This document shows, piece by piece, positions 1 through 64,000 of a stretch of 64,000 nt of DNA. The notes beneath the pieces are model-generated. The model was not told where the DNA came from and did no database searches. It saw nothing but the letters and a program-made list of their open reading frames with translations. The translations under genes were made by a program, and so were the position numbers. The stretch's first letter is position 1. The number at the start of each line of letters is the position of its first letter. The DNA is from Rhodothermales bacterium (GTDB lineage: Bacteria; Bacteroidota; Rhodothermia; Rhodothermales; Bin80). The stretch is from NCBI GenBank assembly GCA_965209015.1, contig OZ242367.1, forward strand, positions 566,785-630,784, written 5' to 3'.

Positions 1-101
1 CAGTAATGGTTGGCCCTGTGCCCTTCTGACAGCATTCACATATGCATAATCTAGCCGTTGCTGTCCATCCTCAAATGATGTCGTGATACCGATCAATGGG
101 T

Positions 102-434
102 TCATGGCCGGCTGATGGAGCGTAAGGTCAACCGTCCAGAAGCAGAAGGACCAGCTTTTCTTCGTAGGGCAACAATCATATGACCTTCAGATTTGAGTGC
201 ACCGCTCACATGCTGTGAGAACTGGCCACTATCAATCAACTCCGTCAGGGCAGATTTGATGGTCCGTTTGCCAGAGGCAGAGGTGGACATGCCATGAATT
301 AAGCGTACCGAATTTCGGCCATACCGAGCGGCTTCGGTGAGTAGGCGACGGGTGAGATGCAATGCTTCGTTCACGGTGCACCCATGCAAGTCTAGTTCTG
401 GACGAGCACCATCATCCGTGAGACGAGGCTTCAT
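102..434 (-). CDS. Smr/MutS2 C-terminal domain protein
   Basis: ELDLHGCTVNEA...VRLIHG motif typical of the Smr domain; start overlaps the arsC stop (ATGA). Confidence 0.85.
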   Translation of the reverse strand: MKPRLTDDGARPELDLHGCTVNEALHLTRRLLTEAARYGRNSVRLIHGMSTSASGKRTIKSALTELIDSGQFSQHVSGALKSEGHMIVALRRKAGPSASGRLTLRSISRP

Positions 435-850
435 GACAATGGTGGCTTAAAGTACTCCTCAATCCAAGTATATATCTGATCTCGGACGCTTTGAAACGCC
501 ATAATTCTCTCTTCATCGGCGCCTCTGGCAGCCCGCGGGTCTTCAAAGCGCTGGTGAATATTACTTCTTGCAGGCACAAATGGACAGTTTTCTCTAGCGG
601 AGTCACAAACCGTTACCACTGTATCCAGATTCATGGACAAGAATTCTTTCACATCTTTGGAGGTATGATTCTCAATATTGATTCCGATTTCATGCATGAC
701 CCGAATTGCGAGTGGACTCACGCCGGTTGGTTCGGTCCCAGCACTGTGCACTTCGTAGTGATCCCCATAGAGATGTCTTAATGATCCCTCTGCCATTTGT
801 GAGCGAGACGAATTATGCGTACACACAAACAGCACAATTAATTTATTCAT
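431..850 (-). CDS. arsC: Arsenate reductase ArsC (LMW-PTP fold, thioredoxin-dependent)
   Basis: VLFVCTHNSSRSQMAEG P-loop, SAGTEP, VTVCDSARENCP, FEDP motifs. Confidence 0.9.
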   Translation of the reverse strand: MNKLIVLFVCTHNSSRSQMAEGSLRHLYGDHYEVHSAGTEPTGVSPLAIRVMHEIGINIENHTSKDVKEFLSMNLDTVVTVCDSARENCPFVPARSNIHQRFEDPRAARGADEERIMAFQSVRDQIYTWIEEYFKPPLS

Positions 851-3800
851 TCTGTTTTTTTCTCATTCCATTCCAGGCGAATTTTTTCTACTCCAAATGT
901 AGATGTAAGGGTGGAAATCACCTCGTCATTTGCAGTAACACTGATTTTCTCGCTTAACAATTTTAGTTCCTGATCTTGGGACATGAGCTTAAATATAATC
1001 TTCTTTTCCCCAGAGTTACTTTTACATACTTCAATGAAGTGAGCAAGATCTGTCTCGGTGACAACCTCAAGGTCCAAAGTGATAACAATATTATCCAGAA
1101 ATTTCCCTCGTACAGAACTCAGTGGGAAAAGACGTCGAGCGAGAATTTTAGCAGAACCACTGGCATCTTCAATTTCTCCAGAGGCAGCCACTAGGGCATT
1201 TTCTTGAAGATATTCTCTTACCTCAGAATAGACAGTTGGGAAACAGATCACTTCGGCCTGTCCTGTACGGTCTTCAAGTATAACCGATGACATTGGTTCT
1301 CCCTTACGAGTTTTTCTAAGTTTAACTAGCGTGATGACACCGCAGGCCGTGCGATAGCGTTTTTCATTACTCTTAGATGCAAGAGTGGTGATCTCTCCAA
1401 GCTTTACATCCGAACACGATCGCTGTTCGATTTCCCAACCATCCAATGGATGCCCAGAAATATAAAACCCAGCCAGTTCCCGCTCTTGGGCTAGAATTTC
1501 AGTATGTGACCACTCATTACATGTAGGAAGCTGGGGTTCTGGTCTTGTAGTAAGCGAATCATCCTCAGCAAACAGGAACCCTTGACCATGTTCTTCTTCC
1601 TTCTTTGCGTATTCGGCGTAATGAATGGCGAGATCCAGTGCATTCACGATCTGTGCCCGATGGTCTCCAAATTGATCTAATGCTCCAACACGTGCCAAGG
1701 AGTCCAGAGATTTTTTATTGAGGATCAATGGATCTAATCGCTTCACAAATTCAAAGAGACTACTTGCTGGACCCTTCTCGTCTCGATTGGCAACGATATG
1801 GTCAACTGCGATTTTAGCTACGCCTTTGACGGAAGAGAGACCGAAGTGAATCGTTCCATTTTTGTCAACGGAGAAATTTTCTTTGCTGTGTGTCACCGAG
1901 GGCGGTTGTGGTTTCAACCCCAAGCGTTGGGCCTCGTCCAGCATTGCATTGAATTTTTTGGAGTCTCCTGAGACGTTCGTCATGACGGCCGCCATGAACT
2001 CAGCTTTATGATGAGTTTTGAGATAGGCAGTCTGATATGCAATCAGTGAATAGGCAACACTGTGGCTGTTATGGACCACGAACCCATTGGCAAGGTAGTT
2101 ATGATCCTCCTCTACCGTTAAGTCATAGGTATGTGCATGGCCTACGGGGATCAGTTCCACAATACTATCCCATGTAATTTTTATGCCGGTTTCCAATACA
2201 TAGGTCTCCCCATCTGCGTGACTATGAAGTGCAGATGCCATTCCAGATTTAATGGTTGCGACCTTTTTTCCCGGCCGGAGATCTCCTAGACACTGCCAGC
2301 CCTCTTGTGTATGGAAACGATGTGTAGAGGTCGTACGAATACGATTTCCATTATGGGTAACCAATTCATGGACCTCCTTAAATCCATTGTAATAAACGGC
2401 TTCTATTTTTCTAGGTGCCAGATTACCCTCTGGAGTAAGCGCGTAGACATGGACTCCTTCCCATCCCTCCTCATGAAGCTCACGAACGGGTATCTGTGCC
2501 CCTGTATGTGCATCCACAATCAGAGTGGATTCCTCTATACATTTGTTGAATCCATAGCCCGCAAACTTATCCATCATATCAAAGACTTCGTTGGCAGTGA
2601 CTTGGGGGACACCATTCGAGATTGCCCCTTCAACAAATCGACTGCGTTGGGCTTCCATTTCGGATTTTTTCTTTTTGCCCATCGCACGACGTAAAATATC
2701 TGCTGCACCGAGTGAATAACCACCCATTACCTGCGCTATTTGCATGACTTGTTCCTGAAAAACAGGAATTCCGTAGGTAGATTTCAGTACTGGTTCAAGA
2801 GACTCATGCGGATATTTGATTTGCTCTCGACCGTGTTTACGATCAATATAGTTAGGAATCAAATCCATCGGACCGGGCCGATAGAGGGCATTCATGGCGA
2901 TCAAATCATCCAGCGAAGTAGGTTTCAGTTGAATGAGCCATTTTCGCATCCCATCTGATTCAAATTGGAAAATTGCATTTGTATCTCCTCGCTGAAAGAG
3001 TTCAAGCGTGGGTTCATCATCCAGCGGGAGCGAATCCATATTGGGAGAGCTGCCAGTTCGTTCCTTTATGAGTTCACAGGTGTCCTCAATGATTGTCAGT
3101 GTTGAAAGCCCAAGAAAATCCATCTTGAGCAGACCAAAATCTTCTACCCAATCTCCAGAGTACTGGGTCGTAAGTACCTGCTCATCTTTATTTTTGGTTG
3201 TTGCAACGGGAACATAATCACTCACGATGTCGGGTGCAATAATGACTCCAGCGGCATGTACGCCGGTATGTCGGGCACATCCTTCCAGAACTTTGGAAGC
3301 CTTGAACAATCTGTTGAGATCCTCTCGATCGGACTGGACCAGTTCTTTCAGTTCATCCATAGTGGTCAATGCTTCATCTAAACTGATTTTACCATTGGGA
3401 ATAGACTTGGCGATTTTATCGGCTTCCTGCAGTGGAATCTTGAGCACTCGAGCCACGTCCCGAACTACGGTTCGTGCACCCATGGTCCCGAAGGTAATGA
3501 TCTGACTCACATTTTTTCGCCCATATTTTTGGACCACATAATCAATCACTTTTGCCCGTCCATGATCATCAAAGTCAATGTCAATATCGGGCATGGATGT
3601 ACGTTCAGGATTCAGAAAACGCTCAAACAGCAGGTCGTATTTAAGTGGGTCCACGTTTGTAATTCCGAGGCAATAGGCCACGGCGCTGCCGGCGGCAGAT
3701 CCTCGTCCCGGACCTACTGACACGCCCATTTCGCGGGCGGCGGTAGTGAAATCTTGTACGATTAGAAAATACCCTGCGTACTTCATTTCTTTGATGATGC

Positions 3801-4782
3801 CTAGCTCGTAGAGCAGGCGAGACTGGACCGAGTCAGAAAAATCTGGATAGCGCTTTTTCCCACGTTCAAATACCAGATGTTTTAGGTATTGGTCGGTATC
3901 ATTTCCAAATTCTTCGGGAATTTGGAAATGGGGCATTAGCAGTTTACCCAGCGGTAACTCAAATTGGCACTTATCCGCAATCGCTTGACTGTTTTCCATC
4001 CAGGCAGTAGACTCCAAGCCACTGCCAAGTGTGGCATGCATTTCATCTGCGGACTTCAGATAGAACTCTTTCTTGTCAAAGCGCAGTCGCTGGGGATCAT
4101 TTAAGTCCTTCCCGGTCTGGAGGCAAAGAAGGATATCTTGGGCAAACGCATCCTCTTTCTTCACATAGTGGACATCATTGGTTGCCACCACTTCCAGATT
4201 GAATTCGCTGGCCCATTCGATGAGTGTGTTATTCACCAAGGCCTGTTTGTCAATCCCGTGGTCCTGAATTTCTATGTAGTAATCTTCTGGACCAAATAGA
4301 TCCACATATTTCTTCAGGAGTCGGCGCGCCTCATCCATATTCCCCGCAAGAATTGCCTGAGGAATTTGGCCCTGGAGACAGCAGGTGGATGCCACCAGCC
4401 CCTCGTGATGTTGGGAGAGAAGTTCAAAATCTATTCGGGGTTTGAAGTAAAATCCATCCAGAAACGAAAGGGAGGACAGTTTAATCAGATTTCGATAGCC
4501 CACCTCATTCTTTGCCCATAAGATCTGGTGATACCGCACTCGGTCCTGACGCTCGTTCATTGGACTTGCGCAAAGGTAGAATTCACAGCCAATGATGGGC
4601 TGAATATCATGATTTTTGGCGGTCGTATAAAACTCGGGGACACCATACAGATTACCATGATCGGAAATCCCGAGCGATGTCATTCCAAGCTTTTTCGCCT
4701 GTTTCACAAGTAAGTCAATCCGGGCCGCTCCGTCCAACAGGGAATAGGAGGTATGGCAGTGTAAGTGACAGAATTCGGACAT
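847..4782 (-). CDS. dnaE: DNA polymerase III alpha subunit, intein-containing
   Basis: PHP motif HLHCHTSYSLLDG, GPGRGSAAGS, PDIDIDF, KMDFLGL, ALYRPGP, C-terminal OB fold; the conserved GFNK-SHS motif is split by an insertion. Confidence 0.97.
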   Translation of the reverse strand: MSEFCHLHCHTSYSLLDGAARIDLLVKQAKKLGMTSLGISDHGNLYGVPEFYTTAKNHDIQPIIGCEFYLCASPMNERQDRVRYHQILWAKNEVGYRNLIKLSSLSFLDGFYFKPRIDFELLSQHHEGLVASTCCLQGQIPQAILAGNMDEARRLLKKYVDLFGPEDYYIEIQDHGIDKQALVNNTLIEWASEFNLEVVATNDVHYVKKEDAFAQDILLCLQTGKDLNDPQRLRFDKKEFYLKSADEMHATLGSGLESTAWMENSQAIADKCQFELPLGKLLMPHFQIPEEFGNDTDQYLKHLVFERGKKRYPDFSDSVQSRLLYELGIIKEMKYAGYFLIVQDFTTAAREMGVSVGPGRGSAAGSAVAYCLGITNVDPLKYDLLFERFLNPERTSMPDIDIDFDDHGRAKVIDYVVQKYGRKNVSQIITFGTMGARTVVRDVARVLKIPLQEADKIAKSIPNGKISLDEALTTMDELKELVQSDREDLNRLFKASKVLEGCARHTGVHAAGVIIAPDIVSDYVPVATTKNKDEQVLTTQYSGDWVEDFGLLKMDFLGLSTLTIIEDTCELIKERTGSSPNMDSLPLDDEPTLELFQRGDTNAIFQFESDGMRKWLIQLKPTSLDDLIAMNALYRPGPMDLIPNYIDRKHGREQIKYPHESLEPVLKSTYGIPVFQEQVMQIAQVMGGYSLGAADILRRAMGKKKKSEMEAQRSRFVEGAISNGVPQVTANEVFDMMDKFAGYGFNKCIEESTLIVDAHTGAQIPVRELHEEGWEGVHVYALTPEGNLAPRKIEAVYYNGFKEVHELVTHNGNRIRTTSTHRFHTQEGWQCLGDLRPGKKVATIKSGMASALHSHADGETYVLETGIKITWDSIVELIPVGHAHTYDLTVEEDHNYLANGFVVHNSHSVAYSLIAYQTAYLKTHHKAEFMAAVMTNVSGDSKKFNAMLDEAQRLGLKPQPPSVTHSKENFSVDKNGTIHFGLSSVKGVAKIAVDHIVANRDEKGPASSLFEFVKRLDPLILNKKSLDSLARVGALDQFGDHRAQIVNALDLAIHYAEYAKKEEEHGQGFLFAEDDSLTTRPEPQLPTCNEWSHTEILAQERELAGFYISGHPLDGWEIEQRSCSDVKLGEITTLASKSNEKRYRTACGVITLVKLRKTRKGEPMSSVILEDRTGQAEVICFPTVYSEVREYLQENALVAASGEIEDASGSAKILARRLFPLSSVRGKFLDNIVITLDLEVVTETDLAHFIEVCKSNSGEKKIIFKLMSQDQELKLLSEKISVTANDEVISTLTSTFGVEKIRLEWNEKKTE
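2068..2541 (-). mobile_element. Mini-intein (158 aa, no homing endonuclease) in DnaE
   Basis: Inserted between GYGFNK and SHS; starts with Cys (CIEESTLI), block B TSTH, block F/G TYDLTVEEDHNYLANGFVVHN, +1 Ser. Confidence 0.93.
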
Positions 4783-4890
4783 TATTTACGCGTGGCAATC
4801 TTCAGCAAAAAGTACAATCACGGATGATAAATGTTGGTTGGATCATGATCTCTATAGGCAGACATCAAATCGTAGAACCTGAACTTGCAT

Positions 4891-5454
4891 TTATGTTGAC
4901 AGGTTTTCTTGATCATTTTCAGTCAAGAATTGGGTTGACTTTGCCCCCAAAAAGCTCTGTGCCTCCTGTCGCTTGAAGGCATAGATGGACTGATTCAGTA
5001 TCTGTGTATTAAATACACCAAGCTGGCAGAGTGTATCAAAGTCTTTAATTTTCAGACCTGTGACCTTTGTGAAGAGAGCAGGTTCAACATTACGAATCAC
5101 ATCCACCAGACTTTCCTCTCTGTAATCGGTCAGATACATAAAGATCGGGACTTTGGTTAAAAACTGTAAGAGCGCGTCCTGGATCTCTTTACGGCGTTTA
5201 TTCATCTTGTTACGGATGGATTTTGAGGGTTTTCCTTGCGATTTGGCTTGTTTAATTGATTGTTCTGCGGTGAGGATTTCCGCAGTAATTTTCCGCAATG
5301 AGCGAAAGGCTTCCATGTTTTCCAGTGATTGAAGGAGTTCCTCATTATTGAGGATTGCCTGTAATGCATCCCGACTGAGGTTAATCATCCTTGGTGACTG
5401 CCACCTTCGGGCTAGCATAGCCGATCCAACACCAGATGTTGCAATATCCATCAA
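4891..5454 (-). pseudogene. C-terminal fragment of a restriction endonuclease/helicase-type protein
   Basis: MLARRWQS...FLTKVPIFMYLTDYREESLVDVIRNVEPALFTKVTGL resembles, from memory, the C-terminus of large GIY-YIG/DEAD restriction subunits; no N-terminal domains present. Confidence 0.6.
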
Positions 5455-5858
5455 ATTTGATTCGTCAAATCATTGAATTCTAATTTGGAGCTGCACTTCT
5501 GGAAATAAGTTTAGTTGATTATCCCGCGAAATCTTGAAGATTTAGTCACCCAGAACTGACGTAAATTGAATTTAACAGTCAAAATAGAAGATACGATTTG
5601 TGCTTCACTTTCCCCTCCTTTCTCTTCAAAAAGCGTCCGAAGTTGATTCGTCTCCAACATCGGTCGGAGATCCTCATCCGGCGTGTATTGAGATCAGTGT
5701 GATATCGTATGCTCTCTGTTCAAATTTGGCTGAATCATACTGGTAAACGTGGGTAATCTCTGGGGGAACCAATATCAGTGTAGCAGGATCTATAAGTCAG
5801 TAAGCATTGACCCAAAGAAGAATTCAGTCGTTAGAAAAACAGTAAATTGAAACCAGTT

Positions 5859-7441
5859 GAGCCTCTTTCAAAACTCTTTATTTTCTCCTGTTGTCCCGGC
5901 TGAGTTGCGGCTTAAACTGGTTCAATCTGGTTGGACTACGCGAATTATCGGCGGGGGTTCGGTGTTTTGTGGATTCAACCAGTGTTTTGCCTGCACGGAG
6001 GTCTCTCTTTGGTGAATTTCGTCCTCGATCCGTGTAGATTTCACACACCCCTCCCACGGCTTCTGTAGTTTGAAGCGCCCAAATTCTGTTATGCAGGGGT
6101 TGGATGGCCGGTTTACTGCACCATCCGCAGCATTTGGTCCACCGTGAGTACCACCACACTGAACATCAAATGACAAAGGACTTTCTCGTACCCACGGACT
6201 CGGATATTGTGTCCACCGAACTCATCTTTGAGCCGCCCAAAGGCCCGCTCCACGGTGGAACGCTCCCGGTAGCGAACCCGCTCCGCAGGAATGAATCCGG
6301 CCGTACGTTGTGCCTTTTGCTCGCGACGATCCGCCGCTTTTTTGTTGCGCGGATTCGGATCAATGATCGGTACACGCCCCGAGGCGCTCCGATGTGCGAC
6401 AATCTCCTTCGCGTCATAGGCGCTGTCCATGAGATCGTAACAGTTGTCCACCCGCAGCTGCGTCAAGTGCGCCAAGGGAAGCGCTGCCTGACTATCATGC
6501 AACGAGGCAGAGGTCACCAAACAGCTGATCGGAATCCCTCCGTCCGCCGTATCCATGTGTAGCTTATAGCCCGTCCATCGTTGCGTATGCCCCTTCGCGT
6601 TCCGCTTGCAGCCCACCGTACAATCCTTCGGTAATGCGTCCAACATCTCGCCTAACTCCATCTTCAAACTGCTGCTCCAAGCGACGAGGCACCTTGGGAC
6701 GCTCCTCCCTCTTCTTCGGACGCCCCCGCTTGCGTTGCTTCACGGGGGTGGACATGTCAGCCTTCGGAACCGGACGCTCCCGCGCTTCAATCGCCGTTGA
6801 ATCCCGTGAAATATGCCCCACTAACTCCCCCGCGTACCCCTGTTTGATCAAGGCTTCATGGATCCGAGTCGGTAACTTCGCCGCCGCAAACTCCTGAAAC
6901 GCACGAGAAAACGTGGGCGCACTCGGCACATCACACGAGCGGGACCAACCACAGAGGGACCGAAGCAAAACATCTGATAGAAGCCGCTCCCGCAATCCGG
7001 AGGTCGTCGGAATATTTAACGCCATCTTGGCCAAAAACGACCGCGCAAGACAGACCCGGTGCGCACGCGGGCGTCCCACCGAACGAAGCCGGGGACGAGG
7101 CAGATGATCCTCCACACAGACCAACTCAAATAACAACAACAACTTCCGGAATCGTTTGGGCAACGCTCCATAGTTCTGCTCCACACATGGAAACAACTCC
7201 TGTTGGCAGAAAATATAAAAACCGCGTATCTTCTTGGTAAGGGACATGGGATTCTCCGGGGGTTGTTGGACTTGTAATTCTTCTAAAAATACAAAATTCG
7301 GAGATCCCTGTCCCTTCGTTTGTGACCAAAAAACGATACCTCCCAGGGCAGATCAGCCCCCTAACACTCGCAGTTCCCAGATCCGTCAATCAGCAAAATC
7401 TCTCAAAAAATCATCCAATTGAGGAATTTTGAAAGAGGCTC
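5859..7441 (-). mobile_element. IS element (DDE_Tnp_1 type, IS5/IS1182-like), copy 1
   Basis: TIR GAGCCTCTTTCAAAA at 5859 and TTTTGAAAGAGGCTC ending at 7441; 4-bp target duplication AGTT on both sides. Confidence 0.9.
6113..7247 (-). pseudogene. Transposase, split by a +1 frameshift near 6667 (ORFs 6564..7247 and 6113..6667)
   Basis: GHISRDSTAIEARE, GYKLHMD, DLMDSAYD, RYRERSTVERAFGRLK DDE motifs; copy 2 lacks the extra A (TCTTCAACTGC vs TCTTCAAACTGC). Confidence 0.8.
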
Positions 7442-8531
7442 AGTTAAGTCAAAATCCAGTTGGGCATACTGTGCTGTTGGGTGATGTTCATTAACAGGAG
7501 GCGCGAAAGAGATTCAAGGGTGACTGATTAACAAGGACAATTGGATTACGTTGAGTAAGCGTCGTGCTCCAGTCCAGTATAATCAGAACTTTTAATTTCA
7601 ACGTTATGATTGTGCCATGATACCGACCGTTCAAGAACCGAACAGTCAGCAACTGGAACTTGCGTTTATGGCCGTTTTTGAAGAAAAGTTCAAGGTTCTA
7701 CCGCAATTTGTGTGGGATAAGAAGCATTTTATGAACTAGGGGAATCTGTACAAATGTACATGATTTCGTGTTGGAAAGAGGGACATCAAAACAGTTATCA
7801 AGGTTCCCGAGATGTGTCAGTCACATCGTACCATAGCCTGTAATGCGTTATATTCAATACGATTGAATACCATCATAGAGCTACTTACGGCAAAATCCAA
7901 GAACTCAAAATGATTGGGAGAGGATAAAGAATCTTTGCAATTTTCAGAAATGCGATTCTATTCTTCTTCGGAGAATTCAACCTCCAGCCATAATATTCGC
8001 GGTAGAAAGCAAGTTCAATAATGCCCAAGTTAAACTGATTAATATTCAAGAACGAGATATATTTGAGGACAAAGACGATCTACATGTTATGATCAGCCCC
8101 TCAGCCAAATGCAACATGAAGATCTCTCCAGATTTCAGGTTTTTAAATCCCAAAATATTTCATCATTGCAATAAGCCAGTTGTCCGTTGAACACTTGCAC
8201 CCGTCCATGGCGAATCCCATGATCGCTGATGCTATCCTGTACTGACTCGTGCATCCTTCCTATCGCATTGAACTCTCAGGCAAGTCCATGAGAAAATAAC
8301 TCGTTTGAAAAACTTAAGTTTCACACATATTCCTTCCATGAAACAAAAAACGAAATACATAATTTGATCGAAAATGCTCTAAAATAAATGCTTCTGTCCC
8401 AGTAACACCAATCTAAATTGGCTGGCAATTTCATCTAAAATATGAGAGACAAAAATGTGCATAGAAATACATCCAGAGCACTCCAAGTCAAAAAAAGGGC
8501 TGGCTCTGGCAAATACGAATTCATTGAAAAA

Positions 8532-11500
8532 ATGGGGGGGGGTAGCATTTTGTCGTATCGCTCTTTCCTGATCCTTTTCTTGGTATTTCCAAGTTCGTTG
8601 TGGGCACAAGATACCACACCTCCTACGGTTTCCTCTGCGACGGTGGATGAGACCACCTTGGTGGTGAACTTTAATGAGGGCCTTGCTTCTGTCAGCGGCC
8701 TGACCAATTCTGCTTTCACGGTCGAGAAAACGTCCAGTGGAGGATCCGAAGAAGACCAAACGCTCATCGGCACTCCGACTGTCCGTGGGGAAACGGTGCC
8801 CCCCACATTAAGCAGCGCTGTGATCGCACCTGATATGGAAACGGTAAAGCTAATCTACACGGCTCCAACGGAGTCGGGTGCCAAGCTTCGGGATGCGGAG
8901 GGGAGTGATGTGGTGGATTCTATGGATCTGAAAGTGCTCAATATCTGTTCCCGGAGTGAGGTCGTGAGAGACGCGATTTTGGCTCAGATAACCGAGACTG
9001 TGTCTTGTGGTGAGGTCACGAGTAATGATTTAAAAACTATTACTGTTTTAGATCTCAGTCAGAGGGGTATTACTGAACTGAAGTCTGATGATTTCAATGG
9101 ACTTACCGGCTTAGATACCCTCTCTCTTAATAACAACGATCTTACGGATCTACATCGAAATCTGTTTGATGGACTCGAAAGCTTAGAGCAGCTCAATCTT
9201 AATGACAACGCTCTCACGGATCTACCTCGAGGTCTGTTGGATGGCCTCACCAACTTAGTGACTCTCAGACTTAATAACAACGCTCTCACGGATCTACCTC
9301 GAGGTCTGTTTGATGGCCTCCCCAACTTACGTGAAATCTTCCTTAGTAACAACGCTCTCACGGATCTAGATCCAGATCTGTTTGATGGACTCACTGGCTT
9401 ACATCGGCTCTCCCTTAGTAACAACTCTCTCACGCCAGATCCAGATCTGTTTGATGGACTCACCAGCTTATGGCTGCTTCACCTTGGTAACAACGCTCTC
9501 ACGGATCTACCTCGAGATCTATTTGATGGACTCACCAACTTACGTTGGCTCATTCTTAGTCAGAACTCTCTCACGGATCTAGATCCAGATCTGTTTGATG
9601 GACTCACCAGCTTAATTCGGATCTATCTTGAGGAGAACTCGCTCACGAGTCTACACGAAAATCTATTTGATGGACTCACCAACTTACGTGAACTCTACCT
9701 TAAAAAAAATGCTCTCACGGATCTAGATCCAGATCTATTTGATGGACTCAACTTACGTGAACTCTACCTTCATGAAAACGCTCTCACGAGTCTACACGAA
9801 GATCTGTTTAACGGACTCACCAGCTTAGAGCGGCTATGGCTTCATGAAAACGCTCTCACGGATCTACCCCAAGACCTGTTTGATGGACTCACCAGCTTAG
9901 AGTGGCTTCGACTTGAGTTCAACGCTTTCACGGATCTACACGAAGATCTGTTTGATGGACTCACCAGCTTAGGATTCATTGACCTTGACTTCAACGCTCT
10001 CACGGATCTACCTCCAGATCTGTTTGATGGACTCACCAGCTTAGAGAGCCTGACTCTCCAGAAAAACGCTCTCACGGATCTACCTCCAGATCTGTTTGAT
10101 GGACTCACCAGCTTATCGACTCTTCGGCTTGGGATCAACTCTCTCACGAGTCTACACGAAGATCTATTTGATGGACTCACCAACTTATCGGACCTCAATC
10201 TTCATACCAACAATCTCACGGGGCTGCATCCAGATCTGTTTGATGGACTCACCAGCTTAGATGAGCTCTACCTTTCTGGCAATGCTCTCACGGATCTACA
10301 TCCAGATCTGTTTGATGGACTCACCAGCTTAGATGAGCTCGAGCTTAGTTATAACAATCTCACGAGTCTACACCAAGATCTGTTTGATGGACTCACCAAC
10401 TTAGAGTGGCTTCGACTTGAGTGGAACGCTCTCACGGGGCTGCATCCAGATCTGTTTGATGATGTTGAGGCAAATCCATTTAATGTTAGCGTGGAGGGTA
10501 ATCCCCTTACCTGTGTCCCTGACGAAATACTTAATCAGCAGAATGTTATTATTATTCCCTCCAGTCTTCGCGTTACCTGCCCTGCTCCCTCGGTTACGTT
10601 AAGCACGAACCCTGATACCATTGGCGAGGAAGATGAGGCCACCGAGGTCACCGTAACTGGTACATTAAATGTCTATCAGGCTACCGACACGCCAGTGACG
10701 GTCTCTGTGGGACCGGGTACCGCGACCGCAGGGACTGACTTTTCCGTGGTCTCCGATTTTGTAATCAGCATTCCGGCGAACACTCTGTCTGCCACCGGGA
10801 TGTTCACGCTGGCACCTACTTCGGATACTGTGGATGAGCCAGATGAGACCGTGATGATCACAGGAACCAGCACGGTGGAGAATGTGACCGTTATCGGAAC
10901 CCGTCTCACGATCACCGATGACGAAGATGTACCGGCCGTCACGCTGGTACTGGATCCCTCCACGATTGATGAGAATGGAGGGAAGACGACGGTCACGGCT
11001 ACCTTGAACCGGCCTTCCAGTGCAGTGACGACAATCGCCGTGACAGTGCTTCCCGATGCACCCGCCATGGAGTCGGATTATCAACTGAGTGACAATCAAA
11101 TGCTGATCATTGCAGCAGGAGAGACGGAGAGTACGGGGCTCATAACCATCACGGCGGTGGACAACGAAGTAGATGCGCCGGACAAAGCGGTGCAGGTGCA
11201 AGGGAGGTCTACGAATGCGCAGGGCGTGACAGATCCAGAGGATGTGACACTCACGATCATCGACGATGATACGTCAACGGCGGCAGAGGCACCGACCGAG
11301 CTTCCGACCGTGTTTACTCTCTATGGGAACTATCCGAACCCGTTCAATCCGTCAACAAGGATCCAGTTTGATCTTCCCGAGAGGGCGCAGGTGACGGTGC
11401 AGATCTTAGATGTATTGGGACGTAAAGTAATGGAGTACCCTGCCCAAGCGTTTGATGCGGGTGCGAACCAAACTATTGAATTGAATGCGATTCAGCTTGG

Positions 11501-11585
11501 ATCGGGGACCTACCTATATCGAATGATTGCGGTAGGATCGGAGACCAAATATCAGGAGACGGGTCGCATGATACTGATGAAGTAG
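8532..11585 (+). CDS. Secreted LRR protein 1: signal peptide, SwmB-like domain, Cys-capped block of 20 LRRs, 2 Ig/Calx-beta-like domains, T9SS C-terminal domain
   Basis: ORF 8442..11585, probable start ATG 8532; SLWA|QD signal; 24-aa LxxLxLxxNxLTxLxxDLFDGLTx repeats; GNYPNPFNPSTRIQFDL...GRMILMK T9SS CTD. Confidence 0.88.
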   Translation: MGGGSILSYRSFLILFLVFPSSLWAQDTTPPTVSSATVDETTLVVNFNEGLASVSGLTNSAFTVEKTSSGGSEEDQTLIGTPTVRGETVPPTLSSAVIAPDMETVKLIYTAPTESGAKLRDAEGSDVVDSMDLKVLNICSRSEVVRDAILAQITETVSCGEVTSNDLKTITVLDLSQRGITELKSDDFNGLTGLDTLSLNNNDLTDLHRNLFDGLESLEQLNLNDNALTDLPRGLLDGLTNLVTLRLNNNALTDLPRGLFDGLPNLREIFLSNNALTDLDPDLFDGLTGLHRLSLSNNSLTPDPDLFDGLTSLWLLHLGNNALTDLPRDLFDGLTNLRWLILSQNSLTDLDPDLFDGLTSLIRIYLEENSLTSLHENLFDGLTNLRELYLKKNALTDLDPDLFDGLNLRELYLHENALTSLHEDLFNGLTSLERLWLHENALTDLPQDLFDGLTSLEWLRLEFNAFTDLHEDLFDGLTSLGFIDLDFNALTDLPPDLFDGLTSLESLTLQKNALTDLPPDLFDGLTSLSTLRLGINSLTSLHEDLFDGLTNLSDLNLHTNNLTGLHPDLFDGLTSLDELYLSGNALTDLHPDLFDGLTSLDELELSYNNLTSLHQDLFDGLTNLEWLRLEWNALTGLHPDLFDDVEANPFNVSVEGNPLTCVPDEILNQQNVIIIPSSLRVTCPAPSVTLSTNPDTIGEEDEATEVTVTGTLNVYQATDTPVTVSVGPGTATAGTDFSVVSDFVISIPANTLSATGMFTLAPTSDTVDEPDETVMITGTSTVENVTVIGTRLTITDDEDVPAVTLVLDPSTIDENGGKTTVTATLNRPSSAVTTIAVTVLPDAPAMESDYQLSDNQMLIIAAGETESTGLITITAVDNEVDAPDKAVQVQGRSTNAQGVTDPEDVTLTIIDDDTSTAAEAPTELPTVFTLYGNYPNPFNPSTRIQFDLPERAQVTVQILDVLGRKVMEYPAQAFDAGANQTIELNAIQLGSGTYLYRMIAVGSETKYQETGRMILMK

Positions 11586-11620
11586 GGTATCCAGAGTGGC
11601 TCACCTGCTCGGAATCCAAA

Positions 11621-11658
11621 GAAAGCATTCCAATACTCCTTGGTATTGGAGTGCTTTC
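11621..11658 (+). terminator. Conserved 16-bp stem-loop downstream of each T9SS LRR gene (also ~14113-14152 and 18612-18649)
   Basis: GAAAGCATTCCAATAC-TCCTTG-GTATTGGAGTGCTTTC with one G-U pair; no long U tract, so a terminator role is uncertain. Confidence 0.45.
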
Positions 11659-11785
11659 GTATTGAATAAGCGGAAGAGCTTTACGTGTGCTGTGGGAACA
11701 CCTATCTCTATTGAGTATTAAGAGTCTCTAGTCTAGTAAACCAATCTAAATCAGCGGGTAAATTTAATCTTAAAGCAGAGCCAAA

Positions 11786-14077
11786 ATGCGCATAGAAAGA
11801 CATCCAGAGCACTCCAAGTCTAAAACAGGAGGTTTTCTGGCAAGCACGAATTCATTGAAAAAATTGGGGGGGGGGGGTAGCATTTTGTCGTATCGCTTTT
11901 TCCTGATTCTCGTCTTGGTATTTCCAAGCTCGTTGTGGGCACAGGACACCACCCCTCCTACGGTTTCCTCTGCGACGGTGGATGGGACCGCCTTGGTGGT
12001 GAACCTTAATGAGGGCCTTGCTTCTGTTAGCGGCCTGACCAATTCTGTTTTCACGGTCAAGAAAACACCGGACGGAGGATCTGAAACGGAACAGATGCTC
12101 TCGGGCACCCCGACCGTCCGTGGGGAAACGGTGACCCTAACATTAGTCAATCCTGTGATCGCATCCGATAGGGGAACTGTAAAGCTAATCTACACGGCTC
12201 CAACGGAGTCGGGTGCCAAGCTTCGGGATGCGGCGGGGAGTGATGTGGTGGATTCTATGGATCCTAAAGTGCTCAATATCTGTTCCCGGAGTGAGGTCGT
12301 GAGAGACGCGATTTTGGCTCAGATAACCGAGACTGTGTCTTGTGGTGAGGTCACGAGTAATGATTTAAGAACTATTACTGTTTTAGATCTCAGTCAGAGG
12401 GGTATTACTGAACTGAAGTCTGATGATTTCAATGGACTCACCAACTTACTAGATCTTGACCTTAGGACCAACTCTCTCACGGATCTACATCAAGATCTGT
12501 TTGATGGACTCACTAACTTATCGAATCTTCAGCTTGATAACAACTCTCTCACGAGTCTACATCAAGATCTGTTTAAGGAACTCACTAAGTTAGTCTTTCT
12601 TGGCCTTGAGAACAACTCTCTCACAAGTCTACACGAAGAGTTGTTTGATGGACTCACCAGCTTAAATCAACTCTACCTTGATGACAACGCTCTCACGGAT
12701 CTACATCAAGATCTGTTTGAGGAACTCACTGAGTTAGGCGCTCTTGGCCTTAATAACAACTCTCTCACGGATCTACATCAAGATCTGTTTGATGGACTCA
12801 CTAGCTTATCGACTCTTAGGCTTGATAACAACGCTCTCACGAGTCTATACGAAAATCTGTTTGATGAACTCACCAGCTTACGTTTGCTCTTTATTGCTGA
12901 TAACGAGTTCACGGGGCTGCACGAAGAGTTGTTTCATGGACTCACCAGCTTGGAGAGTATAATTCTTTCTAGGAACTCTCTCACGGATCTACATCAAGAT
13001 CTGTTTGATGGACTCACCAGCTTAAATCAACTCTACCTTAATGACAACGCTCTCACGGATCTACACGAAGATCTGTTTGATGGACTTGAAAGCTTAAGTT
13101 TGCTCTCGCTTCATAACAACGCTCTCACGGATCTACCCGAAGATCTGTTTGATGGCCTCACCAAATTAGCGACTCTCAACCTTGATGGCAACGCTCTCAC
13201 GGATCTACCCGAAGATCTGTTTGATGGGCTCACCAGCTTACAATTTCTTATCCTTGCTGGTAACAATCTCACGAGTCTACATCCAGATCTGTTCGATGAT
13301 GTTGAGGCAAATCCATTTACTGTTAGCCTGGAAGAGAATGAACTCACCTGTGTCCCTGCGAAAATACTTAATCAGGAGAATGTCATTATCAATCCCGCCA
13401 GTCTTCGCGTTGCCTGTCCTGATCTTTCGGTTACGTTAAGTGTAAATCCCAGCACCATTGGAGAAGAAGATGAGGCCACCGAAGTCACCGTGACCGCTAC
13501 TCTGGAGGTCTTTCAAACGACTACCTTACCGGTGACGGTCTCTGTGGGATCGGGTACCGCGACCTCAGGAACGGACTTTACTGCGGTCTCCGATTTTACG
13601 ATCAGCATTCCGGCGGATACCCGGTCTAGCACCGGGACATTCACGCTGACACCTACTTCGGATACTGTGGATGAGCCAGATGAGACCGTGATGATCACAG
13701 GAACCAGCACGGTGGAGAATGTAACGGTCACCGGAACCAGTCTTACGATCATCGATGATGATACGTCAACGGCGGCACAGGCACCAACCGAGCTTCCGAC
13801 CGTGTTTACTCTCCATGGGAACTATCCGAACCCGTTCAATCCGTCAACAAGGATCCAGTTTGATCTTCCCGAGAGGGCGCAGGTGACGGTGCAGATCTTA
13901 GATGTATTGGGACGTAAAGTAATGGAGTACCCTGCCCAAGCGTTTGATGCGGGTGCGAACCAAACTATTGAATTGAATGCGATTCAGCTTGGATCGGGGA
14001 CCTACCTATATCAAATGATTGCGGTAGGATCGGAGACCAAATATCAGGAGACGGGTCGCATGATACTGATGAAGTAG
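11786..14077 (+). CDS. Secreted LRR protein 2: SwmB-like domain, 13 LRRs, Ig-like domain, T9SS CTD
   Basis: Same architecture as gene 1; start uncertain (ATG 11786, TTG 11864 or a downstream TTG). Confidence 0.88.
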   Translation: MRIERHPEHSKSKTGGFLASTNSLKKLGGGGSILSYRFFLILVLVFPSSLWAQDTTPPTVSSATVDGTALVVNLNEGLASVSGLTNSVFTVKKTPDGGSETEQMLSGTPTVRGETVTLTLVNPVIASDRGTVKLIYTAPTESGAKLRDAAGSDVVDSMDPKVLNICSRSEVVRDAILAQITETVSCGEVTSNDLRTITVLDLSQRGITELKSDDFNGLTNLLDLDLRTNSLTDLHQDLFDGLTNLSNLQLDNNSLTSLHQDLFKELTKLVFLGLENNSLTSLHEELFDGLTSLNQLYLDDNALTDLHQDLFEELTELGALGLNNNSLTDLHQDLFDGLTSLSTLRLDNNALTSLYENLFDELTSLRLLFIADNEFTGLHEELFHGLTSLESIILSRNSLTDLHQDLFDGLTSLNQLYLNDNALTDLHEDLFDGLESLSLLSLHNNALTDLPEDLFDGLTKLATLNLDGNALTDLPEDLFDGLTSLQFLILAGNNLTSLHPDLFDDVEANPFTVSLEENELTCVPAKILNQENVIINPASLRVACPDLSVTLSVNPSTIGEEDEATEVTVTATLEVFQTTTLPVTVSVGSGTATSGTDFTAVSDFTISIPADTRSSTGTFTLTPTSDTVDEPDETVMITGTSTVENVTVTGTSLTIIDDDTSTAAQAPTELPTVFTLHGNYPNPFNPSTRIQFDLPERAQVTVQILDVLGRKVMEYPAQAFDAGANQTIELNAIQLGSGTYLYQMIAVGSETKYQETGRMILMK

Positions 14078-15078
14078 GGTATCCAGAATGGCTCACCTGC
14101 TCAGAATTCAAAGAACGTATTCCAATACTCCTCTTGGTATGGGAGTGCTTTCGTATTGAATAAGCGGAAGAGCTTTACGTGTGCTGTGGGAACACCTATT
14201 TCTGCGGCAGGTGAGCGTCTCCTGTCTCAGCCACCATGCATGAGAAGGCCGACGTTTGACTCTACCTATTCAGCTTCGCAAAGGTTGAAGGTGTCTGGTA
14301 TCATCTACAGTACAGTCGTCCTACGTTAGGTTGAATGGAAAAAAGGAAGGAGATCATATGTTAATCCTGCAGCTTGCTATCCAAGTTACAGGCTCTGTCT
14401 CTGTCTTCCTGCGCAGCCTTGGGACTGCTTCACGGATCGTTATCTCTCTGCAACACGAATTTATATAAGGTTCATCCGTCAATTTGACTGTGAGATCAAC
14501 TAAACTTTGAATTCTGGGCATCTAGCTTCGCATCCTGAGTTTTCAGCTTCCTGATTTTTGCCCCGAAGCACCAAATTTGCGGTGTACGGTCCCCCTGGAC
14601 ACCCCCAATCCTAACCGGGCCCATCCAAATCCACCAATTGTAAACTGAGTTGAGGCAAAATAACATAGGGATACCTCCCAGAGCAGATTAGCCCCTCAGC
14701 CAAATGCAGGATGGAGCGTTCTCCAGATTTCCAGTCCATGGCGAATCCCACGATCGCCGATGCTATCCTGTACTGACTCGTGCATCCTTCCTATCGCATT
14801 GAACTCTCAGGCAAGTCCATGAGAAAACAACTCGTTTGAAAAACTAAGTTTCACACATATTCCTTCCATGAAACAAAAAACGAAATACATAATTTGATCG
14901 AAAATGCTCTAAAATAAATGCTTCTGTCCCAGTAACACCAATCTAAATTGGCTGGCAATTTCATATAAAATATGAGAGACAAAAATGTGCATAGAAATAC
15001 ATCCAGAGCACTCCAAGTCAAAAACAGGGGTGGCTCTGGCAAATACGAATTCATTGGAAAAATGGGGGGGGTAGCATT

Positions 15079-18000
15079 TTGTCGTATCGCTCTTTCCTGA
15101 TCCTTTTCTTGGTATTTCCAAGTTCGTTGTGGGCACAAGATACCACACCTCCTACGGTTTCCTCTGCGACGGTGGATGAGACCACCTTGGTGGTGAACTT
15201 TAATGAGGGCCTTGCTTCTGTCAGCGGCCTGACCAATTCTGCTTTCACGGTCAAGAAAACGTCCAGTGGAGGATCCGAAGAAGACCAAACGCTCATCGGC
15301 ACTCCGACTGTCCGTGGGGAAACGGTGCCCCCCACATTAAGCAGCGCTGTGATCGCACCTGATATGGAAACGGTAAAGGTAAGCTACACGGCTCCAACGG
15401 AGTCGGGTGCCAAGCTTCGGGATGCTGAGGGGAGTGATGTGGTGGATTCTATGGATCTGAAAGTGCTCAATATCTGTTCCCGGAGTGAGGTCGTGAGAGA
15501 CGCGATTTTGGCTCAGATAACCGAGACTGTGTCTTGTGGTGAGGTTACGAGTGATGATTTAAGAACTATTACTGTTTTAGATCTCAGTCAGAGGGGTATT
15601 ACTGAACTGAAGTCTGATGATTTCAATGGACTCACCGGCTTACAAACTCTTGACCTTGGGACCAACTCTCTCACGAGTCTACCTCAAGATCTGTTTGATG
15701 GACTCACCAACTTAAGAAACCTCAACCTTGATGGTAACTCTCTCACGGATCTACCTCAAGATCTGTTTGATGGACTCACTAGCTTATCGGCTCTTTGGCT
15801 TGATAACAACTCTCTCACGGATCTACATCAAGATCTGTTTGAGGAACTCGAAAATTTAAATATCTTATGGCTTAATAACAACGCTCTCACGGATCTACAC
15901 GAAGATCTGTTTGATGGACTCACCAACTTAAGAAACCTCAACCTTGATGGTAACGCTCTCACGGATCTACATCAAGATCTGTTTGATGGACTCACCAACT
16001 TAGGATCCATTGCCCTTCAGTTCAACGCTCTCACGGATCTACCTCGAGATCTGTTTGATGGACTCACCAGCCTACAGAACCTCTGGCTTAATAACAATTC
16101 TCTCACGGATCTATACGAAGATCTATTTGATGGACTCACCGGCTTAAGTTCGCTCTTTATTACTGATAACGAGTTCACGGGGCTGCACGAAGAGTTGTTT
16201 GATGGACTCACCAACTTAGAGCGGATAAATTTTTCTAGGAACGATCTCACGGATCTACACGAAGAGTTGTTTGATGGACTCACCAACTTAGAGGTTCTCA
16301 GACTTGATGACAACTCTCTCACGAGTCTACACGAAGATCTGTTTGATGGACTCACCAACTTAGAGCGGATAAGTCTTTCTAGGAACTCTCTCACGGATCT
16401 ACACGAAGAGTTGTTTGATGGACTCACCAACTTACGAGAGATTGACCTTGGGCGGAACTCTCTCACGAGTCTACATCAAGATCTGTTTAATGGACTCACC
16501 AGCTTAGAGCGGATAATTCTTTCTAGGAATTCTCTCACGGATCTACCCGAAGATCTGTTTGATGGATTCATCAGCTTAAGTTTGCTCTCGCTTCATAACA
16601 ACGCTCTCACGGATCTACCCGAAGATCTGTTTGATGGACTCATCAGCTTAAGTTTGCTCTCGCTTCAGAACAACGCTCTCATGGGTCTACATCCAAACCT
16701 GTTTGATGATGTTGAGGCAAATCCATTTAATGTTAGCGTGGAGGGTAATCCCCTTACCTGTGTCCCTTCCAGAATACTTAATCAGGAGAATGTTATTATC
16801 ATTCCATCCAGTCTTCTCGTTACCTGCCCTAATCCCTCGGTTACCTCTGCAACGGTGGATGGGATCACCGTGGAGGTGAATTTTAATGAGGACCTTGCTT
16901 CTGTCAGCGGCCTAACCAATTCTGCTTTCACGGTCAAGAAAACACCGGACGGAGGATCTGAAACGGAACAAATGCTCACCGGCACCCCGACCGTCAGTGG
17001 GAAAACGGTGACCCTCACATTAAGCAATCCGGTGATTGCATCTGATATGGGAACGGTAAAGGTAAGCTACATGGCTCCAACGGAGCCGGATGCCAAGCTT
17101 CGGGATGCAGAGGGGCATGCTGTGGTGAATTTTACAGATCTAAAAGTGCTCAATTTGAGGGGCGGAATCTGTCCTCGGACCGAGGTCGTGAGAGACGCGA
17201 TTTTGAATCAAATAACTGGGACTGAGTTTTGTTATGAGGTCACGAGTGATGATTTAGGCAATGTTAGGTCCTTAAATACTCTTAATAATAAGGGTATTAC
17301 TGAACTGAAGTCTGGTGATTTTAATGGACTCATCAATTTACTAATTCTTAACCTTGGTACCAACTCTTTCACAGGTCTACCCGAAGATCTGTTTGATGGA
17401 CTCACTAAGTTAACCTTACTTAACCTTGCTGGTAACAATCTCACGAGTCTACCCGAAGATCTGTTTGCTGGACTCACCAGCTTAAGTCGGCTCCTTATTT
17501 CTAATAACGAACTCACGGATCTACACGAAGACCTGTTTGATGGCCTCACCAGCTTAGCTCGGCTTACACTTCATGACAACGCTCTCACGGGTCTACCCGA
17601 AGATCTGTTTGATGGCCTCAACAACTTAGCGACTCTCAACCTTGATGGCAACGCTCTCACGGGTCTACCCGAAAATCTGTTTGATGCCTCAACAACTTAT
17701 GGGCTCACCGAAGATCTGTTTGATGGGCTCACCAGCTTACAATTTCTTATCCTTGCCGGTAACAATCTCACGAGTCTACATCCAGATCTGTTTGATGATG
17801 TTGAGGCAAATCCATTTACTGTTAGCCTGGAAGAGAATGAACTCACCTGTGTCCCGGCCAAAATACTTAATCAGGAGAATGTCATTATCAATCCCGCCAG
17901 TCTTCGCGTTGCCTGTCCTGATCTTTCGGTTACGTTAAGTGTAAATCCCAGCACCATTGGAGAAGAAGATGAGGCCACCGAAGTCACCGTGACCGCTACT

Positions 18001-18576
18001 CTGGAGGTCTCTCAAACGACTGCCTTACCGGTGACGGTCTCTGTGGGATCGGGTACCGCGACCTCAGGAACGGACTTTACGGCGGTCTCCGATTTTACGA
18101 TCAGCATTCCGGCGAATACCCTGTCTAGCACCGGGACATTCACGCTGACACCTACCTCGGATACTGTGGATGAGCCAGATGAGACCGTGATGATCACAGG
18201 AACCAGCACGGTGAAGAATGTAACGGTCACCGGAACCAGTCTTACGATCATCGATGATGATACGTCAACGGCGGCACAGGCACCGACCGAGCTTCCGACC
18301 GTGTTTACTCTCCATGGGAACTATCCGAACCCGTTCAATCCGTCAACAAGGATCCAGTTTGATCTTCCCGAGAGGGCGCAGGTGACGGTGCAGGTCTTAG
18401 ATGTGTTGGGACGTAAAGTAATGGAGTACCCTGCCCAAGCGTTTGATGCGGGTGCGAACCAAACTATTGAATTGAATGCGATTCAGCTTGGATCAGGGAC
18501 CTACCTATATCGAATGATTGCGGTGGGATCGGAGACCAAATATCAGGAGACGGGTCGCATGATACTGATGAAGTAG
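15079..18576 (+). CDS. Secreted LRR protein 3: two SwmB+LRR blocks (16 and ~7 LRRs), Ig-like domain, T9SS CTD
   Basis: Paralogue of genes 1/2; the homologous ATG at 15062 is out of frame because the tract is G8, so the ORF opens at TTG 15079. Confidence 0.85.
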   Translation: MSYRSFLILFLVFPSSLWAQDTTPPTVSSATVDETTLVVNFNEGLASVSGLTNSAFTVKKTSSGGSEEDQTLIGTPTVRGETVPPTLSSAVIAPDMETVKVSYTAPTESGAKLRDAEGSDVVDSMDLKVLNICSRSEVVRDAILAQITETVSCGEVTSDDLRTITVLDLSQRGITELKSDDFNGLTGLQTLDLGTNSLTSLPQDLFDGLTNLRNLNLDGNSLTDLPQDLFDGLTSLSALWLDNNSLTDLHQDLFEELENLNILWLNNNALTDLHEDLFDGLTNLRNLNLDGNALTDLHQDLFDGLTNLGSIALQFNALTDLPRDLFDGLTSLQNLWLNNNSLTDLYEDLFDGLTGLSSLFITDNEFTGLHEELFDGLTNLERINFSRNDLTDLHEELFDGLTNLEVLRLDDNSLTSLHEDLFDGLTNLERISLSRNSLTDLHEELFDGLTNLREIDLGRNSLTSLHQDLFNGLTSLERIILSRNSLTDLPEDLFDGFISLSLLSLHNNALTDLPEDLFDGLISLSLLSLQNNALMGLHPNLFDDVEANPFNVSVEGNPLTCVPSRILNQENVIIIPSSLLVTCPNPSVTSATVDGITVEVNFNEDLASVSGLTNSAFTVKKTPDGGSETEQMLTGTPTVSGKTVTLTLSNPVIASDMGTVKVSYMAPTEPDAKLRDAEGHAVVNFTDLKVLNLRGGICPRTEVVRDAILNQITGTEFCYEVTSDDLGNVRSLNTLNNKGITELKSGDFNGLINLLILNLGTNSFTGLPEDLFDGLTKLTLLNLAGNNLTSLPEDLFAGLTSLSRLLISNNELTDLHEDLFDGLTSLARLTLHDNALTGLPEDLFDGLNNLATLNLDGNALTGLPENLFDASTTYGLTEDLFDGLTSLQFLILAGNNLTSLHPDLFDDVEANPFTVSLEENELTCVPAKILNQENVIINPASLRVACPDLSVTLSVNPSTIGEEDEATEVTVTATLEVSQTTALPVTVSVGSGTATSGTDFTAVSDFTISIPANTLSSTGTFTLTPTSDTVDEPDETVMITGTSTVKNVTVTGTSLTIIDDDTSTAAQAPTELPTVFTLHGNYPNPFNPSTRIQFDLPERAQVTVQVLDVLGRKVMEYPAQAFDAGANQTIELNAIQLGSGTYLYRMIAVGSETKYQETGRMILMK

Positions 18577-18854
18577 GGTATCCAGAGTGGCTCACCTGCT
18601 CGGAATCCAAAGAAAGCATTCCAATACTCCTTGGTATGGGAGTGCTTTCGTATTGAATAAGCGGAAGAGCTTTACGTGTGCTGTGGGAGCACCTATTTCT
18701 ATTGAGTATTAAGAGTCTCTGGTCTACTAACACCAATCTAAATCAGCGGGCAAATTTAATCTTATAGCAGAGTCAAAATGCGCATAGAAAGACATCCAGA
18801 GCACTCCAAGTCTAAAACAGGAGGTTTTCTGGCAAGCACGAATTCATTGAAAAA

Positions 18855-20243
18855 ATGGGGGGGGGCATTTTGTCGTATCGCTCTTTCCTGATACTCGTCT
18901 TGGTATTTCCAAGTTCATTGTGGGCACAAGACACCACACCTCCTACTGCTTCCTCGGCAACGGTGGATGGGACCGCCTTGGTGGTGAACTTTAATGAGGA
19001 ACTCGCTTCTGTCAGCGGTCTGACCAATTCTGCCTTCACGGTTACGAAAACGTACAGCGGAGGATCCGAGGAAGCCCAAGTGCTCAGCGGCATTCCTACC
19101 GTTAGTGGGGAAACGGTAACACGCACATTAAGCAGTCCGGTGATCGCATCTGATATGGGAACGATAAAGCTAATCTACACGGCTCCAACGGAGCCGGGTG
19201 CCAAGCTTCGGGATGCAGAGGGGAGTGATGTGGTGGATTCTATGGATCCTAAAGTGCTCAATATCTGTTCCCGGAGTGAGGTCGTGAGAGACGCGATTTT
19301 GGCTCAGATAACCGAGACTGTGTCTTGTGGTGAGGTCACGAGTGATGATTTAAGTGAAATTACTATCTTAGATCTTGGAGGAAGAGATATTACTGAACTG
19401 AAGTCTGATGATTTCAGTGGACTCACCAACTTACAATATCTCTATCTTAATAATAACTCCCTCACGGATCTACCTCAAGATCTGTTTGATGGACTCACTC
19501 AGTTACTCTTTCTTGAACTTCATAACAACGCTCTCACGGATCTACATCAAGATCTGTTTGATGGACTAGAAAGCTTAATTTTGCTCTTCCTTCAGAACAA
19601 CGCTCTCACGAGTCTACATCAAGATCTGTTTGAGGAACTCACTAGCTTATCGAATCTTAACCTTCAGAACAACGCTCTCACGGATCTACCTCAAGATCTG
19701 TTTGATGGCCTCACCAACTTACGTTTGCTCTTTCTTAGTCAGAATGCTCTCACGGATCTACATCAAGATCTGTTTGATGGACCCACCAGCTTGGAGAGTA
19801 TAAATCTTGCTGGGAACTCTCTCACGGATCTACATCAAGATCTGTTTGATGGACTCACCAGCTTACAGAGCCTCTGGCTTAATAACAATTCTCTCACGGA
19901 TCTACACGAAGATCTATTTGATGGACTCACCAGCTTAAGTTTGCTCTCGCTTCAGAACAACGCTCTCATGGGTCTCCATCCAGACCTGTTTGATGATGTT
20001 CAGGCAAATCCATTTAATGTTAGCTTGGAGGGTAATCTTACCTGTGTCCCTGCCGAAATATTGAATCAAGAGGGTATCAGTATTTCACCTTCCACTCTTA
20101 TGGCTTGCCCTGCTCCTACGGTTACCTCTGCAACGGTGGATGGGACCACCTTAGTGGTGAACTTTGATGAGGGCCTTGCTTCTGTTAGCGGCCTGACCAA
20201 TTCTGCCTTCACGGTCAAGAAAACACCGGAGCGGAGGATCTGA
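18855..20243 (+). CDS. N-terminal fragment of LRR gene 4 (signal peptide, SwmB-like domain, 9 LRRs)
   Basis: MGGGILSYRSFLILVLVFPSSLWAQD signal; LRR block; ends at an indel in the second SwmB domain. Confidence 0.7.
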   Translation: MGGGILSYRSFLILVLVFPSSLWAQDTTPPTASSATVDGTALVVNFNEELASVSGLTNSAFTVTKTYSGGSEEAQVLSGIPTVSGETVTRTLSSPVIASDMGTIKLIYTAPTEPGAKLRDAEGSDVVDSMDPKVLNICSRSEVVRDAILAQITETVSCGEVTSDDLSEITILDLGGRDITELKSDDFSGLTNLQYLYLNNNSLTDLPQDLFDGLTQLLFLELHNNALTDLHQDLFDGLESLILLFLQNNALTSLHQDLFEELTSLSNLNLQNNALTDLPQDLFDGLTNLRLLFLSQNALTDLHQDLFDGPTSLESINLAGNSLTDLHQDLFDGLTSLQSLWLNNNSLTDLHEDLFDGLTSLSLLSLQNNALMGLHPDLFDDVQANPFNVSLEGNLTCVPAEILNQEGISISPSTLMACPAPTVTSATVDGTTLVVNFDEGLASVSGLTNSAFTVKKTPERRI

Positions 20244-23200
20244 AACGGAAGCCCAGAGTGCTCTCGCGGCACCCCGACTGTCAGTGGGGAAGATGGTGAC
20301 CCTCACATTAAGCAATCCTGTGATCGCATCTGATAGGGGAACGGTAAAGGTAAGCTACACGGCTCCAGCGGAGTCGGGTGCCAAGCTTCGGGATGCAGAG
20401 GGGAATAATGTGTTGGATTTTATGGATCTAAAAGTGCTCAATTTGAGGGGCGGAATCTGTTCTCGGACCGAGGCCGTGAGAGACGCGATTTTGGGTCAGA
20501 TAACTAGGACTGAGTTTTGTAATGAGGTCACGAGTGATGATTTAAGAAATATTGATGTTTTAGATCTCAAGCGGAGGGGTATTACTGAACTGAAGTCTGA
20601 TGATTTCAGTGGACTCACCAACTTAGGTAGAATCGTGCTTCTTGACAACGAGCTCACGAGTCTACATCCAGACCTGTTCGATGGACTCACTAGCTTAGTG
20701 ACTCTTCGGCTTGAGAACAACTCCCTCACGGATCTACCTCGAGATCTGTTTGACGGACTTACCAGCTTACGAACTCTTAGACTTGATGGCAACGCTCTTA
20801 CGGGTCTACATCAAGATCTGTTTGATGGACTCGAAAGCTTATCAGATCTTTGGCTTGATAACAACGCTCTCACGGATCTACATCAAGATCTGTTTGATGG
20901 ACTCACCAGCTTACGGTACCTCTTGCTTAATAAAAATTCTCTCACGGATCTACACGAAGATCTGTTTGACGGACTCACCAACTTAGAGAACCTGGTTCTC
21001 CAGAACAACGCTCTCACGAGTCTACACGAAAATCTGTTTGAGGAACTCAACAGCTTACGTTTGCTCTATATTTCTGATAACGAGCTCACGGGGCTGCACG
21101 AAAATCTGTTTGATGGACTCACCAACTTATCAGATCTTCGGCTTGATAACAACTCTCTCACGAGTCTGCACGAAGAGTTGTTTGATGGACTCACTAACTT
21201 AGAGACCCTCTATCTTAGGAACAACGCTCTCACGAGTCTACACGAAAATCTGTTTGAGGAACTCACCAGCTTACGTTGGCTCTTTATTTCTGATAACGAG
21301 CTCACGGGGCTGCACGAAGAGTTGTTTGATGGACTCACCAACTTATATCGGATAAGTCTTTCTAGGAACTCTCTCACGGATCTACATCGAAGATCTATTT
21401 GATGGACTCACCAACTTAGATCATTCTCTATCTTCAGGAACAACGCTCTCACGAGATCTACACGAAAATCTGTTTGATGAACTCATCAGCTTACGTTGGC
21501 TCTTTATTTCTGACAACGCTCTCACGGATCTACACGAAGATCTGTTTGATGGCCTCATGAACTTAGCGATCAACTCGAACTTAATAACAACGAGCTCACG
21601 AGTCTACATCCAGAGCTGTTTGATGATGTTGATGAGGCAAATCCATTTACTGTTAGCTTGGATGGTAATCCCCTTACCTGTGTCCCTGCCAAAATACTTG
21701 ATCAGGAGAATGTTATTATCATTCCCTCCAGTCTTCGCGTTACCTGCCCTAATCCCTCGGTTACGTTAAGTGTAAATCCCAGCACCATTGGAGAAGAGGA
21801 TGAGGCCACTGAAATAACGGTGACCGGTACATTAAATGTCTATCAGTCAACCGATACGCCGGTGACGGTCTCTGTGGGATCGGGTACCGCGACTGCAGGA
21901 ACGGACTTTACTGTGGTTTCCGATTTTACAATCAGCATTCCGGCGAATAGCCTGTCTGCCACCGGGACGTTCACGCTGACGCCCACTTCGGATACTGTGG
22001 ACGAGCCACATGAGGCCGTGATGATCACAGGAACCAGCACGGTGGAGAATGTAACGGTCACCGGAACCAGTCTCACGATCATGGACAATGATGATGCGCC
22101 GATCGTGACCCTGAATCTTTCAAGTTCCTCTATCGGCGAAAATGGAGGGAGTACCACCGTAACGGCAACCCTTAATCATCCCTCCAGCGAGGAGACGACG
22201 ATCACGATCTCGGTAGACCCAACCTTACCAGCCACCGAGTCGGATTATACGCTAAGTGGGACCACGCTCACGATTGCAGCGGGCGCAATCGAGAGTACGG
22301 AGATCGTGACAATCACGGCAGAGGTTAATGATGTGGTTGCCCCCGACAAGATCGTAACCGTGCGAGGATCGGCCTCAAATAATCAAGGGATCCGTGGTCC
22401 GACAGATGTGGAACTGACCATCACCGAAGCCACACCTACCCCTCCTACGGTTACCTCTGCAACGGTGGATGGGACCACCTTGGAGGTGAATTTTAATGAG
22501 GGCCTTGCTTCTGTCAGCGGCCTAACCAATTCTGCTTTCACGGTCAAGAAAATACCCAGCGGAGGATCCGAGGAAGCCCAAGTGCTCAGCGGCACGCCAA
22601 CCGTCAGTGGAAAGAAGGTGACCCTCACATTAAGCAATCCTGTGATCGAATCTGATATGGGAACGGTAAAGGTAAGCTACACGGCTCCAGCGGAGTCGGA
22701 TGCCAAGCTTCGGGATGCAGAGGGGCATGCCGTGGTGAATTTTACAGATCTAAAAGTGCTCAATTTGAGGGGCGGAATCTGTTCTCGGACCGACGCCGTG
22801 AGAGAGGCGATTTTGGCTCAGATAACCAGGACTAATCTTTGTAATGAGGTCACGGGTGATGATTTAAGTGAAATTACTACCTTAGATCTTGGAGGAGAAG
22901 ATATTACTGAACTGAAGTCTGGTGATTTTGATGGACTCACCAGCTTAGATTGGCTTATACTTGATAACAACGCTCTCACGGATCTACCTCGAGATCTGTT
23001 TGATGGACTCATCAGCTTAAGGCGGCTTGAACTTCAGAACAACTCTCTCACTAGTCTACATCAAGATCTGTTTGAGGGACCCATTAATTTAGGCTCTCTT
23101 GCTCTTAGTGGCAACTCTCTCACGGATCTACATCAAAATCTGTTTGAGGGACTCAGTAATTTAAGCACTCTTGGCCTTGCGCAAAACTCTCTCACGAGTC

Positions 23201-26200
23201 TGCACGAAGATCTGTTTAATGGACTCAACAACTTAAATGAACTCTACCTTAATAGCAACGATCTCACGAGTCTACACGAAGCTCTGTTTGAGGGACTCAA
23301 CAACTTAGATCTGATAACTCTTGGTTCGAACTCTCTCACGGATCTACACGAAGATCTGTTTAATGGACTCATCAACTTAGAGGATCTCTACCTTGGTAGC
23401 AACGAGCTCACGAGTCTACACGAAGAGCTATTTGATGGACTCACCAGCTTACGGGTGCTCAGCCTTGGTGACAACGATCTCACAGATCTACACGAAGAGC
23501 TATTTGATGAACTCACCAGCTTACGGGTGCTCAGCCTTGGTGAAAACGATCTCACGGATCTACACGAAGAGTTGTTTGATGGACTCACCAACTTACGAGA
23601 GATTTACCTTGGGAGAAACTCTCTCACGAGTCTACACCAAGATCTGTTTGATGGACTCGGAGACTTACAGAACCTCTGGCTTTTTAACAATGCTCTCACG
23701 GATCTACATCCAGATCTGTTTGATGGACTCACCAGCTTAGATGATCTCTACCTTTCTGACAATGCTCTCACGGATCTACACGAAGATCTGTTTGATGGAC
23801 TCGGAGACTTACAGAACCTCTGGCTTTTTAACAATGCTCTCACGGATCTACATCCAGATCTGTTTGAGGGACTCACCAGCTTAGATGATCTCCACCTTTC
23901 TTCCAATGCTCTCACGGATCTACACGAAGATCTGTTTGAGGAACTCACTAACTTATCGGATCTTAACCTTCGGAACAACGCTCTCACGGATCTACCTCAA
24001 GATCTGTTTGATGGCCTCAACAACTTAGATGAACTCGTGCTTAGAGACAACAAGCTCACGAGTCTACATCCAGACCTGTTTGATGATGTTGATGAGGCAA
24101 ATTCATTTACTGTTAGCTTGGAGCGTAATCCCCTTACCTGTGTCCCTGCCAAAATACTTGATCAGCAGAATATCACTATCAATCCTTCCAGTCTTCGCGT
24201 TACCTGCCCTGATCCCTCAATTACGTTAAGCACCAATCCTCAAACCATTGGGGAGGAAGATGAGGCCACCGAGGTCACCGTGACCGGTACATTAAATGTC
24301 TATCAGTCAACCGATACGCCGGTGACGGTCTCTGTGGGATCGGGCACCGCGACTGCAGGGACTGACTTTACTGTGGTTTCCGATTTTACAATCAGCATTC
24401 CGGCGAATAGCCTGTCTGCCACCGGGACATTCACGCTGACGCCCACTTCGGATACTGTGGACGAGCCGGATGAGACCGTGATGATCACCGGAACCAGCAC
24501 GGTGGAGAATGTAACGGTCACCGGAACCAGTCTCACGATCACCGATGATGACGACGCCCCGACGATCACGCTGACGCTGTCGGACAACCCCATCTCCGAA
24601 GATGGCGGGAGTACCACCGTAACCGCGACGCTCAGTCATGCCTCCACCGAGGAGACGACGATCACGATTTCCACCGTACCGGATTTGCCCGCGACCGCGG
24701 ACGATTACACGCTGAGTACCAATGCGACGCTCACGATTGCGGCAAACCAGACGACCAGTACGGGGGTGGTCACCATCACCGCCGTAGACAATGCCGTCGA
24801 TGAGCCCAACAAGACGGTGCAGGTGCAAGGCACAGCGACGAACGCGCAGGGGATCACCGATCCCGCGGAGGTCACACTCACGATCACCGATGACGAGGGG
24901 GCCCCGACGATCACGCTGACGCTGTCGGACAACCCCATCTCCGAAGATGGCGGGAGTACCACCGTAACCGCGACGCTCAGTCATGCCTCCACCGAGGAGA
25001 CGACGATCACGATTTCCACCGTACCGGATTTGCCCGCGACCGCGGACGATTACACGCTGAGTACCAATGCGACGCTCACGATTGCGGCAAACCAGACGAC
25101 CAGTACGGGGGTGGTCACCATCACCGCCGTAGACAATGCCGTCGATGAGCCCAACAAGACGGTGCAGGTGCAAGGCACAGCGACGAACGCGCAGGGGATC
25201 ACCGATCCCGCGGAGGTCACACTCACGATCACCGATGACGAGGGGGCCCCGACGATCACGCTGACGCTGTCGGACAACCCCATCTCCGAAGATGGCGGGA
25301 GTACCACCGTAACCGCGACGCTCAGTCATGCCTCCACCGAGGAGACGACGATCACGATTTCCACCGTACCGGATTTGCCCGCGACCGCGGACGATTACAC
25401 GCTGAGTACCAATGCGACGCTCACGATTGCGGCAAACCAGACGACCAGTACGGGGGTGGTCACCATCACCGCCGTAGACAATGCCGTCGATGAGCCCAAC
25501 AAGACGGTGCAGGTGCAAGGCACAGCGACGAACGCGCAGGGGATCACCGATCCCGCGGAGGTCACACTCACGATCACCGATGACGAGGGGGCCCCGACGA
25601 TCACGCTGACGCTGTCGGACAACCCCATCTCCGAAAGATGGCGGGAGTACCACCGTAACCGCGACGCTCAGTCATGCCTCCACCGAGGAGACGACGATCA
25701 CGATTTCCACCGTACCGGATTTGCCCGCGACCGCGGACGATTACACGCTGAGTACCAATGCGACGCTCACGATTGCGGCAAACCAGACGACCAGTACGGG
25801 GGTGGTCACCATCACCGCCGTAGACAATGCCGTCGATGAGCCCAACAAGACGGTGCAGGTGCAAGGCACAGCGACGAACGCGCAGGGGATCACCGATCCC
25901 GCGGAGGTCACACTCACGATCACCGATGACGAGGGGGCCCCGACGATCACGCTGACGCTGTCGGACAACCCCATCTCCGAAGATGGCGGGAGTACCACCG
26001 TAACCGCGACGCTCAGTCATGCCTCCACCGAGGAGACGACGATCACGATTTCCACCGTACCGGATTTGCCCGCGACCGCGGACGATTACACGCTGAGTAC
26101 CAATGCGACGCTCACGATTGCGGCAAACCAGACGACCAGTACGGGGGTGGTCACCATCACCGCCGTAGACAATGCCGTCGATGAGCCCAACAAGACGGTG

Positions 26201-29200
26201 CAGGTGCAAGGCACAGCGACGAACGCGCAGGGGATCACCGATCCCGCGGAGGTCACACTCACGATCACCGATGACGAGGGGGCCCCGACGATCACGCTGA
26301 CGCTGTCGGACAACCCCATCTCCGAAAGATGGCGGGAGTACCACCGTAACCGCGACGCTCAGTCATGCCTCCACCGAGGAGACGACGATCACGATTTCCA
26401 CCGTACCGGATTTGCCCGCGACCGCGGACGATTACACGCTGAGTACCAATGCGACGCTCACGATTGCGGCAAACCAGACGACCAGTACGGGGGTGGTCAC
26501 CATCACCGCCGTAGACAATGCCGTCGATGAGCCCAACAAGACGGTGCAGGTGCAAGGCACAGCGACGAACGCGCAGGGGATCACCGATCCAGAGGGTGTC
26601 GAACTCACGATCACGGATGACGACGACGCCCCGACGATCACGCTGACGCTGTCGGACAACCCCATCTCCGAAGATGGCGGGAGTACCACCGTAACCGCGA
26701 CGCTCAGTCATGCCTCCACCGAGGAGACGACGATCACGATTTCCACCGTACCGGATTTGCCCGCGACCGCGGACGATTACACGCTGAGTACCAATGCGAC
26801 GCTCACGATTGCGGCAAACCAGACGACCAGTACGGGGGTGGTCACCATCACCGCCGTAGACAATGCCGTCGATGAGCCCAACAAGACGGTGCAGGTGCAA
26901 GGCACAGCGACGAACGCGCAGGGGATCACCGATCCCGCGGAGGTCACACTCACGATCACCGATGACGAGGGGGCCCCGACGATCACGCTGACGCTGTCGG
27001 ACAACCCCATCTCCGAAGATGGCGGGAGTACCACCGTAACCGCGACGCTCAGTCATGCCTCCACCGAGGAGACGACGATCACGATTTCCACCGTACCGGA
27101 TTTGCCCGCGACCGCGGACGATTACACGCTGAGTACCAATGCGACGCTCACGATTGCGGCAAACCAGACGACCAGTACGGGGGTGGTCACCATCACCGCC
27201 GTAGACAATGCCGTCGATGAGCCCAACAAGACGGTGCAGGTGCAAGGCACAGCGACGAACGCGCAGGGGATCACCGATCCCGCGGAGGTCACACTCACGA
27301 TCACCGATGACGAGATGATGAGACGGCACCAACCGTGACGCTGATTCTTTCACACACCTCCATTGCCGAAAATTCCGGTACGACGACGGTGACCGCGAGA
27401 CTGAACCGGGCTTCCAGTGAGGCGACCACGGTCACGGTGACCACCCTCCCCGATGCGCCGGCGGTAACTTCGGATTATACGATGAGTCCGAACCCAACGA
27501 TCACCATTGCTGCGGGGGCAATCGAGAGCACGGAACTGGTGACGATCACGGCAGTGGATAACGAAATAGATGCGCCGGACAAGACGGTACAGGTACAAGG
27601 TGCAGCAACGAATACGCAGGGGGTTACCAGTCCAGCGAACGTGGAACTTACGATCACAGATGATGAGGAGGCGCCGGCAGTGACGCTGATGCTCACGCCT
27701 GCGTCCATCACAGAAAATGCAGGGATTGCAATCGTGACCGCAACGCTGGATCGTCCCTCCAGTGCGGTGACGACGATCCTGATCTCGGCTCTTCCTGACG
27801 CACCGGCAGCGGCGACGGATTTTGCACTGAGTGGGAACCTGCAACTGACCATTGCAGCAGGCGAGACCGCCAGTACGGGGCTGGTCACCATTACGGCGGT
27901 GGACAATGCAGTGGATGGTCCAGACAAGACGGTGCAGGTGCAAGGCACCGCGACGAATCTTCAAGGCGTGACCGGGCCAGAGGCAATGGAACAACTCACG
28001 ATCACCGATGATGACCAAGCTCCTGTAGTGACGCTCTCCCTCTCGCCCCCTTCCATTCCTGAAGATAACGAATTTACGACGGTGACCGCAACCATGGATC
28101 CTCCCTCCGGTGCAGTGACCACGGTCGTGGTGTCGGTCCTTCCGGATGCACCGGCCACCGCGTCGGATTATCAACTGAGCGAGAACTCAACGCTCACCAT
28201 TGCAGCGGGGGAGACCGAGAGTACGGGGCTCGTGACCATTACAGCGGTCAATAATGAGGTGGATGCACCAGACAAGACGTTGCAGGTGCAGGGCATGGCG
28301 ACGAATACGCAGGGTGTGACCGATCCAGCGGATGTGATCCTTACGATCACGGATGACGAAGCGCCTCCCACCGTCATGCTGCTGCTGGATCCCTCTACGG
28401 TCAAGGAGAATGGAGGCGAGACGATGGTCACGGCATCCATGAATCGGGCCTCGGGGACGGTGACCACCATTGAAGTGACGGTGATTCCCGACGCGGCGGC
28501 GACGGAGTCGGATTATCAAATCAGCGAGAACTCAACGCTCACCATTGCAGCAGGGGAGACCGAGAGTACCGGGCTCGTGACCATTACAGCGGTGGATAAC
28601 GAGATGGATGCACCAGACAAGACGGTGCAGGTGCAGGGGATCGTCACCAGTGCACAGGGAATCACAGACCCTGCGGAGGTAGAACTTACGATCACCGATG
28701 ATGAGGCGGCACCGGCGGTGACCCTGCTGCTGGATCCCGCCACGATCGAGGAAAGTGGAGAGAGCACGACCGTCACGGCAACTCTGGATCGGGCATCTGA
28801 TGAGGAAACCACCATTGCGGTGTCGGTGCTTCCTGACGCACCTGCCACCGCATCGGATTATATGTTGAGCGATCCCCTGACGCTCACGATTGCAGCGGGC
28901 GAACTCACCAGTACCGGGCTGGTCACGATCACGGCGGTAGACAACGAAGTGGATACACCGGATAAGACGGTGCAAGTGCAGGGGGTCGCCACCAATGCGC
29001 TTGGCACTAAAAGTCCAGTGGGGGTTGAACTCACGATCACTGATGATGACGAAGCACCGGCCGTCACGCTGGTACTGGATCGCTCCACGATTGGAGAGAA
29101 TGGAAGGAGCACCACGGTCACGGCTACCCTGAACCGGCCTTCCAGTGCCATGACGACGGTCATCGTGACAGTGCTTCCCAATGCACCCGCCATGGAGTCG

Positions 29201-31441
29201 GATTATAGGCTGAGCGACAATCAAACACTGATGATTGTAGCAGGCGAACTCACCAGTACGGGGGAGGTGACGATCACGGCGGTGGATAACGAAGTGGATG
29301 CGCCGAACAAGACCGTGCAGGTGCAAGGAAGGTCTACGAATGTGCAGGGCGTGACGGATCCAGAGGAGGTGACCCTCACGATCACCGATGACGATGAATC
29401 GCTTCCGTTGGCCCAAGATGCCCTGGTCACCACGAAGGAAGACATGCCGTACTGGTTTACCCCATCCGACATTGGGTATCGTGATCCCGAGGGGGATCCA
29501 CTGGCGTCCATTCGGATTGAGCGGCTTCCGGATGCGGGAACACTGACTTTGGGGGGAATCGGGTTCCCCGCCGGGACACAGATCTCCGTAGTCCAAATCT
29601 CGGCGAGAGAGCTGGTCTTTACGCCGGTCGCCAATGCGTATGGTTCGGCATACACGAGTTTTGACTTCAAGGTTAGCGATGGGACATCGGAGAGTCCATC
29701 GGCTGCCCGGATGACGATTGATGTGACCCCAGTCAACGATGTGGCAACGGGGCAACTCCAGATCATTGGGTCTATGCAATTAGGAGAGGTGCTTCGGGTT
29801 TCGGTGGAGGAGATTCAGGATCTGGATGGACTGCGCCGTGCGCAGGCGGGGGAGCCGGGATACGGGTATCGCTATCAATGGCTCCGCATGGCGGAGGGGA
29901 GTCCACAGGAACGGATTGGAGAGGGAGACACCTATGTCCCCGTAGAGGCGGATGCAGGGGCAAGTCTACTGGTTCGGGTTACATTTGTGGATGACGCAGG
30001 GTTTGAGGAGAGCTTAGAAAGTCCTCCCCGACAGGTTCGCTCCACGAATCGAATCCGTACGGCATGGATGGGACGTCTGGGACGGACGGTGGCGGATCAG
30101 GTCTTACGGGCAACGAAGTGTGAAGGGCGGGTGCAGCGGTCCCGGCGTAATGAAGTCTATCTGGCGGGGCAGCCATTGGCCTTGGCTTCGTTGCCGAATT
30201 ATGTGCGTGTGCAAAAGGTCAAGCCGGACCAACATGCTGTACTCCTTGGAATGACCGATCCGGTATACCGGCTGGGCCATACACTGACGCGGGAGCGTCT
30301 ACTGCATGGCAGTTCGTTCCGGCATGGGATGCAGGACGGGAGCGGGGTCGCGCTCTGGGGACATGGGGTAGTGTCTCGCGTTCAGGGTGCGGACGGGGCC
30401 TTGAACCTGGAGGGACGAGTATCCAGTGGGATGTTCGGGGCAGACTGGATCAGAGACAAAGGGGGACTGGGCGTACTGGTGGCTCATACACGCTCCGAGG
30501 GCGAGTATGCCATGGCAAGTGATGAAGGTACACATTCCGCCTATCTGACGGGAGTATACCCCAATGGATGTTATGCGCTCAGTTCGGGGATCACGGCATG
30601 GGGCGTGGTCGGATATGGTCGTGGATCCATGACCGTGGAACAGGTATCCACGCCGATGGATCTGCGGATGATCGGAGGGGGAATCTATGGGCGGATCCGA
30701 ACGGTGAGAAAGCGAGGACTGGAGCTGGGGATTCGTTCGGATGCCTTGCTGGTACAAATGGGAGCGAGTGAGACGGAGGAGTTATCGGAAGATGAGGCGC
30801 AGGTATCTCGGTTGCGGCTGGGATTGCAGGGGACCCTGCGAGGGATCCGTTTAGGAACAGAATCTACGATAGTGCCGTCGGCAGAACTAGCCCTCCGCCA
30901 TGATGGTGGCGATGCAGAGACAGGATTCGGGGTAGATATGCAGGTCGGGTTCCGTCTCTCGGAGCTAGAGAGTGGTCTGGACATAGAAGTGCATGCGCAT
31001 GCAGTGCTGACGCACCAAGACCGCGGACTCCAGGATCAGGGGCTCGCAGGGGCGGTGACCTGGGATCCACGGCCCCAATCCATTGAGGGGCTCCAGGTTC
31101 GAGTGGAGCACACCCTCGGGGCAGAGGCCCTGGGTGGGGCAGAGCGGCTACTCCGCGCCGAAACCATTCAGCCACAGTATAGGACCCACCAAACCGGAGG
31201 CCTGCGGGTGCAGGCAGGCTATGGGTTTGCTCTATTCTCCAGAGCATTCACCTTGCAACCCGAGGTCAGCTTCAGCGGCGGCGGACCGCAGCGAAGATAT
31301 GAGATGGGATGGAACATCGCACGGGCACACGAGCATCCGACCAAGGTGCAGCTTTTTGTCGGGACAACCGGGCAAGCACGACGAGACAGTCCACTGCAAC
31401 TCCAGCATCTAGTCCGACTGCAACTCAAAAGACAGTTCTAA
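18855..31441 (+). CDS. Giant (~4200 aa) LRR/Ig-repeat autotransporter adhesin, interrupted by several frameshifts in this sequence
   Basis: Continuous homology through ORFs 18855..20243, 20284..21402, 21658..25839, 25721..26530, 26412..27338 and 27335..31441; breaks are small indels relative to sister repeats (~20230-20270, ~21385-21590, 25636, 26327, ~27315). Confidence 0.7.
20284..21402 (+). CDS. LRR gene 4 fragment (second LRR block)
   Basis: ICSRTEAVRDAIL cap and 24-aa LRR modules. Confidence 0.65.
   Translation: MGKMVTLTLSNPVIASDRGTVKVSYTAPAESGAKLRDAEGNNVLDFMDLKVLNLRGGICSRTEAVRDAILGQITRTEFCNEVTSDDLRNIDVLDLKRRGITELKSDDFSGLTNLGRIVLLDNELTSLHPDLFDGLTSLVTLRLENNSLTDLPRDLFDGLTSLRTLRLDGNALTGLHQDLFDGLESLSDLWLDNNALTDLHQDLFDGLTSLRYLLLNKNSLTDLHEDLFDGLTNLENLVLQNNALTSLHENLFEELNSLRLLYISDNELTGLHENLFDGLTNLSDLRLDNNSLTSLHEELFDGLTNLETLYLRNNALTSLHENLFEELTSLRWLFISDNELTGLHEELFDGLTNLYRISLSRNSLTDLHRRSI
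21658..25839 (+). CDS. LRR gene 4 fragment (Ig-like domains, SwmB-like domain, 17 LRRs, start of the 115-aa repeat stalk)
   Basis: LRR block flanked by Thr-rich Ig-like domains. Confidence 0.7.
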   Translation: MDGNPLTCVPAKILDQENVIIIPSSLRVTCPNPSVTLSVNPSTIGEEDEATEITVTGTLNVYQSTDTPVTVSVGSGTATAGTDFTVVSDFTISIPANSLSATGTFTLTPTSDTVDEPHEAVMITGTSTVENVTVTGTSLTIMDNDDAPIVTLNLSSSSIGENGGSTTVTATLNHPSSEETTITISVDPTLPATESDYTLSGTTLTIAAGAIESTEIVTITAEVNDVVAPDKIVTVRGSASNNQGIRGPTDVELTITEATPTPPTVTSATVDGTTLEVNFNEGLASVSGLTNSAFTVKKIPSGGSEEAQVLSGTPTVSGKKVTLTLSNPVIESDMGTVKVSYTAPAESDAKLRDAEGHAVVNFTDLKVLNLRGGICSRTDAVREAILAQITRTNLCNEVTGDDLSEITTLDLGGEDITELKSGDFDGLTSLDWLILDNNALTDLPRDLFDGLISLRRLELQNNSLTSLHQDLFEGPINLGSLALSGNSLTDLHQNLFEGLSNLSTLGLAQNSLTSLHEDLFNGLNNLNELYLNSNDLTSLHEALFEGLNNLDLITLGSNSLTDLHEDLFNGLINLEDLYLGSNELTSLHEELFDGLTSLRVLSLGDNDLTDLHEELFDELTSLRVLSLGENDLTDLHEELFDGLTNLREIYLGRNSLTSLHQDLFDGLGDLQNLWLFNNALTDLHPDLFDGLTSLDDLYLSDNALTDLHEDLFDGLGDLQNLWLFNNALTDLHPDLFEGLTSLDDLHLSSNALTDLHEDLFEELTNLSDLNLRNNALTDLPQDLFDGLNNLDELVLRDNKLTSLHPDLFDDVDEANSFTVSLERNPLTCVPAKILDQQNITINPSSLRVTCPDPSITLSTNPQTIGEEDEATEVTVTGTLNVYQSTDTPVTVSVGSGTATAGTDFTVVSDFTISIPANSLSATGTFTLTPTSDTVDEPDETVMITGTSTVENVTVTGTSLTITDDDDAPTITLTLSDNPISEDGGSTTVTATLSHASTEETTITISTVPDLPATADDYTLSTNATLTIAANQTTSTGVVTITAVDNAVDEPNKTVQVQGTATNAQGITDPAEVTLTITDDEGAPTITLTLSDNPISEDGGSTTVTATLSHASTEETTITISTVPDLPATADDYTLSTNATLTIAANQTTSTGVVTITAVDNAVDEPNKTVQVQGTATNAQGITDPAEVTLTITDDEGAPTITLTLSDNPISEDGGSTTVTATLSHASTEETTITISTVPDLPATADDYTLSTNATLTIAANQTTSTGVVTITAVDNAVDEPNKTVQVQGTATNAQGITDPAEVTLTITDDEGAPTITLTLSDNPISERWREYHRNRDAQSCLHRGDDDHDFHRTGFARDRGRLHAEYQCDAHDCGKPDDQYGGGHHHRRRQCRR
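24541..27310 (+). repeat. Eight near-identical 345-bp tandem repeats (115-aa Ig/Calx-beta-like domains)
   Basis: GTCGGACAACCCCATCTCCGAAGATGGC recurs at ~345-bp spacing eight times. Confidence 0.92.
27335..31441 (+). CDS. C-terminal part of gene 4: diverged Ig-like repeats, cadherin-like domain, autotransporter beta-barrel
   Basis: AWMGRLGRTVADQV linker, amphipathic beta-strands (GMFGADW, ELALRHDGGDAETGFG), terminal LQLKRQF with C-terminal Phe. Confidence 0.8.
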   Translation: MTLILSHTSIAENSGTTTVTARLNRASSEATTVTVTTLPDAPAVTSDYTMSPNPTITIAAGAIESTELVTITAVDNEIDAPDKTVQVQGAATNTQGVTSPANVELTITDDEEAPAVTLMLTPASITENAGIAIVTATLDRPSSAVTTILISALPDAPAAATDFALSGNLQLTIAAGETASTGLVTITAVDNAVDGPDKTVQVQGTATNLQGVTGPEAMEQLTITDDDQAPVVTLSLSPPSIPEDNEFTTVTATMDPPSGAVTTVVVSVLPDAPATASDYQLSENSTLTIAAGETESTGLVTITAVNNEVDAPDKTLQVQGMATNTQGVTDPADVILTITDDEAPPTVMLLLDPSTVKENGGETMVTASMNRASGTVTTIEVTVIPDAAATESDYQISENSTLTIAAGETESTGLVTITAVDNEMDAPDKTVQVQGIVTSAQGITDPAEVELTITDDEAAPAVTLLLDPATIEESGESTTVTATLDRASDEETTIAVSVLPDAPATASDYMLSDPLTLTIAAGELTSTGLVTITAVDNEVDTPDKTVQVQGVATNALGTKSPVGVELTITDDDEAPAVTLVLDRSTIGENGRSTTVTATLNRPSSAMTTVIVTVLPNAPAMESDYRLSDNQTLMIVAGELTSTGEVTITAVDNEVDAPNKTVQVQGRSTNVQGVTDPEEVTLTITDDDESLPLAQDALVTTKEDMPYWFTPSDIGYRDPEGDPLASIRIERLPDAGTLTLGGIGFPAGTQISVVQISARELVFTPVANAYGSAYTSFDFKVSDGTSESPSAARMTIDVTPVNDVATGQLQIIGSMQLGEVLRVSVEEIQDLDGLRRAQAGEPGYGYRYQWLRMAEGSPQERIGEGDTYVPVEADAGASLLVRVTFVDDAGFEESLESPPRQVRSTNRIRTAWMGRLGRTVADQVLRATKCEGRVQRSRRNEVYLAGQPLALASLPNYVRVQKVKPDQHAVLLGMTDPVYRLGHTLTRERLLHGSSFRHGMQDGSGVALWGHGVVSRVQGADGALNLEGRVSSGMFGADWIRDKGGLGVLVAHTRSEGEYAMASDEGTHSAYLTGVYPNGCYALSSGITAWGVVGYGRGSMTVEQVSTPMDLRMIGGGIYGRIRTVRKRGLELGIRSDALLVQMGASETEELSEDEAQVSRLRLGLQGTLRGIRLGTESTIVPSAELALRHDGGDAETGFGVDMQVGFRLSELESGLDIEVHAHAVLTHQDRGLQDQGLAGAVTWDPRPQSIEGLQVRVEHTLGAEALGGAERLLRAETIQPQYRTHQTGGLRVQAGYGFALFSRAFTLQPEVSFSGGGPQRRYEMGWNIARAHEHPTKVQLFVGTTGQARRDSPLQLQHLVRLQLKRQF

Positions 31442-32078
31442 TGGGCTCCCCAGGAGACCAGCTGCAGAAGAGGTACCAAATCGATCCGAAAATCAATCGT
31501 TATGGAAACATAGGGAAAGGAAAATATCTACCCCGTGAAGTGTTTGTGTATTGAGGTAAATTTGTCTCCGAATGAGATCAAGTTTGCTTGCCTGCGTTTT
31601 CCATTGGCTTTATCGTTCAACCTAGAATATTAATCTCAATTTATGGAAATATTTTCTGATCTGGGCTGTAGAGTGTAAGTGTAAATTATTCGGTAAGTTA
31701 CGGTCATCTGATCTGCCTATTCCGGCGTTTGGGTGTCCCAATTAAATCGGAATCGTACCTACCGACATCCAGACTACCGTCTAAGTAGCCCTTGCAGTAA
31801 GCCTCAGATTGAGGAGTTGGGATCATCTGATTGCTTTCAGTCTTTGACACTGGCAAGTTGAATCTGCGTAGGATAGAGATTTTCCAGACTTGAAAATGAT
31901 ACATTGTTCAACCACTAATTTTGTATCCGAACTAAAAGGTTCTACCATAATTTGTTCGGAATAAGGTTGCGTTTACTTGAATCAACATACATAAGGTTAT
32001 GGCAATTAGTGCCAAGAGAATAGGGTATAGGACTATCAATATTGCATGGAGATTCACCAACATCCTGATGGTCCCTAG

Positions 32079-34187
32079 CCTGAATTCCCAACTGGAATTA
32101 ACTTGTTCATGAATATGACATATTGGTACGATTCACTGGATTTGGATCCTTAGTTTGCGCTGACCAAGCCATTGAATGGGATTCTTTCGCTGTGTATATC
32201 CTGCAGCTAGGAGATAAGGATTATTTGATCGTCGGGGAAGCTTCACAATAATTTCGTTTGGTTGGATTTCAATCTTGGCTTTGCATTGCACGAGTTTACG
32301 AAAGATGGTTCTTGGCTTAGCGGTTTCAAACCCATTTCCCACTCGAGATGCGAGCACGCGGTACAGTGTACTGGCCATGAGTGTAAGTTGAAGGTCCATA
32401 TCCACTTTGAGAGGGACGGACGATGTCAGTGCATCCATGTGAAAGAAGTCAATGGCATCGGCGATTGTATTTTCTACGATCATGCGCCGGGCATAGCGGT
32501 CAATCAATTTGGCAGCAGAGGTTTTCATCTGGTTGGTGATCAACAAGGTGGGTTTTTCATGTCCAAGATCAAGGATGGCAATCTGTCGTAGTTCAGATTT
32601 ATAGCCTCGTACCTGAATCATTTTTTCTAGAATGCGAGGAGTCTTGAACGTTCGTCCTACATTCGTCAGACGGATCTGCTTCCATTGGTTTGCAGGGATT
32701 TGGTTCAACTCTTCCACCATCTTAGTCGAACGCCTCCGAAGTGTTAGGAAGTGAATCCCCAATTCGGTCAGCTTTTGTAAGTGTGCATAGGTGGTAAAGG
32801 TACTATCGAAGACCACCTCCTTGGGGTACGCTCCCGTCTGATCTTTCCAGAACGTTAAGAACTCCTCAAGGCAATCCTGCCGATTCTTTTTTCGGAGTTG
32901 TGCATCGGCATAGACGAAGCAACGTGCATCTGCATCACGAACGACGAGCGAAAGGATCCCTTTCTGACTACGACTTCGTTTGGAGATAAAGTGTTTTTCG
33001 GTTAACGCATCCTCTCCATGGTAGGGAATCGTGTGGAAATCAAGGTCAAATGAGACGCCATTCCCCAACGAGATGCCCAGTGAACGCACCGCCGAGTGCC
33101 AGGAATTCATGAGGTGGCGTATGGATTGGGGATGAACTCGATTGGAATACTCTGTGAGTGTGCTCTGTTTGGGCATGGCATTTAAGCCTGCAAAGAGGGC
33201 CAATCCAGGATCCAGAATATCATCCATTACATGAGAGAGCCGGCGGGTTCCCCAGAGTTTTAGGGCAAGGAGCGCTCGCACAGCGCAGCCCGCGGGGATC
33301 ATGTCACTCCCGGGCATGGAACTGGCCTCGAGCAATGCATCCAGATCCATGCGGGCTAAATCCGATGCAAACAGAAAGAGACCTCCAAAGTCGGTTGAAA
33401 ATTGGCGGGGTGTCAGATCCAGATTTCGGTAATCTGCAATCGGTGCCCGGTGAATCAAGATGTTATCCATTTGTTGTCCCCGAGGACGCCGACGTAGTTT
33501 CGGAACCCCTGCCTTACGGACTATCCGCCCCACTGTGGAGATACTTACCTGAATTTCTTCCAAAAGAAGGATACGATAGATTTCCTCCACCGATAAGTTC
33601 TTCTCCTTCCTGAGCTGGAGGATCCTTTGATCTCTTTGAGATCGGGAATCAGGACGGGGAGGTTGATCCACATTGGCAGGGGCTGGTCGGTGGGCGTTGG
33701 GGAGAAAGAATTCACGATTGGGGTGTTTCTGGAATGCGGAGCAGAGATTTCGGAGGGTTCCATAAGCAAACCCAAACTGATTCGCGACCACCTTGATCGG
33801 GATCTTCTCAACAAAGACAGCACGAAGGGCTTCGTAGTGTTTATGCTGTTTGTTTTTGGGGGTAAGAAAGTGATTGGAAAGGTCAGTCATATTTATAAAC
33901 TAAAATAGTAACTATAACAATATAACTAAAAAACAAACGATCATGGTTCCAAATTTGGAAAAAGGTTCAGGAAGAGTGTGTTAATCTGCTTATTTGAAGG
34001 TGTTATTGAAGTCATATCATCAGAAATGGCACAACATCTGAGAGAATGATGCAGCACAAAAATAGTGATTATATAAATAATAATCACAAAAATAATGACA
34101 ATATAGAAAAATAAACGACAAAAGTGCTGTGATATGGCACAATTGGTGCCTAAAAGTGTCACAGTCTAATTCGGGTGGGAATTCAGG
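32079..34187 (-). mobile_element. IS element with IS1380-like ends
   Basis: TIR CCTGAATTCCCA (32079) / TGGGAATTCAGG (ends 34187), flanked by CTAG on both sides. Confidence 0.8.
32133..33890 (-). CDS. DDE transposase (585 aa) with N-terminal HTH domains
   Basis: FDLDFHTIPYHG, VVFDS, RYARRMIVEN DDE-like motifs; enclosed by TIRs. Confidence 0.82.
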   Translation of the reverse strand: MTDLSNHFLTPKNKQHKHYEALRAVFVEKIPIKVVANQFGFAYGTLRNLCSAFQKHPNREFFLPNAHRPAPANVDQPPRPDSRSQRDQRILQLRKEKNLSVEEIYRILLLEEIQVSISTVGRIVRKAGVPKLRRRPRGQQMDNILIHRAPIADYRNLDLTPRQFSTDFGGLFLFASDLARMDLDALLEASSMPGSDMIPAGCAVRALLALKLWGTRRLSHVMDDILDPGLALFAGLNAMPKQSTLTEYSNRVHPQSIRHLMNSWHSAVRSLGISLGNGVSFDLDFHTIPYHGEDALTEKHFISKRSRSQKGILSLVVRDADARCFVYADAQLRKKNRQDCLEEFLTFWKDQTGAYPKEVVFDSTFTTYAHLQKLTELGIHFLTLRRRSTKMVEELNQIPANQWKQIRLTNVGRTFKTPRILEKMIQVRGYKSELRQIAILDLGHEKPTLLITNQMKTSAAKLIDRYARRMIVENTIADAIDFFHMDALTSSVPLKVDMDLQLTLMASTLYRVLASRVGNGFETAKPRTIFRKLVQCKAKIEIQPNEIIVKLPRRSNNPYLLAAGYTQRKNPIQWLGQRKLRIQIQ

Positions 34188-34348
34188 CTAGTATATATTT
34201 GGCATCATCGCTTGAACACCAGAGCAGTTCGAAATCTAAGAAATCAAAAACTATCGCCAGAGACTTAGAGGCGTGAAGTCATCAGTGTCACAATTCCATA
34301 TTCTCTGTGAAAAGTTGGACCGATCCTACAGCGTTCGTGGTGGAAACA

Positions 34349-36547
<2,199 letters not shown>

Positions 36548-36775
36548 TTAACTTGAATATAGATGGACATGCATACGGCGGTGAACACCGAAGCAAAAAG
36601 AGACCCAAATTTTGGGCTCAGTGTTACAGTACTAAATTTACGAATACCACATTGATCTATACCAATCCCACGAAAGGATTATTCTTAAAAAGTTCTAAAT
36701 ACCCGAAATGAATCTTTAAGATCTGGATTAGAACTCGCTTCGCAGTATATTATGATTCGACAAAACTAACTGACC

Positions 36776-39253
36776 ATGAAATTATCTCGCAGCGTATTTG
36801 TCATATTGTTTGCATTCACCTTGATCTCGGGGTGCTCATCCTCACGTCAGTCTGTATCACCTGTGGCAGATGAACCGGCTGAGTCTTCGGACGAAAAAGA
36901 AGATGATTCAAAAAAATATGCGGATGTCATCACCGAGGATACAGAGACAGATGAAGGTCTTTTTAAGGTACACCAGATCAATGAAAAGCTATTCTTCGAA
37001 ATTCCTGACTCACTTCTGGATGTAGAAATGCTTCTCGTTTCACGCATGGCCGCCACGATGAATAACATGGGATATGGGGGCATGAAGACAAGCACACAGG
37101 TACTGCGCTGGCAAAAACAATCCGAGAAGATCCTACTGCGCATTGTATCCTACGAGAATGTTGCGGACGAAGATCAACCCATTTACACTGCGGTACGCAA
37201 CTCTAACTTTGAGCCTATCTTGCGTTCATTTGAGATAGAGACACTGAATACGGATTCTACCGCCAGTGTGATTGATGTGACCAGTTTATTCTCCACTGAT
37301 GTACCATCGCTTGGACTGCCTTCATTTCGCCGAGAACAGTACCGCGTACGACGTCTTGATACAGACCGGACCTACATTGAGTCGGCAAAGAGTTATCCTT
37401 TGAATATAGAGATTCGACACGTTCTGAGTTACGATGCAGCAGAGCCCCCATCAAACTCTGCCGCCGGAACGATTTCAGTTGAAATGAACCAATCCATGAT
37501 TTTACTGCCCGAAGATCCTATGCAGCCAAGGCTCTGTGACCAACGGGTAGGTTTTTTCAGTGTGACGATGACGGACTATAGTCGGGATGCTCAGAAGGCT
37601 GAAGAAAGATGTTACATTACTCGTTGGCGACTTGAACCCAAAGACCCCGAAGCATATGCACGCGGGGAGCTGAGCGAGCCGGTCAAGCCAATCGTCTACT
37701 ACATTGATCCAGCCACGCCAATGAAATGGAGGCCGTACTTGAAGCAGGGAGTGGAAGACTGGAACCAGGCATTTGAGGAGGCAGGGTTCAAGAACGCCAT
37801 CATGGCAAAAGACCCACCCACCGAAGAAGAAGATCCAGAATTTAGTCCCGAAGATATACGCTATTCGGTCATTCGATACTTCTCTTCCAACATACAGAAT
37901 GCATTTGGTCCACACGTTCATGACCCTCGTACTGGAGAAATATTGGAGAGCGATATTGGGTGGTACCACAACGTGATGAACCTACTTCGTAACTGGTTCT
38001 TTGTACAGACCGCTGCTGTTAATCCAGATGCACGTTCCGTTAAGTTCAGAGATGAAGTGATGGGAAGGCTCATTCGCTTTGTTTCTGCCCATGAAGTTGG
38101 ACATACCATCGGATTACCCCATAATTGGGGATCAAGCTTTGCCTACCCTGTTGATTCCCTTCGATCATCTGCATTCACAGACATCTATGGCACCGCTCCA
38201 TCCATCATGGATTACGCTCGGTTCAACTATGTTGCACAACCAGGTGATGGGGTGACAAATTTTATGCCTGATGTGGGGATCTATGATAAATGGTCAGTGC
38301 AGTGGGGGTATTCAGTCCTTCCAGGTGCACAATCATCAGATGAGGAACGCGAGACCCTGAATGCATGGGTGATTGAGCGCGCAGATAACCCTCTCTATTT
38401 CTACGGACGTCAAGGACCGCGTGTGGATCCGAGATCACAGAATGAAGATTTGGGAGACAATGCGATCAAGGCCAGTAACTATGGCATTGCAAATTTGAAG
38501 GTGATTCTGGATGAATTGATCAACTGGACTGCAGAGGATGCAAAGGACTATGGGGATCTGAATGAGTTGTATGGTCAGATTGCAACCCAATGGAACCGAT
38601 ATATTGGCCATGTTGCCGCGAACGTAGGTGGGCATTATGAAAATTTCAAAACGTACGATCAGGAAGGCATAGTGTATAGTCCAGTGCCATCTGATGTTCA
38701 GCGTGATGCTATGGAATGGCTTTCTAGAGAAGCGTTTGCATCTCCGAACTGGATCCTGAACAATGAGATCCTGCGCCGTATTGAGGGAGTGGGTGCAATG
38801 GATCGTATCCGTCGTTATCAGGTAGGTGCTGTCAATACCCTTCTGAACCCGATACGGATAGGACGTCTCATGGAGACCGAGGCACTTGCTCAAGAGGAAG
38901 AAGTGTACACATTTTCAGATCTATTAAGCGATTTACGTGATGGAATCTGGACGGAACTACCCAGAGCCACGACGATTGGCCCATTCCGCCGTAATTTACA
39001 GAGAGGACATGTTGAGCGACTTGAATATTTAATGACTGAGGAAGCTCCCTCGGTTCCATCCTTCTATGTCAGCTTTGGTATGGCACCAGTTGATGTGAGC
39101 CAGTCAGATATCCGACCATATGTGCGAGGGGAGCTCAAATCATTAAAGACTGCTGTTGATCGAGCTGCCAGACGAACCGCTGATCGTATGACGCGGTTGC
39201 ATTTGGAAGACATCAGCGTACGAATTGAAGATATTTTGGATGGCGAAGACTAG
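36776..39253 (+). CDS. Zinc-dependent metalloprotease lipoprotein (EcxA-like, DUF5117/DUF4953)
   Basis: Lipobox ISGC; metzincin HEVGHTIGLPH and SIMDY Met-turn; KPIVYYIDPATP. Confidence 0.88.
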   Translation: MKLSRSVFVILFAFTLISGCSSSRQSVSPVADEPAESSDEKEDDSKKYADVITEDTETDEGLFKVHQINEKLFFEIPDSLLDVEMLLVSRMAATMNNMGYGGMKTSTQVLRWQKQSEKILLRIVSYENVADEDQPIYTAVRNSNFEPILRSFEIETLNTDSTASVIDVTSLFSTDVPSLGLPSFRREQYRVRRLDTDRTYIESAKSYPLNIEIRHVLSYDAAEPPSNSAAGTISVEMNQSMILLPEDPMQPRLCDQRVGFFSVTMTDYSRDAQKAEERCYITRWRLEPKDPEAYARGELSEPVKPIVYYIDPATPMKWRPYLKQGVEDWNQAFEEAGFKNAIMAKDPPTEEEDPEFSPEDIRYSVIRYFSSNIQNAFGPHVHDPRTGEILESDIGWYHNVMNLLRNWFFVQTAAVNPDARSVKFRDEVMGRLIRFVSAHEVGHTIGLPHNWGSSFAYPVDSLRSSAFTDIYGTAPSIMDYARFNYVAQPGDGVTNFMPDVGIYDKWSVQWGYSVLPGAQSSDEERETLNAWVIERADNPLYFYGRQGPRVDPRSQNEDLGDNAIKASNYGIANLKVILDELINWTAEDAKDYGDLNELYGQIATQWNRYIGHVAANVGGHYENFKTYDQEGIVYSPVPSDVQRDAMEWLSREAFASPNWILNNEILRRIEGVGAMDRIRRYQVGAVNTLLNPIRIGRLMETEALAQEEEVYTFSDLLSDLRDGIWTELPRATTIGPFRRNLQRGHVERLEYLMTEEAPSVPSFYVSFGMAPVDVSQSDIRPYVRGELKSLKTAVDRAARRTADRMTRLHLEDISVRIEDILDGED

Positions 39254-39409
39254 TTGACTTGGTGGTATATCTGGGTTGGGCATACGGTTCAGTGACCTGA
39301 TGCATCATCAGTGTCTCCGTAGTCCAATATTTTCCATTCATCATCCCTTAACATTCACCTCAACTTGATTTAGGCTAAAACTGGTGGATTGAGACGGGGT
39401 TCTACAGGA

Positions 39410-39730
39410 TTACATCTGACGGGAGAGCCGTAGGGTGTCAATTTGGTAATTTGGGGCAAAGGTTACTATTGAGTTGGTGACATCTTTTACTTTCCCGACC
39501 TGTAATGAAACAAATCTACCGTTATGACTGATGCGGAATCCCTTTTCCCGAAAAGTAAGCCGAATGTAATCTATTGCTTTGGCCAGATCTGGAGCGTTGA
39601 AGAATTCAACCCAATTTACGGACAGATATTCATCTCTATCTTCCCGAAGTTCAAACGCGGAGGCAAGTGGCAATCCATCCTCCCCAAGAGATGAAGGCCT
39701 GCAGTATCTGGAAATTATAGTGTTCATCAT
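39410..39730 (-). pseudogene. Hypothetical protein, probably frameshifted at both ends
   Basis: SRYCRPSSL...SAFELR...YLSVNWVEFF core; upstream MSDIEINDEH lies in another frame. Confidence 0.45.
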
Positions 39731-39750
39731 TTATTTCAATATCCGACATG

Positions 39751-40325
39751 CTCAGCAGCTGCAATGATCAATAAAACTATGAATTGACCGCAATGCGTGA
39801 TCCTTTGTACCTGAATCTTGGACGGTTTTTCGGCTACTTTGGCTACCCATTGTTCCGGCAAAGCGGGTACTACCATCAGGTAGGAATTTCAACACAGCGG
39901 ATGCTTTTCGGGAATGCCATTCAGCTTGCAAGAATCCATTCGGACTAATTCCGATTTGTGGATGAGGTAATGAGTGGCCTCTGTCAATAAAAAGGGGCTA
40001 ATTCTTTGAGTGACATAAATTCCATAGCAGGATCATCTGGATCGTCATCCTGAGTGATTTCGTGAAGGTACCTAAGCCGATTTGCAATTTTGTGGAGATT
40101 CACTTGATCAAGAGCCGGAAATATGTCTTCATAATCGGTTACCTCTTCAATTGGAGTACCCAGATCAGTGTCCCTTTTAAGGATGTCCTCAACAGTCGTT
40201 GGCTTCAAATTGAAGATTTCCAACGAGAGTTTCTCCCTCAACCTATCAAAGTAAAGTATGACAATCAAACGCAGCATTGGAATAGAAACACTTTTCAAGG
40301 GTAGGGAATGGTGGCTGATGATCAT
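39751..40325 (-). pseudogene. Hypothetical protein, frameshifted near 39990 and IS-interrupted (5' part at 41743..41935)
   Basis: ORF 39984..40325 continues in another frame as LPHPQIGISPNGFLQAEWH...LKFLPDGSTRF; ORF 41741..41935 ends at the IS TSD. Confidence 0.45.
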
Positions 40326-40650
40326 TCACTTTATCACTCGCAGCAACCGAAACCTCTGATATCTCGTGGATATTAAGAGACCAAAATGCATGATAATCGA
40401 GCCTCTTTCAAAATTCTTTATTTTCACCTTTTGTTCCCGCTGAATTGCGGCTGAAGCTGGTTCAATTTCGTCGGATTACGCGAATCATTGGTATGGGTTC
40501 GCCGTTTTGTGGAGTCGACCGGTGCTTTGCCTGCACGGAGGTCTCTGTTTGGTGAATTTCGTCCACGATCCGTGTAGATTTCACACCCCTCCCACGGCAT
40601 CTGTGGTTCAGAGCGCCCAAATTCTGTTATGCAGGGGTTGGATGGCCGGT

Positions 40651-41553
40651 TTACTGCACCATCCGCAGCATTTGGTCCACCGTGAGTACCACCACACTGA
40701 ACATCAAATGACAAAGGACTTTCTCGTGCCCACGGACTCGGATATTGCGTCCACCGAACTCATCTTTGAGCCGCCCAAAGGCCCGCTCCACGGTGGAACG
40801 CTCCCGGTAGCGAACCCGCTCCGCAGGAATGAATCCGGCCGTACGTTGCGCCTTTTGCTCGCGACGATCCGCCGCTTTTTTCTTGCGCGGATTCGGATCA
40901 ATGATCGGTACACGCCCCGAGGCGCTCCGATGTGCGACAATCTTCTTCGCGTCATAGGCGCTGTCCATGAGATCGTAACAGTTGTCCACCCGCTGCTGCG
41001 TCAAGTGCGCCAAGGGAAGCGCGGCCTGACTATCATGCAACGAGGCAGAGGTCACCAAACAGCTGATCGGCCCCCCTCCGTCCGCCGTATCCATGTGTAG
41101 CTTATAGCCCGTCCATCGTTGCGTATGCCCCTTCGCGTTCCGCTTGCAGCCCACCCTTGATTAAAATTTATTTCTGGTAATCCTATGTTTTGGGTTGCGT
41201 ATGCCCCTTCGCGTTCCGCTTGCAGCCCACCGTACAATCCTTCGGTAATACGTCCAACATCTCGCCTAACTCCATCTTCAACTGCTGCTCCAAGCGACGA
41301 GGCAGCTTGGGACGCTCCTCCCCCTTCTTCGGACGCCCCCGCTTGCGTGGCTTCCTCGGTGCGCAGGCGGGCGTCCCACCGAACGAAGCCGGGGACGAGG
41401 CAGATGATCCTCCACACAGACCAACTCAAATAACAACAACAACTTCCTCAATCGTTTGGGCAACGCTCCATAGTTCTGCTCCACACATGGAAACAACTCC
41501 TGTTGGCAGGAAATATAAAAACCGCGTATCTTCTTGGTAGGGGACATGGGATT
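40651..41553 (-). pseudogene. Transposase pseudogene
   Basis: Fragments 40651..41154 and 41278..41577 are near-identical to the copy 1 transposase. Confidence 0.85.
41118..41231. repeat. 38-bp perfect direct duplication flanking a 38-bp unique AT-rich insert (single repeat-spacer-repeat unit)
   Basis: GTTGCGTATGCCCCTTCGCGTTCCGCTTGCAGCCCACC at 41118-41155 and 41194-41231; present only once in the intact IS at ~6580-6617. Confidence 0.9.
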
Positions 41554-42040
41554 CTCCGGGGTTTGTTGGATTTGCAATACTCCTAAAAATACAAAATTCG
41601 GAGATCCCTGTCCCTTCGTTTATGACCCAAAAAAACGATACCTCCCAGAGCAGATCAGCCCCTAACATTCTTAGTATCCAGATCCATCAATCAGCAAAAT
41701 CTCTCAAAAAATCATCCAATTGAGAAATTTTGAAAGAGGCTCAATCGTATCCCCGATATTCTGCACTTAAGCTTTGTGGTAGGTCTATTAAACTCAATAT
41801 CTTTGGCAGAAATTCGTTAGTCGGGAATGTGCATTCAAATTCACGGAAATGTTCTGAATTACTCATACCAAAAAGAGATATGTCAGATGCGTTTGTGTTA
41901 TTTCTGGAATCATCATTGGGAAAAATATATGTCATGGTTGAACAGTGCTATGGTGAAAAGTTGATTATTTTGGGAATTATATACCTAAGTACCCCACCTA
42001 GTTAGAGTTGCACTGCGAATCTTGCCAGTTCGATTTTTTT

Positions 42041-42235
42041 TCAAATCTTGACCTTGCGCGGTGGCGTTGACAGAATCACTTTAGCCAATTCCTCTGGTGT
42101 TGCAGGAATAGACCCTTGCAGGTTCATAATGTCGCGTTTGCGTGGTCTGCCACGAGGTTTGGTGCCTTTCTTGGTCTTGGATGTAGTCCGTTCCTGATCG
42201 GTCATTGGTCTTGCGGGTTGCTTGGATGTATGCAC
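42041..42235 (-). CDS. Small basic protein with AT-hook-like PRGRPRK and IPATPEELAKVIL motifs
   Basis: 64-aa ORF at the distal end of the IS1595 element. Confidence 0.6.
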   Translation of the reverse strand: MHTSKQPARPMTDQERTTSKTKKGTKPRGRPRKRDIMNLQGSIPATPEELAKVILSTPPRKVKI

Positions 42236-42244
42236 AGATTCGCT

Positions 42245-42755
42245 CTAATAATGTTCCAACGCATCCATAACCGCATCATAGTCTTCAAGGTCTACATCCT
42301 TGATCATTTCGGTCGAGGGTGGATAAATAATCACAAATCGAAGATTTGTGCCGTGCAATAGATCAACGACAGATTCACCGGAAAGACGATCAACGGTTAC
42401 CTCTATCAGTCCAGTTTCAAAGCTGAATTCAATTCCAAGAGTAGGGAAAATTGCCCAAAAATCGCTACCGCCCCAGTCCAATTACAGCACCATTTACAGC
42501 GACTTCAGTTGTAATTTCTGACACTCGGTAAACTGCTTCTTCCCACAGTATTCGTCCCGTTATAGTACTTCTGTAAGGACTGTAATCTGATTTGTCAATC
42601 TGAATCGTAAGTGCCGTTACATTGGCATTGCCAACATCTCCTTTAGGTCCTGCTGGACCTTGTTGACCTTGCGGCCCCGCCGGTCCGACTGGGCCTACTG
42701 GACCCTCGCAAGAAAGAGTTGCCAAAGCAAATAAAATCGGAATTAAAAAGCGCAT
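42245..42755 (-). pseudogene. Collagen-like lipoprotein, frameshifted near 42480
   Basis: MRFLIPILFALATLSC lipobox then GPVGPVGPAGPQGQQGPAGPKGDVG; continues in ORF 42245..42481. Confidence 0.65.
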
Positions 42756-42787
42756 TTTATGTTGTGGATTGGTTGTTAAAGTAATGA

Positions 42788-43258
42788 TCAAACTGCATCT
42801 GATGACTGCCATTCTCCATCTTCCATAACGACAAATGTAATGGACGTGTTTGTTGCTTCGAGCACCTTCATTCTCAAACCACGAAACATCACATATTCGG
42901 ATTCAGCAAGATCATATTCAAGAGCGATAGAATAAGCCGGTCGTATATAAATGTCTTTGTCTACATTTCCCGTTGTGTATTCACGATAACTTAACTTGAT
43001 AACAGAACCAGATCTGCCGGTATATGTGAGGGTAGTTCTAAAAATGGTTGCGTTTGCCGTGTTTACGTTTTCTCCTTGAACAACGTAATTAGTGATTCTA
43101 TCAACCGAGACCATTTCAGTACCGATTGCAGATTGAATGGTATCGGCAGTTACGTAACTTTTATGAGTATTAAACAGACGGAAAACAGGTGTACTGCAAT
43201 TCGTGATGAAGGACAAAAAACATAGCAGGACCAATGCGAAAAAGAGATGCTTAATCAT
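42788..43258 (-). CDS. Hypothetical lipoprotein/exported protein
   Basis: ORF 42788..43357, likely start at MIKHLFFALVLLCFLSFITNC; LTYTGRSGSVIKLSYREY...RPAY...LEYDL beta domain. Confidence 0.6.
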   Translation of the reverse strand: MIKHLFFALVLLCFLSFITNCSTPVFRLFNTHKSYVTADTIQSAIGTEMVSVDRITNYVVQGENVNTANATIFRTTLTYTGRSGSVIKLSYREYTTGNVDKDIYIRPAYSIALEYDLAESEYVMFRGLRMKVLEATNTSITFVVMEDGEWQSSDAV

Positions 43259-43292
43259 GGCAAAGATGCATTGTTTGGTGGATTTTGGTTTC

Positions 43293-43467
43293 GCCCGAAC
43301 AGGTGTCGGGCTGTACATCATGCCCAAGAAATTCCGCACCTGGATAGGTGCAGTCAAGAGATGTCTTGCCTATTTACCAGCGCAGGTAGCGAGCCCGCAC
43401 TTGTTGATGGCTATTTTATTCGACAAGCAACCCGACGTGTCGGATACTTGGGCATTGATGCACGGGC
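43293..43467 (-). ncRNA. Candidate multi-stem structured RNA / 5' leader
   Basis: 16-bp closing stem (43313-43328 with 43447-43463) enclosing 4-5 hairpins, plus an adjacent hairpin at 43293-43311; no family recognised. Confidence 0.4.
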
Positions 43468-43549
43468 AATATAGCAAACAATTTCAACTTGGCCAATTAA
43501 ACAAGTTTGAATTATATTAGTACTATTTAGTAACCTTCTAACCTGACCA

Positions 43550-43699
43550 ATGAGAAGATGGATGAGAACCACAACAGGCTTTGTTCAATGTCGTTTGCCA
43601 GACGACATTACACAGATTCAGCGATCAATACCACCTACAGCTGAACAAATCACCAAAGCGATACTGAAAGTGCCACTTAGTGCGATCAAGGCACAGTGA
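43550..43699 (+). CDS. 49-aa peptide resembling the 42041..42235 protein
   Basis: QRSIPPTAEQITKAILKVP vs QGSIPATPEELAKVILSTPP; below the ORF-track size cutoff. Confidence 0.35.
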   Translation: MRRWMRTTTGFVQCRLPDDITQIQRSIPPTAEQITKAILKVPLSAIKAQ

Positions 43700-43736
43700 T
43701 TGCTTGTACATAGATTAGACAACATCTCTGGTCGCA

Positions 43737-44348
43737 GTGTATCCTGTAACAGGAATGGTGTCTAGTTTTGACATACGATTTCTAATTATTATGGATAAAA
43801 ACATGGATTGGGCTTTATTGATAATAGCTATTCTAGGTTTGGGTGTCACTTATTATGCTTTACGAAGGGAAATCCGTCGTGATCGGGAGAAAGAACTAAA
43901 AAAAGATTCAGAATGGAAAGGTGCTGTTGATACAGACAGAAACTTTTTCAAAGAATTTATGAAAGAGGTAAAGGATGACATACGGACAATCAACAATAAC
44001 ATTAACAAAATTTTATTTCGCTCCGCATTTCAAGTATTCATTGAGGGAAAAAGTCCACTTGGCCTCACTGAACAAGGGAAAGAAGTATCAAAGGAGTTAA
44101 ATGCAGTTACTTGGGCAAAAAAGGCTGCTGAAACCACAAAAGATGAAGTTAAGAATAAGGAAGCCTACAACATTCAAGAATTCAGTTTTGAGTACGCAAG
44201 TAAAGATGAGCATTACGATACCGAAGAACTTCAGTTAATTCTTGACTATGCTTATTCCAATGGTATTCTCAAAGAAAACGTTCAGAGTGTATTTGGGATT
44301 GAGCTTAGGGACGAACTATTGGACATAATGGGTTTGGAGGCTCCGTAA
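43737..44348 (+). CDS. Hypothetical protein with N-terminal TM helix and coiled coil
   Basis: WALLIIAILGLGVTYYAL TM segment; KSPLGLTEQGKEVSKEL; real start probably 43791 or 43803. Confidence 0.65.
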   Translation: MYPVTGMVSSFDIRFLIIMDKNMDWALLIIAILGLGVTYYALRREIRRDREKELKKDSEWKGAVDTDRNFFKEFMKEVKDDIRTINNNINKILFRSAFQVFIEGKSPLGLTEQGKEVSKELNAVTWAKKAAETTKDEVKNKEAYNIQEFSFEYASKDEHYDTEELQLILDYAYSNGILKENVQSVFGIELRDELLDIMGLEAP

Positions 44349-44371
44349 TTAGAAAAACAGAATACCATAAA

Positions 44372-44545
44372 ATGACCGAGGCTAACGAAAAACGCATTGT
44401 AAAGGCACTGGAGGATCTGTGCAAACTCAAACAACAAGATGTTGAGCATCTAAAAGCAATTCGCCTACATCTTAAAGGAATTGAAGAGCAATTAAAGTTC
44501 ATAGACAATCCAGCATTGCAAAGTCGCCAGATGCGTCCAAGATGA
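44372..44545 (+). CDS. 57-aa coiled-coil peptide
   Basis: MTEANEKRIVKALEDLCKLKQQDVEHLKAIRLHLKGIEEQLK..., translated by hand. Confidence 0.4.
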   Translation: MTEANEKRIVKALEDLCKLKQQDVEHLKAIRLHLKGIEEQLKFIDNPALQSRQMRPR

Positions 44546-44557
44546 GCGTCCCGTGTC

Positions 44558-45538
44558 CTAAACTGCCATTGAGTTCAGCCCGTTCTTGCGTATAAGTCTC
44601 CGATACGGAAGCGACTTCCCCTCAAATCCTTTCGCAGCTTGCTCCATTTGCTCCACCGTATCATATCCGCGTACATTGTGTCTACCAACAAATTCATCTA
44701 CGTAACGCTGTAGGTGCTTCGGTGACATTCGGTGATACGTCCCATAATAGCCCCGCTTGAGCAGCGCCCAAAACGATTCAATTCCGTTCGTATGGGCTTC
44801 TCCGTCCACATACTCCTTGACCGAGTGCTTAACGGTCTTGTGAGCGGCTCTCTTTAACGCCTGATACGCTCTTGCGTCATCGGTGTATACTTGTGCCTTT
44901 TCGTCAGAAGTGTCGTATACGAAGCCTGTGAGCGTCTGAGCGGTCGTATCTTGAACGACCTGTGCTTGTAACTGCTTGGTGTTACGGTCTTTTGTGCCAA
45001 CTACAGCCGTCTTGCCAACCGCTCCACGCCCCGCGTGAAGTTTCTTCGATTCGTGCTTGTTCTTCTCTTTCCCGCCTATGTAGGTCTCATCTACTTCTAC
45101 TGGTCCCATAAATGGCGCAAGACTGGTATCGTACGTCTGTCGGATTCTATGTGCCAGATACCAGGCGGTTTTTTGAGTAACACCAAGATCGCGGTGCAAC
45201 TTCATACTGGACACGCCTTTGATGCCAGTACTCATAATGTAAATGACAATCGCCCACACCTGGTATCCTAAGTTACTCCGTTGCATCACAGTTCCCACAC
45301 GTACGCTGAACCGCTTGCGGCATTGCCGTTGCCTGCACCGATAAGGCATGGTAGGATGAGAAGCGCCAGTTTGCACGTTCTCTGACCCGCAGTGTGGGCA
45401 GCACGGTTTATTGCCCCAACGCTGTTTCGCAAACCACTTTTCAGCAGTTGCATCATTGGGAAACATCCTCATCAGCTTAACCCATGAGATGCCTTGACGG
45501 TAGGATTGTCCAGGTCCGGTTCTTACTTTATCACTCAT
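44558..45538 (-). CDS. IS1595 family transposase
   Basis: Zn ribbon CPHCGS...CRQRQC, VEVDETYIGG, VYTD, HTNGIESFWALLKRG. Confidence 0.95.
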   Translation of the reverse strand: MSDKVRTGPGQSYRQGISWVKLMRMFPNDATAEKWFAKQRWGNKPCCPHCGSENVQTGASHPTMPYRCRQRQCRKRFSVRVGTVMQRSNLGYQVWAIVIYIMSTGIKGVSSMKLHRDLGVTQKTAWYLAHRIRQTYDTSLAPFMGPVEVDETYIGGKEKNKHESKKLHAGRGAVGKTAVVGTKDRNTKQLQAQVVQDTTAQTLTGFVYDTSDEKAQVYTDDARAYQALKRAAHKTVKHSVKEYVDGEAHTNGIESFWALLKRGYYGTYHRMSPKHLQRYVDEFVGRHNVRGYDTVEQMEQAAKGFEGKSLPYRRLIRKNGLNSMAV

Positions 45539-45852
45539 CGTATAGCACTTGTGTTTATGTAAGTGCTTATACGTGTTGGGGTACTAAAAGTTCCAAAAAT
45601 GGCAACTTTCTCTAACTAGGCGGGGTACTTAGGTATATAATTCCCATTATTTTCCCTCAATATCATTAGATTACTAACTCGTAAAACTGACACTTGATTT
45701 GATCCTAACGCTATAAATAATATGAGTACTACGAGGTAAATGAGCCACTGAATACGATTGATGTGAGCCACCGAATCCGAACGTTGGGGGAACGTCCAGT
45801 CTAGATTGTTGTTATCCTGTAGTAGGAGATTATTCTAAAACCGAGCAAATCA

Positions 45853-46347
45853 ATGACCTATACCAAGCCTGCTGATCTAGGAATGGCAAAACGCGAAGCA
45901 GACAAGTTGACGGATATATATTCGTCACCACCAGTACCTGTTCTGGAAATTGCAGAGGAGAATGGCGTCAAGGTTAGGTTTGTTAACTTTGGGTCTCACT
46001 CAAGTACTGTTTCTGGGTACTGCGATTTCACAAAAGACGAGATATTCGTCAATGGTGAGGAGATACCTCAACGCCAGAGCTTCACAATAGCACATGAACT
46101 GGGGCACTGGTTCATGCACCGAAGTTTTTTTTTAGATAATCCAGAGACGTATCCGGTTCTGTTGCGGACGAACAACTCTAATACCAACGGTCCGCTGGAA
46201 AAAGAAGCCAACGCATTTGCTGCCCACCTTCTTGTCCCCAATCGATTATTGAAGCGAGTACAGAGCCAAGGGGCGAATGCTACTGTGCTGGCTAATCTTT
46301 TCTTCGTGTCAAGGTCTATGATGGAAATAAGGATGAGGGGAAGGTAG
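45853..46347 (+). CDS. ImmA/IrrE family metallo-endopeptidase (no HTH)
   Basis: RQSFTIAHELGH and EKEANAFAAHLLVP motifs. Confidence 0.9.
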   Translation: MTYTKPADLGMAKREADKLTDIYSSPPVPVLEIAEENGVKVRFVNFGSHSSTVSGYCDFTKDEIFVNGEEIPQRQSFTIAHELGHWFMHRSFFLDNPETYPVLLRTNNSNTNGPLEKEANAFAAHLLVPNRLLKRVQSQGANATVLANLFFVSRSMMEIRMRGR

Positions 46348-46349
46348 GT

Positions 46350-46760
46350 ATGAGCGCAGAGGTACAGGAGGACGGACACGACCAATTTATTTCACCTAGT
46401 GATCTTGGAGAGACATTATCTTCAACTCCAGATAATGAACGAGATTACTTTTTTGCCGTCTATTCTCAAACCTTGAAATCGTGGACGGAATACGAACACT
46501 TCCTCGGGGTCAGGCAGCATTATCAACATAAAGGACGTTGGTCAGAGTTCTTGTTGGTAGCCATAGCTGGTATGATCTTTTACCAAATGGTGCTATTGAT
46601 TCTTGTAGGGATCAACTGGCTTGACTTTAGTGATTATGACTGGCTCTTGCCTGGTCTCCTTGTTCAGAATATGGCACAAATTGTGGGCCTATCAATCTAC
46701 GCAGTTAAGAACTTGTTTAGCGACATAATGCCAAATAAAGGTAGCAAAGTAGGCAGGTAA
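46350..46760 (+). CDS. Two-TM membrane protein, co-transcribed with the peptidase
   Basis: Starts 2 nt after the upstream stop; two hydrophobic segments. Confidence 0.7.
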   Translation: MSAEVQEDGHDQFISPSDLGETLSSTPDNERDYFFAVYSQTLKSWTEYEHFLGVRQHYQHKGRWSEFLLVAIAGMIFYQMVLLILVGINWLDFSDYDWLLPGLLVQNMAQIVGLSIYAVKNLFSDIMPNKGSKVGR

Positions 46761-47427
46761 GAAGTTTTTCGACTCTTCAAGTTCTGCGGATTTCCCAAAG
46801 TTCTATCCGTCTATCAATGGGCTTGAAAAACGCCTGAAGTACTGTTTCTGTATTTCAAAGGGAATATCAAAGATTGAGTTGAATACTGTGTCTTAGGTAC
46901 CTTTTTTTATCGCCGAGTCTCCTGTCAGCTTGCCCAGCGTTTTTAGAACCAAAGTCTGGAAACAAATCAGACATTCTACAACACACAAGGCTCGGTGTCA
47001 GGCTAGAAAGAGAACGGTGCTATTTTGTGTTAACACAGGTAGTATAGTATCGAACGTAGCCCTCAGCAAATAATGAATGCAATTCTGGATTTTCAAATCT
47101 ACCGCCGCTTCATTAGTGGGTTTTATTTCTTGATTTTGTCGTTGAACAGGTCATTTCAAAATCTTTATTTGAATTCGGATAGCTGGAAAAGGTGATTTTA
47201 TACCGAATGCATAGATGGGGACTCCGGAGTCTATACTTTAATGATCCGCTCCTAACCTTGATGCAATTACCGTAGCCTAGTAAAAATCAGTTCGTCTGAT
47301 CCTTATGAATGAAACAGCTTCAATTAGGGATCTTGAATTCATCAAAAATTCATAAATCCGCAAGCGCTTACGAGCTGAACCAAGTGTACTCAATGCGTAA
47401 ACATGGAACAATTAATTCAGAAATCCA

Positions 47428-47727
47428 ATGATTTTCAAAAAAATTAGCCCCAAAGGGCGTTCCGTACGGGTAACATTTGAACTTCCGATTGAAGAAGCAC
47501 ATCAAAGTGCGAGCTTGGTTGGTACCTTCAATGACTGGGATTCAACCGAGCATCCCATGCAGCGCAATGATCGCAAGGGAGTATGGACGGTGGCGGTATC
47601 CTTCAAGCCTGGCTCTCAAATTGAATTCCGCTATTTCATAGACGGACACAGATGGGACAACGAGCCCCAGGCTGACTACCAAGCGCCAAACCCGCATTAT
47701 TCGGAAAATAGTGTCTTGACACTTTAG
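47428..47727 (+). CDS. Isoamylase early-set / CBM48-like protein
   Basis: VRVTFELP, SLVGTFNDW, EFRYFIDGHRWDNEPQAD, ENSVL. Confidence 0.85.
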   Translation: MIFKKISPKGRSVRVTFELPIEEAHQSASLVGTFNDWDSTEHPMQRNDRKGVWTVAVSFKPGSQIEFRYFIDGHRWDNEPQADYQAPNPHYSENSVLTL

Positions 47728-48266
47728 CCGAAAAGGAGTAGGACAACATACACAGCAGCAATCATCGCAAATACATCGGCGATGAGACCCGCTGGAACGG
47801 CGTGACGAGTCTTTCGGATATTGACTGCCCCAAAGTAAACCGCAATCACATAAAAAGTGGTTTCGGTGGATCCAAACATGGTGGCAACCATCTTGACGAG
47901 GATAGAATCTTCGCCATACTGGTTGATCATGTCAAGAACGATTCCTACGGATCCCGACCCCGTGAGCGGACGCACAATCCCCATGGGAATCACTTCGGCA
48001 GGGATCCCGATCAAACCTACGATCGGGCGTAGCAGATCCGTCAGAAAATCCATCGCTCCACTTGCACGAAACATCCCTATCGCAAACAGGATGGCAATCA
48101 GGTACGGGATGATCATGACCGCTACCTGAAATCCCTCCTTTGCCCCATCTACAAATACTTCATAGACCCGCACTTTTCGGATCATCCCGTAAAGAGGGAA
48201 TCCAACGAGGATTGCAGGTAAGACCAGTGCGGATGCGTAATCCAGTAAGATCTGTAAGATGTTCAT
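47724..48266 (-). CDS. spmB: Spore maturation protein B-like (Gate domain) membrane protein
   Basis: VYEVFVDGAKEG, RPLTGSG, GSTETTFYVIAVYFG. Confidence 0.88.
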   Translation of the reverse strand: MNILQILLDYASALVLPAILVGFPLYGMIRKVRVYEVFVDGAKEGFQVAVMIIPYLIAILFAIGMFRASGAMDFLTDLLRPIVGLIGIPAEVIPMGIVRPLTGSGSVGIVLDMINQYGEDSILVKMVATMFGSTETTFYVIAVYFGAVNIRKTRHAVPAGLIADVFAMIAAVYVVLLLFG

Positions 48267-49207
48267 GCGTCCACCTCCCTGTAGCGCTTGAATTGACCTA
48301 ACAGTCTGACGGCACTGATCCCAACGATCAGCGAGAGAAAGGTCGTAATTAAAATGGAGAAAAATAGTTGATTAATTTGTAGCCCCATAATGGCAACAAG
48401 TGTAACCGGAGGTAAAATTTGAACACTTGCCGTATTCATGGCAAGTAACATTACCATGGGATCTGTTGCCGTGTCTTCGGTTTTATTCAGAGTCTGAAGT
48501 TCTTGCATTGCTCGGATACCAAGCGGGGTTGCCGCATTCCCCATTCCCAACATATTCGCGGACAGGTTCAACACGATCAGGCCAAGGGCAGGATGATCTT
48601 TGGGTACTTTCGGGAAGAGTGGACGGATGAGTGGTTGTGTCACTCGGACCAAGGCCTGCAATATCCCTGAGACCTCTGCGATCTTTAGTAGTCCCATCCA
48701 GAGCCCCAGACCTCCAATGAGCCCCAAAGCAAGAGTGACAGCTGTTTTAGCAAAATCCAGTGCAGCAGCAGCAATTGCATTCATCTTCACCCAACGTACG
48801 GGCTCAAATAGGATCGCTGTCTGCCATTCAGAATGGTTGGGAATACCCATCAATGAACCACGACAATCATTCTGGCCAGTTTCAGAACAGATCGTTCGTA
48901 GCGGATCAACTAATTCAGCCCCCTCAGCGAATCGAAGTTCGCGACCGGCAGAGGTTTGAAGAAGCACACCAGACCATGTACCTCCAGTGATCGTAGTGTC
49001 CCCATAATGGGACGCAAGGTCACGCCTTAGGAGCCCAATCTCAACGGGCTGTCGGCGGGCATCGGGTGCATAATCATTCTTGAAGGTAACAGTTAAGGGA
49101 AGAGGGGTACCGTTCCGATAGGTGTCTTGGACGAAATCAGTCACATCATTGATGAGAGCGAATATTAGACTCAGGACAATCAGACCTCCCCAGATATAAT
49201 TTAGCAT
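48263..49207 (-). CDS. spmA: Spore maturation protein A-like nucleoside recognition protein with periplasmic insert
   Basis: MLNYIW, ANMLGMGNAATPLGIRAM, LAMNTAS. Confidence 0.85.
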   Translation of the reverse strand: MLNYIWGGLIVLSLIFALINDVTDFVQDTYRNGTPLPLTVTFKNDYAPDARRQPVEIGLLRRDLASHYGDTTITGGTWSGVLLQTSAGRELRFAEGAELVDPLRTICSETGQNDCRGSLMGIPNHSEWQTAILFEPVRWVKMNAIAAAALDFAKTAVTLALGLIGGLGLWMGLLKIAEVSGILQALVRVTQPLIRPLFPKVPKDHPALGLIVLNLSANMLGMGNAATPLGIRAMQELQTLNKTEDTATDPMVMLLAMNTASVQILPPVTLVAIMGLQINQLFFSILITTFLSLIVGISAVRLLGQFKRYREVDA

Positions 49208-49466
49208 ACTAGTCAGTGTCTGTGGTTGGCGGAAGGGGCTGCATCCATAATGGGAGAGTCAGAGACATACAAATTTATGAGGATATGTCAGGAGAGTGAA
49301 CTACGACATTCGCTCCTTCTACAAATGAGTACTCATCTACATGGATATCCATGCTCACATTCTCCTTCTATACACAATACTGTCCCGAGTGTATGAGGTC
49401 ATTCCGATCTCAAAGCTTGGGGTGATTCATAAAATTATCCGAGGTTGACGCAGGTCAGTACAAATA

Positions 49467-49994
49467 TTACAAACTGAATCGGATTCCGAAAATTAATTGT
49501 TGGGCGCGATCCGTAATCTTACCTCCGGCAAAAATAACATCATAAGAGTAGAATACCAGTGCCCCCGCGGTGAATCTCCTGGTAATTTCAGGCTCTTCGC
49601 CGGCAAAACACTCAAGGCCAATGAAGGATTGTCTATTGCACTCTTTTTCTGTGACTCGGTATCCGAGGAGTGCAAAGATGGAGAGGGCTTGTTTTGGATC
49701 TCGAAACCCTATCTGGTATCCGCCGGTCAGATATAAAACGCTATTGGACACAATTTCATCTCTACCAAACGTTTGATCCCGTGCGTCTCCGTCAGTACCA
49801 ACTTCAACCCCATAGGCAAGTCCACTCTGGGATCGGTGGGGTAGACGGATGAGCCCTAAAGAGGTAGATTGACTACCGCCCAGTCCTATATACGGCCCCC
49901 AATCAAAAGGTGGTACCTCCTCTTGAGTCTCCTGCGCATGAGCAGACAGCACAGTAAATGAAATGAGTAGAGTTACAAGAAAAAAATTCTTCAT
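49467..49994 (-). CDS. Small outer-membrane beta-barrel-like exported protein
   Basis: Signal peptide AHA|QE; alternating beta pattern; C-terminal FGIRF. Confidence 0.6.
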   Translation of the reverse strand: MKNFFLVTLLISFTVLSAHAQETQEEVPPFDWGPYIGLGGSQSTSLGLIRLPHRSQSGLAYGVEVGTDGDARDQTFGRDEIVSNSVLYLTGGYQIGFRDPKQALSIFALLGYRVTEKECNRQSFIGLECFAGEEPEITRRFTAGALVFYSYDVIFAGGKITDRAQQLIFGIRFSL

Positions 49995-50198
49995 CGTTTC
50001 AGTTAGATTGAGTCAAAAGATAATTCGTACTGCAATACCATTCTATATTTATTGTCTATGATTCCAGATTTACATGTCCAAGTGGAAAAATATCCCGAAC
50101 TTTTACGATGAGGATCAGGTGTGACTTCAAAAAACTAAGGACTTCAAAGAGACGGATAGGTCTAATCGCTTTGAGGGGAATTCGCTGAATGCTTCACC

Positions 50199-52058
50199 TT
50201 ATGGTTGATCTGTAAAATACATCTGAATCTCTTTTGCCAGAGATGGTCCAATAATATTCTTCAAATCTCTTTCCTCCGCCTCTTTGACTCTCTGAACCGA
50301 TCCGAACGCTCGAATCAGTTTCTTCAAAGTCTTTGGACCTACACCAGGGATTTGTAACAACTCTGAATGCAAGAGACGGGTTTTTCGTTGTTTACGCTGA
50401 ATTTTGACAGCAAACCTGTGCGCCTCATCGCGTACACGTTGAATCAATTGCAGAGATGCGCTCTGTTTCGCAATATGGTAAGGATCTTGGTCATTGGGAA
50501 AATAGACCTCTTCTAGACGTTTAGAAAGCCCGATGATAGGAAATTTTCCGAATGTATCTGTCTCTCGGAGAGCTCTGATTGCACTGGAGAGTTGACCTTT
50601 TCCTCCATCTACCACAACAAGATCAGGCCACGGACCATCTTCCTTTTGGATTCGCTGAAATCGACGTCGAACCGCTTCTTCCATGGAAAGAAAATCATCA
50701 GGCTTACCATCGGGAACGCTACGGATTTTGTAGCTTCGATAATCGCTCTTACGAGGGCGACCATTAAGAAAAACGATACAGGAAGCCACCGTACCCGTTC
50801 CACCAAGGTGAGATATATCAAAGCATTCAATTCGTTTGGGTAGTTTATGAAGCCTCAGATCGGTCTTCAGAGCCTTCACGGCAAAAGGGATTCGGTCTTC
50901 TCCCCTCTTAAGTAAATCAAGCTTGAATTCCCCAAGTAGTAGGTCTGCATTGGCTTGTACCATACGCATCAGTTCTGCTTTCCGACCGCGCTGAGGAGTA
51001 TGTAGAAAAACTTTTTTTCCGCGCTGGGTAGTCAGAAAGTCCACCAACATTTCGGGTTCAGCTATCGGAGTTCCAAGAAGGACTTGCTCAGGAAAGAACG
51101 CTGTTTGCGTGTAATAATTTTCTACATAGTGTTGCAAGAGTACAGAATCCTCATACCCATCAATCTGACGCATAATTTTATGTTCGCGCCCAATGATTTT
51201 ACCCTCCCGAACTTTAAAACAGATTCCCACGGCCGCATTCTCATCGCGCGCAGTAGCGAGAGCAAATAAATCTCGGTCCACGGGAGTGGAGATAATCACT
51301 TTTTGTTTCTGAGCATAGGTCTCCAGTGCATGAATTTGATTCCGCAAACGCCCTGCCTCTTCGTATTTCTGCTCTTCGCTGGCCTTCAGCATTGTCTCTT
51401 GTAGCGTCTGTCTTAGTGCACCCGTATGCCCCTTAAGTAGCATTTCAACCTGTGCAATTGTCTCATCGTATGACTCCTCAGATTGGTGGCCAACACAAGG
51501 GCCTGCACATTTCTTGATATGAAATTCTAGGCAAGTCTGATACTTGCCGGAAAGGATTGGCTCGGGGGACAGATCCAGAGAGCAGGTCCGAAGTTTGAAG
51601 ATGGATCGGATTGCCCCAAGTGCACGCCTCATGTTCGGGACATCCGTGTACGGACCAAAATACTTGGAACCGTCTTTTAGGATGCGCCGAGTCGTGAAAA
51701 TACGGGGGAAACGCTCATTCTTGATACAGATATAGGGATAGGTCTTATCATCACGGAGATTGATGTTGTAGCGGGGCTGTCGTTCTTTGATCAAATTATT
51801 TTCTAGAATGAGCGCCTCGGTTTCATTATCCGTTACGATCACCTGCACATCGGTCGCTTTGGTCATCAATAACTTGATACGACCCTGAAGTTGTGCATCC
51901 TTGCGAAGATATGATCGAACACGACTTCGCAAGTTATTGGCTTTACCGATATAAAGTGGATTGCCTCCTTGATCCAAAAACTGGTATACGCCACAACTAG
52001 TCGGTAGCTCGGATACTTTAGTCCGAAGAGTTTCTTGGTTGTCCACAGGCTCACTCAT
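50199..52058 (-). CDS. uvrC: Excinuclease ABC subunit C
   Basis: GIY-YIG GVY...YIGKA, RIECFDISH, VDGGKGQLS, RDEAHRFA, HhH. Confidence 0.97.
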   Translation of the reverse strand: MSEPVDNQETLRTKVSELPTSCGVYQFLDQGGNPLYIGKANNLRSRVRSYLRKDAQLQGRIKLLMTKATDVQVIVTDNETEALILENNLIKERQPRYNINLRDDKTYPYICIKNERFPRIFTTRRILKDGSKYFGPYTDVPNMRRALGAIRSIFKLRTCSLDLSPEPILSGKYQTCLEFHIKKCAGPCVGHQSEESYDETIAQVEMLLKGHTGALRQTLQETMLKASEEQKYEEAGRLRNQIHALETYAQKQKVIISTPVDRDLFALATARDENAAVGICFKVREGKIIGREHKIMRQIDGYEDSVLLQHYVENYYTQTAFFPEQVLLGTPIAEPEMLVDFLTTQRGKKVFLHTPQRGRKAELMRMVQANADLLLGEFKLDLLKRGEDRIPFAVKALKTDLRLHKLPKRIECFDISHLGGTGTVASCIVFLNGRPRKSDYRSYKIRSVPDGKPDDFLSMEEAVRRRFQRIQKEDGPWPDLVVVDGGKGQLSSAIRALRETDTFGKFPIIGLSKRLEEVYFPNDQDPYHIAKQSASLQLIQRVRDEAHRFAVKIQRKQRKTRLLHSELLQIPGVGPKTLKKLIRAFGSVQRVKEAEERDLKNIIGPSLAKEIQMYFTDQP

Positions 52059-52797
52059 TCTCTAACGATGACCAGAAATTTATCAGAACCGGGGGGAGAC
52101 ACTCAGGTTGTGAATTCTCTGGAAGAACAACCAAGTGAGCATTTGGCCAGAGCACTTGAAGCGATTGCGCGGAATGGGATGCCGTACTGACCTCGCTGAT
52201 CAGGGTTGGAACTGAAGGGGGATCAGGTCTCTGATTCCATATCTTGAAGGATGCATTGTGTACTACAAGACTCTGACACCGCGCAGGGAGTTCTTCACTG
52301 GTCACAACATGTCTAAGTGAGTTCTCATCAGAGGTGCAATACCCGGTTGACCGCATCATTTTCTCAAGTTCAGTACAGGATATAAATTGGACGGAGTACT
52401 GCTGATGAGGTTGACAAAATTCGAACAGAATTCCGCAGGTATCCTTTGGATGGAGAAAAAAGATGCTCTTCCCGCCAGCTCCAGGTATCGGTGTGTCGGT
52501 CAGGGGACGAAACCCGGCCCGCGCCATTCGTTCAAGTTGTAGCTGAGCATCCGTGACCCGGAATGCAACATGATGAAGCCCCTCCCCACGTTTTTCAAGA
52601 TGCTTCGCCACCGCAGAGTCCACACGGAAAGACTCCAGAGTTTCAAGTCGTGTATCCCTGCCATAGAATCGAACTCGAACTCCCTGTAGATCAATATCTT
52701 CTGGAAGTGAAGACCCTGAATTGACAAGTTCATCAAGAAGGTTCTCGATTATTTTTCCATCCTTGACGGCAATTCCTATATGATCAACGGGCAGCAT
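52051..52797 (-). CDS. mce: Methylmalonyl-CoA epimerase (VOC) with C-terminal extension
   Basis: DHIGIAV, GEGLHHVAF, FLHPKDTCGILFE. Confidence 0.8.
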   Translation of the reverse strand: MLPVDHIGIAVKDGKIIENLLDELVNSGSSLPEDIDLQGVRVRFYGRDTRLETLESFRVDSAVAKHLEKRGEGLHHVAFRVTDAQLQLERMARAGFRPLTDTPIPGAGGKSIFFLHPKDTCGILFEFCQPHQQYSVQFISCTELEKMMRSTGYCTSDENSLRHVVTSEELPARCQSLVVHNASFKIWNQRPDPPSVPTLISEVSTASHSAQSLQVLWPNAHLVVLPENSQPECLPPVLINFWSSLENE

Positions 52798-52882
52798 GAG
52801 ATAGGTTTCCAGAGATAAGAGATCAAAGTTAATATAGAGAAAGTATCGGAGTCAATTTAGAGAAAATTGCGTATACCCATCC

Positions 52883-54199
52883 ATGAGTCAAGTAGTCCAG
52901 AAAAGGATAACGTCATCCGATGATCGTTCCGAGGCAATCCGTCAATTGTTACGCATCACACAAGAGGGAGCCTATCGTGGGCTAATTGATCACGATGCAA
53001 GGCCGCGAGTGGTTGCCTTGGTTTCTGTTGTCACTCGCTGGAGACGATATTTGTTGTTTTTGCTCCACCACTTCTTAAAAAACAAATCAAAACCTCTTCC
53101 ACCAGTTCTGGAGCAGCTTCTATTGGTGGGAATTGCAGAAATTATCCTCTTGAACATCCCTGCTTATGCAGCTGTCAATGAATGCGTAAATCTTGCTCGC
53201 TCCATGCAACTCCCAACTGGATTGACCAACGGAGTGCTTAGAACCGTAGCTCGTGCGCATTCTTCTTTGCCTGAACCAGATACAGGTAACTCAGTCCGTG
53301 ATTTGGCTATTCGGTGGTCACATCCCACTTGGCTAACCAAAAGATATATCCGTCGTTTTGGCATAGACGAGGCCACGCATCTTCTGAGGTGCAATAATGC
53401 CGCTCCAACGTATACCATTCGAGTAAACCGGATGCAGATGACTGCGGAAGAGTTAAGGGATGAACTTACTGCACAGAATATTTGCGTGAGTCGTTCAATG
53501 TTCCTAGAAGATTTTCTGCGAATTAGATCTTTGGGTTACTTGATTCGAGAGGGTTATTTGGAACGTGGGATATGTTCTGTACAGGATGAGAGTGCTGGAT
53601 TGGTTGTTGCACTTTTGAATCCTCAGCCGGGCGAAACGATATTAGATACATGTGCTGCTCCAGGGGGTAAAGCACTAGCGATCGCCTGCCGAATGAAAGG
53701 CCGCGGGCAGCTACATGCCTGGGATATTCATCCCAATCGTCTTCAAAAAGTGGAACAGCAGGCACTGGCTCAGGGTCTGAAAAATATTCACATTCGTGCT
53801 GTCAATCTTTTGGAGAGCTCTCCGATGCTCGCAGATCGTGTACTAATAGATGTTCCATGCAGTGGGACCGGCGTTCTGGGCAAGCGCGCAGACCTACGCT
53901 GGCGCCGGAGCGAGGCAGACCTTGATCAGCTAATCAAATTGCAACAAAGCTTGTTAAATGCCACTGCGAACTGTGTCCGTGCAGGAGGACTCCTAGTTTA
54001 TAGTACCTGCTCAATTGAGCCGGAAGAAAATGAAGAGCAGATTAGATCGTTTTTGAAGCGCCATCCAGCTTATTGTCTTGAATACGCTGAGAATCTTATT
54101 CCTCCTGAAGTTCAGACTTCGGAGGGGTTTCTGGCCACGCTCCCGCATGTTCACAGCACTGATGGTGCATTTGCTGCCCGTCTACGTAGATGCACATGA
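52883..54199 (+). CDS. rsmB: 16S rRNA m5C967 methyltransferase RsmB
   Basis: NusB-like N-terminus, SHPTW, VQDES, DTCAAPGGK, DVPCSGTG, YSTCS. Confidence 0.92.
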   Translation: MSQVVQKRITSSDDRSEAIRQLLRITQEGAYRGLIDHDARPRVVALVSVVTRWRRYLLFLLHHFLKNKSKPLPPVLEQLLLVGIAEIILLNIPAYAAVNECVNLARSMQLPTGLTNGVLRTVARAHSSLPEPDTGNSVRDLAIRWSHPTWLTKRYIRRFGIDEATHLLRCNNAAPTYTIRVNRMQMTAEELRDELTAQNICVSRSMFLEDFLRIRSLGYLIREGYLERGICSVQDESAGLVVALLNPQPGETILDTCAAPGGKALAIACRMKGRGQLHAWDIHPNRLQKVEQQALAQGLKNIHIRAVNLLESSPMLADRVLIDVPCSGTGVLGKRADLRWRRSEADLDQLIKLQQSLLNATANCVRAGGLLVYSTCSIEPEENEEQIRSFLKRHPAYCLEYAENLIPPEVQTSEGFLATLPHVHSTDGAFAARLRRCT

Positions 54200-54362
54200 G
54201 GGTTAGATCATAGAAAATGGATTTTCCGCTTGAACAGCACCCCTTAGGCAACGTACATGGAAGAGGAAAAGGACTAACCACTTCGCCAATTCGTTTTGAT
54301 CCTGAGAGGTCACTGGAAGCGTCTTTCGGGTATTTAGAACTGAACTTATAATCGGAATAATT

Positions 54363-55487
54363 TTGCGACATCTTCTTCTTTTTTTTCTCATCATCCTGGG
54401 TCTTCCTTTTTCTACTTCGGCACAGCGAATTGCCAAGTATGGAGCAGATTTTCTTGCTGGGGGAGTAGATGCTCGGGCCTTGGCTATGGGAGGTGCAAAT
54501 GTGGCACAGACACGGAATGTGTATAGTGCGTACTGGAACCCATCAGGCTTAGCACATACAGAATATCCAGAAGTGGCGTACATGCATGCGGAGCGTTTTG
54601 CCGGCATTGTCTCCCTTGATTTTGCAGCGATCACATATCCTATCAGTCATACTTCAACTGTGGGCTTGAGTTTTTTCAGGAGCGGAGTGAACGATATTAA
54701 AAATACGCTCAACGCCTGGGATGCCGAGCGAAACCAACCCAAAGCCAATCCCGAGTCTTATATCACCAGCTTCTCAGCAGCCGATATGGCCTTTCTGCTC
54801 AGCTATGGAAGGAGAATCAGTTCGCAATTCACGGTTGGTGCAACGGCAAAGATTGTACGACGCACAATTGGGAATTTTGCAGATGCATGGGGATATAGCC
54901 TTGATGCCGGTGCTCAGTGGCATGGGGATCAATTCTTAATTGGAGTACAAATTCAGGATCTTTCTACGATGCTTCAAAGCTGGAGCGTCAATACCTCTGC
55001 ATTTTCAGTTGAAGGGACCAATCCTGACACGGGGAATCGTTACACATTCACCGAGGTTTTTGATCAGGAGTTGCCCACTGGAGATACATTCTTAGTGTTG
55101 CCAGTTGTTCGGCTGGGTTCGGGTTTGATCCTGCCGGTAAGTTCTTCAAGCGTTGTAACCGTTGGCTTAGATGTTGATGTTGCCTTTGATGGTCAGCAGA
55201 CGAATGCATTCAACATGGGGGATCTATCCTTTCATCCAAGAATTGGCGCCGAATTTTCATTTCGGAATCTTGTGGCTCTTCGAGCGGGAGTCAACCGAGT
55301 TGCTCAGACTGCAGATGATAAATTGGATGTAGTTCCCTCCGTGGGAGCAGGGATTCGTCTTGGCCCTCTATCGGTTGACTATGGGTTTGGTGACTTTGGT
55401 GGTTTAGTGAGCGATCTGGGATATTCCCATAGAATTTCTGTACATTTTATCTGGAAGCGAGAACGATTTCGTCGTCCGTCAGAATAG
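54363..55487 (+). CDS. PorV/PorQ family T9SS outer membrane protein
   Basis: ARALAMGGA...AYWNPSGLA; C-terminal YSHRISVHF. Confidence 0.8.
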   Translation: MRHLLLFFLIILGLPFSTSAQRIAKYGADFLAGGVDARALAMGGANVAQTRNVYSAYWNPSGLAHTEYPEVAYMHAERFAGIVSLDFAAITYPISHTSTVGLSFFRSGVNDIKNTLNAWDAERNQPKANPESYITSFSAADMAFLLSYGRRISSQFTVGATAKIVRRTIGNFADAWGYSLDAGAQWHGDQFLIGVQIQDLSTMLQSWSVNTSAFSVEGTNPDTGNRYTFTEVFDQELPTGDTFLVLPVVRLGSGLILPVSSSSVVTVGLDVDVAFDGQQTNAFNMGDLSFHPRIGAEFSFRNLVALRAGVNRVAQTADDKLDVVPSVGAGIRLGPLSVDYGFGDFGGLVSDLGYSHRISVHFIWKRERFRRPSE

Positions 55488-55650
55488 TCCGAAGTAATAG
55501 CTCCTAAGCAATCAAACTGATCCGTATGGATCAGAGCCATCTACAAGGAATTCAAGACAGGATGCCGCCTATGAGAGATCGAACTGGACTCCCTACCCAT
55601 AACATGTGGACTAAAAACTGAACGGCAATGAAAATGTTTTTTCTGAATAA

Positions 55651-57126
55651 ATGATCTCAAGTGAGAAGGTCCAGCCCATCTGGGATATGGATGAGGGAAT
55701 CAAGGATTTTGAACTTGATCCATGCGAGTTGGCGGCCTCCGAGATTCTTGGAATCAGGGAGAGTTGGCGAGAACAACAGGATCAACTGAGGGGCACACAA
55801 CAGTTGCCAGAATTCATTGAAAGACTCGGCAGAGAATGGGCAATTGAAACTGGAGTGATTGAGAACCTATATGAGATTGACCGTGGAGTGACACAAACTC
55901 TGATTGAGCATGGATTTCAGGCGGAGCTGCTTCAACATGGATCAACGAATAAACCCCGAGGGTATGTGCTTCAGCTTCTTGGAGGTCAGGAAGAGGTGCT
56001 TGATGGCGTATTTGATTTCGTAAAGAGTGATAGAGAACTTACGACCTCCTACATCAAAGAACTTCACGGGGCATTACTTAGAAATCAGAAGACCACCGAG
56101 GGGATTGACTCCGTTGGTCAGTATGTTGACATTCCAATTCTCAAAGGTGTCTGGAAGGAACAAGAGAATTATCCGATTCGAGGTGGCATCAAATACACCT
56201 ATTGTCCACCCGAGCATGTCGGATCCGAAATGGATCGACTGATTGAACTTCATTCTAGTCATGTAGAGGAGAACATTTCGAGTGAAGTTCAGGCGGCTTG
56301 GTTACATCATCGCTTTACTCAAATCCATCCATTTCAGGATGATAACGGGCGGGTCGCGCGTGCGATTGCCTCACTGGTTTTGATCAAAGACGGACTTTTT
56401 CCCCTAGTCATAACTAGAGACGATAGGAAAAGATATATTGAAGCACTGGAAGCTGCTGATCGGGGAGACCTTTCTCCATTGGTGAAGATGTTTGTCAGAT
56501 CCCAATCAAGTCAGTTTAAAAAGGCATCAGAAGTTGGTGAGGAAACTTATGCTGAGGCACGCAGCACAGAGTCTGCGCTGAGAATTCTACAACAGGCGGC
56601 AGAGATTCATCAATCAAGGGCGCGTAGAAAGATCTTGCAGCATGCCAAGGCAATACAAGAAGACATAAAATTCAGACTTGATCAACTATGTCCAGACATA
56701 GAGAACGCTCTTGGGAAGGTTTATACGTCACAAAAAGTAAGTATTGAAGAATCAAACGAGGAAACGGAGCATTACTTTGGTTCCCAGATTATCAATACTG
56801 TGAATCGACTTGAATATTTTGCGAATCGGGCTACCTTCCATTCTTGGATCTCTTTACAAATGTATTGGTCACGTAGGGCTCGACTTGTCTTCAGTATCCA
56901 TGGAATTGGCAAACGCTCGAGTCACGAGGCGCTGGTTTGTTCACCGTTTTTGGATGTCACAGATTATGAAAAGAATCATCAAACTTCATCCTCGTTGATC
57001 CCCATTGCCGAGGACGGATTTATCTTCTTTAAGAGCGAGAACCAAGAAAAATTGAATGATCGTTTCGGGGAATGGTGTGAGGAGGTTCTGAGCGTCTTCC
57101 TTGTGGAGTTGGCGCAGAACTTGTGA
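55651..57126 (+). CDS. Fic family protein (class II, N-terminal TGVIEN inhibitory motif)
   Basis: HPFQDDNGRVAR variant of the Fic motif. Confidence 0.88.
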   Translation: MISSEKVQPIWDMDEGIKDFELDPCELAASEILGIRESWREQQDQLRGTQQLPEFIERLGREWAIETGVIENLYEIDRGVTQTLIEHGFQAELLQHGSTNKPRGYVLQLLGGQEEVLDGVFDFVKSDRELTTSYIKELHGALLRNQKTTEGIDSVGQYVDIPILKGVWKEQENYPIRGGIKYTYCPPEHVGSEMDRLIELHSSHVEENISSEVQAAWLHHRFTQIHPFQDDNGRVARAIASLVLIKDGLFPLVITRDDRKRYIEALEAADRGDLSPLVKMFVRSQSSQFKKASEVGEETYAEARSTESALRILQQAAEIHQSRARRKILQHAKAIQEDIKFRLDQLCPDIENALGKVYTSQKVSIEESNEETEHYFGSQIINTVNRLEYFANRATFHSWISLQMYWSRRARLVFSIHGIGKRSSHEALVCSPFLDVTDYEKNHQTSSSLIPIAEDGFIFFKSENQEKLNDRFGEWCEEVLSVFLVELAQNL

Positions 57127-57354
57127 TTCAAAATAAACGTAGTGCAACATGTCAGACCGAATTCAAAAATTGATTAGGAGTGTTTCTTTCGGTTGAACTT
57201 TATTCCGTGAGCACCTCATGCTTGAGAGGATGCCAGCTCACCAGGCGAAACGGTTGGAAGTGTATCCTTTCCGATAGAATGGCAACACACGTCTTCACGA
57301 AAAATTCACTTTGGCGGAAAGAAGAAATGGGATCTAATCACGAGGAATATCTGT

Positions 57355-57377
57355 TTATTTAGACTAAATCTAAATAA
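57355..57377 (+). promoter_or_regulatory. Probable Fur box
   Basis: Near-perfect palindrome TTATTTAGACTAAATCTAAATAA, 2 bp before the ATG of a TonB receptor/hmuY operon; resembles Bacteroidota Fur sites. Confidence 0.7.
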
Positions 57378-57379
57378 GA

Positions 57380-59545
57380 ATGCAGTCTCAACAAAGTTGG
57401 TCTTGGATAACACAGGTCTTTTGGGTTTGTGTGGTGTTGTTCTGTTTCGCAGTGACGGTGAACGGTCAACCCGTGCCTTCTGACTCCAGCCGTGTAGATT
57501 CAATTCGCTCCGTTCGGATGCCCCCCCTGGTTGTTACCGCTACCCGATCTGAGAAAATTCTTGAAGATGTAGCTGTACCCACGAGTGTAATTACGGCGGA
57601 TGTGATGGAACGTGAAGGTGCGCTACGCCTCGGTGATGTACTGGCCTATCAGATGGGGATCGCCTTGTTTGATGATCATGGTACTGGGCTTCAAGTCCAG
57701 GGCTTTGCATCGGATTATACCCTCATTTTACTTGACGGAGAGCCGGTGATTGGTCGTACTGCTGGGACGTTTGATGTTGATCGGATCACTGTGAGGGGGC
57801 TGAGTCGTATGGAAATCGTGCGCGGCCCATCCTCATCCCTCTATGGTAGCGAAGCTCTGGCAGGGGTTGTCAATCTGATCACCGCACCACCGACTGAAGG
57901 TATGGCAGGGTCTGCGAGCTTCCGTATTGGCTCTTTTGCCACTTCGGACATGACACTTCAAATGGAAGGAGGATATGAGCACATAGGAGCAAGAGTTGTA
58001 ATCAATCGGTATGCTTCGGATGGTTATGATTTAACCCCAGATACCTACGGACCGACCACTCCAACTTTTGCCGATTGGACTGGGGATCTGAGAAGTCACA
58101 TGCATTTGACGGATCGTGTCCTGATTAAGCTGGGCGCTCGAAGAACGATTGAAAATCAAGAGAGTGTATTCGCCTTACAAAGGAGTGGATTGACGGAGGA
58201 ACGCTACAACGATGAGGGTCGCAGACTGGAGTGGAGCCTTCATCCAGAAATTAGAATTCAGCTTAGTGACAAATTCCGACTCAACACGACACTCTATGGT
58301 ACCAGCTACCAGACTGAGACACATCACCACCGCCAGAGCGATGGATTTGTCAACTATGAAGATGAATTTGATCAGACCTATGCCAAGGCAGAGCTGCAGA
58401 TGGATATGCTCTGGGATGCTCAGAATATTACGAATCTTGGAGGTGGGATCATACGTGAGCGGATTGGTGGAACCAGATATGGGTCAACTGGAAGTAATCC
58501 AAACCCGGAATCAACCCAAGCCTATTTTTTCACCCAGCATGAATGGCTAGCTTCCAGTAAAGTACATTTCAACACAAGTCTCCGTTTTGATAACCATTCA
58601 GACTATGCTGCCCGGGTTACACCCAAATTTGCAGTGCTATTCCGTCCGACGAGTGAGGTACGTTTGCGTGCAAGTGTTGGTAGTGGTTTTAAGGCACCTG
58701 CCTTCCGTCAACTCTATTTAGCCTTCACAAACCCAGCGGGAGGGTATTCTGTTTTTGGATCTGTACCAATGAACGATGGAATCTCCCAACTGGAAGCGGA
58801 GGGACAAATTGAACAGACACTCTTTGATCTTTCTCAACTGGATCCCCTACAGGCGGAAAGTTCAGTTGCATTCAACGTGGGTGGATCCGTAGATCTAATG
58901 CCCTGGCTCATAATTCAGGCCAACGTATTTCACAACAACGTGCAAGACCTTATTGAAACGCAGCCTGTAGCCCAGAAAACCAATGGATCATTCGTATACG
59001 GTTACTTCAATCTGGCCAAGATCTACACGCGTGGGATTGAACTTGAAGCGACCTTGAATCCACAGTTTGGAAGCCGGAGTCAGATTGATCTCACGTTGGG
59101 ATACCAATTTCTTCAGGCACGGGACCGTGAGATTGTCACTGCACTTAAAGAGGGTTCAGTATTTGGGCGTCTCCCCAATGGGCGCGATTATCGGCTTGGG
59201 CTTAGTGACTATACCGGTATGTTCGGACGCTCTCCGCATTCGGCTTCGGTCCGTGCCGCTTACATGAACTCGGCGATTGGTGTAACTGCAAGTATTCAGG
59301 CGCGGTGGCGCAGCCGCTATGGATACCGGGATCTTGATGGAAACAATCTAGCCAATCGGTCGGACGAATTTGTGCCGGGGTATGCTGTGCTTGGCGCAAC
59401 TCTGACCAAAAAAATTTCAGTCGCTTTGGGTATTGAAGCGGTCATGCAGTTAGGTATAGATAATGCTTTCAATCAAATCTACCCTTCATTGGTGCCTTCA
59501 CTTCCAGGGCGCCGGGGTTACGTATCATTTCAATTTAATTTCTAA
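57380..59545 (+). CDS. TonB-dependent receptor (HmuR-like)
   Basis: LVVTATR TonB box/plug, ILLDGEP, EIVRGPSSSLYGSEALAGVVNLIT, C-terminal FQFNF. Confidence 0.93.
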   Translation: MQSQQSWSWITQVFWVCVVLFCFAVTVNGQPVPSDSSRVDSIRSVRMPPLVVTATRSEKILEDVAVPTSVITADVMEREGALRLGDVLAYQMGIALFDDHGTGLQVQGFASDYTLILLDGEPVIGRTAGTFDVDRITVRGLSRMEIVRGPSSSLYGSEALAGVVNLITAPPTEGMAGSASFRIGSFATSDMTLQMEGGYEHIGARVVINRYASDGYDLTPDTYGPTTPTFADWTGDLRSHMHLTDRVLIKLGARRTIENQESVFALQRSGLTEERYNDEGRRLEWSLHPEIRIQLSDKFRLNTTLYGTSYQTETHHHRQSDGFVNYEDEFDQTYAKAELQMDMLWDAQNITNLGGGIIRERIGGTRYGSTGSNPNPESTQAYFFTQHEWLASSKVHFNTSLRFDNHSDYAARVTPKFAVLFRPTSEVRLRASVGSGFKAPAFRQLYLAFTNPAGGYSVFGSVPMNDGISQLEAEGQIEQTLFDLSQLDPLQAESSVAFNVGGSVDLMPWLIIQANVFHNNVQDLIETQPVAQKTNGSFVYGYFNLAKIYTRGIELEATLNPQFGSRSQIDLTLGYQFLQARDREIVTALKEGSVFGRLPNGRDYRLGLSDYTGMFGRSPHSASVRAAYMNSAIGVTASIQARWRSRYGYRDLDGNNLANRSDEFVPGYAVLGATLTKKISVALGIEAVMQLGIDNAFNQIYPSLVPSLPGRRGYVSFQFNF

Positions 59546-59549
59546 GTTA

Positions 59550-60314
59550 ATGAGCCAAATTTTACGGATCAAAAAGACTTCATTCCCTTTGCGAAATCTT
59601 GGGTTATTTATGGCGGTATTGATGGTATTCATCGGTGCGTGCGATAGTACCACTATGGAACCAGTACCAGTACCGCTTGAGGCTTTGATGGCTGAGGATG
59701 TACCAGCGGATCCTGCCTCAGGCAGAGATCCGACAACCGGGCGGGCGATTTCAAACAATCTATATACTTTGTATGACCTTGATGAAAATCAGATCGTACT
59801 GTCCTCATCAGATACGGATACTGTACAACGGGAGCAGGATTCCACTGGGACGGTATGGGATATTGGCTTCCGGGGGACTACAATTATCTTCAATGGTGGC
59901 GAAAGCGGTTCAGGTCAGGCGAGTGCACAACTTCTTTCTCTACCTTTTGATGAGGTGATGGAAGCACCGTCCAATGGATATATCGCAGATGGTGAAAATA
60001 CTACATGTCCATCCGTTCAGACACCATTTGGTCCGGCCCCTAGTAGCCCATTAGCAATCTGCACAGGCTCTGACAATGGATGGTATAATTATGATTCTGA
60101 ATCGGGCCTCATCAGCCCAGTCCCGGGCCGTACGGTCGTCATGAAAACGGCAACAGGCAACTATGCTTCTCTTCGCTTTCTTAGCTATTATCAGGGAAAT
60201 CCGAATCCTCCCGATCCGAGTGCCCCGTCACGCTATTATACTTTTGAGTTCATCTTACAGTCTGATGGATCACGTGATCTCCGAAATACTACCAGTAGCG
60301 AAGGAGCACAATGA
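59550..60314 (+). CDS. HmuY family heme-binding lipoprotein
   Basis: Lipobox IGAC; WDIGFR, GWYNYD, VVMKTATGNYA, LSYY motifs; ORF 59463..60314, likely start 59550. Confidence 0.82.
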   Translation: MSQILRIKKTSFPLRNLGLFMAVLMVFIGACDSTTMEPVPVPLEALMAEDVPADPASGRDPTTGRAISNNLYTLYDLDENQIVLSSSDTDTVQREQDSTGTVWDIGFRGTTIIFNGGESGSGQASAQLLSLPFDEVMEAPSNGYIADGENTTCPSVQTPFGPAPSSPLAICTGSDNGWYNYDSESGLISPVPGRTVVMKTATGNYASLRFLSYYQGNPNPPDPSAPSRYYTFEFILQSDGSRDLRNTTSSEGAQ

Positions 60315-60539
60315 ACATGAAAGAAAGCTGTGACACTCTGCTCTTTATTCGTGATCAAAATCAGAGAATTCAAGAATTCTATTGAAGTGCACACGCGGAG
60401 TCGTGAACATCCCAAACGGAGATCCGACAGCAGAATCTCATAGGTTACAGGTCAAATTATTTCATAGGCCGCTTTGAAGGTAATTCGGAATGCAGTAAAT
60501 TGGGTGCATCTTTTTCGTAAATGATGCTTTCATTGATTT

Positions 60540-63500
60540 ATGATTCTTCTTCATGCTGGTATTTGTGGGGGGCAGTTATACCTTTGGGGGGAGGTCCCTT
60601 TCGAGAATCAAACCAAAAATTTATCAAGTTCAGATCTCCTCTATGCTGCGGCAGCAATAGATCTGGCGAATGCCGCCAGTGAAACGGGAGTTCGTTTGCA
60701 GGCGAAGCAGGCGGTTTCTCTCTGGGCATGGCTTCCTACACGTAATGGAATTCCACTCCCTTCCAGCCCCCTCATCTCAGATCTCCCTCATGAAGATGGT
60801 GAATTATCTCTGACAGCATGGCAGATCACAGCGATTCAACTCCCAGTTGAGGAAGCTGTAAATTTTCTTGGTGCCTGTGGTGGTAAGAAAATGCTTGCGC
60901 CAGGAATCCTTCTTGGTTCGGATGTACAGTTTTTTGTTAAGGTATTGCGGTTCACCGCTTCGTTGACCGCACATGAGCAGTTTCTTCCTGGGCTTCATCA
61001 TCAGGAGAGCGACTATCAGGCAAGGTGGCAGCCCGTCTTGACGGGAAGAGATGAGGAAAGAGCTACTCTATTGGCCCGAGCGATGCCCCATGCATGCCGT
61101 GCTTTGACCCAAAATGCAGAGACAGAGCCCAAGGATGCGCCATTGGCGATTATTTCTGGGATGATCAACACCATTTTGGACTATCTGATCAAGTTATCCT
61201 GGATTGAGAAATCACCTCCAGGATCCCGGTCCAGAAGCGCCAGGAAAAAGTCATATGCCAGCGTGCATGACCAATGGATTCATGCTTTACGTTCTTGGAA
61301 TGCTGACATGTCGGGGGAGGAGCAAGATCTGGAATTTCTGGATAGGCAGATTCAGGGATGGCGGCGGTCAATTTCAATATCAAGTCAAACCCCGTTCCGA
61401 CTCAGCTTTCGTCTTGAAGAACCTGAGGACGATTCAGAACAGTGGTATGTGCGTTATTTATTGAATGCCGTGGACGATCCCAGTCTCTATATTGAGATAG
61501 CCGACGCGTGGGTTCCAGACAAAGAGACAAAGTCAATCTTCTCCAAGTATGGGGCAAACATGCAGGAATACCTGCTGACCTCACTTGGACATGTGTCAAG
61601 CCTTGATCCTGTCCTTGAAAGTAGTTTGAAGCAACCTCGTCCCGGAGGTGCCAGACTTGATCATTCTGGTGCTCATTTATTTCTAACCGAGACATCTTGG
61701 CTACTGCAACAGGCAGGGTACAGTGTGGAACTCCCAGCGTGGTGGAGCACTTCTGGACCAAAGCGGCGATTATCCGTTCGGGCGAAGGTTTCCTCTCCTA
61801 AAATGCAAGGTTCAGGAGTTCTTTCACTTGAAGATCTGGTAGAGTTTGACTGGCAATTGGCAATCGGAGACGAAAAACTCTCGCTTCAAGAGATAGAGAC
61901 GTTGACTCATATGAAGATGCCACTTGTAAAAATTCGAGGGCAATGGATGCAGTTTGATGCCGAAGCAATTCAGCAGGCGATTGACTTTTGGAAGAAGAAA
62001 GGAACTGGTAAAATCACTGCTCGAAATGTCGTGCACATGGCACTTGGCACTGCCCAAACGCCGAGTGAACTATTTTTTGAGGGAGTTCAGGCTACGGGGT
62101 GGGTTGGAGATCTACTACATACCCTGGAACACGGTGCCGATATAGAAGAAATTCCTGCTTCAAAGGAATTTGATGGAACGTTACGTCCGTATCAATCTCG
62201 CGGATTGGCATGGCTCACGTTTCTGCGGCAGTGGGGATTTGGAGCATGTCTCGCCGATGACATGGGACTGGGGAAGACTCCGCAAACCCTTGCATTCATT
62301 CAGCGCTACCGGGAAGAAAACGGAAAACGTCCTGTACTCGTAGTCTGTCCAACCTCTGTGATGGGAAACTGGCAAAAGGAAGCTGCACACTTTACACCCA
62401 ATCTCCCCGTCCTTCTTCATCACGGTCCCAAACGGGTTAAGGAGCCAGACATATTCAAAGAGAAAGCTCTTCAGCAGGCAATTGTGATCACAGGATTCCC
62501 TCTACTGCATCGGGACGCAGAGGTATTACACCAGGTTGACTGGGGAGCGGTGATCGTAGACGAAGCCCAGAATATTAAAAATCCAGGTACCAAACAAGCC
62601 AAAGCAGCCCGTGCGATCCAAGCTGATTACCGAATCGCACTTACAGGCACCCCCGTGGAAAATAATGTTGGTGAGTTGTGGTCAATCATGGAATTTATCA
62701 ATCCTGGCTTTCTCTACACGCAAGCAGAGTTCAAACGTCAATTTTTTATTCCAATTCAGGTTCATCGTAGCCCCGAGGCAGCGGAGCGCCTGCGACAGAT
62801 CACTCGTCCCTTTATTCTTAGGCGACTCAAAACAGATAAGACGATCATTGATGACCTGCCTGAAAAGCAAGAGACGAACGTATTCACCCAGCTCACAAAA
62901 GAGCAGGTCTCTTTATATCGAGCTGTAGTGAAAGAGACATCCGCTGCACTGGATCAATCCGAAGAGGGAAATGGGATTGAACGAAAAGGACTAATTTTGG
63001 CCACATTGACGAAACTCAAGCAGATCTGCAACCATCCAGCGCAGTTTCTACATGATGAGTCAGCTATTGCCATGCGTTCCGGAAAATTGAATCGTCTCAC
63101 CGAAATGTTAGAAGAAGTGCATGAGGTGAGAGATCGGGTTCTCATCTTTACGCAGTTCGCTGAAATGGGAAGAATCATCCAGCGTCATTTACAAGCAACC
63201 TTCGGGAGCGAGGCTATGTTTTTGCATGGGGGAGTCCCCAAGAAACAGCGGGATCGAATGGTTGAACGCTTTCAGCATGATGAGAATGGCCCGCTCTTTT
63301 TCCTCCTCTCCTTAAAGGCCGCAGGGACAGGCCTTAATTTGACGCGCGCGAACCATGTGTTTCACTATGACCGGTGGTGGAACCCAGCCGTCGAAAACCA
63401 AGCGACGGATCGAGCCTTTCGGATTGGACAGACCAAACATGTGCAAGTATACAAGTTCGTGTGCACGGGAACCGTGGAAGAGCATATCAACACAATGATT

Positions 63501-63620
63501 GAAGAAAAACAAGAGGTCGCAGACCAGATTGTCAGTACTGGAGAAAAATGGATTACGGAACTATCCACACGCGAGTTGAAGAAAATTCTTAAATTGCAAA
63601 AAGAGGCGGTTCAGTCCTGA
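60540..63620 (+). CDS. SNF2-family helicase/ATPase (DUF3670)
   Basis: LRPYQ, LADDMGLGKT, DEAQ, ALTGTPVEN, GLNL, QATDRAFRIGQ. Confidence 0.95.
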   Translation: MILLHAGICGGQLYLWGEVPFENQTKNLSSSDLLYAAAAIDLANAASETGVRLQAKQAVSLWAWLPTRNGIPLPSSPLISDLPHEDGELSLTAWQITAIQLPVEEAVNFLGACGGKKMLAPGILLGSDVQFFVKVLRFTASLTAHEQFLPGLHHQESDYQARWQPVLTGRDEERATLLARAMPHACRALTQNAETEPKDAPLAIISGMINTILDYLIKLSWIEKSPPGSRSRSARKKSYASVHDQWIHALRSWNADMSGEEQDLEFLDRQIQGWRRSISISSQTPFRLSFRLEEPEDDSEQWYVRYLLNAVDDPSLYIEIADAWVPDKETKSIFSKYGANMQEYLLTSLGHVSSLDPVLESSLKQPRPGGARLDHSGAHLFLTETSWLLQQAGYSVELPAWWSTSGPKRRLSVRAKVSSPKMQGSGVLSLEDLVEFDWQLAIGDEKLSLQEIETLTHMKMPLVKIRGQWMQFDAEAIQQAIDFWKKKGTGKITARNVVHMALGTAQTPSELFFEGVQATGWVGDLLHTLEHGADIEEIPASKEFDGTLRPYQSRGLAWLTFLRQWGFGACLADDMGLGKTPQTLAFIQRYREENGKRPVLVVCPTSVMGNWQKEAAHFTPNLPVLLHHGPKRVKEPDIFKEKALQQAIVITGFPLLHRDAEVLHQVDWGAVIVDEAQNIKNPGTKQAKAARAIQADYRIALTGTPVENNVGELWSIMEFINPGFLYTQAEFKRQFFIPIQVHRSPEAAERLRQITRPFILRRLKTDKTIIDDLPEKQETNVFTQLTKEQVSLYRAVVKETSAALDQSEEGNGIERKGLILATLTKLKQICNHPAQFLHDESAIAMRSGKLNRLTEMLEEVHEVRDRVLIFTQFAEMGRIIQRHLQATFGSEAMFLHGGVPKKQRDRMVERFQHDENGPLFFLLSLKAAGTGLNLTRANHVFHYDRWWNPAVENQATDRAFRIGQTKHVQVYKFVCTGTVEEHINTMIEEKQEVADQIVSTGEKWITELSTRELKKILKLQKEAVQS

Positions 63621-63652
63621 CATTGGACATCTAAGATATCAATCAGGAAATC

Positions 63653-64000
63653 ATGTCCAGATATTATGACTATTATACCCCACCTTCACGGCCACGGACC
63701 GTCAAAGGGGGGATCAAGGCGCAGTCCAAACGGGGAGATTTTGGAACGACTTGGTGGGGGCGTAAGTGGATCGCTACACTTGAGGGATTCAGTATTGGGG
63801 CCCGACTCGGGCGGGGGAAGTCATATGCACGTAGCGGACAGGTATTGTCAATTGATATTGAAGAGGGGATGATTTACTCAAGTGTACAGGGGTCACGCTC
63901 GAGGCCCTACCAAGTCAAAATCAAGCTCAACCCCTTTGACTCATCGGAGTGGGAGCCCCTTATAGAATCTTTACGAGAGCAACCATTTTATGCTGCCCGC
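63653..64000 (+). CDS. SWIM zinc finger family protein (partial, runs off the window)
   Basis: Hand translation MSRYYDYY...GGIKAQSKRGDFGTTWWGRKW...RLGRGKSYARSGQV...VQGSRSRPYQV; usual partner of DUF3670 SNF2. Confidence 0.85.
   Translation, partial: MSRYYDYYTPPSRPRTVKGGIKAQSKRGDFGTTWWGRKWIATLEGFSIGARLGRGKSYARSGQVLSIDIEEGMIYSSVQGSRSRPYQVKIKLNPFDSSEWEPLIESLREQPFYAAR

What the first reader, a model, noticed from the sequence alone, without database searches (positions are those of the whole stretch)
8532..24200. VLR-like modular LRR receptor repertoire: ~90 72-bp cassettes with a constant DNA frame and a hypervariable binding face
Seen: seven LRR blocks in four tandem genes (about 19, 12, 15, 6, 8, 14 and 16 variable modules). 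Each block has a Cys N-cap (ICSRSEVVRDAIL...SCGEV) and a Cys C-cap (e.g. GNPLTCVP...C). Within each 72-bp module about 50 nt are nearly invariant even at synonymous sites (AACGCTCTCACGGATCTACACGAAGATCTGTTTGATGGACTCACCAGCTTA). The x positions of LxxLxLxxN vary freely and often carry W/Y/F/R/E. Known: those positions form the concave ligand-binding face, and jawless-vertebrate VLRs are built from 24-aa LRR cassettes with the same logic. Inference: a bacterial diversified surface-receptor family whose conserved flanks allow cassette shuffling by recombination or gene conversion, for host recognition or mimicry.
Basis: partly seen in the sequence, partly recalled or inferred. Interest (0 to 1): 0.85.

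Follow-up and report, generated by a model that had tools for sequence, protein, structure and literature searches.

The report
Phase-variable hypervariable LRR surface protein family
An uncultured Rhodothermales bacterium carries a recently expanded family of secreted leucine-rich-repeat surface proteins whose repeat scaffold is almost constant in DNA, whose binding-face residues differ in nearly every repeat, and whose genes each carry a slippery run of G's after the start codon that probably switches them on and off.

Summary
Seven capped LRR blocks (19, 12, 15, 6, 8, 13 and 16 modules, 89 in all) lie in three intact genes and a fourth that is frame-broken. Five codons per 72-nt module (positions 2, 3, 5, 7, 8) are saturated. 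The other 19 codons are nearly fixed, even at synonymous sites.

The window is part of a genome-wide family: 33 blocks and 257 modules, all inside long ORFs, with no silent orphan cassettes. This DNA framework occurs 216 times here, 29 times in the sister species and 0 times in 22 other genomes of the genus. The syntenic site in the sister species has no LRR genes.

Modules are shared between paralogs mostly one at a time, which indicates recombination within the constant frame. There is no DGR.

A new point: each family gene carries a poly-G tract (G7 to G20) right after its start codon. As assembled, 6 of 11 copies are out of frame but otherwise intact.

My best reading is a T9SS-displayed adhesin or receptor repertoire. 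It would combine ON/OFF phase variation with concerted evolution and diversification of the concave face. That makes it Opa-like or fungal-NLR-like. It resembles VLRs only by analogy.

The parts
8532..11585 (+). Gene 1. Order of parts: leader, SWM-repeat-like Ig domain, N-cap, 19-module LRR block, C-cap, Calx-beta-like domains, T9SS C-terminal domain. There is an in-frame upstream ATG at 8442.
   Evidence: ORF and translation. Pfam LRR_8 E=3.5e-156, Por_Secre_tail 31.8 bits (cut-off 27), SWM_repeat 27.2 bits.
8534..8542 (+). Poly-G tract G9 directly after the ATG of gene 1. In frame (ON) as assembled.
8946..9008 (+). N-cap of block 1 (CSRSEVVRDAILAQITETVSC)
9111..10472 (+). LRR block 1: 19 modules of 72 nt, two of them 69 nt long
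10500..10583 (+). C-cap of block 1 (NPLTCVP...C)
11331..11540 (+). T9SS C-terminal sorting domain of gene 1
   Evidence: genome 578115-578324
11864..14077 (+). Gene 2, with a single LRR block. TTG lies directly before the tract and there is an in-frame ATG at 11786. It looks like a recombinant between the first and second blocks of a two-block paralog.
11866..11877 (+). Poly-G tract G12 of gene 2 (ON). Short-read contigs of three runs show a form 3 nt shorter.
   Evidence: table 4: depth 13 of 47.4 in X1, 10.9 of 10.9 in X2 and X3.
12281..12343 (+). N-cap of block 2
12446..13309 (+). LRR block 2: 12 modules
13334..13420 (+). C-cap of block 2
13823..14032 (+). T9SS C-terminal sorting domain of gene 2
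15062..18576 (+). Gene 3, with two LRR blocks. Its ATG is out of frame with the 1148-codon open frame because the tract is G8.
15064..15071 (+). Poly-G tract G8 of gene 3 (OFF as assembled)
15640..16719 (+). LRR block 3: 15 modules (N-cap 15475-15537, C-cap 16747-16830)
17338..17808 (+). LRR block 4: 6 modules, with a 39-nt partial module scar between 17650 and 17761 (N-cap 17170-17232, C-cap 17833-17919)
18322..18531 (+). T9SS C-terminal sorting domain of gene 3
18855..31441 (+). Gene 4, a giant multi-block gene. The assembly reads it in at least five frames: 18855-20243, 20284-21402, 21658-25839, 26412-27338, 27335-31441. Intact paralogs of 3662-4484 codons exist elsewhere in the genome.
18857..18865 (+). 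Poly-G tract G9 of gene 4 (ON for its first fragment)
19431..20006 (+). LRR block 5: 8 modules (N-cap 19266-19328, C-cap 20028-20111)
20623..21636 (+). LRR block 6: 13 modules, with several indels between 21389 and 21590 (N-cap 20458-20520, C-cap 21667-21750)
   Evidence: A short-read contig lacks one base at 21389.
22945..24096 (+). LRR block 7: 16 modules including a recent 144-bp duplication, m10-m11 against m12-m13 (N-cap 22780-22842, C-cap 24127-24210)
24532..29325 (+). Arrays of 345-348-bp repeats that encode the Calx-beta-like domains of gene 4. The first 8.1 copies (24532-27314) match at 98%.
6564..7247 (-). Transposase-like ORF (DUF772) on the left flank of the cluster
32133..33890 (-). 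DDE transposase ORF on the right flank of the cluster

Best explanation
The window holds four tandem members of a lineage-specific multigene family in an uncultured Rhodothermales bacterium. The order name comes from the record title of the closest relative.

Each protein has a Sec leader, an Ig-like domain, and one to three capped solenoids of 'typical' 24-residue LRRs. Calx-beta-like domains follow. In the shorter members a type IX secretion C-terminal domain ends the protein. I therefore infer that the proteins are exported and displayed on the cell surface as ligand-binding adhesins or receptors.

Three processes shape the repertoire.

1. Recent expansion and concerted evolution. The 51-nt constant frame is identical by descent. 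It serves as a substrate for unequal crossing-over and short-tract gene conversion within and between paralogs. These events add, delete and transplant single modules.

2. Diversification of five beta-strand positions. Nearly every module ends up with its own cassette. I infer that selection on ligand binding drives most of this.

3. Slipped-strand phase variation. A poly-G tract directly after the start codon of every family gene switches each gene ON or OFF stochastically. Cells in a population would then display different subsets.

Shown here: the anatomy, the expansion, the mosaicism, the tract-length differences, and the out-of-frame copies that are otherwise intact.

Inferred: surface display, selection as the driver, actual switching, and the nature of the ligand.
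For: Architecture:
- LRR_8, SWM_repeat and Por_Secre_tail are above cut-off in genes 1-3.
- SprA and 52 Por_Secre_tail matches occur in the genome.
- All 7 blocks are capped.
- The AF2 model gives a regular solenoid with strands every 24 residues, covering module positions 24 and 1-7.

Scale of the family:
- 33 blocks and 257 modules, all in open frames of 401-4484 codons.
- 234 of 236 framework copies lie inside those ORFs. The other 2 lie in the broken part of gene 4. Three shuffled-pattern controls gave 0 hits.

Recent, lineage-specific expansion:
- The framework pattern occurs 216 times in G000, 29 times in sister species G002 and 0 times in the other 22 genomes of the genus.
- The interval between dnaE and katG is 16 kb in G002 and holds an RND efflux system and restriction-modification genes but no LRR gene. 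Here it is 29.6 kb and bounded by transposase ORFs.
- Framework pS among the window's modules is 0.25. uvrC between G000 and G002 has pS 0.50.

Diversification:
- Variable codons have pN 0.67 against framework pS 0.25. The Jukes-Cantor ratio is about 5.3.
- There are 218 distinct 5-residue cassettes in 257 modules. None contains Pro or Met, and Cys is nearly absent (0.1% of variable positions genome-wide, none in the window). W is enriched 2.8-fold.
- At codon 7 the third base stays T in 61 of 86 modules while bases 1 and 2 vary.
- A protein from another metagenome contig (P0006, with P0009) has the same framework and 0 of 12 cassettes shared with G000.

Recombination:
- 145 module pairs differ by at most 2 of 15 variable nucleotides, against about 4 expected from shuffles. 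112 of them are between blocks. Of those, 70 are isolated, 21 are collinear and 21 are untestable.
- The same cassette sits in internal and in terminal frameworks (dv 0, df 16-18).
- Gene 2 matches block 21 at its 5' end and blocks 22 and 4 at its 3' end.
- Recent 144-bp and 216-bp tandem duplications are present.

Phase variation:
- 11 family genes carry G7, G8, G9 (five times), G10, G12, G13 and G20 at the same site.
- As assembled, 5 are in frame and 6 are out of frame. All 6 out-of-frame copies keep 1067-4140 open codons downstream.
- 4 of 5 distinct G002 leaders carry G6-G10 at the same site.
- A variant of the gene 2 tract that is 3 nt shorter appears in short-read contigs of three runs. 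All three come from one sample, so this is one sample's evidence.
Against: - In the one clear G000-G002 ortholog pair (7 modules) the order is identical. The variable codons differ no more than the framework: 4/105 against 17/399, Fisher p = 1. Diversification is therefore not continuous in every gene. That whole 12-kb region is 93.7% identical against 85-86% elsewhere, so the pair may be young.
- Among 22 recent collinear module pairs the excess at variable codons is only about 2-fold (pN 0.082 against framework pS 0.040, p about 0.05). The pairs were also selected by identity.
- The synonymous third base of codon 4, inside the variable patch, is itself variable. Selection on protein alone does not explain this.
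- The distribution of variable-site differences at low framework distance is bimodal. Old cassettes under a homogenised frame fit this as well as fast selection does. The two were not separated.
- Homopolymer lengths in a long-read assembly are error-prone, so the ON/OFF calls are provisional.
- No switching, expression, surface location or ligand was observed.
- The available reads were short unitigs from one study. They cannot show module order.
Confidence: 0.6

Rival explanations
1. Passive history. A recent burst of tandem and segmental duplication made the constant frame. The exposed beta-strand residues then drifted under relaxed constraint. The poly-G tracts are incidental, and the out-of-frame copies are simply young pseudogenes. 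On this reading there is no adaptive repertoire and no functional switching.
For: - The expansion is recent and lineage-specific.
- Framework pN/pS is also high: 0.67 in the window and about 1.1 in recent pairs.
- Gene 4 is frame-broken at several places.
- The ortholog pair shows no acceleration at variable codons.
Against: - Drift cannot exceed the synonymous rate, yet variable-codon dN is about 5 times framework dS.
- Pro and Met are wholly absent and Cys nearly absent from variable positions, so the positions are filtered.
- All 6 out-of-frame genes keep 1067-4140 open codons.
- The tract sits at the same site in two species, with lengths from 6 to 20.
Confidence: 0.2
2. Targeted mutagenesis. 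A dedicated mechanism, such as a diversity-generating retroelement or another templated or local hypermutation process, rewrites the 22-nt variable patch and spares the frame.
For: - All three codon positions of codons 2, 3 and 5 are near saturation, and so is the embedded synonymous site of codon 4.
- Some pairs have 0 differences in 57 framework nt and 9 in 15 variable nt.
Against: - The only reverse transcriptase match in the genome is a frame-broken group II intron RT/maturase. No template/variable repeat pair lies near it.
- Variation is not restricted to one base.
- Codon 6, between variable codons, is fixed at its third base in 84 of 86 modules, and codon 7 keeps its third base in 61 of 86.
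- The ortholog pair keeps its cassettes.
- Missing Pro, Met and (almost entirely) Cys implies selection in any case.
Confidence: 0.07
3. True VLR-like or pilS-like programmed assembly. One or a few expression sites are rebuilt from a library of silent donor cassettes.
For: - Modular 24-residue cassettes with constant flanks.
- Single-module mosaicism between loci.
- Out-of-frame copies could act as donors.
Against: - No promoterless orphan cassettes exist: 234 of 236 framework copies are in long ORFs that begin with leaders, and the other 2 are in the broken gene.
- At least 11 genes have their own start codon and leader.
- No recombination-directing element was seen. No deaminase was found among the 10 neighbouring ORFs scanned, which is only part of the window.
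Confidence: 0.03
4. Assembly artefact. Repeats were collapsed or mis-polished and give a false impression of a constant frame with variable patches.
For: Several frameshifts cluster in repeat regions of gene 4. A short-read contig disagrees with the assembly at 21389.
Against: - The genome is a single 3.2-Mb contig rated 99.11% complete.
- About half of the short-read contig pieces laid on the region are at least 99% identical to it: 248 of 492 in X1.
- The independently assembled sister genome carries the same family and the same tract.
Confidence: 0.02

Closest known systems
Highly internally conserved repeats of fungal NLRs (Podospora NWD/HET-D/E WD40, also ANK and TPR)
   Same: Near-identical repeats at the DNA level. 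A few hypervariable positions per repeat that map to the binding surface. Repeat-number differences. Shuffling within and between paralogs, that is, concerted evolution plus diversifying selection (passages read in PMC4986451).
   Different: These are extracellular LRR domains in a bacterium, not cytoplasmic WD/ANK/TPR domains of STAND proteins. There is no RIP. Whole-module amino-acid identity here is below the 85% threshold used there, because 5 of 24 residues vary. The poly-G switch is an added feature.
Neisseria Opa adhesin family (recalled from general knowledge, no call)
   Same: About a dozen paralogs per genome. Each has a simple-sequence repeat in the leader-coding region that shifts the frame ON or OFF. 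Hypervariable ligand-binding segments are exchanged by recombination between loci.
   Different: Opa proteins are 8-stranded beta-barrels with a pentanucleotide repeat. Here the proteins are LRR solenoids secreted by T9SS and the repeat is a homopolymeric G tract. Switching has not been shown here.
Jawless-vertebrate variable lymphocyte receptors
   Same: 24-residue typical LRR modules, capped solenoid, diversity concentrated on concave beta-strand residues. VLR-A (2o6q) is a sequence match at E = 2.6e-29.
   Different: No somatic assembly from silent cassettes. The caps have two Cys each and give no Pfam LRRNT or LRRCT match at E <= 0.01. IGFALS, LRRC15, LGR4/5 and Toll are closer by sequence and fold. 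The C-terminal parts are different.
Plant NLR/R-gene LRR domains with hypervariable xxLxLxx residues and gene conversion in clusters
   Same: Tandem clusters, hypervariable solvent-exposed LRR residues, unequal crossing-over and gene conversion (only search listings and abstracts seen, e.g. PMC8226289 and PMC3113787).
   Different: Those are intracellular immune receptors of eukaryotes. Their repeats are not near-identical at synonymous sites and they have no phase variation.
'Eukaryotic-like' LRR proteins of host-associated bacteria (amoeba and sponge symbionts)
   Same: Expanded LRR repertoires of animal-type repeats in symbiont genomes (search listings and abstracts only, e.g. PMC8831229 and PMC6306507). 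3 of the 120 listed homologs carry a 7tm_1 GPCR domain, i.e. they are animal LGR-like.
   Different: Neither those abstracts nor my searches report a constant DNA frame with hypervariable cassettes, or poly-G switching of LRR genes. Host association of this organism was not established here.
IGFALS, LRRC15, LGR4/5, Toll, TLR3 (closest solved structures)
   Same: Typical-class 24-residue LRR solenoids. phmmer E from 5.8e-63 (IGFALS) to about 1e-41. Foldseek probability 1.00, TM (query) up to 0.63.
   Different: Those are animal proteins with four-Cys LRRNT/LRRCT caps and no internal DNA-level repeat identity. The resemblance is in repeat class only and is not evidence of shared function.

Membership tests
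Pfam LRR_8 / typical-class LRR superfamily | Repeated LxxLxLxxNxL motif matching PF13855 above the gathering score | tested here: met
   E = 3.5e-156, 5.5e-91, 1.9e-100, 1.1e-42, 4.4e-58 and 1.6e-105 for the six LRR-bearing ORFs
Type IX secretion cargo | C-terminal Por_Secre_tail domain (PF18962) above cut-off | tested here: met
   31.8, 32.6 and 31.2 bits (cut-off 27) in genes 1-3. Not found in the gene 4 fragments.
Type IX secretion cargo | T9SS machinery encoded in the same genome | tested here: met
   SprA_N at 270 bits in a 2631-codon frame. 52 Por_Secre_tail matches genome-wide. Only SprA was looked for.
Type IX secretion cargo | Demonstrated export and surface attachment | not testable with these tools
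   No proteomic or experimental data
VLR system | Incomplete expression gene assembled from flanking silent LRR cassettes | tested here: not met
   234 of 236 framework copies lie in ORFs of 401-4484 codons. The other 2 lie in the frame-broken part of gene 4.
VLR system | Animal-type LRRNT and LRRCT caps | tested here: not met
   No PF01462 or PF01463 reported at E <= 0.01. The caps have two Cys each. Cap regions of the model have pLDDT below 50.
VLR system | 24-residue variable modules with diversity on the concave face | tested here: met
VLR system | AID/APOBEC-type deaminase that drives assembly | not tested
   No genome-wide deaminase search was run
Simple-sequence-repeat contingency (phase-variable) locus | Homopolymeric tract of about 7 or more bases in the 5' coding region | tested here: met
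   G7-G20 directly after ATG or TTG in 11 family genes
Simple-sequence-repeat contingency (phase-variable) locus | Tract length differs between copies, strains or cells | tested here: met
   Lengths of 7, 8, 9, 10, 12, 13 and 20 among paralogs. G6-G10 in G002. Within a sample there is only a hint: G12 against a form 3 nt shorter in gene 2.
Simple-sequence-repeat contingency (phase-variable) locus | Out-of-frame copies are otherwise intact | tested here: met
   6 of 11 are out of frame, each followed by 1067-4140 open codons
Simple-sequence-repeat contingency (phase-variable) locus | Observed reversible ON/OFF switching | not testable with these tools
   Only short unitigs from one study were available
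Diversity-generating retroelement target | DGR-type reverse transcriptase with a template/variable repeat pair and adenine-specific changes | tested here: not met
   The only RVT_1 match is a broken group II intron RT/maturase (TIGR04416, 238 and 126 bits against a cut-off of 300). No TR/VR pair in 14 kb around it. All four bases vary.
High-internal-conservation repeats with hypervariable sites (fungal NLR type) | Repeats at least 85% identical to each other over at least 100 residues | tested here: not met
   TRF gives 70-78% nucleotide matches per array. Only the 57 framework nucleotides reach about 81% mean pairwise identity in the window.
High-internal-conservation repeats with hypervariable sites (fungal NLR type) | A few hypervariable positions per repeat on the binding surface, plus repeat shuffling between paralogs | tested here: met

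The most novel reading that the evidence does not exclude
A bacterial anticipatory surface-receptor repertoire. A dozen or more independently phase-variable genes would be combined with module-level cassette exchange across a constant 51-nt frame. Each cell lineage would then display a different set of LRR binding faces. New cassettes would arise through a local multi-nucleotide replacement process rather than point mutation plus selection. Two observations hint at that process: the hypervariable synonymous site inside the patch, and the all-or-nothing distribution of cassette differences. This would be a prokaryotic functional counterpart of VLR-type diversity, built from Opa-like switching and concerted evolution.
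Probability: 0.12. Interest if true: 0.85.

Novelty: new variant of a known kind. Interest (0 to 1): 0.62.

Why it matters
Large 'eukaryotic-like' LRR repertoires are a recurring and unexplained feature of host-associated bacteria. This family offers a concrete, testable model of how such a repertoire is generated and deployed.

- The recombinogenic constant frame is there, with more than 200 different binding-face cassettes.
- Each gene has its own stochastic switch.
- If the poly-G tracts do switch, this would put contingency-locus phase variation in an uncultured Rhodothermales lineage and in T9SS cargo. My library searches found no paper that combines LRR proteins with homopolymeric phase variation.
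- The family is also a natural library of capped LRR scaffolds with a fixed frame and variable faces, which is of interest for binder engineering.

Tried and rejected
DGR or targeted retro-mutagenesis. A genome-wide RVT_1 search found only a broken group II intron RT at G000:309384-310111, next to a divergent LRR gene. There is no template/variable repeat pair in the surrounding 14 kb. Rejected.

Read-level test of module order and of the frameshifts. All four are kept as short de Bruijn contigs. The many 'joints' have short sides (20-54 nt) and depths far above the locus, and some carry other cassettes between frame segments. They may come from paralogs or from other organisms, so they say nothing about allelic module order. 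Uncovered parts are not interpreted.

Other strains. Two scans of metagenome contigs, one with the poly-G plus leader pattern and one with a framework pattern, found 0 matches. The exact leader pattern occurs only in G000 among 24 genomes of the genus. Cross-strain comparison was therefore not possible. The only cross-species ortholog found was block 17 against L022.

Structure. The single-sequence AF2 model has mean pLDDT 70.5. The other four models scored 38-45, and the cap regions are below 50, so the caps and their disulfides could not be assessed. A second job with an alignment was not run. No complex prediction was attempted because no partner is known.

Tree-based dN/dS (codeml or FUBAR type) was not run. 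The modules are 72 nt long and recombining, so I used pairwise Nei-Gojobori counts instead.

A codon-bias explanation for the constant frame is rejected, because different Leu positions are fixed for different codons.

Literature. Three searches for LRR plus phase variation or homopolymeric tracts returned no relevant paper. The library lacks most subscription journals.

Full report
WHAT IS THERE.

The window is G000:C1:566785-630784 of a single-contig 3,214,135-bp genome rated 99.11% complete. Between 8.4 and 31.4 kb lie three intact ORFs on the + strand: 8442-11585 (1047 aa), 11786-14077 (763 aa) and 15079-18576 (1165 aa). A fourth gene follows, which the assembly reads in at least five frames (18855-20243, 20284-21402, 21658-25839, 26412-27338, 27335-31441).

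Pfam finds LRR_8 in all six LRR-bearing pieces, with E from 1e-42 to 3.5e-156. An N-terminal SWM_repeat (Ig-like) domain is present. In genes 1-3 a Por_Secre_tail domain scores above its cut-off. The genome encodes SprA and has 52 Por_Secre_tail matches. I therefore read these proteins as cargo of the type IX secretion system. This is an inference from domain content. Export itself was not shown.

The cluster is flanked by transposase-like ORFs at 6564-7247 and 32133-33890, with dnaE and katG beyond them.

THE OBSERVATION.

Tandem Repeats Finder reports seven 72-bp arrays. A register-aware scan gives 89 modules in blocks of 19, 12, 15, 6, 8, 13 and 16, of which 86 are regular. All seven blocks begin with a two-Cys N-cap (C[SP]R[ST]..VR[DE]AIL...C) and end with a two-Cys C-cap (..LTCVP...C).

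Amino-acid entropy is 2.95-3.68 bits at positions 2, 3, 5, 7 and 8. It is 0-0.7 bits at the framework Leu, Asn, Thr and Phe positions. Nucleotide entropy in variable codons 2, 3 and 5 is 1.77-1.96 bits at every codon position, and it is lower in codons 7 and 8.

Framework third positions are almost fixed, and different Leu positions are fixed for different codons (TTA, CTT, CTC, CTA, CTG). That pattern means identity by descent or homogenisation, not codon bias. The corrections are listed under the observation check.

IT IS A GENOME-WIDE, LINEAGE-SPECIFIC FAMILY.

The 51-nt framework, allowing up to 14 mismatches, occurs 224 times in the genome. A protein-register scan finds 33 blocks with 257 modules. 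All lie in open frames of 401-4484 codons.

Of 236 framework copies with up to 16 mismatches, 234 lie in those frames and 2 lie in the frame-broken part of gene 4. Shuffled patterns give 0. There is no library of silent orphan cassettes.

All 31 genomes searched among the relatives have LRR proteins that match gene 2. This particular DNA framework, however, occurs 216 times in G000, 29 times in the sister species G002 and 0 times in the other 22 genomes of the genus. The record of the G002-like genome is titled 'MAG: Rhodothermales bacterium'.

G000 and G002 are 85-86% identical in uvrC, dnaE and katG, and uvrC has pS = 0.50. In G002 the interval between dnaE and katG is 16 kb. It holds an RND efflux system, a transposase and restriction-modification genes, but no LRR gene. 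The window's cluster therefore arose, or was inserted, after the two species split.

Other species of the genus have LRR arrays with their own internally homogeneous frameworks that use different synonymous codons.

RATES.

Among the 86 window modules the variable codons have pS 0.62 and pN 0.67, which is near saturation. The framework has pS 0.25 and pN 0.17. After Jukes-Cantor correction, variable-codon dN is about 5.3 times framework dS.

Framework pS in the window (0.25) is half the G000-G002 uvrC value. The modules therefore coalesce, or were last homogenised, after speciation.

The 257 modules carry 218 distinct five-residue cassettes. Pro and Met never occur at variable positions and Cys almost never. 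Trp is 2.8-fold enriched, and 28 of 86 residues at position 5 are aromatic. The positions are thus filtered by selection and not merely degenerate. At codon 7 the third base remains T in 61 of 86 modules while the first two bases vary, as expected if amino-acid change is what is favoured.

Three results count against a simple 'fast positive selection' reading.

- The synonymous third base of codon 4, inside the patch, is itself variable (1.46 bits). Among pairs with near-identical frames it differs in about half.
- Cassette differences are bimodal at low framework distance: either 3 or fewer, or 8-12 of 15. Old cassettes under a continually homogenised frame fit that distribution as well.
- In 22 recent collinear module pairs the excess is only about 2-fold, with p about 0.05.

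In the one clear G000-G002 ortholog (block 17 against L022, 7 modules) the order is identical. The variable codons differ by 4/105 against 17/399 in the frame. That whole 12.1-kb region is 93.7% identical, well above the genome background, so it may be a recent exchange.

I conclude that diversification is real but episodic. I could not separate selection after duplication from homogenisation of the frame around old cassettes.

RECOMBINATION.

145 module pairs differ by at most 2 of 15 variable nucleotides, against about 4 expected from column shuffles. 112 of them are between blocks. Of these 112, only 21 have a neighbouring module that is also shared. 70 are isolated and 21 are not testable.

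Each block is a patchwork of best donors. Block 2, for example, matches block 21 for modules 0-6, then blocks 5, 3, 22 and 4. The modules of block 5 match five different places.

The same cassette occurs in internal and in terminal frameworks, with 0 variable and 16-18 framework differences. This places breakpoints between cassette and frame.

Gene 2 looks like a deletion product. It would have arisen by recombination between a module of the first block and a module of the second block of a two-block paralog (inference).

Tandem duplications of two and three modules at 96-99% identity are present in blocks 7 and 29.

A protein from another metagenome contig, P0006 together with P0009, has the same framework at the protein level but shares 0 of 12 cassettes with G000.

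NO DEDICATED MUTATOR FOUND.

The only RVT_1 match in the genome is a frame-broken group II intron RT/maturase. No template/variable repeat pair lies nearby.

THE NEW FINDING: POLY-G TRACTS.

Each of the four genes in the window has a run of G directly after its start codon and before the hydrophobic core of the leader: G9 (8534-8542), G12 (11866-11877), G8 (15064-15071) and G9 (18857-18865).

Genome-wide, 11 family genes have the tract at the same site. The lengths are 7, 8, 9 (five times), 10, 12, 13 and 20. I read each one from its ATG or TTG to the conserved ...SSLWAQ of the leader. As assembled, 5 are in frame and 6 are out of frame. All 6 out-of-frame genes keep 1067-4140 open codons downstream. 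That pattern is expected of reversible switches and is not expected of decaying pseudogenes.

In G002, 4 of 5 distinct family leaders carry G6-G10 at the same place. The tract is therefore ancestral to both species and its length is labile.

Short-read contigs from three runs of one sample show a form of the gene 2 tract that is 3 nt shorter, otherwise matching the locus without mismatch (table 4 and record 17).

Two caveats apply. Homopolymer lengths in long-read assemblies are unreliable, and no switching was observed.

STRUCTURE AND RELATIVES.

A single-sequence AF2 model of gene 2 residues 150-560 has pLDDT 70.5. It is a regular solenoid with a strand every 24 residues that covers module positions 24 and 1-7. 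The caps are not modelled with confidence.

The top Foldseek matches are Toll5A, LGR4, TLR3, LRIG1, LINGO-1 and LRRTM2. By sequence the nearest solved proteins are IGFALS (E = 5.8e-63), LRRC15, designed LRRs, Toll and LGR4/5. VLR-A appears at E = 2.6e-29, about rank 45. The repeats therefore belong to the animal-like 'typical' class, and VLRs are not a special relative.

COMPARISON WITH WHAT IS KNOWN.

In evolutionary mode the closest described case is the family of highly internally conserved WD, ANK and TPR repeats of fungal NLRs. These combine concerted evolution with diversifying selection at a few surface positions (PMC4986451, passages read).

In deployment the closest case I can recall (no call) is the Neisseria Opa family. 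It has a dozen paralogs, each switched by a repeat in the leader-coding region, with recombining hypervariable segments.

Expanded LRR repertoires in symbionts are known (abstracts only). My searches found no report of homopolymeric phase variation of LRR genes.

I file the finding as a new variant of known kinds and not as a VLR-like system.

VERDICT.

The best explanation, at confidence 0.6, is a T9SS-displayed LRR adhesin or receptor repertoire. It would be phase-variable, would evolve by concerted evolution, and would diversify on its concave face. Interest 0.62.

Noticed in passing
window 847-4782 (-): The DNA polymerase III alpha subunit gene carries an intein. Pfam Intein_splicing matches residues 760-905 at E = 2.5e-14.
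   Followed up: no
window 24532-27314 (+): There are 8.1 copies of a 345-bp repeat at 98% identity, encoding Calx-beta-like domains of gene 4. The reading frame breaks near 25840, 26400 and 27335. More diverged copies continue to 29325.
   Followed up: partly
genome G000:C1 1892702, 2052120, 2667762; also 540423 and 82682: Other gene families also have poly-G tracts (G7-G10) directly after an ATG, in shared sequence contexts. Start-proximal poly-G switching may be used more widely in this genome. 166 G/C runs of 7 or more bases were counted.
   Followed up: no
G000:C1:309384-310111 (locus L021 7142-8211): A frame-broken group II intron reverse transcriptase/maturase lies next to an adenine methyltransferase-like ORF and a divergent 713-aa LRR protein.
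   Followed up: partly
G000:C1:3044000-3064000 against L022 (G002:C1:2808000-2822000): A 12.1-kb stretch that includes a 2529-codon LRR gene is 93.7% identical between the two species. uvrC, dnaE and katG are 85-86% identical. This could be recent exchange between the species or unusual constraint.
   Followed up: no
proteins P0010 and P0012 (one search hits): The N-cap motif IC.R[ST]..V..AI...C recurs at the start of more distant metagenomic LRR proteins (43-46% identity). The two-Cys cap may define a wider bacterial LRR cap family.
   Followed up: no
window 27335-31441 (+): The last 1368-aa piece of gene 4 ends in about 600 residues with no Pfam match at E <= 0.01 apart from a weak DUF3426 hit, and it has no T9SS C-terminal domain. 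Its anchoring mode is unknown.
   Followed up: no
window 17650-17761 and 9399-9470, 9684-9752: In-frame irregular modules are present: one 39-nt partial module and two 69-nt modules. They look like scars of recombination within the frame.
   Followed up: no
genome 149293, 364052, 965534, 3186789 (leaders): A second short C run (C3-C4, and C5 in G002) lies inside the leader-coding region of some paralogs. It also changes the frame relative to the ATG.
   Followed up: partly
window 55651-57126 (+): A Fic/DOC-domain protein of 491 aa lies next to a TonB-dependent receptor and a SNF2-family helicase.
   Followed up: no

What the first reader, a model, noticed from the sequence alone, without database searches (positions are those of the whole stretch)
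41118..41231. Ectopic CRISPR-like spacer integration inside a transposase gene (natural neo-CRISPR candidate)
Seen: compared with the intact IS copy (~6580-6617), this copy has a perfect 38-bp duplication (GTTGCGTATGCCCCTTCGCGTTCCGCTTGCAGCCCACC, 41118-41155 and 41194-41231). Between the copies lies a unique 38-bp insert, CTTGATTAAAATTTATTTCTGGTAATCCTATGTTTTGG (10/38 GC inside a GC-rich IS). Net gain is 76 bp, which could equally be a 36-37 bp repeat plus a 39-40 bp spacer, and the duplicated site begins GTTGC like many CRISPR repeats. Known: Cas1-Cas2 duplicates a repeat-length target while inserting a spacer-length fragment, and off-target integration has been shown experimentally. Inference: a natural off-target acquisition of foreign, possibly phage, DNA with the empty allele in the same window. 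It also disrupts the transposase.
Basis: partly seen in the sequence, partly recalled or inferred. Interest (0 to 1): 0.85.

Follow-up and report, generated by a model that had tools for sequence, protein, structure and literature searches.

The report
Stray CRISPR spacer inside a transposase
A dead transposon copy carries a spacer-sized insert flanked by a repeat-sized duplication, and it is one of about fourteen such scars left around this genome by its own CRISPR spacer-integrating enzymes.

Summary
Window 41118-41155 and 41194-41231 are a perfect 38-bp direct duplication around a unique 38-bp, 26% GC insert. Other copies of the same IS carry the 38-mer once.

The genome has three cas1-cas2 modules beside three arrays:
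- type III-B: 37-bp repeat, 37-44-bp spacers
- type I-G: 36-bp repeat, 35-40-bp spacers
- type I-D-like: 28-bp repeat, 35-38-bp spacers

The 76-bp gain fits 37+39, the III-B array.

A genome-wide scan found 14 two-copy "repeat-spacer-repeat" units outside the arrays. Their periods all lie between 61 and 81 bp:
- ten have III-B geometry
- two have I-G geometry
- two have 28-bp duplications

Seven of the 14 have demonstrated empty sites, either in paralogous copies or in related genomes. Two have identified protospacers: one is a self gene, the other a type III restriction-modification methylase gene in a sister species. The ten 37-bp targets resemble the III-B repeat (z=5.4) but not the other two repeats.

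No source was found for the focal insert. No reads of this strain were available.

Off-target Cas1-Cas2 integration is a known kind of event. The number of events in one wild genome is what is notable here.

The parts
41118..41155 (+). Copy 1 of the duplicated target (apparent 38 bp; inferred true stagger 37 bp plus 1 chance base)
   Evidence: Exact match to 41194-41231 and to the single copy at 6580-6617. The 37+1 reading rests.
41156..41193 (+). Spacer-sized insert (38 bp, or 39 bp if one flanking base belongs to it), 26% GC, unique in the genome
   Evidence: No match in phages, viral, metagenome or genome collections, or in 23 genus genomes.
41194..41231 (+). Copy 2 of the duplicated target
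40399..41743 (-). Degenerate IS copy (DDE_Tnp_1 transposase on the minus strand) that received the insertion
   Evidence: BLAST pieces 40399-41155, 41194-41354 and 41357-41743 against the reference IS at 94-97% identity. DDE_Tnp_1 match for ORF 40651-41154.
41354..41357 (.). Junction of a separate 315-bp internal deletion in this IS copy (reference window 6742-7056 is missing)
   Evidence: Contigs of other runs continue here with the reference IS sequence (table 7).
5859..7445 (-). Full-length reference copy of the same IS (transposase in two overlapping frames: DUF772 + DDE_Tnp_1)
6580..6617 (+). Empty target site: the 38-mer present once

Best explanation
The unit at window 41118-41231 is a scar of an off-target spacer integration by the genome's own Cas1-Cas2 integrase. 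The most likely enzyme is the Cas4-less module next to the type III-B (Cmr) locus.

Inferred mechanism: the integrase, loaded with a ~39-bp prespacer, attacked the two strands of the IS DNA 37 bp apart. This is the stagger it normally uses on its 37-bp repeat. Gap repair then duplicated the 37-bp target on both sides of the insert. One further base happens to match, which gives the apparent 38/38 structure.

The site was probably chosen because it weakly resembles the repeat end (GTTGC versus GTTTC). It is one of at least 14 such single-spacer units in this genome. The unit is most likely a non-functional scar, not a working mini-array.

Shown: the architecture, the empty allele, the matching resident arrays and cas genes, the sister events with empty sites and protospacers, and the resemblance of the targets to the repeat.

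Inferred: that Cas1-Cas2 did it, which module did it, and that the unit has no function.
For: 1. Structure. An exact 38-bp duplication flanks a unique 38-bp insert, and the 38-mer occurs once in other IS copies. Copies of the IS were found in 13 of 18 other genomes of the genus searched. No match outside G000 covers the insert. Every pair of pieces I checked (G002, G003, G010, G012, and G000's own copies) overlaps by 38 bp in the subject, which is the empty form. Contigs of three public runs from two studies also join 41117 to 41194, skipping 76 bp with 38 ambiguous letters.

2. Machinery. There are three cas1 genes, each beside cas2 and an array.
- III-B: Cmr1-6, Cas10, Cas1, Cas2, with a 37-bp repeat and spacers 37-44 bp.
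- I-G: Cas4/Cas1 fusion, with a 36-bp repeat and spacers 35-40 bp.
- I-D-like: 28-bp repeat and spacers 35-38 bp.

3. Geometry. 76 = 37+39, and 39-bp spacers are 11 of 56 in the III-B array. The likelihood is 0.055 for III-B against 0.0057 for I-G and 0 for I-D-like.

4. Not a one-off. A scan over periods 30-400 for non-tandem two-copy exact repeats outside the arrays gave 20 hits. Thirteen lie at periods 61-80, where 0.4 would be expected from the background rate (P=7e-16). A mismatch-tolerant scan added one more.

5. The ten III-B-type units have apparent duplications of 37 (x6), 38 (x3) and 39 (x1). The expectation for a fixed 37-bp stagger plus chance extension is 5.6/2.8/1.05.

6. Empty sites are shown for 7 of 14 units. 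In relatives the two flanking matches overlap by exactly 37, 37, 38 and 28 bp.

7. Protospacers were found for 2 of 14 units.
- One is a 37-nt self match at genome 2846297-2846333.
- The other is a 41-nt 100% match inside a type III R-M Mod gene of sister species G002.

8. The ten 37-bp targets share 150 of 370 positions with the III-B repeat. The null is 112.6 +/- 6.9 (z=5.4). Against the I-G repeat z is 0.14 and against the I-D-like repeat z is 0.23.
Against: - No protospacer was found for the focal insert, so its origin is unknown. At 26% GC it is more AT-rich than all but 1 of 56 III-B spacers and all but 2 of 37 I-G spacers.
- The focal target alone matches the III-B repeat at only 14 of 37 positions. 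It lacks the T32-G33 positions shared by 8 of 10 targets. Its repeat-likeness therefore rests on the group, not on itself.
- The exact duplication is 38 bp, not 37, so one chance base has to be assumed.
- No reads of this strain were available to confirm the assembly.
- Cas1-Cas2 dependence is inferred from geometry and was not demonstrated.
- The two I-G-type units show 2-3 bases of identity between spacer ends and target flanks. That is more than chance readily gives and hints at microhomology.
Confidence: 0.88

Rival explanations
1. The event is an off-target Cas1-Cas2 integration, but it was made by the type I-G Cas4/Cas1-Cas2 module (36-bp repeat) with a 40-bp spacer, not by the III-B module.
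For: 76 = 36+40, and 40-bp spacers do occur in the I-G array (2 of 37). Two other ectopic units (period 73) fit I-G.
Against: This reading needs two chance-matching bases and a rare spacer length. Its likelihood is 0.0057 against 0.055 for III-B. Ten of 14 units have III-B geometry. The 37-bp targets resemble the III-B repeat, not the I-G repeat (z 5.4 against 0.14).
Confidence: 0.07
2. A replication-based template switch (microhomology-mediated) copied ~38 bp from elsewhere and resumed upstream, creating a duplication plus a templated insert without any Cas protein.
For: One sister unit (genome 869647) has a templated insert from the same chromosome, with 2 and 1 bases of junction identity. 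This looks like microhomology.
Against: Template switching has no reason to give quantised lengths. All 14 units fall in the period ranges of the three resident arrays, and 13 of the 20 non-tandem repeats lie at periods 61-80 out of 30-400 scanned. The duplication lengths follow a fixed 37-bp model. The targets resemble the III-B repeat specifically. The III-B-type junctions show no excess of microhomology.
Confidence: 0.03
3. The unit is an assembly or sequencing artefact, such as a chimeric read or adapter remnant inside a multi-copy IS.
For: The site lies in a repeated element, where assemblies are weakest. No reads of this strain could be laid.
Against: Thirteen other units of the same architecture lie in unique DNA. 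Four of them carry a point difference or indel between their two copies, which means they have aged in vivo. Two have real protospacers. An artefact would not reproduce the resident arrays' geometry.
Confidence: 0.02

Closest known systems
Non-canonical (off-target) spacer integration generating 'neo-CRISPR' loci in E. coli type I-E (Nivala, Shipman & Church 2018, Nat Microbiol)
   Same: Cas1-Cas2 inserts a spacer-length fragment at a non-CRISPR genomic site and duplicates a repeat-length target. Citing papers describe this as off-target integration elsewhere in the genome (passages in PMC7054753; PMC11788318; bioRxiv 10.1101/148544).
   Different: That work used overexpressed Cas1-Cas2 and supplied oligonucleotides in a laboratory strain. 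According to the passage, it offered only circumstantial evidence in two other species. Here the events are natural, number about 14 in one genome, and involve type III-B, I-G and I-D-like modules with 37-, 36- and 28-bp staggers. None has grown beyond one spacer. I could not read the paper itself (not held), so details of it are recalled or second-hand.
Isolated or orphan CRISPR arrays proposed to arise by off-target spacer acquisition (Shmakov et al. [quoted passage not shown]
   Same: Natural genomes contain repeat-spacer units far from cas genes. Off-target acquisition is one of three proposed origins (passage in PMC13142298).
   Different: Those are arrays detected by array finders. Here the units are minimal (two copies, one spacer) and their 'repeats' are ordinary host sequence: IS, reverse transcriptase gene, intergenic DNA. 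Empty sites are shown for 7 of 14. The paper itself was not held, so I cannot say whether it reports a comparable multi-event genome.
Promiscuous integration in vitro by type III-associated Cas1-Cas2 (Thermotoga profunda III-A, Microlife 2026, PMC13769266) and off-target sites of P. furiosus Cas1-Cas2 (PMC6698737)
   Same: Cas1-Cas2 alone shows limited fidelity and substantial off-target integration (abstract and passages). Off-target sites reveal sequence elements of the repeat that the integrase recognises (passages). Here, ectopic targets resemble the repeat at G1, T2, C5, A6 and T32, G33.
   Different: Those are plasmid assays with purified proteins. Here the record is genomic and in vivo. 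The host factor that limits off-target events in this organism is unknown.
Transposable-element insertion with target-site duplication
   Same: An insert is flanked by a direct duplication of the target.
   Different: The insert is 38 bp with no terminal inverted repeats and no other copy in the genome. A 37-38-bp duplication is far longer than the duplications made by known IS elements or casposons (recalled). Each of the 14 inserts is a different sequence.

Membership tests
Off-target Cas1-Cas2 spacer integration (single-spacer ectopic unit) | Direct duplication of the target, of the resident repeat's length, flanking the insert | tested here: met
   The 38-bp exact duplication compares with a 37-bp III-B repeat. 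One extra matching base is expected in 28% of events.
Off-target Cas1-Cas2 spacer integration (single-spacer ectopic unit) | Insert of the resident spacer length | tested here: met
   The insert is 38-39 bp. III-B spacers are 37-44 bp: 38 bp in 7 of 56 and 39 bp in 11 of 56.
Off-target Cas1-Cas2 spacer integration (single-spacer ectopic unit) | Full-length cas1 and cas2 in the same genome | tested here: met
   Cas1 (348 aa, TIGR00287 positions 1-326 of 327) and Cas2 lie beside the III-B array. Two further modules are present.
Off-target Cas1-Cas2 spacer integration (single-spacer ectopic unit) | An empty allele with a single copy of the target | tested here: met
   Window 6580-6617 and genome 1260882 carry the exact 38-mer once; four diverged IS copies of G000 also carry it once. 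IS copies in relatives are empty too. Contigs of three runs join across the unit.
Off-target Cas1-Cas2 spacer integration (single-spacer ectopic unit) | Insert copied from another DNA (a protospacer exists) | tested here: inconclusive
   Focal insert: no match. Two canonical spacers also gave no exact viral hit, so the blank says little. Sister units: 2 of 14 have protospacers.
Off-target Cas1-Cas2 spacer integration (single-spacer ectopic unit) | Target resembles the cognate repeat or leader-repeat junction | tested here: inconclusive
   As a group the feature is met: 150 of 370 identities, z=5.4, specific to the III-B repeat. The focal site alone has 14 of 37. It shares GTT.C at the start but not T32-G33.
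Off-target Cas1-Cas2 spacer integration (single-spacer ectopic unit) | Dependence on Cas1-Cas2 activity | not testable with these tools
   This needs genetics or biochemistry.
Functional CRISPR array / neo-CRISPR array | Three or more repeats, further spacer uptake, a leader, transcription and crRNA processing | tested here: not met
   All 14 units have two copies and one spacer. The six 3+-copy candidates are 63/72/73-bp-period repeats, not mini-arrays. There is no Rfam CRISPR-DR match and no notable fold. Expression was not testable.
Transposon or MITE insertion | Terminal inverted repeats, multiple copies, short target duplication | tested here: not met
   The insert is unique in the genome, with no second copy. 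Its ends are not inverted repeats (read). The duplication is 38 bp.

The most novel reading that the evidence does not exclude
This wild genome preserves a fossil record of CRISPR adaptation going astray: at least 14 single-spacer integrations outside the arrays, attributable to three co-resident integrases. The Cas4-less type III-B-associated Cas1-Cas2 accounts for ten of them, roughly one retained ectopic unit per six retained array spacers.

The record suggests that this integrase needs only a fixed 37-bp ruler and a weak GT..CA...TG signature. Off-target adaptation would then be a real natural source of insertional mutation. Here it split a reverse transcriptase gene and a transposase, and it landed just upstream of large genes. 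It could also supply raw material for new arrays. In addition, ectopic units tolerate self-derived spacers (1 of 14), which arrays do not (0 of 148).
Probability: 0.6. Interest if true: 0.75.

Novelty: new member of a known kind. Interest (0 to 1): 0.66.

Why it matters
Off-target spacer integration has mostly been studied with overexpressed or purified integrases. How often it happens in nature, where it lands and what it costs are poorly documented.

This genome offers a ready-made natural data set: 14 events from three integrases. Half have the ancestral empty site and two have the source DNA. This makes three questions directly testable:
- whether the repeat-length ruler is intrinsic to each Cas1-Cas2;
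- which repeat positions the integrase reads when no leader is present;
- whether Cas4-less type III modules are less faithful.

It also shows genome damage from adaptive immunity, in the form of disrupted genes.

For annotation, such units should not be called CRISPR arrays, and they explain otherwise puzzling frameshifts.

Tried and rejected
Source of the focal insert.
- Exact 38-mer scans of viral contigs, metagenome contigs and genome contigs gave 0 hits.
- blastn against 50,697 phage records gave only chance-level hits (best E=0.3).
- A pattern search with up to 3 mismatches in 23 other genomes of the genus gave 0 hits.
- Within the genome there were only 12-14-nt chance matches.
- Four other ectopic spacers and two canonical III-B spacers also gave 0 exact hits in viral contigs. 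The collection apparently does not cover this organism's mobile elements, so the blank is uninformative.

Reads.
- No listed run held more than 0.42 of the sampled words, and no RNA holder was listed.
- In the four runs laid, the insert bin 41151-41191 and the unique flank from 41766 had no cover. The strain itself is probably not in these runs, so the assembly at this site could not be confirmed.

Relatives. For 6 of 14 units, the flanks were not conserved or not collinear in the genomes searched, so no empty site could be read (genome 2486186, 2622340, 1070469, 1139475, 2108312, 137795).

Rfam and folding. Rfam gave 0 matches at E<=10 on window 41050-41300. Folding of the 38-mer gave z of -1.3 and -1.2. 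The duplicated sequence is not a known repeat family and is not structured.

Other candidate arrays. A candidate fourth array at genome 2222908-2223389 is a plain tandem repeat. The many 72-bp-period hits are tandem repeat families, not CRISPR.

Literature and tools.
- The two key papers (Nivala 2018, Shmakov 2020) are not held. I saw only passages of papers citing them.
- Searches found no report in the held library of a natural genome with many ectopic units. This does not cover the unheld papers or any supplements, which I did not open.
- I did not scan sister genome G002 for ectopic units.

Full report
OBSERVATION. The 38-mer GTTGCG...CCCACC lies at window 41118-41155 and again at 41194-41231 with no mismatch. 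It lies once at 6580-6617 in the other IS copy (0 of 100 shuffles gave any match). The bases outside the two copies differ, so the exact duplication is 38 bp. The 38 bp between them (41156-41193, 10/38 G+C) occur nowhere else in the 3.21-Mb single-contig genome. Only 1% of genomic 38-mers are that AT-rich.

CONTEXT. The host element is an IS of about 1587 bp (reference copy at window 5859-7445). Its transposase lies on the minus strand (DUF772 + DDE_Tnp_1). The copy that carries the unit spans window 40399-41743 and is 94-97% identical to the reference. Besides the 76-bp gain it lacks 315 bp of the reference. It is therefore a decayed copy, and whether the unit or the deletion came first is unknown. 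Copies of the IS occur in 13 of 18 other genomes of the genus searched. No match outside G000 covers the insert. In each pair of flanking matches I checked (G002, G003, G010, G012, and G000's own copies) the two pieces overlap by 38 bp in the subject, which is the empty form. Contigs of three public runs (two studies) likewise join 41117 to 41194, skipping 76 bp with 38 ambiguous letters.

CRISPR-CAS INVENTORY. The genome has three cas1 genes, each next to cas2 and an array.
- Array A1 (genome 976788-981729): 58 repeats of 37 bp, spacers 37-44 bp (mode 40; 39 bp in 11 of 56). It sits beside Cas2, Cas1, a CARF protein and Cmr1-6/Cas10, which makes it type III-B. This module has no Cas4 and no reverse transcriptase.
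- Array A2 (2893752-2896492): 38 repeats of 36 bp, spacers 35-40 bp (mode 37). It sits beside Cas2, a Cas4/Cas1 fusion, Csb2, Csb1, Csx17 and Cas3, which makes it type I-G.
- Array A3 (2917895-2921609): 57 repeats of 28 bp, spacers 35-38 bp. It sits beside a Cas6-, Csc2- and Cas3'-containing I-D-like locus.
The focal 76-bp gain equals 37+39 (A1) or 36+40 (A2). A simple likelihood uses the arrays' spacer-length frequencies and the chance that flanking bases extend a duplication. It gives 0.055 for A1, 0.0057 for A2 and 0 for A3.

THE FOCAL UNIT IS NOT ALONE. I scanned the whole genome for exact direct repeats of 24 bp or more that are not tandem arrays and lie outside the three arrays.
- Over periods 40-120 the scan gave 14 hits. 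Thirteen had periods of 61-80. The fourteenth is part of a 72-bp tandem family.
- Extending to periods 30-400 gave 20 hits. Thirteen were at 61-80 and seven were scattered between 126 and 397. From that background 0.4 would be expected at 61-80 (P=7e-16).
- A mismatch-tolerant scan added one more unit.
- Comparison with paralogues resolved another unit as 37+44 bp carrying one substitution and one 1-nt deletion.
The 14 units, by genome coordinate of the first copy, are as follows.
- Ten have A1 geometry: 300714, 423515, 607902 (the finding), 1070469, 1139475, 2108312, 2486186, 2566052, 2622340 and 3134580. Their apparent duplications are 37-39 bp and their periods are 76-81.
- Two have A2 geometry, with period 73: 869647 and 2762151.
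- Two have 28-bp duplications: 309671 (28+37, A3 geometry) and 137795 (28+33).
Every insert is a different sequence. Four units carry a difference between their two copies, so they have aged in vivo. None has more than one spacer.

EMPTY SITES AND SOURCES. Seven of the 14 units have a demonstrated empty site.
- The finding itself: IS copies, as described above.
- 2566052: three paralogues in the genome.
- 300714: copies of a dispersed repeat family. This is the weaker case, at 88-95% identity.
- 3134580: five of five relatives searched. In G002, at 99% identity, the two flanking matches overlap by exactly 37 bp.
- 423515: G002, overlap 37 bp.
- 2762151: G002, overlap 38 bp.
- 309671: G017 and G004, overlap 28 bp. 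In G000 this unit splits a reverse transcriptase gene into halves matching RVT_1 positions 1-107 and 100-205.
Two units have identified sources.
- The insert of 869647 matches genome 2846297-2846333 over 37 nt, inside a chromosomal ORF. Orthologues of that gene in three relatives match the same 37 nt. This resolves the apparent 39+34 unit into 36+37, the modal A2 geometry.
- The 40-nt insert of 3134580 matches, at 100% over 41 nt, the Mod methylase gene of a type III restriction-modification system in sister species G002. That gene sits beside Res and OLD/UvrD-type genes. The DNA is absent from G000.
By contrast, 0 of 148 array spacers match elsewhere in the genome.

RULER AND TARGET CHOICE. 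The ten A1-type units show apparent duplications of 37 (six), 38 (three) and 39 bp (one). A fixed 37-bp stagger with random flanking matches predicts 5.6, 2.8 and 1.05. The focal 38 bp is therefore best read as 37+1. I oriented each target for best fit and used the same procedure on random genomic sites as the null. The ten targets share 150 of 370 positions with the A1 repeat, against 112.6 +/- 6.9 for the null (z=5.4; 1 of 3000 null draws reached it). Against the A2 repeat z is 0.14 and against the A3 repeat z is 0.23. The best-kept positions are G1, T2, C5 and A6 at the leader-distal end (6-7 of 10 each) and T32, G33 (8 of 10 each). The focal target starts GTTGC, matching G1, T2 and C5. It scores only 14 of 37 and lacks T32-G33, so on its own it is not convincingly repeat-like.

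MECHANISM. The best explanation is off-target integration by Cas1-Cas2. Two transesterifications are staggered by the repeat length, and gap repair duplicates the target. Established knowledge of Cas1-Cas2 predicts exactly this architecture. Here the prediction is met quantitatively for three different integrases in one cell. That Cas1-Cas2 did it is still an inference. The III-B module accounts for 10 ectopic units against 57 array spacers. The I-G module accounts for 2 against 37, and the I-D-like module for 2 against 56. This is in line with a 2026 in-vitro report that a type III-A Cas1-Cas2 alone is promiscuous and needs HU for fidelity (PMC13769266; abstract and passages). The units are probably inert scars: they have one spacer, no cognate repeat for Cas6, no Rfam match and no notable fold. 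Expression could not be tested.

RIVALS.
- Template switching could explain a duplication with a templated insert. The 2+1 bases of junction identity at unit 869647 look like microhomology. It does not explain quantised lengths tracking the resident arrays, the 37-bp length model or the repeat-specific target similarity.
- An assembly artefact cannot be excluded for the focal site by reads. It is implausible given the aged sister units and the real protospacers.
- The I-G module as the agent for the focal unit is about ten times less likely than III-B.

COMPARISON WITH WHAT IS KNOWN. Off-target integration creating new repeat-spacer units was shown in E. coli with overexpressed Cas1-Cas2 (Nivala 2018). 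It was proposed as one origin of isolated arrays in natural genomes (Shmakov 2020). I saw only passages in citing papers, because both papers are not held. One such passage says it is unclear how commonly neo-CRISPR arrays arise in bacteria. Five literature searches found no report in the held library of a wild genome with many ectopic units. The unheld papers and their supplements may contain such cases. I therefore rate the kind as known and this instance as a new and unusually rich member.

LIMITS.
- No protospacer was found for the focal insert.
- No reads of this strain were available, and no RNA data.
- Relatives are one genome per species, so 6 of 14 units had no readable empty site.
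- Target-motif positions were read after orienting by similarity. This was controlled in the total score but not position by position.
- The labels III-B, I-G and I-D-like rest on NCBIfam matches.
- The known PAM of I-G systems and typical transposon duplication lengths are recalled, not tested.

Noticed in passing
Genome-wide (G000:C1); first copies at 137795, 300714, 309671, 423515, 869647, 1070469, 1139475, 2108312, 2486186, 2566052, 2622340, 2762151, 3134580 (all outside the window): Thirteen further single-spacer 'repeat-spacer-repeat' units whose geometries match the three resident CRISPR arrays. Each deserves its own record.
   Followed up: yes
G000:C1:309671-309763 (locus L039 about 1142-2211): A 28+37-bp unit splits a reverse transcriptase gene (RVT_1 halves 1-107 and 100-205). 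The gene is uninterrupted in G017 and G004. The kind of reverse transcriptase (retron, group II intron or other) was not determined.
   Followed up: partly
G000:C1, replication map: Cumulative GC skew places the origin near 188 kb and the terminus near 1.75 Mb. No ectopic unit lies between 1.14 and 2.11 Mb, that is, around the terminus. This could reflect gene dosage or supercoiling at integration, or chance. It is a post-hoc observation.
   Followed up: no
G000:C1:869647-869758 and 2762151-2762261: The two I-G-type units show apparent duplications of 39 and 38 bp for a 36-bp repeat. That means 3 and 2 bases of identity between spacer ends and target flanks, more than chance readily gives. It may indicate microhomology use by the Cas4/Cas1 module.
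   Followed up: partly
L051 (G002:C1:431000-446000): A defence island in the sister species: an OLD-family ATPase/TOPRIM gene plus a UvrD helicase (Gabija-like pair), followed by type III R-M Mod and Res. It is the source of one ectopic spacer in G000.
   Followed up: partly
window about 9200-24000 (G000:C1:575989-590795) and about 20 other loci: Many tandem repeat families with a 72-bp period, probably 24-residue protein repeats, are concentrated in and near the window. They mimic CRISPR periodicity in naive scans.
   Followed up: no
L025:1-160 (G000:C1:2485786-2485945) and at least 15 other places in G000: A dispersed element of about 158 bp, with copies at up to 99% identity in G000 and G002 and at about 77-83% in other species of the genus. 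It looks MITE-like.
   Followed up: no
window 6113-7247 (-): The 'intact' reference IS has its transposase in two overlapping frames (227-aa DUF772 part and 184-aa DDE part). This is either a programmed frameshift or a broken gene.
   Followed up: no
G000:C1:1383297, 1733511 and related sites: Short arrays of a 23-bp tandem unit sit at the ends of a dispersed repeat family. One copy of this family received the ectopic unit at 300714.
   Followed up: no
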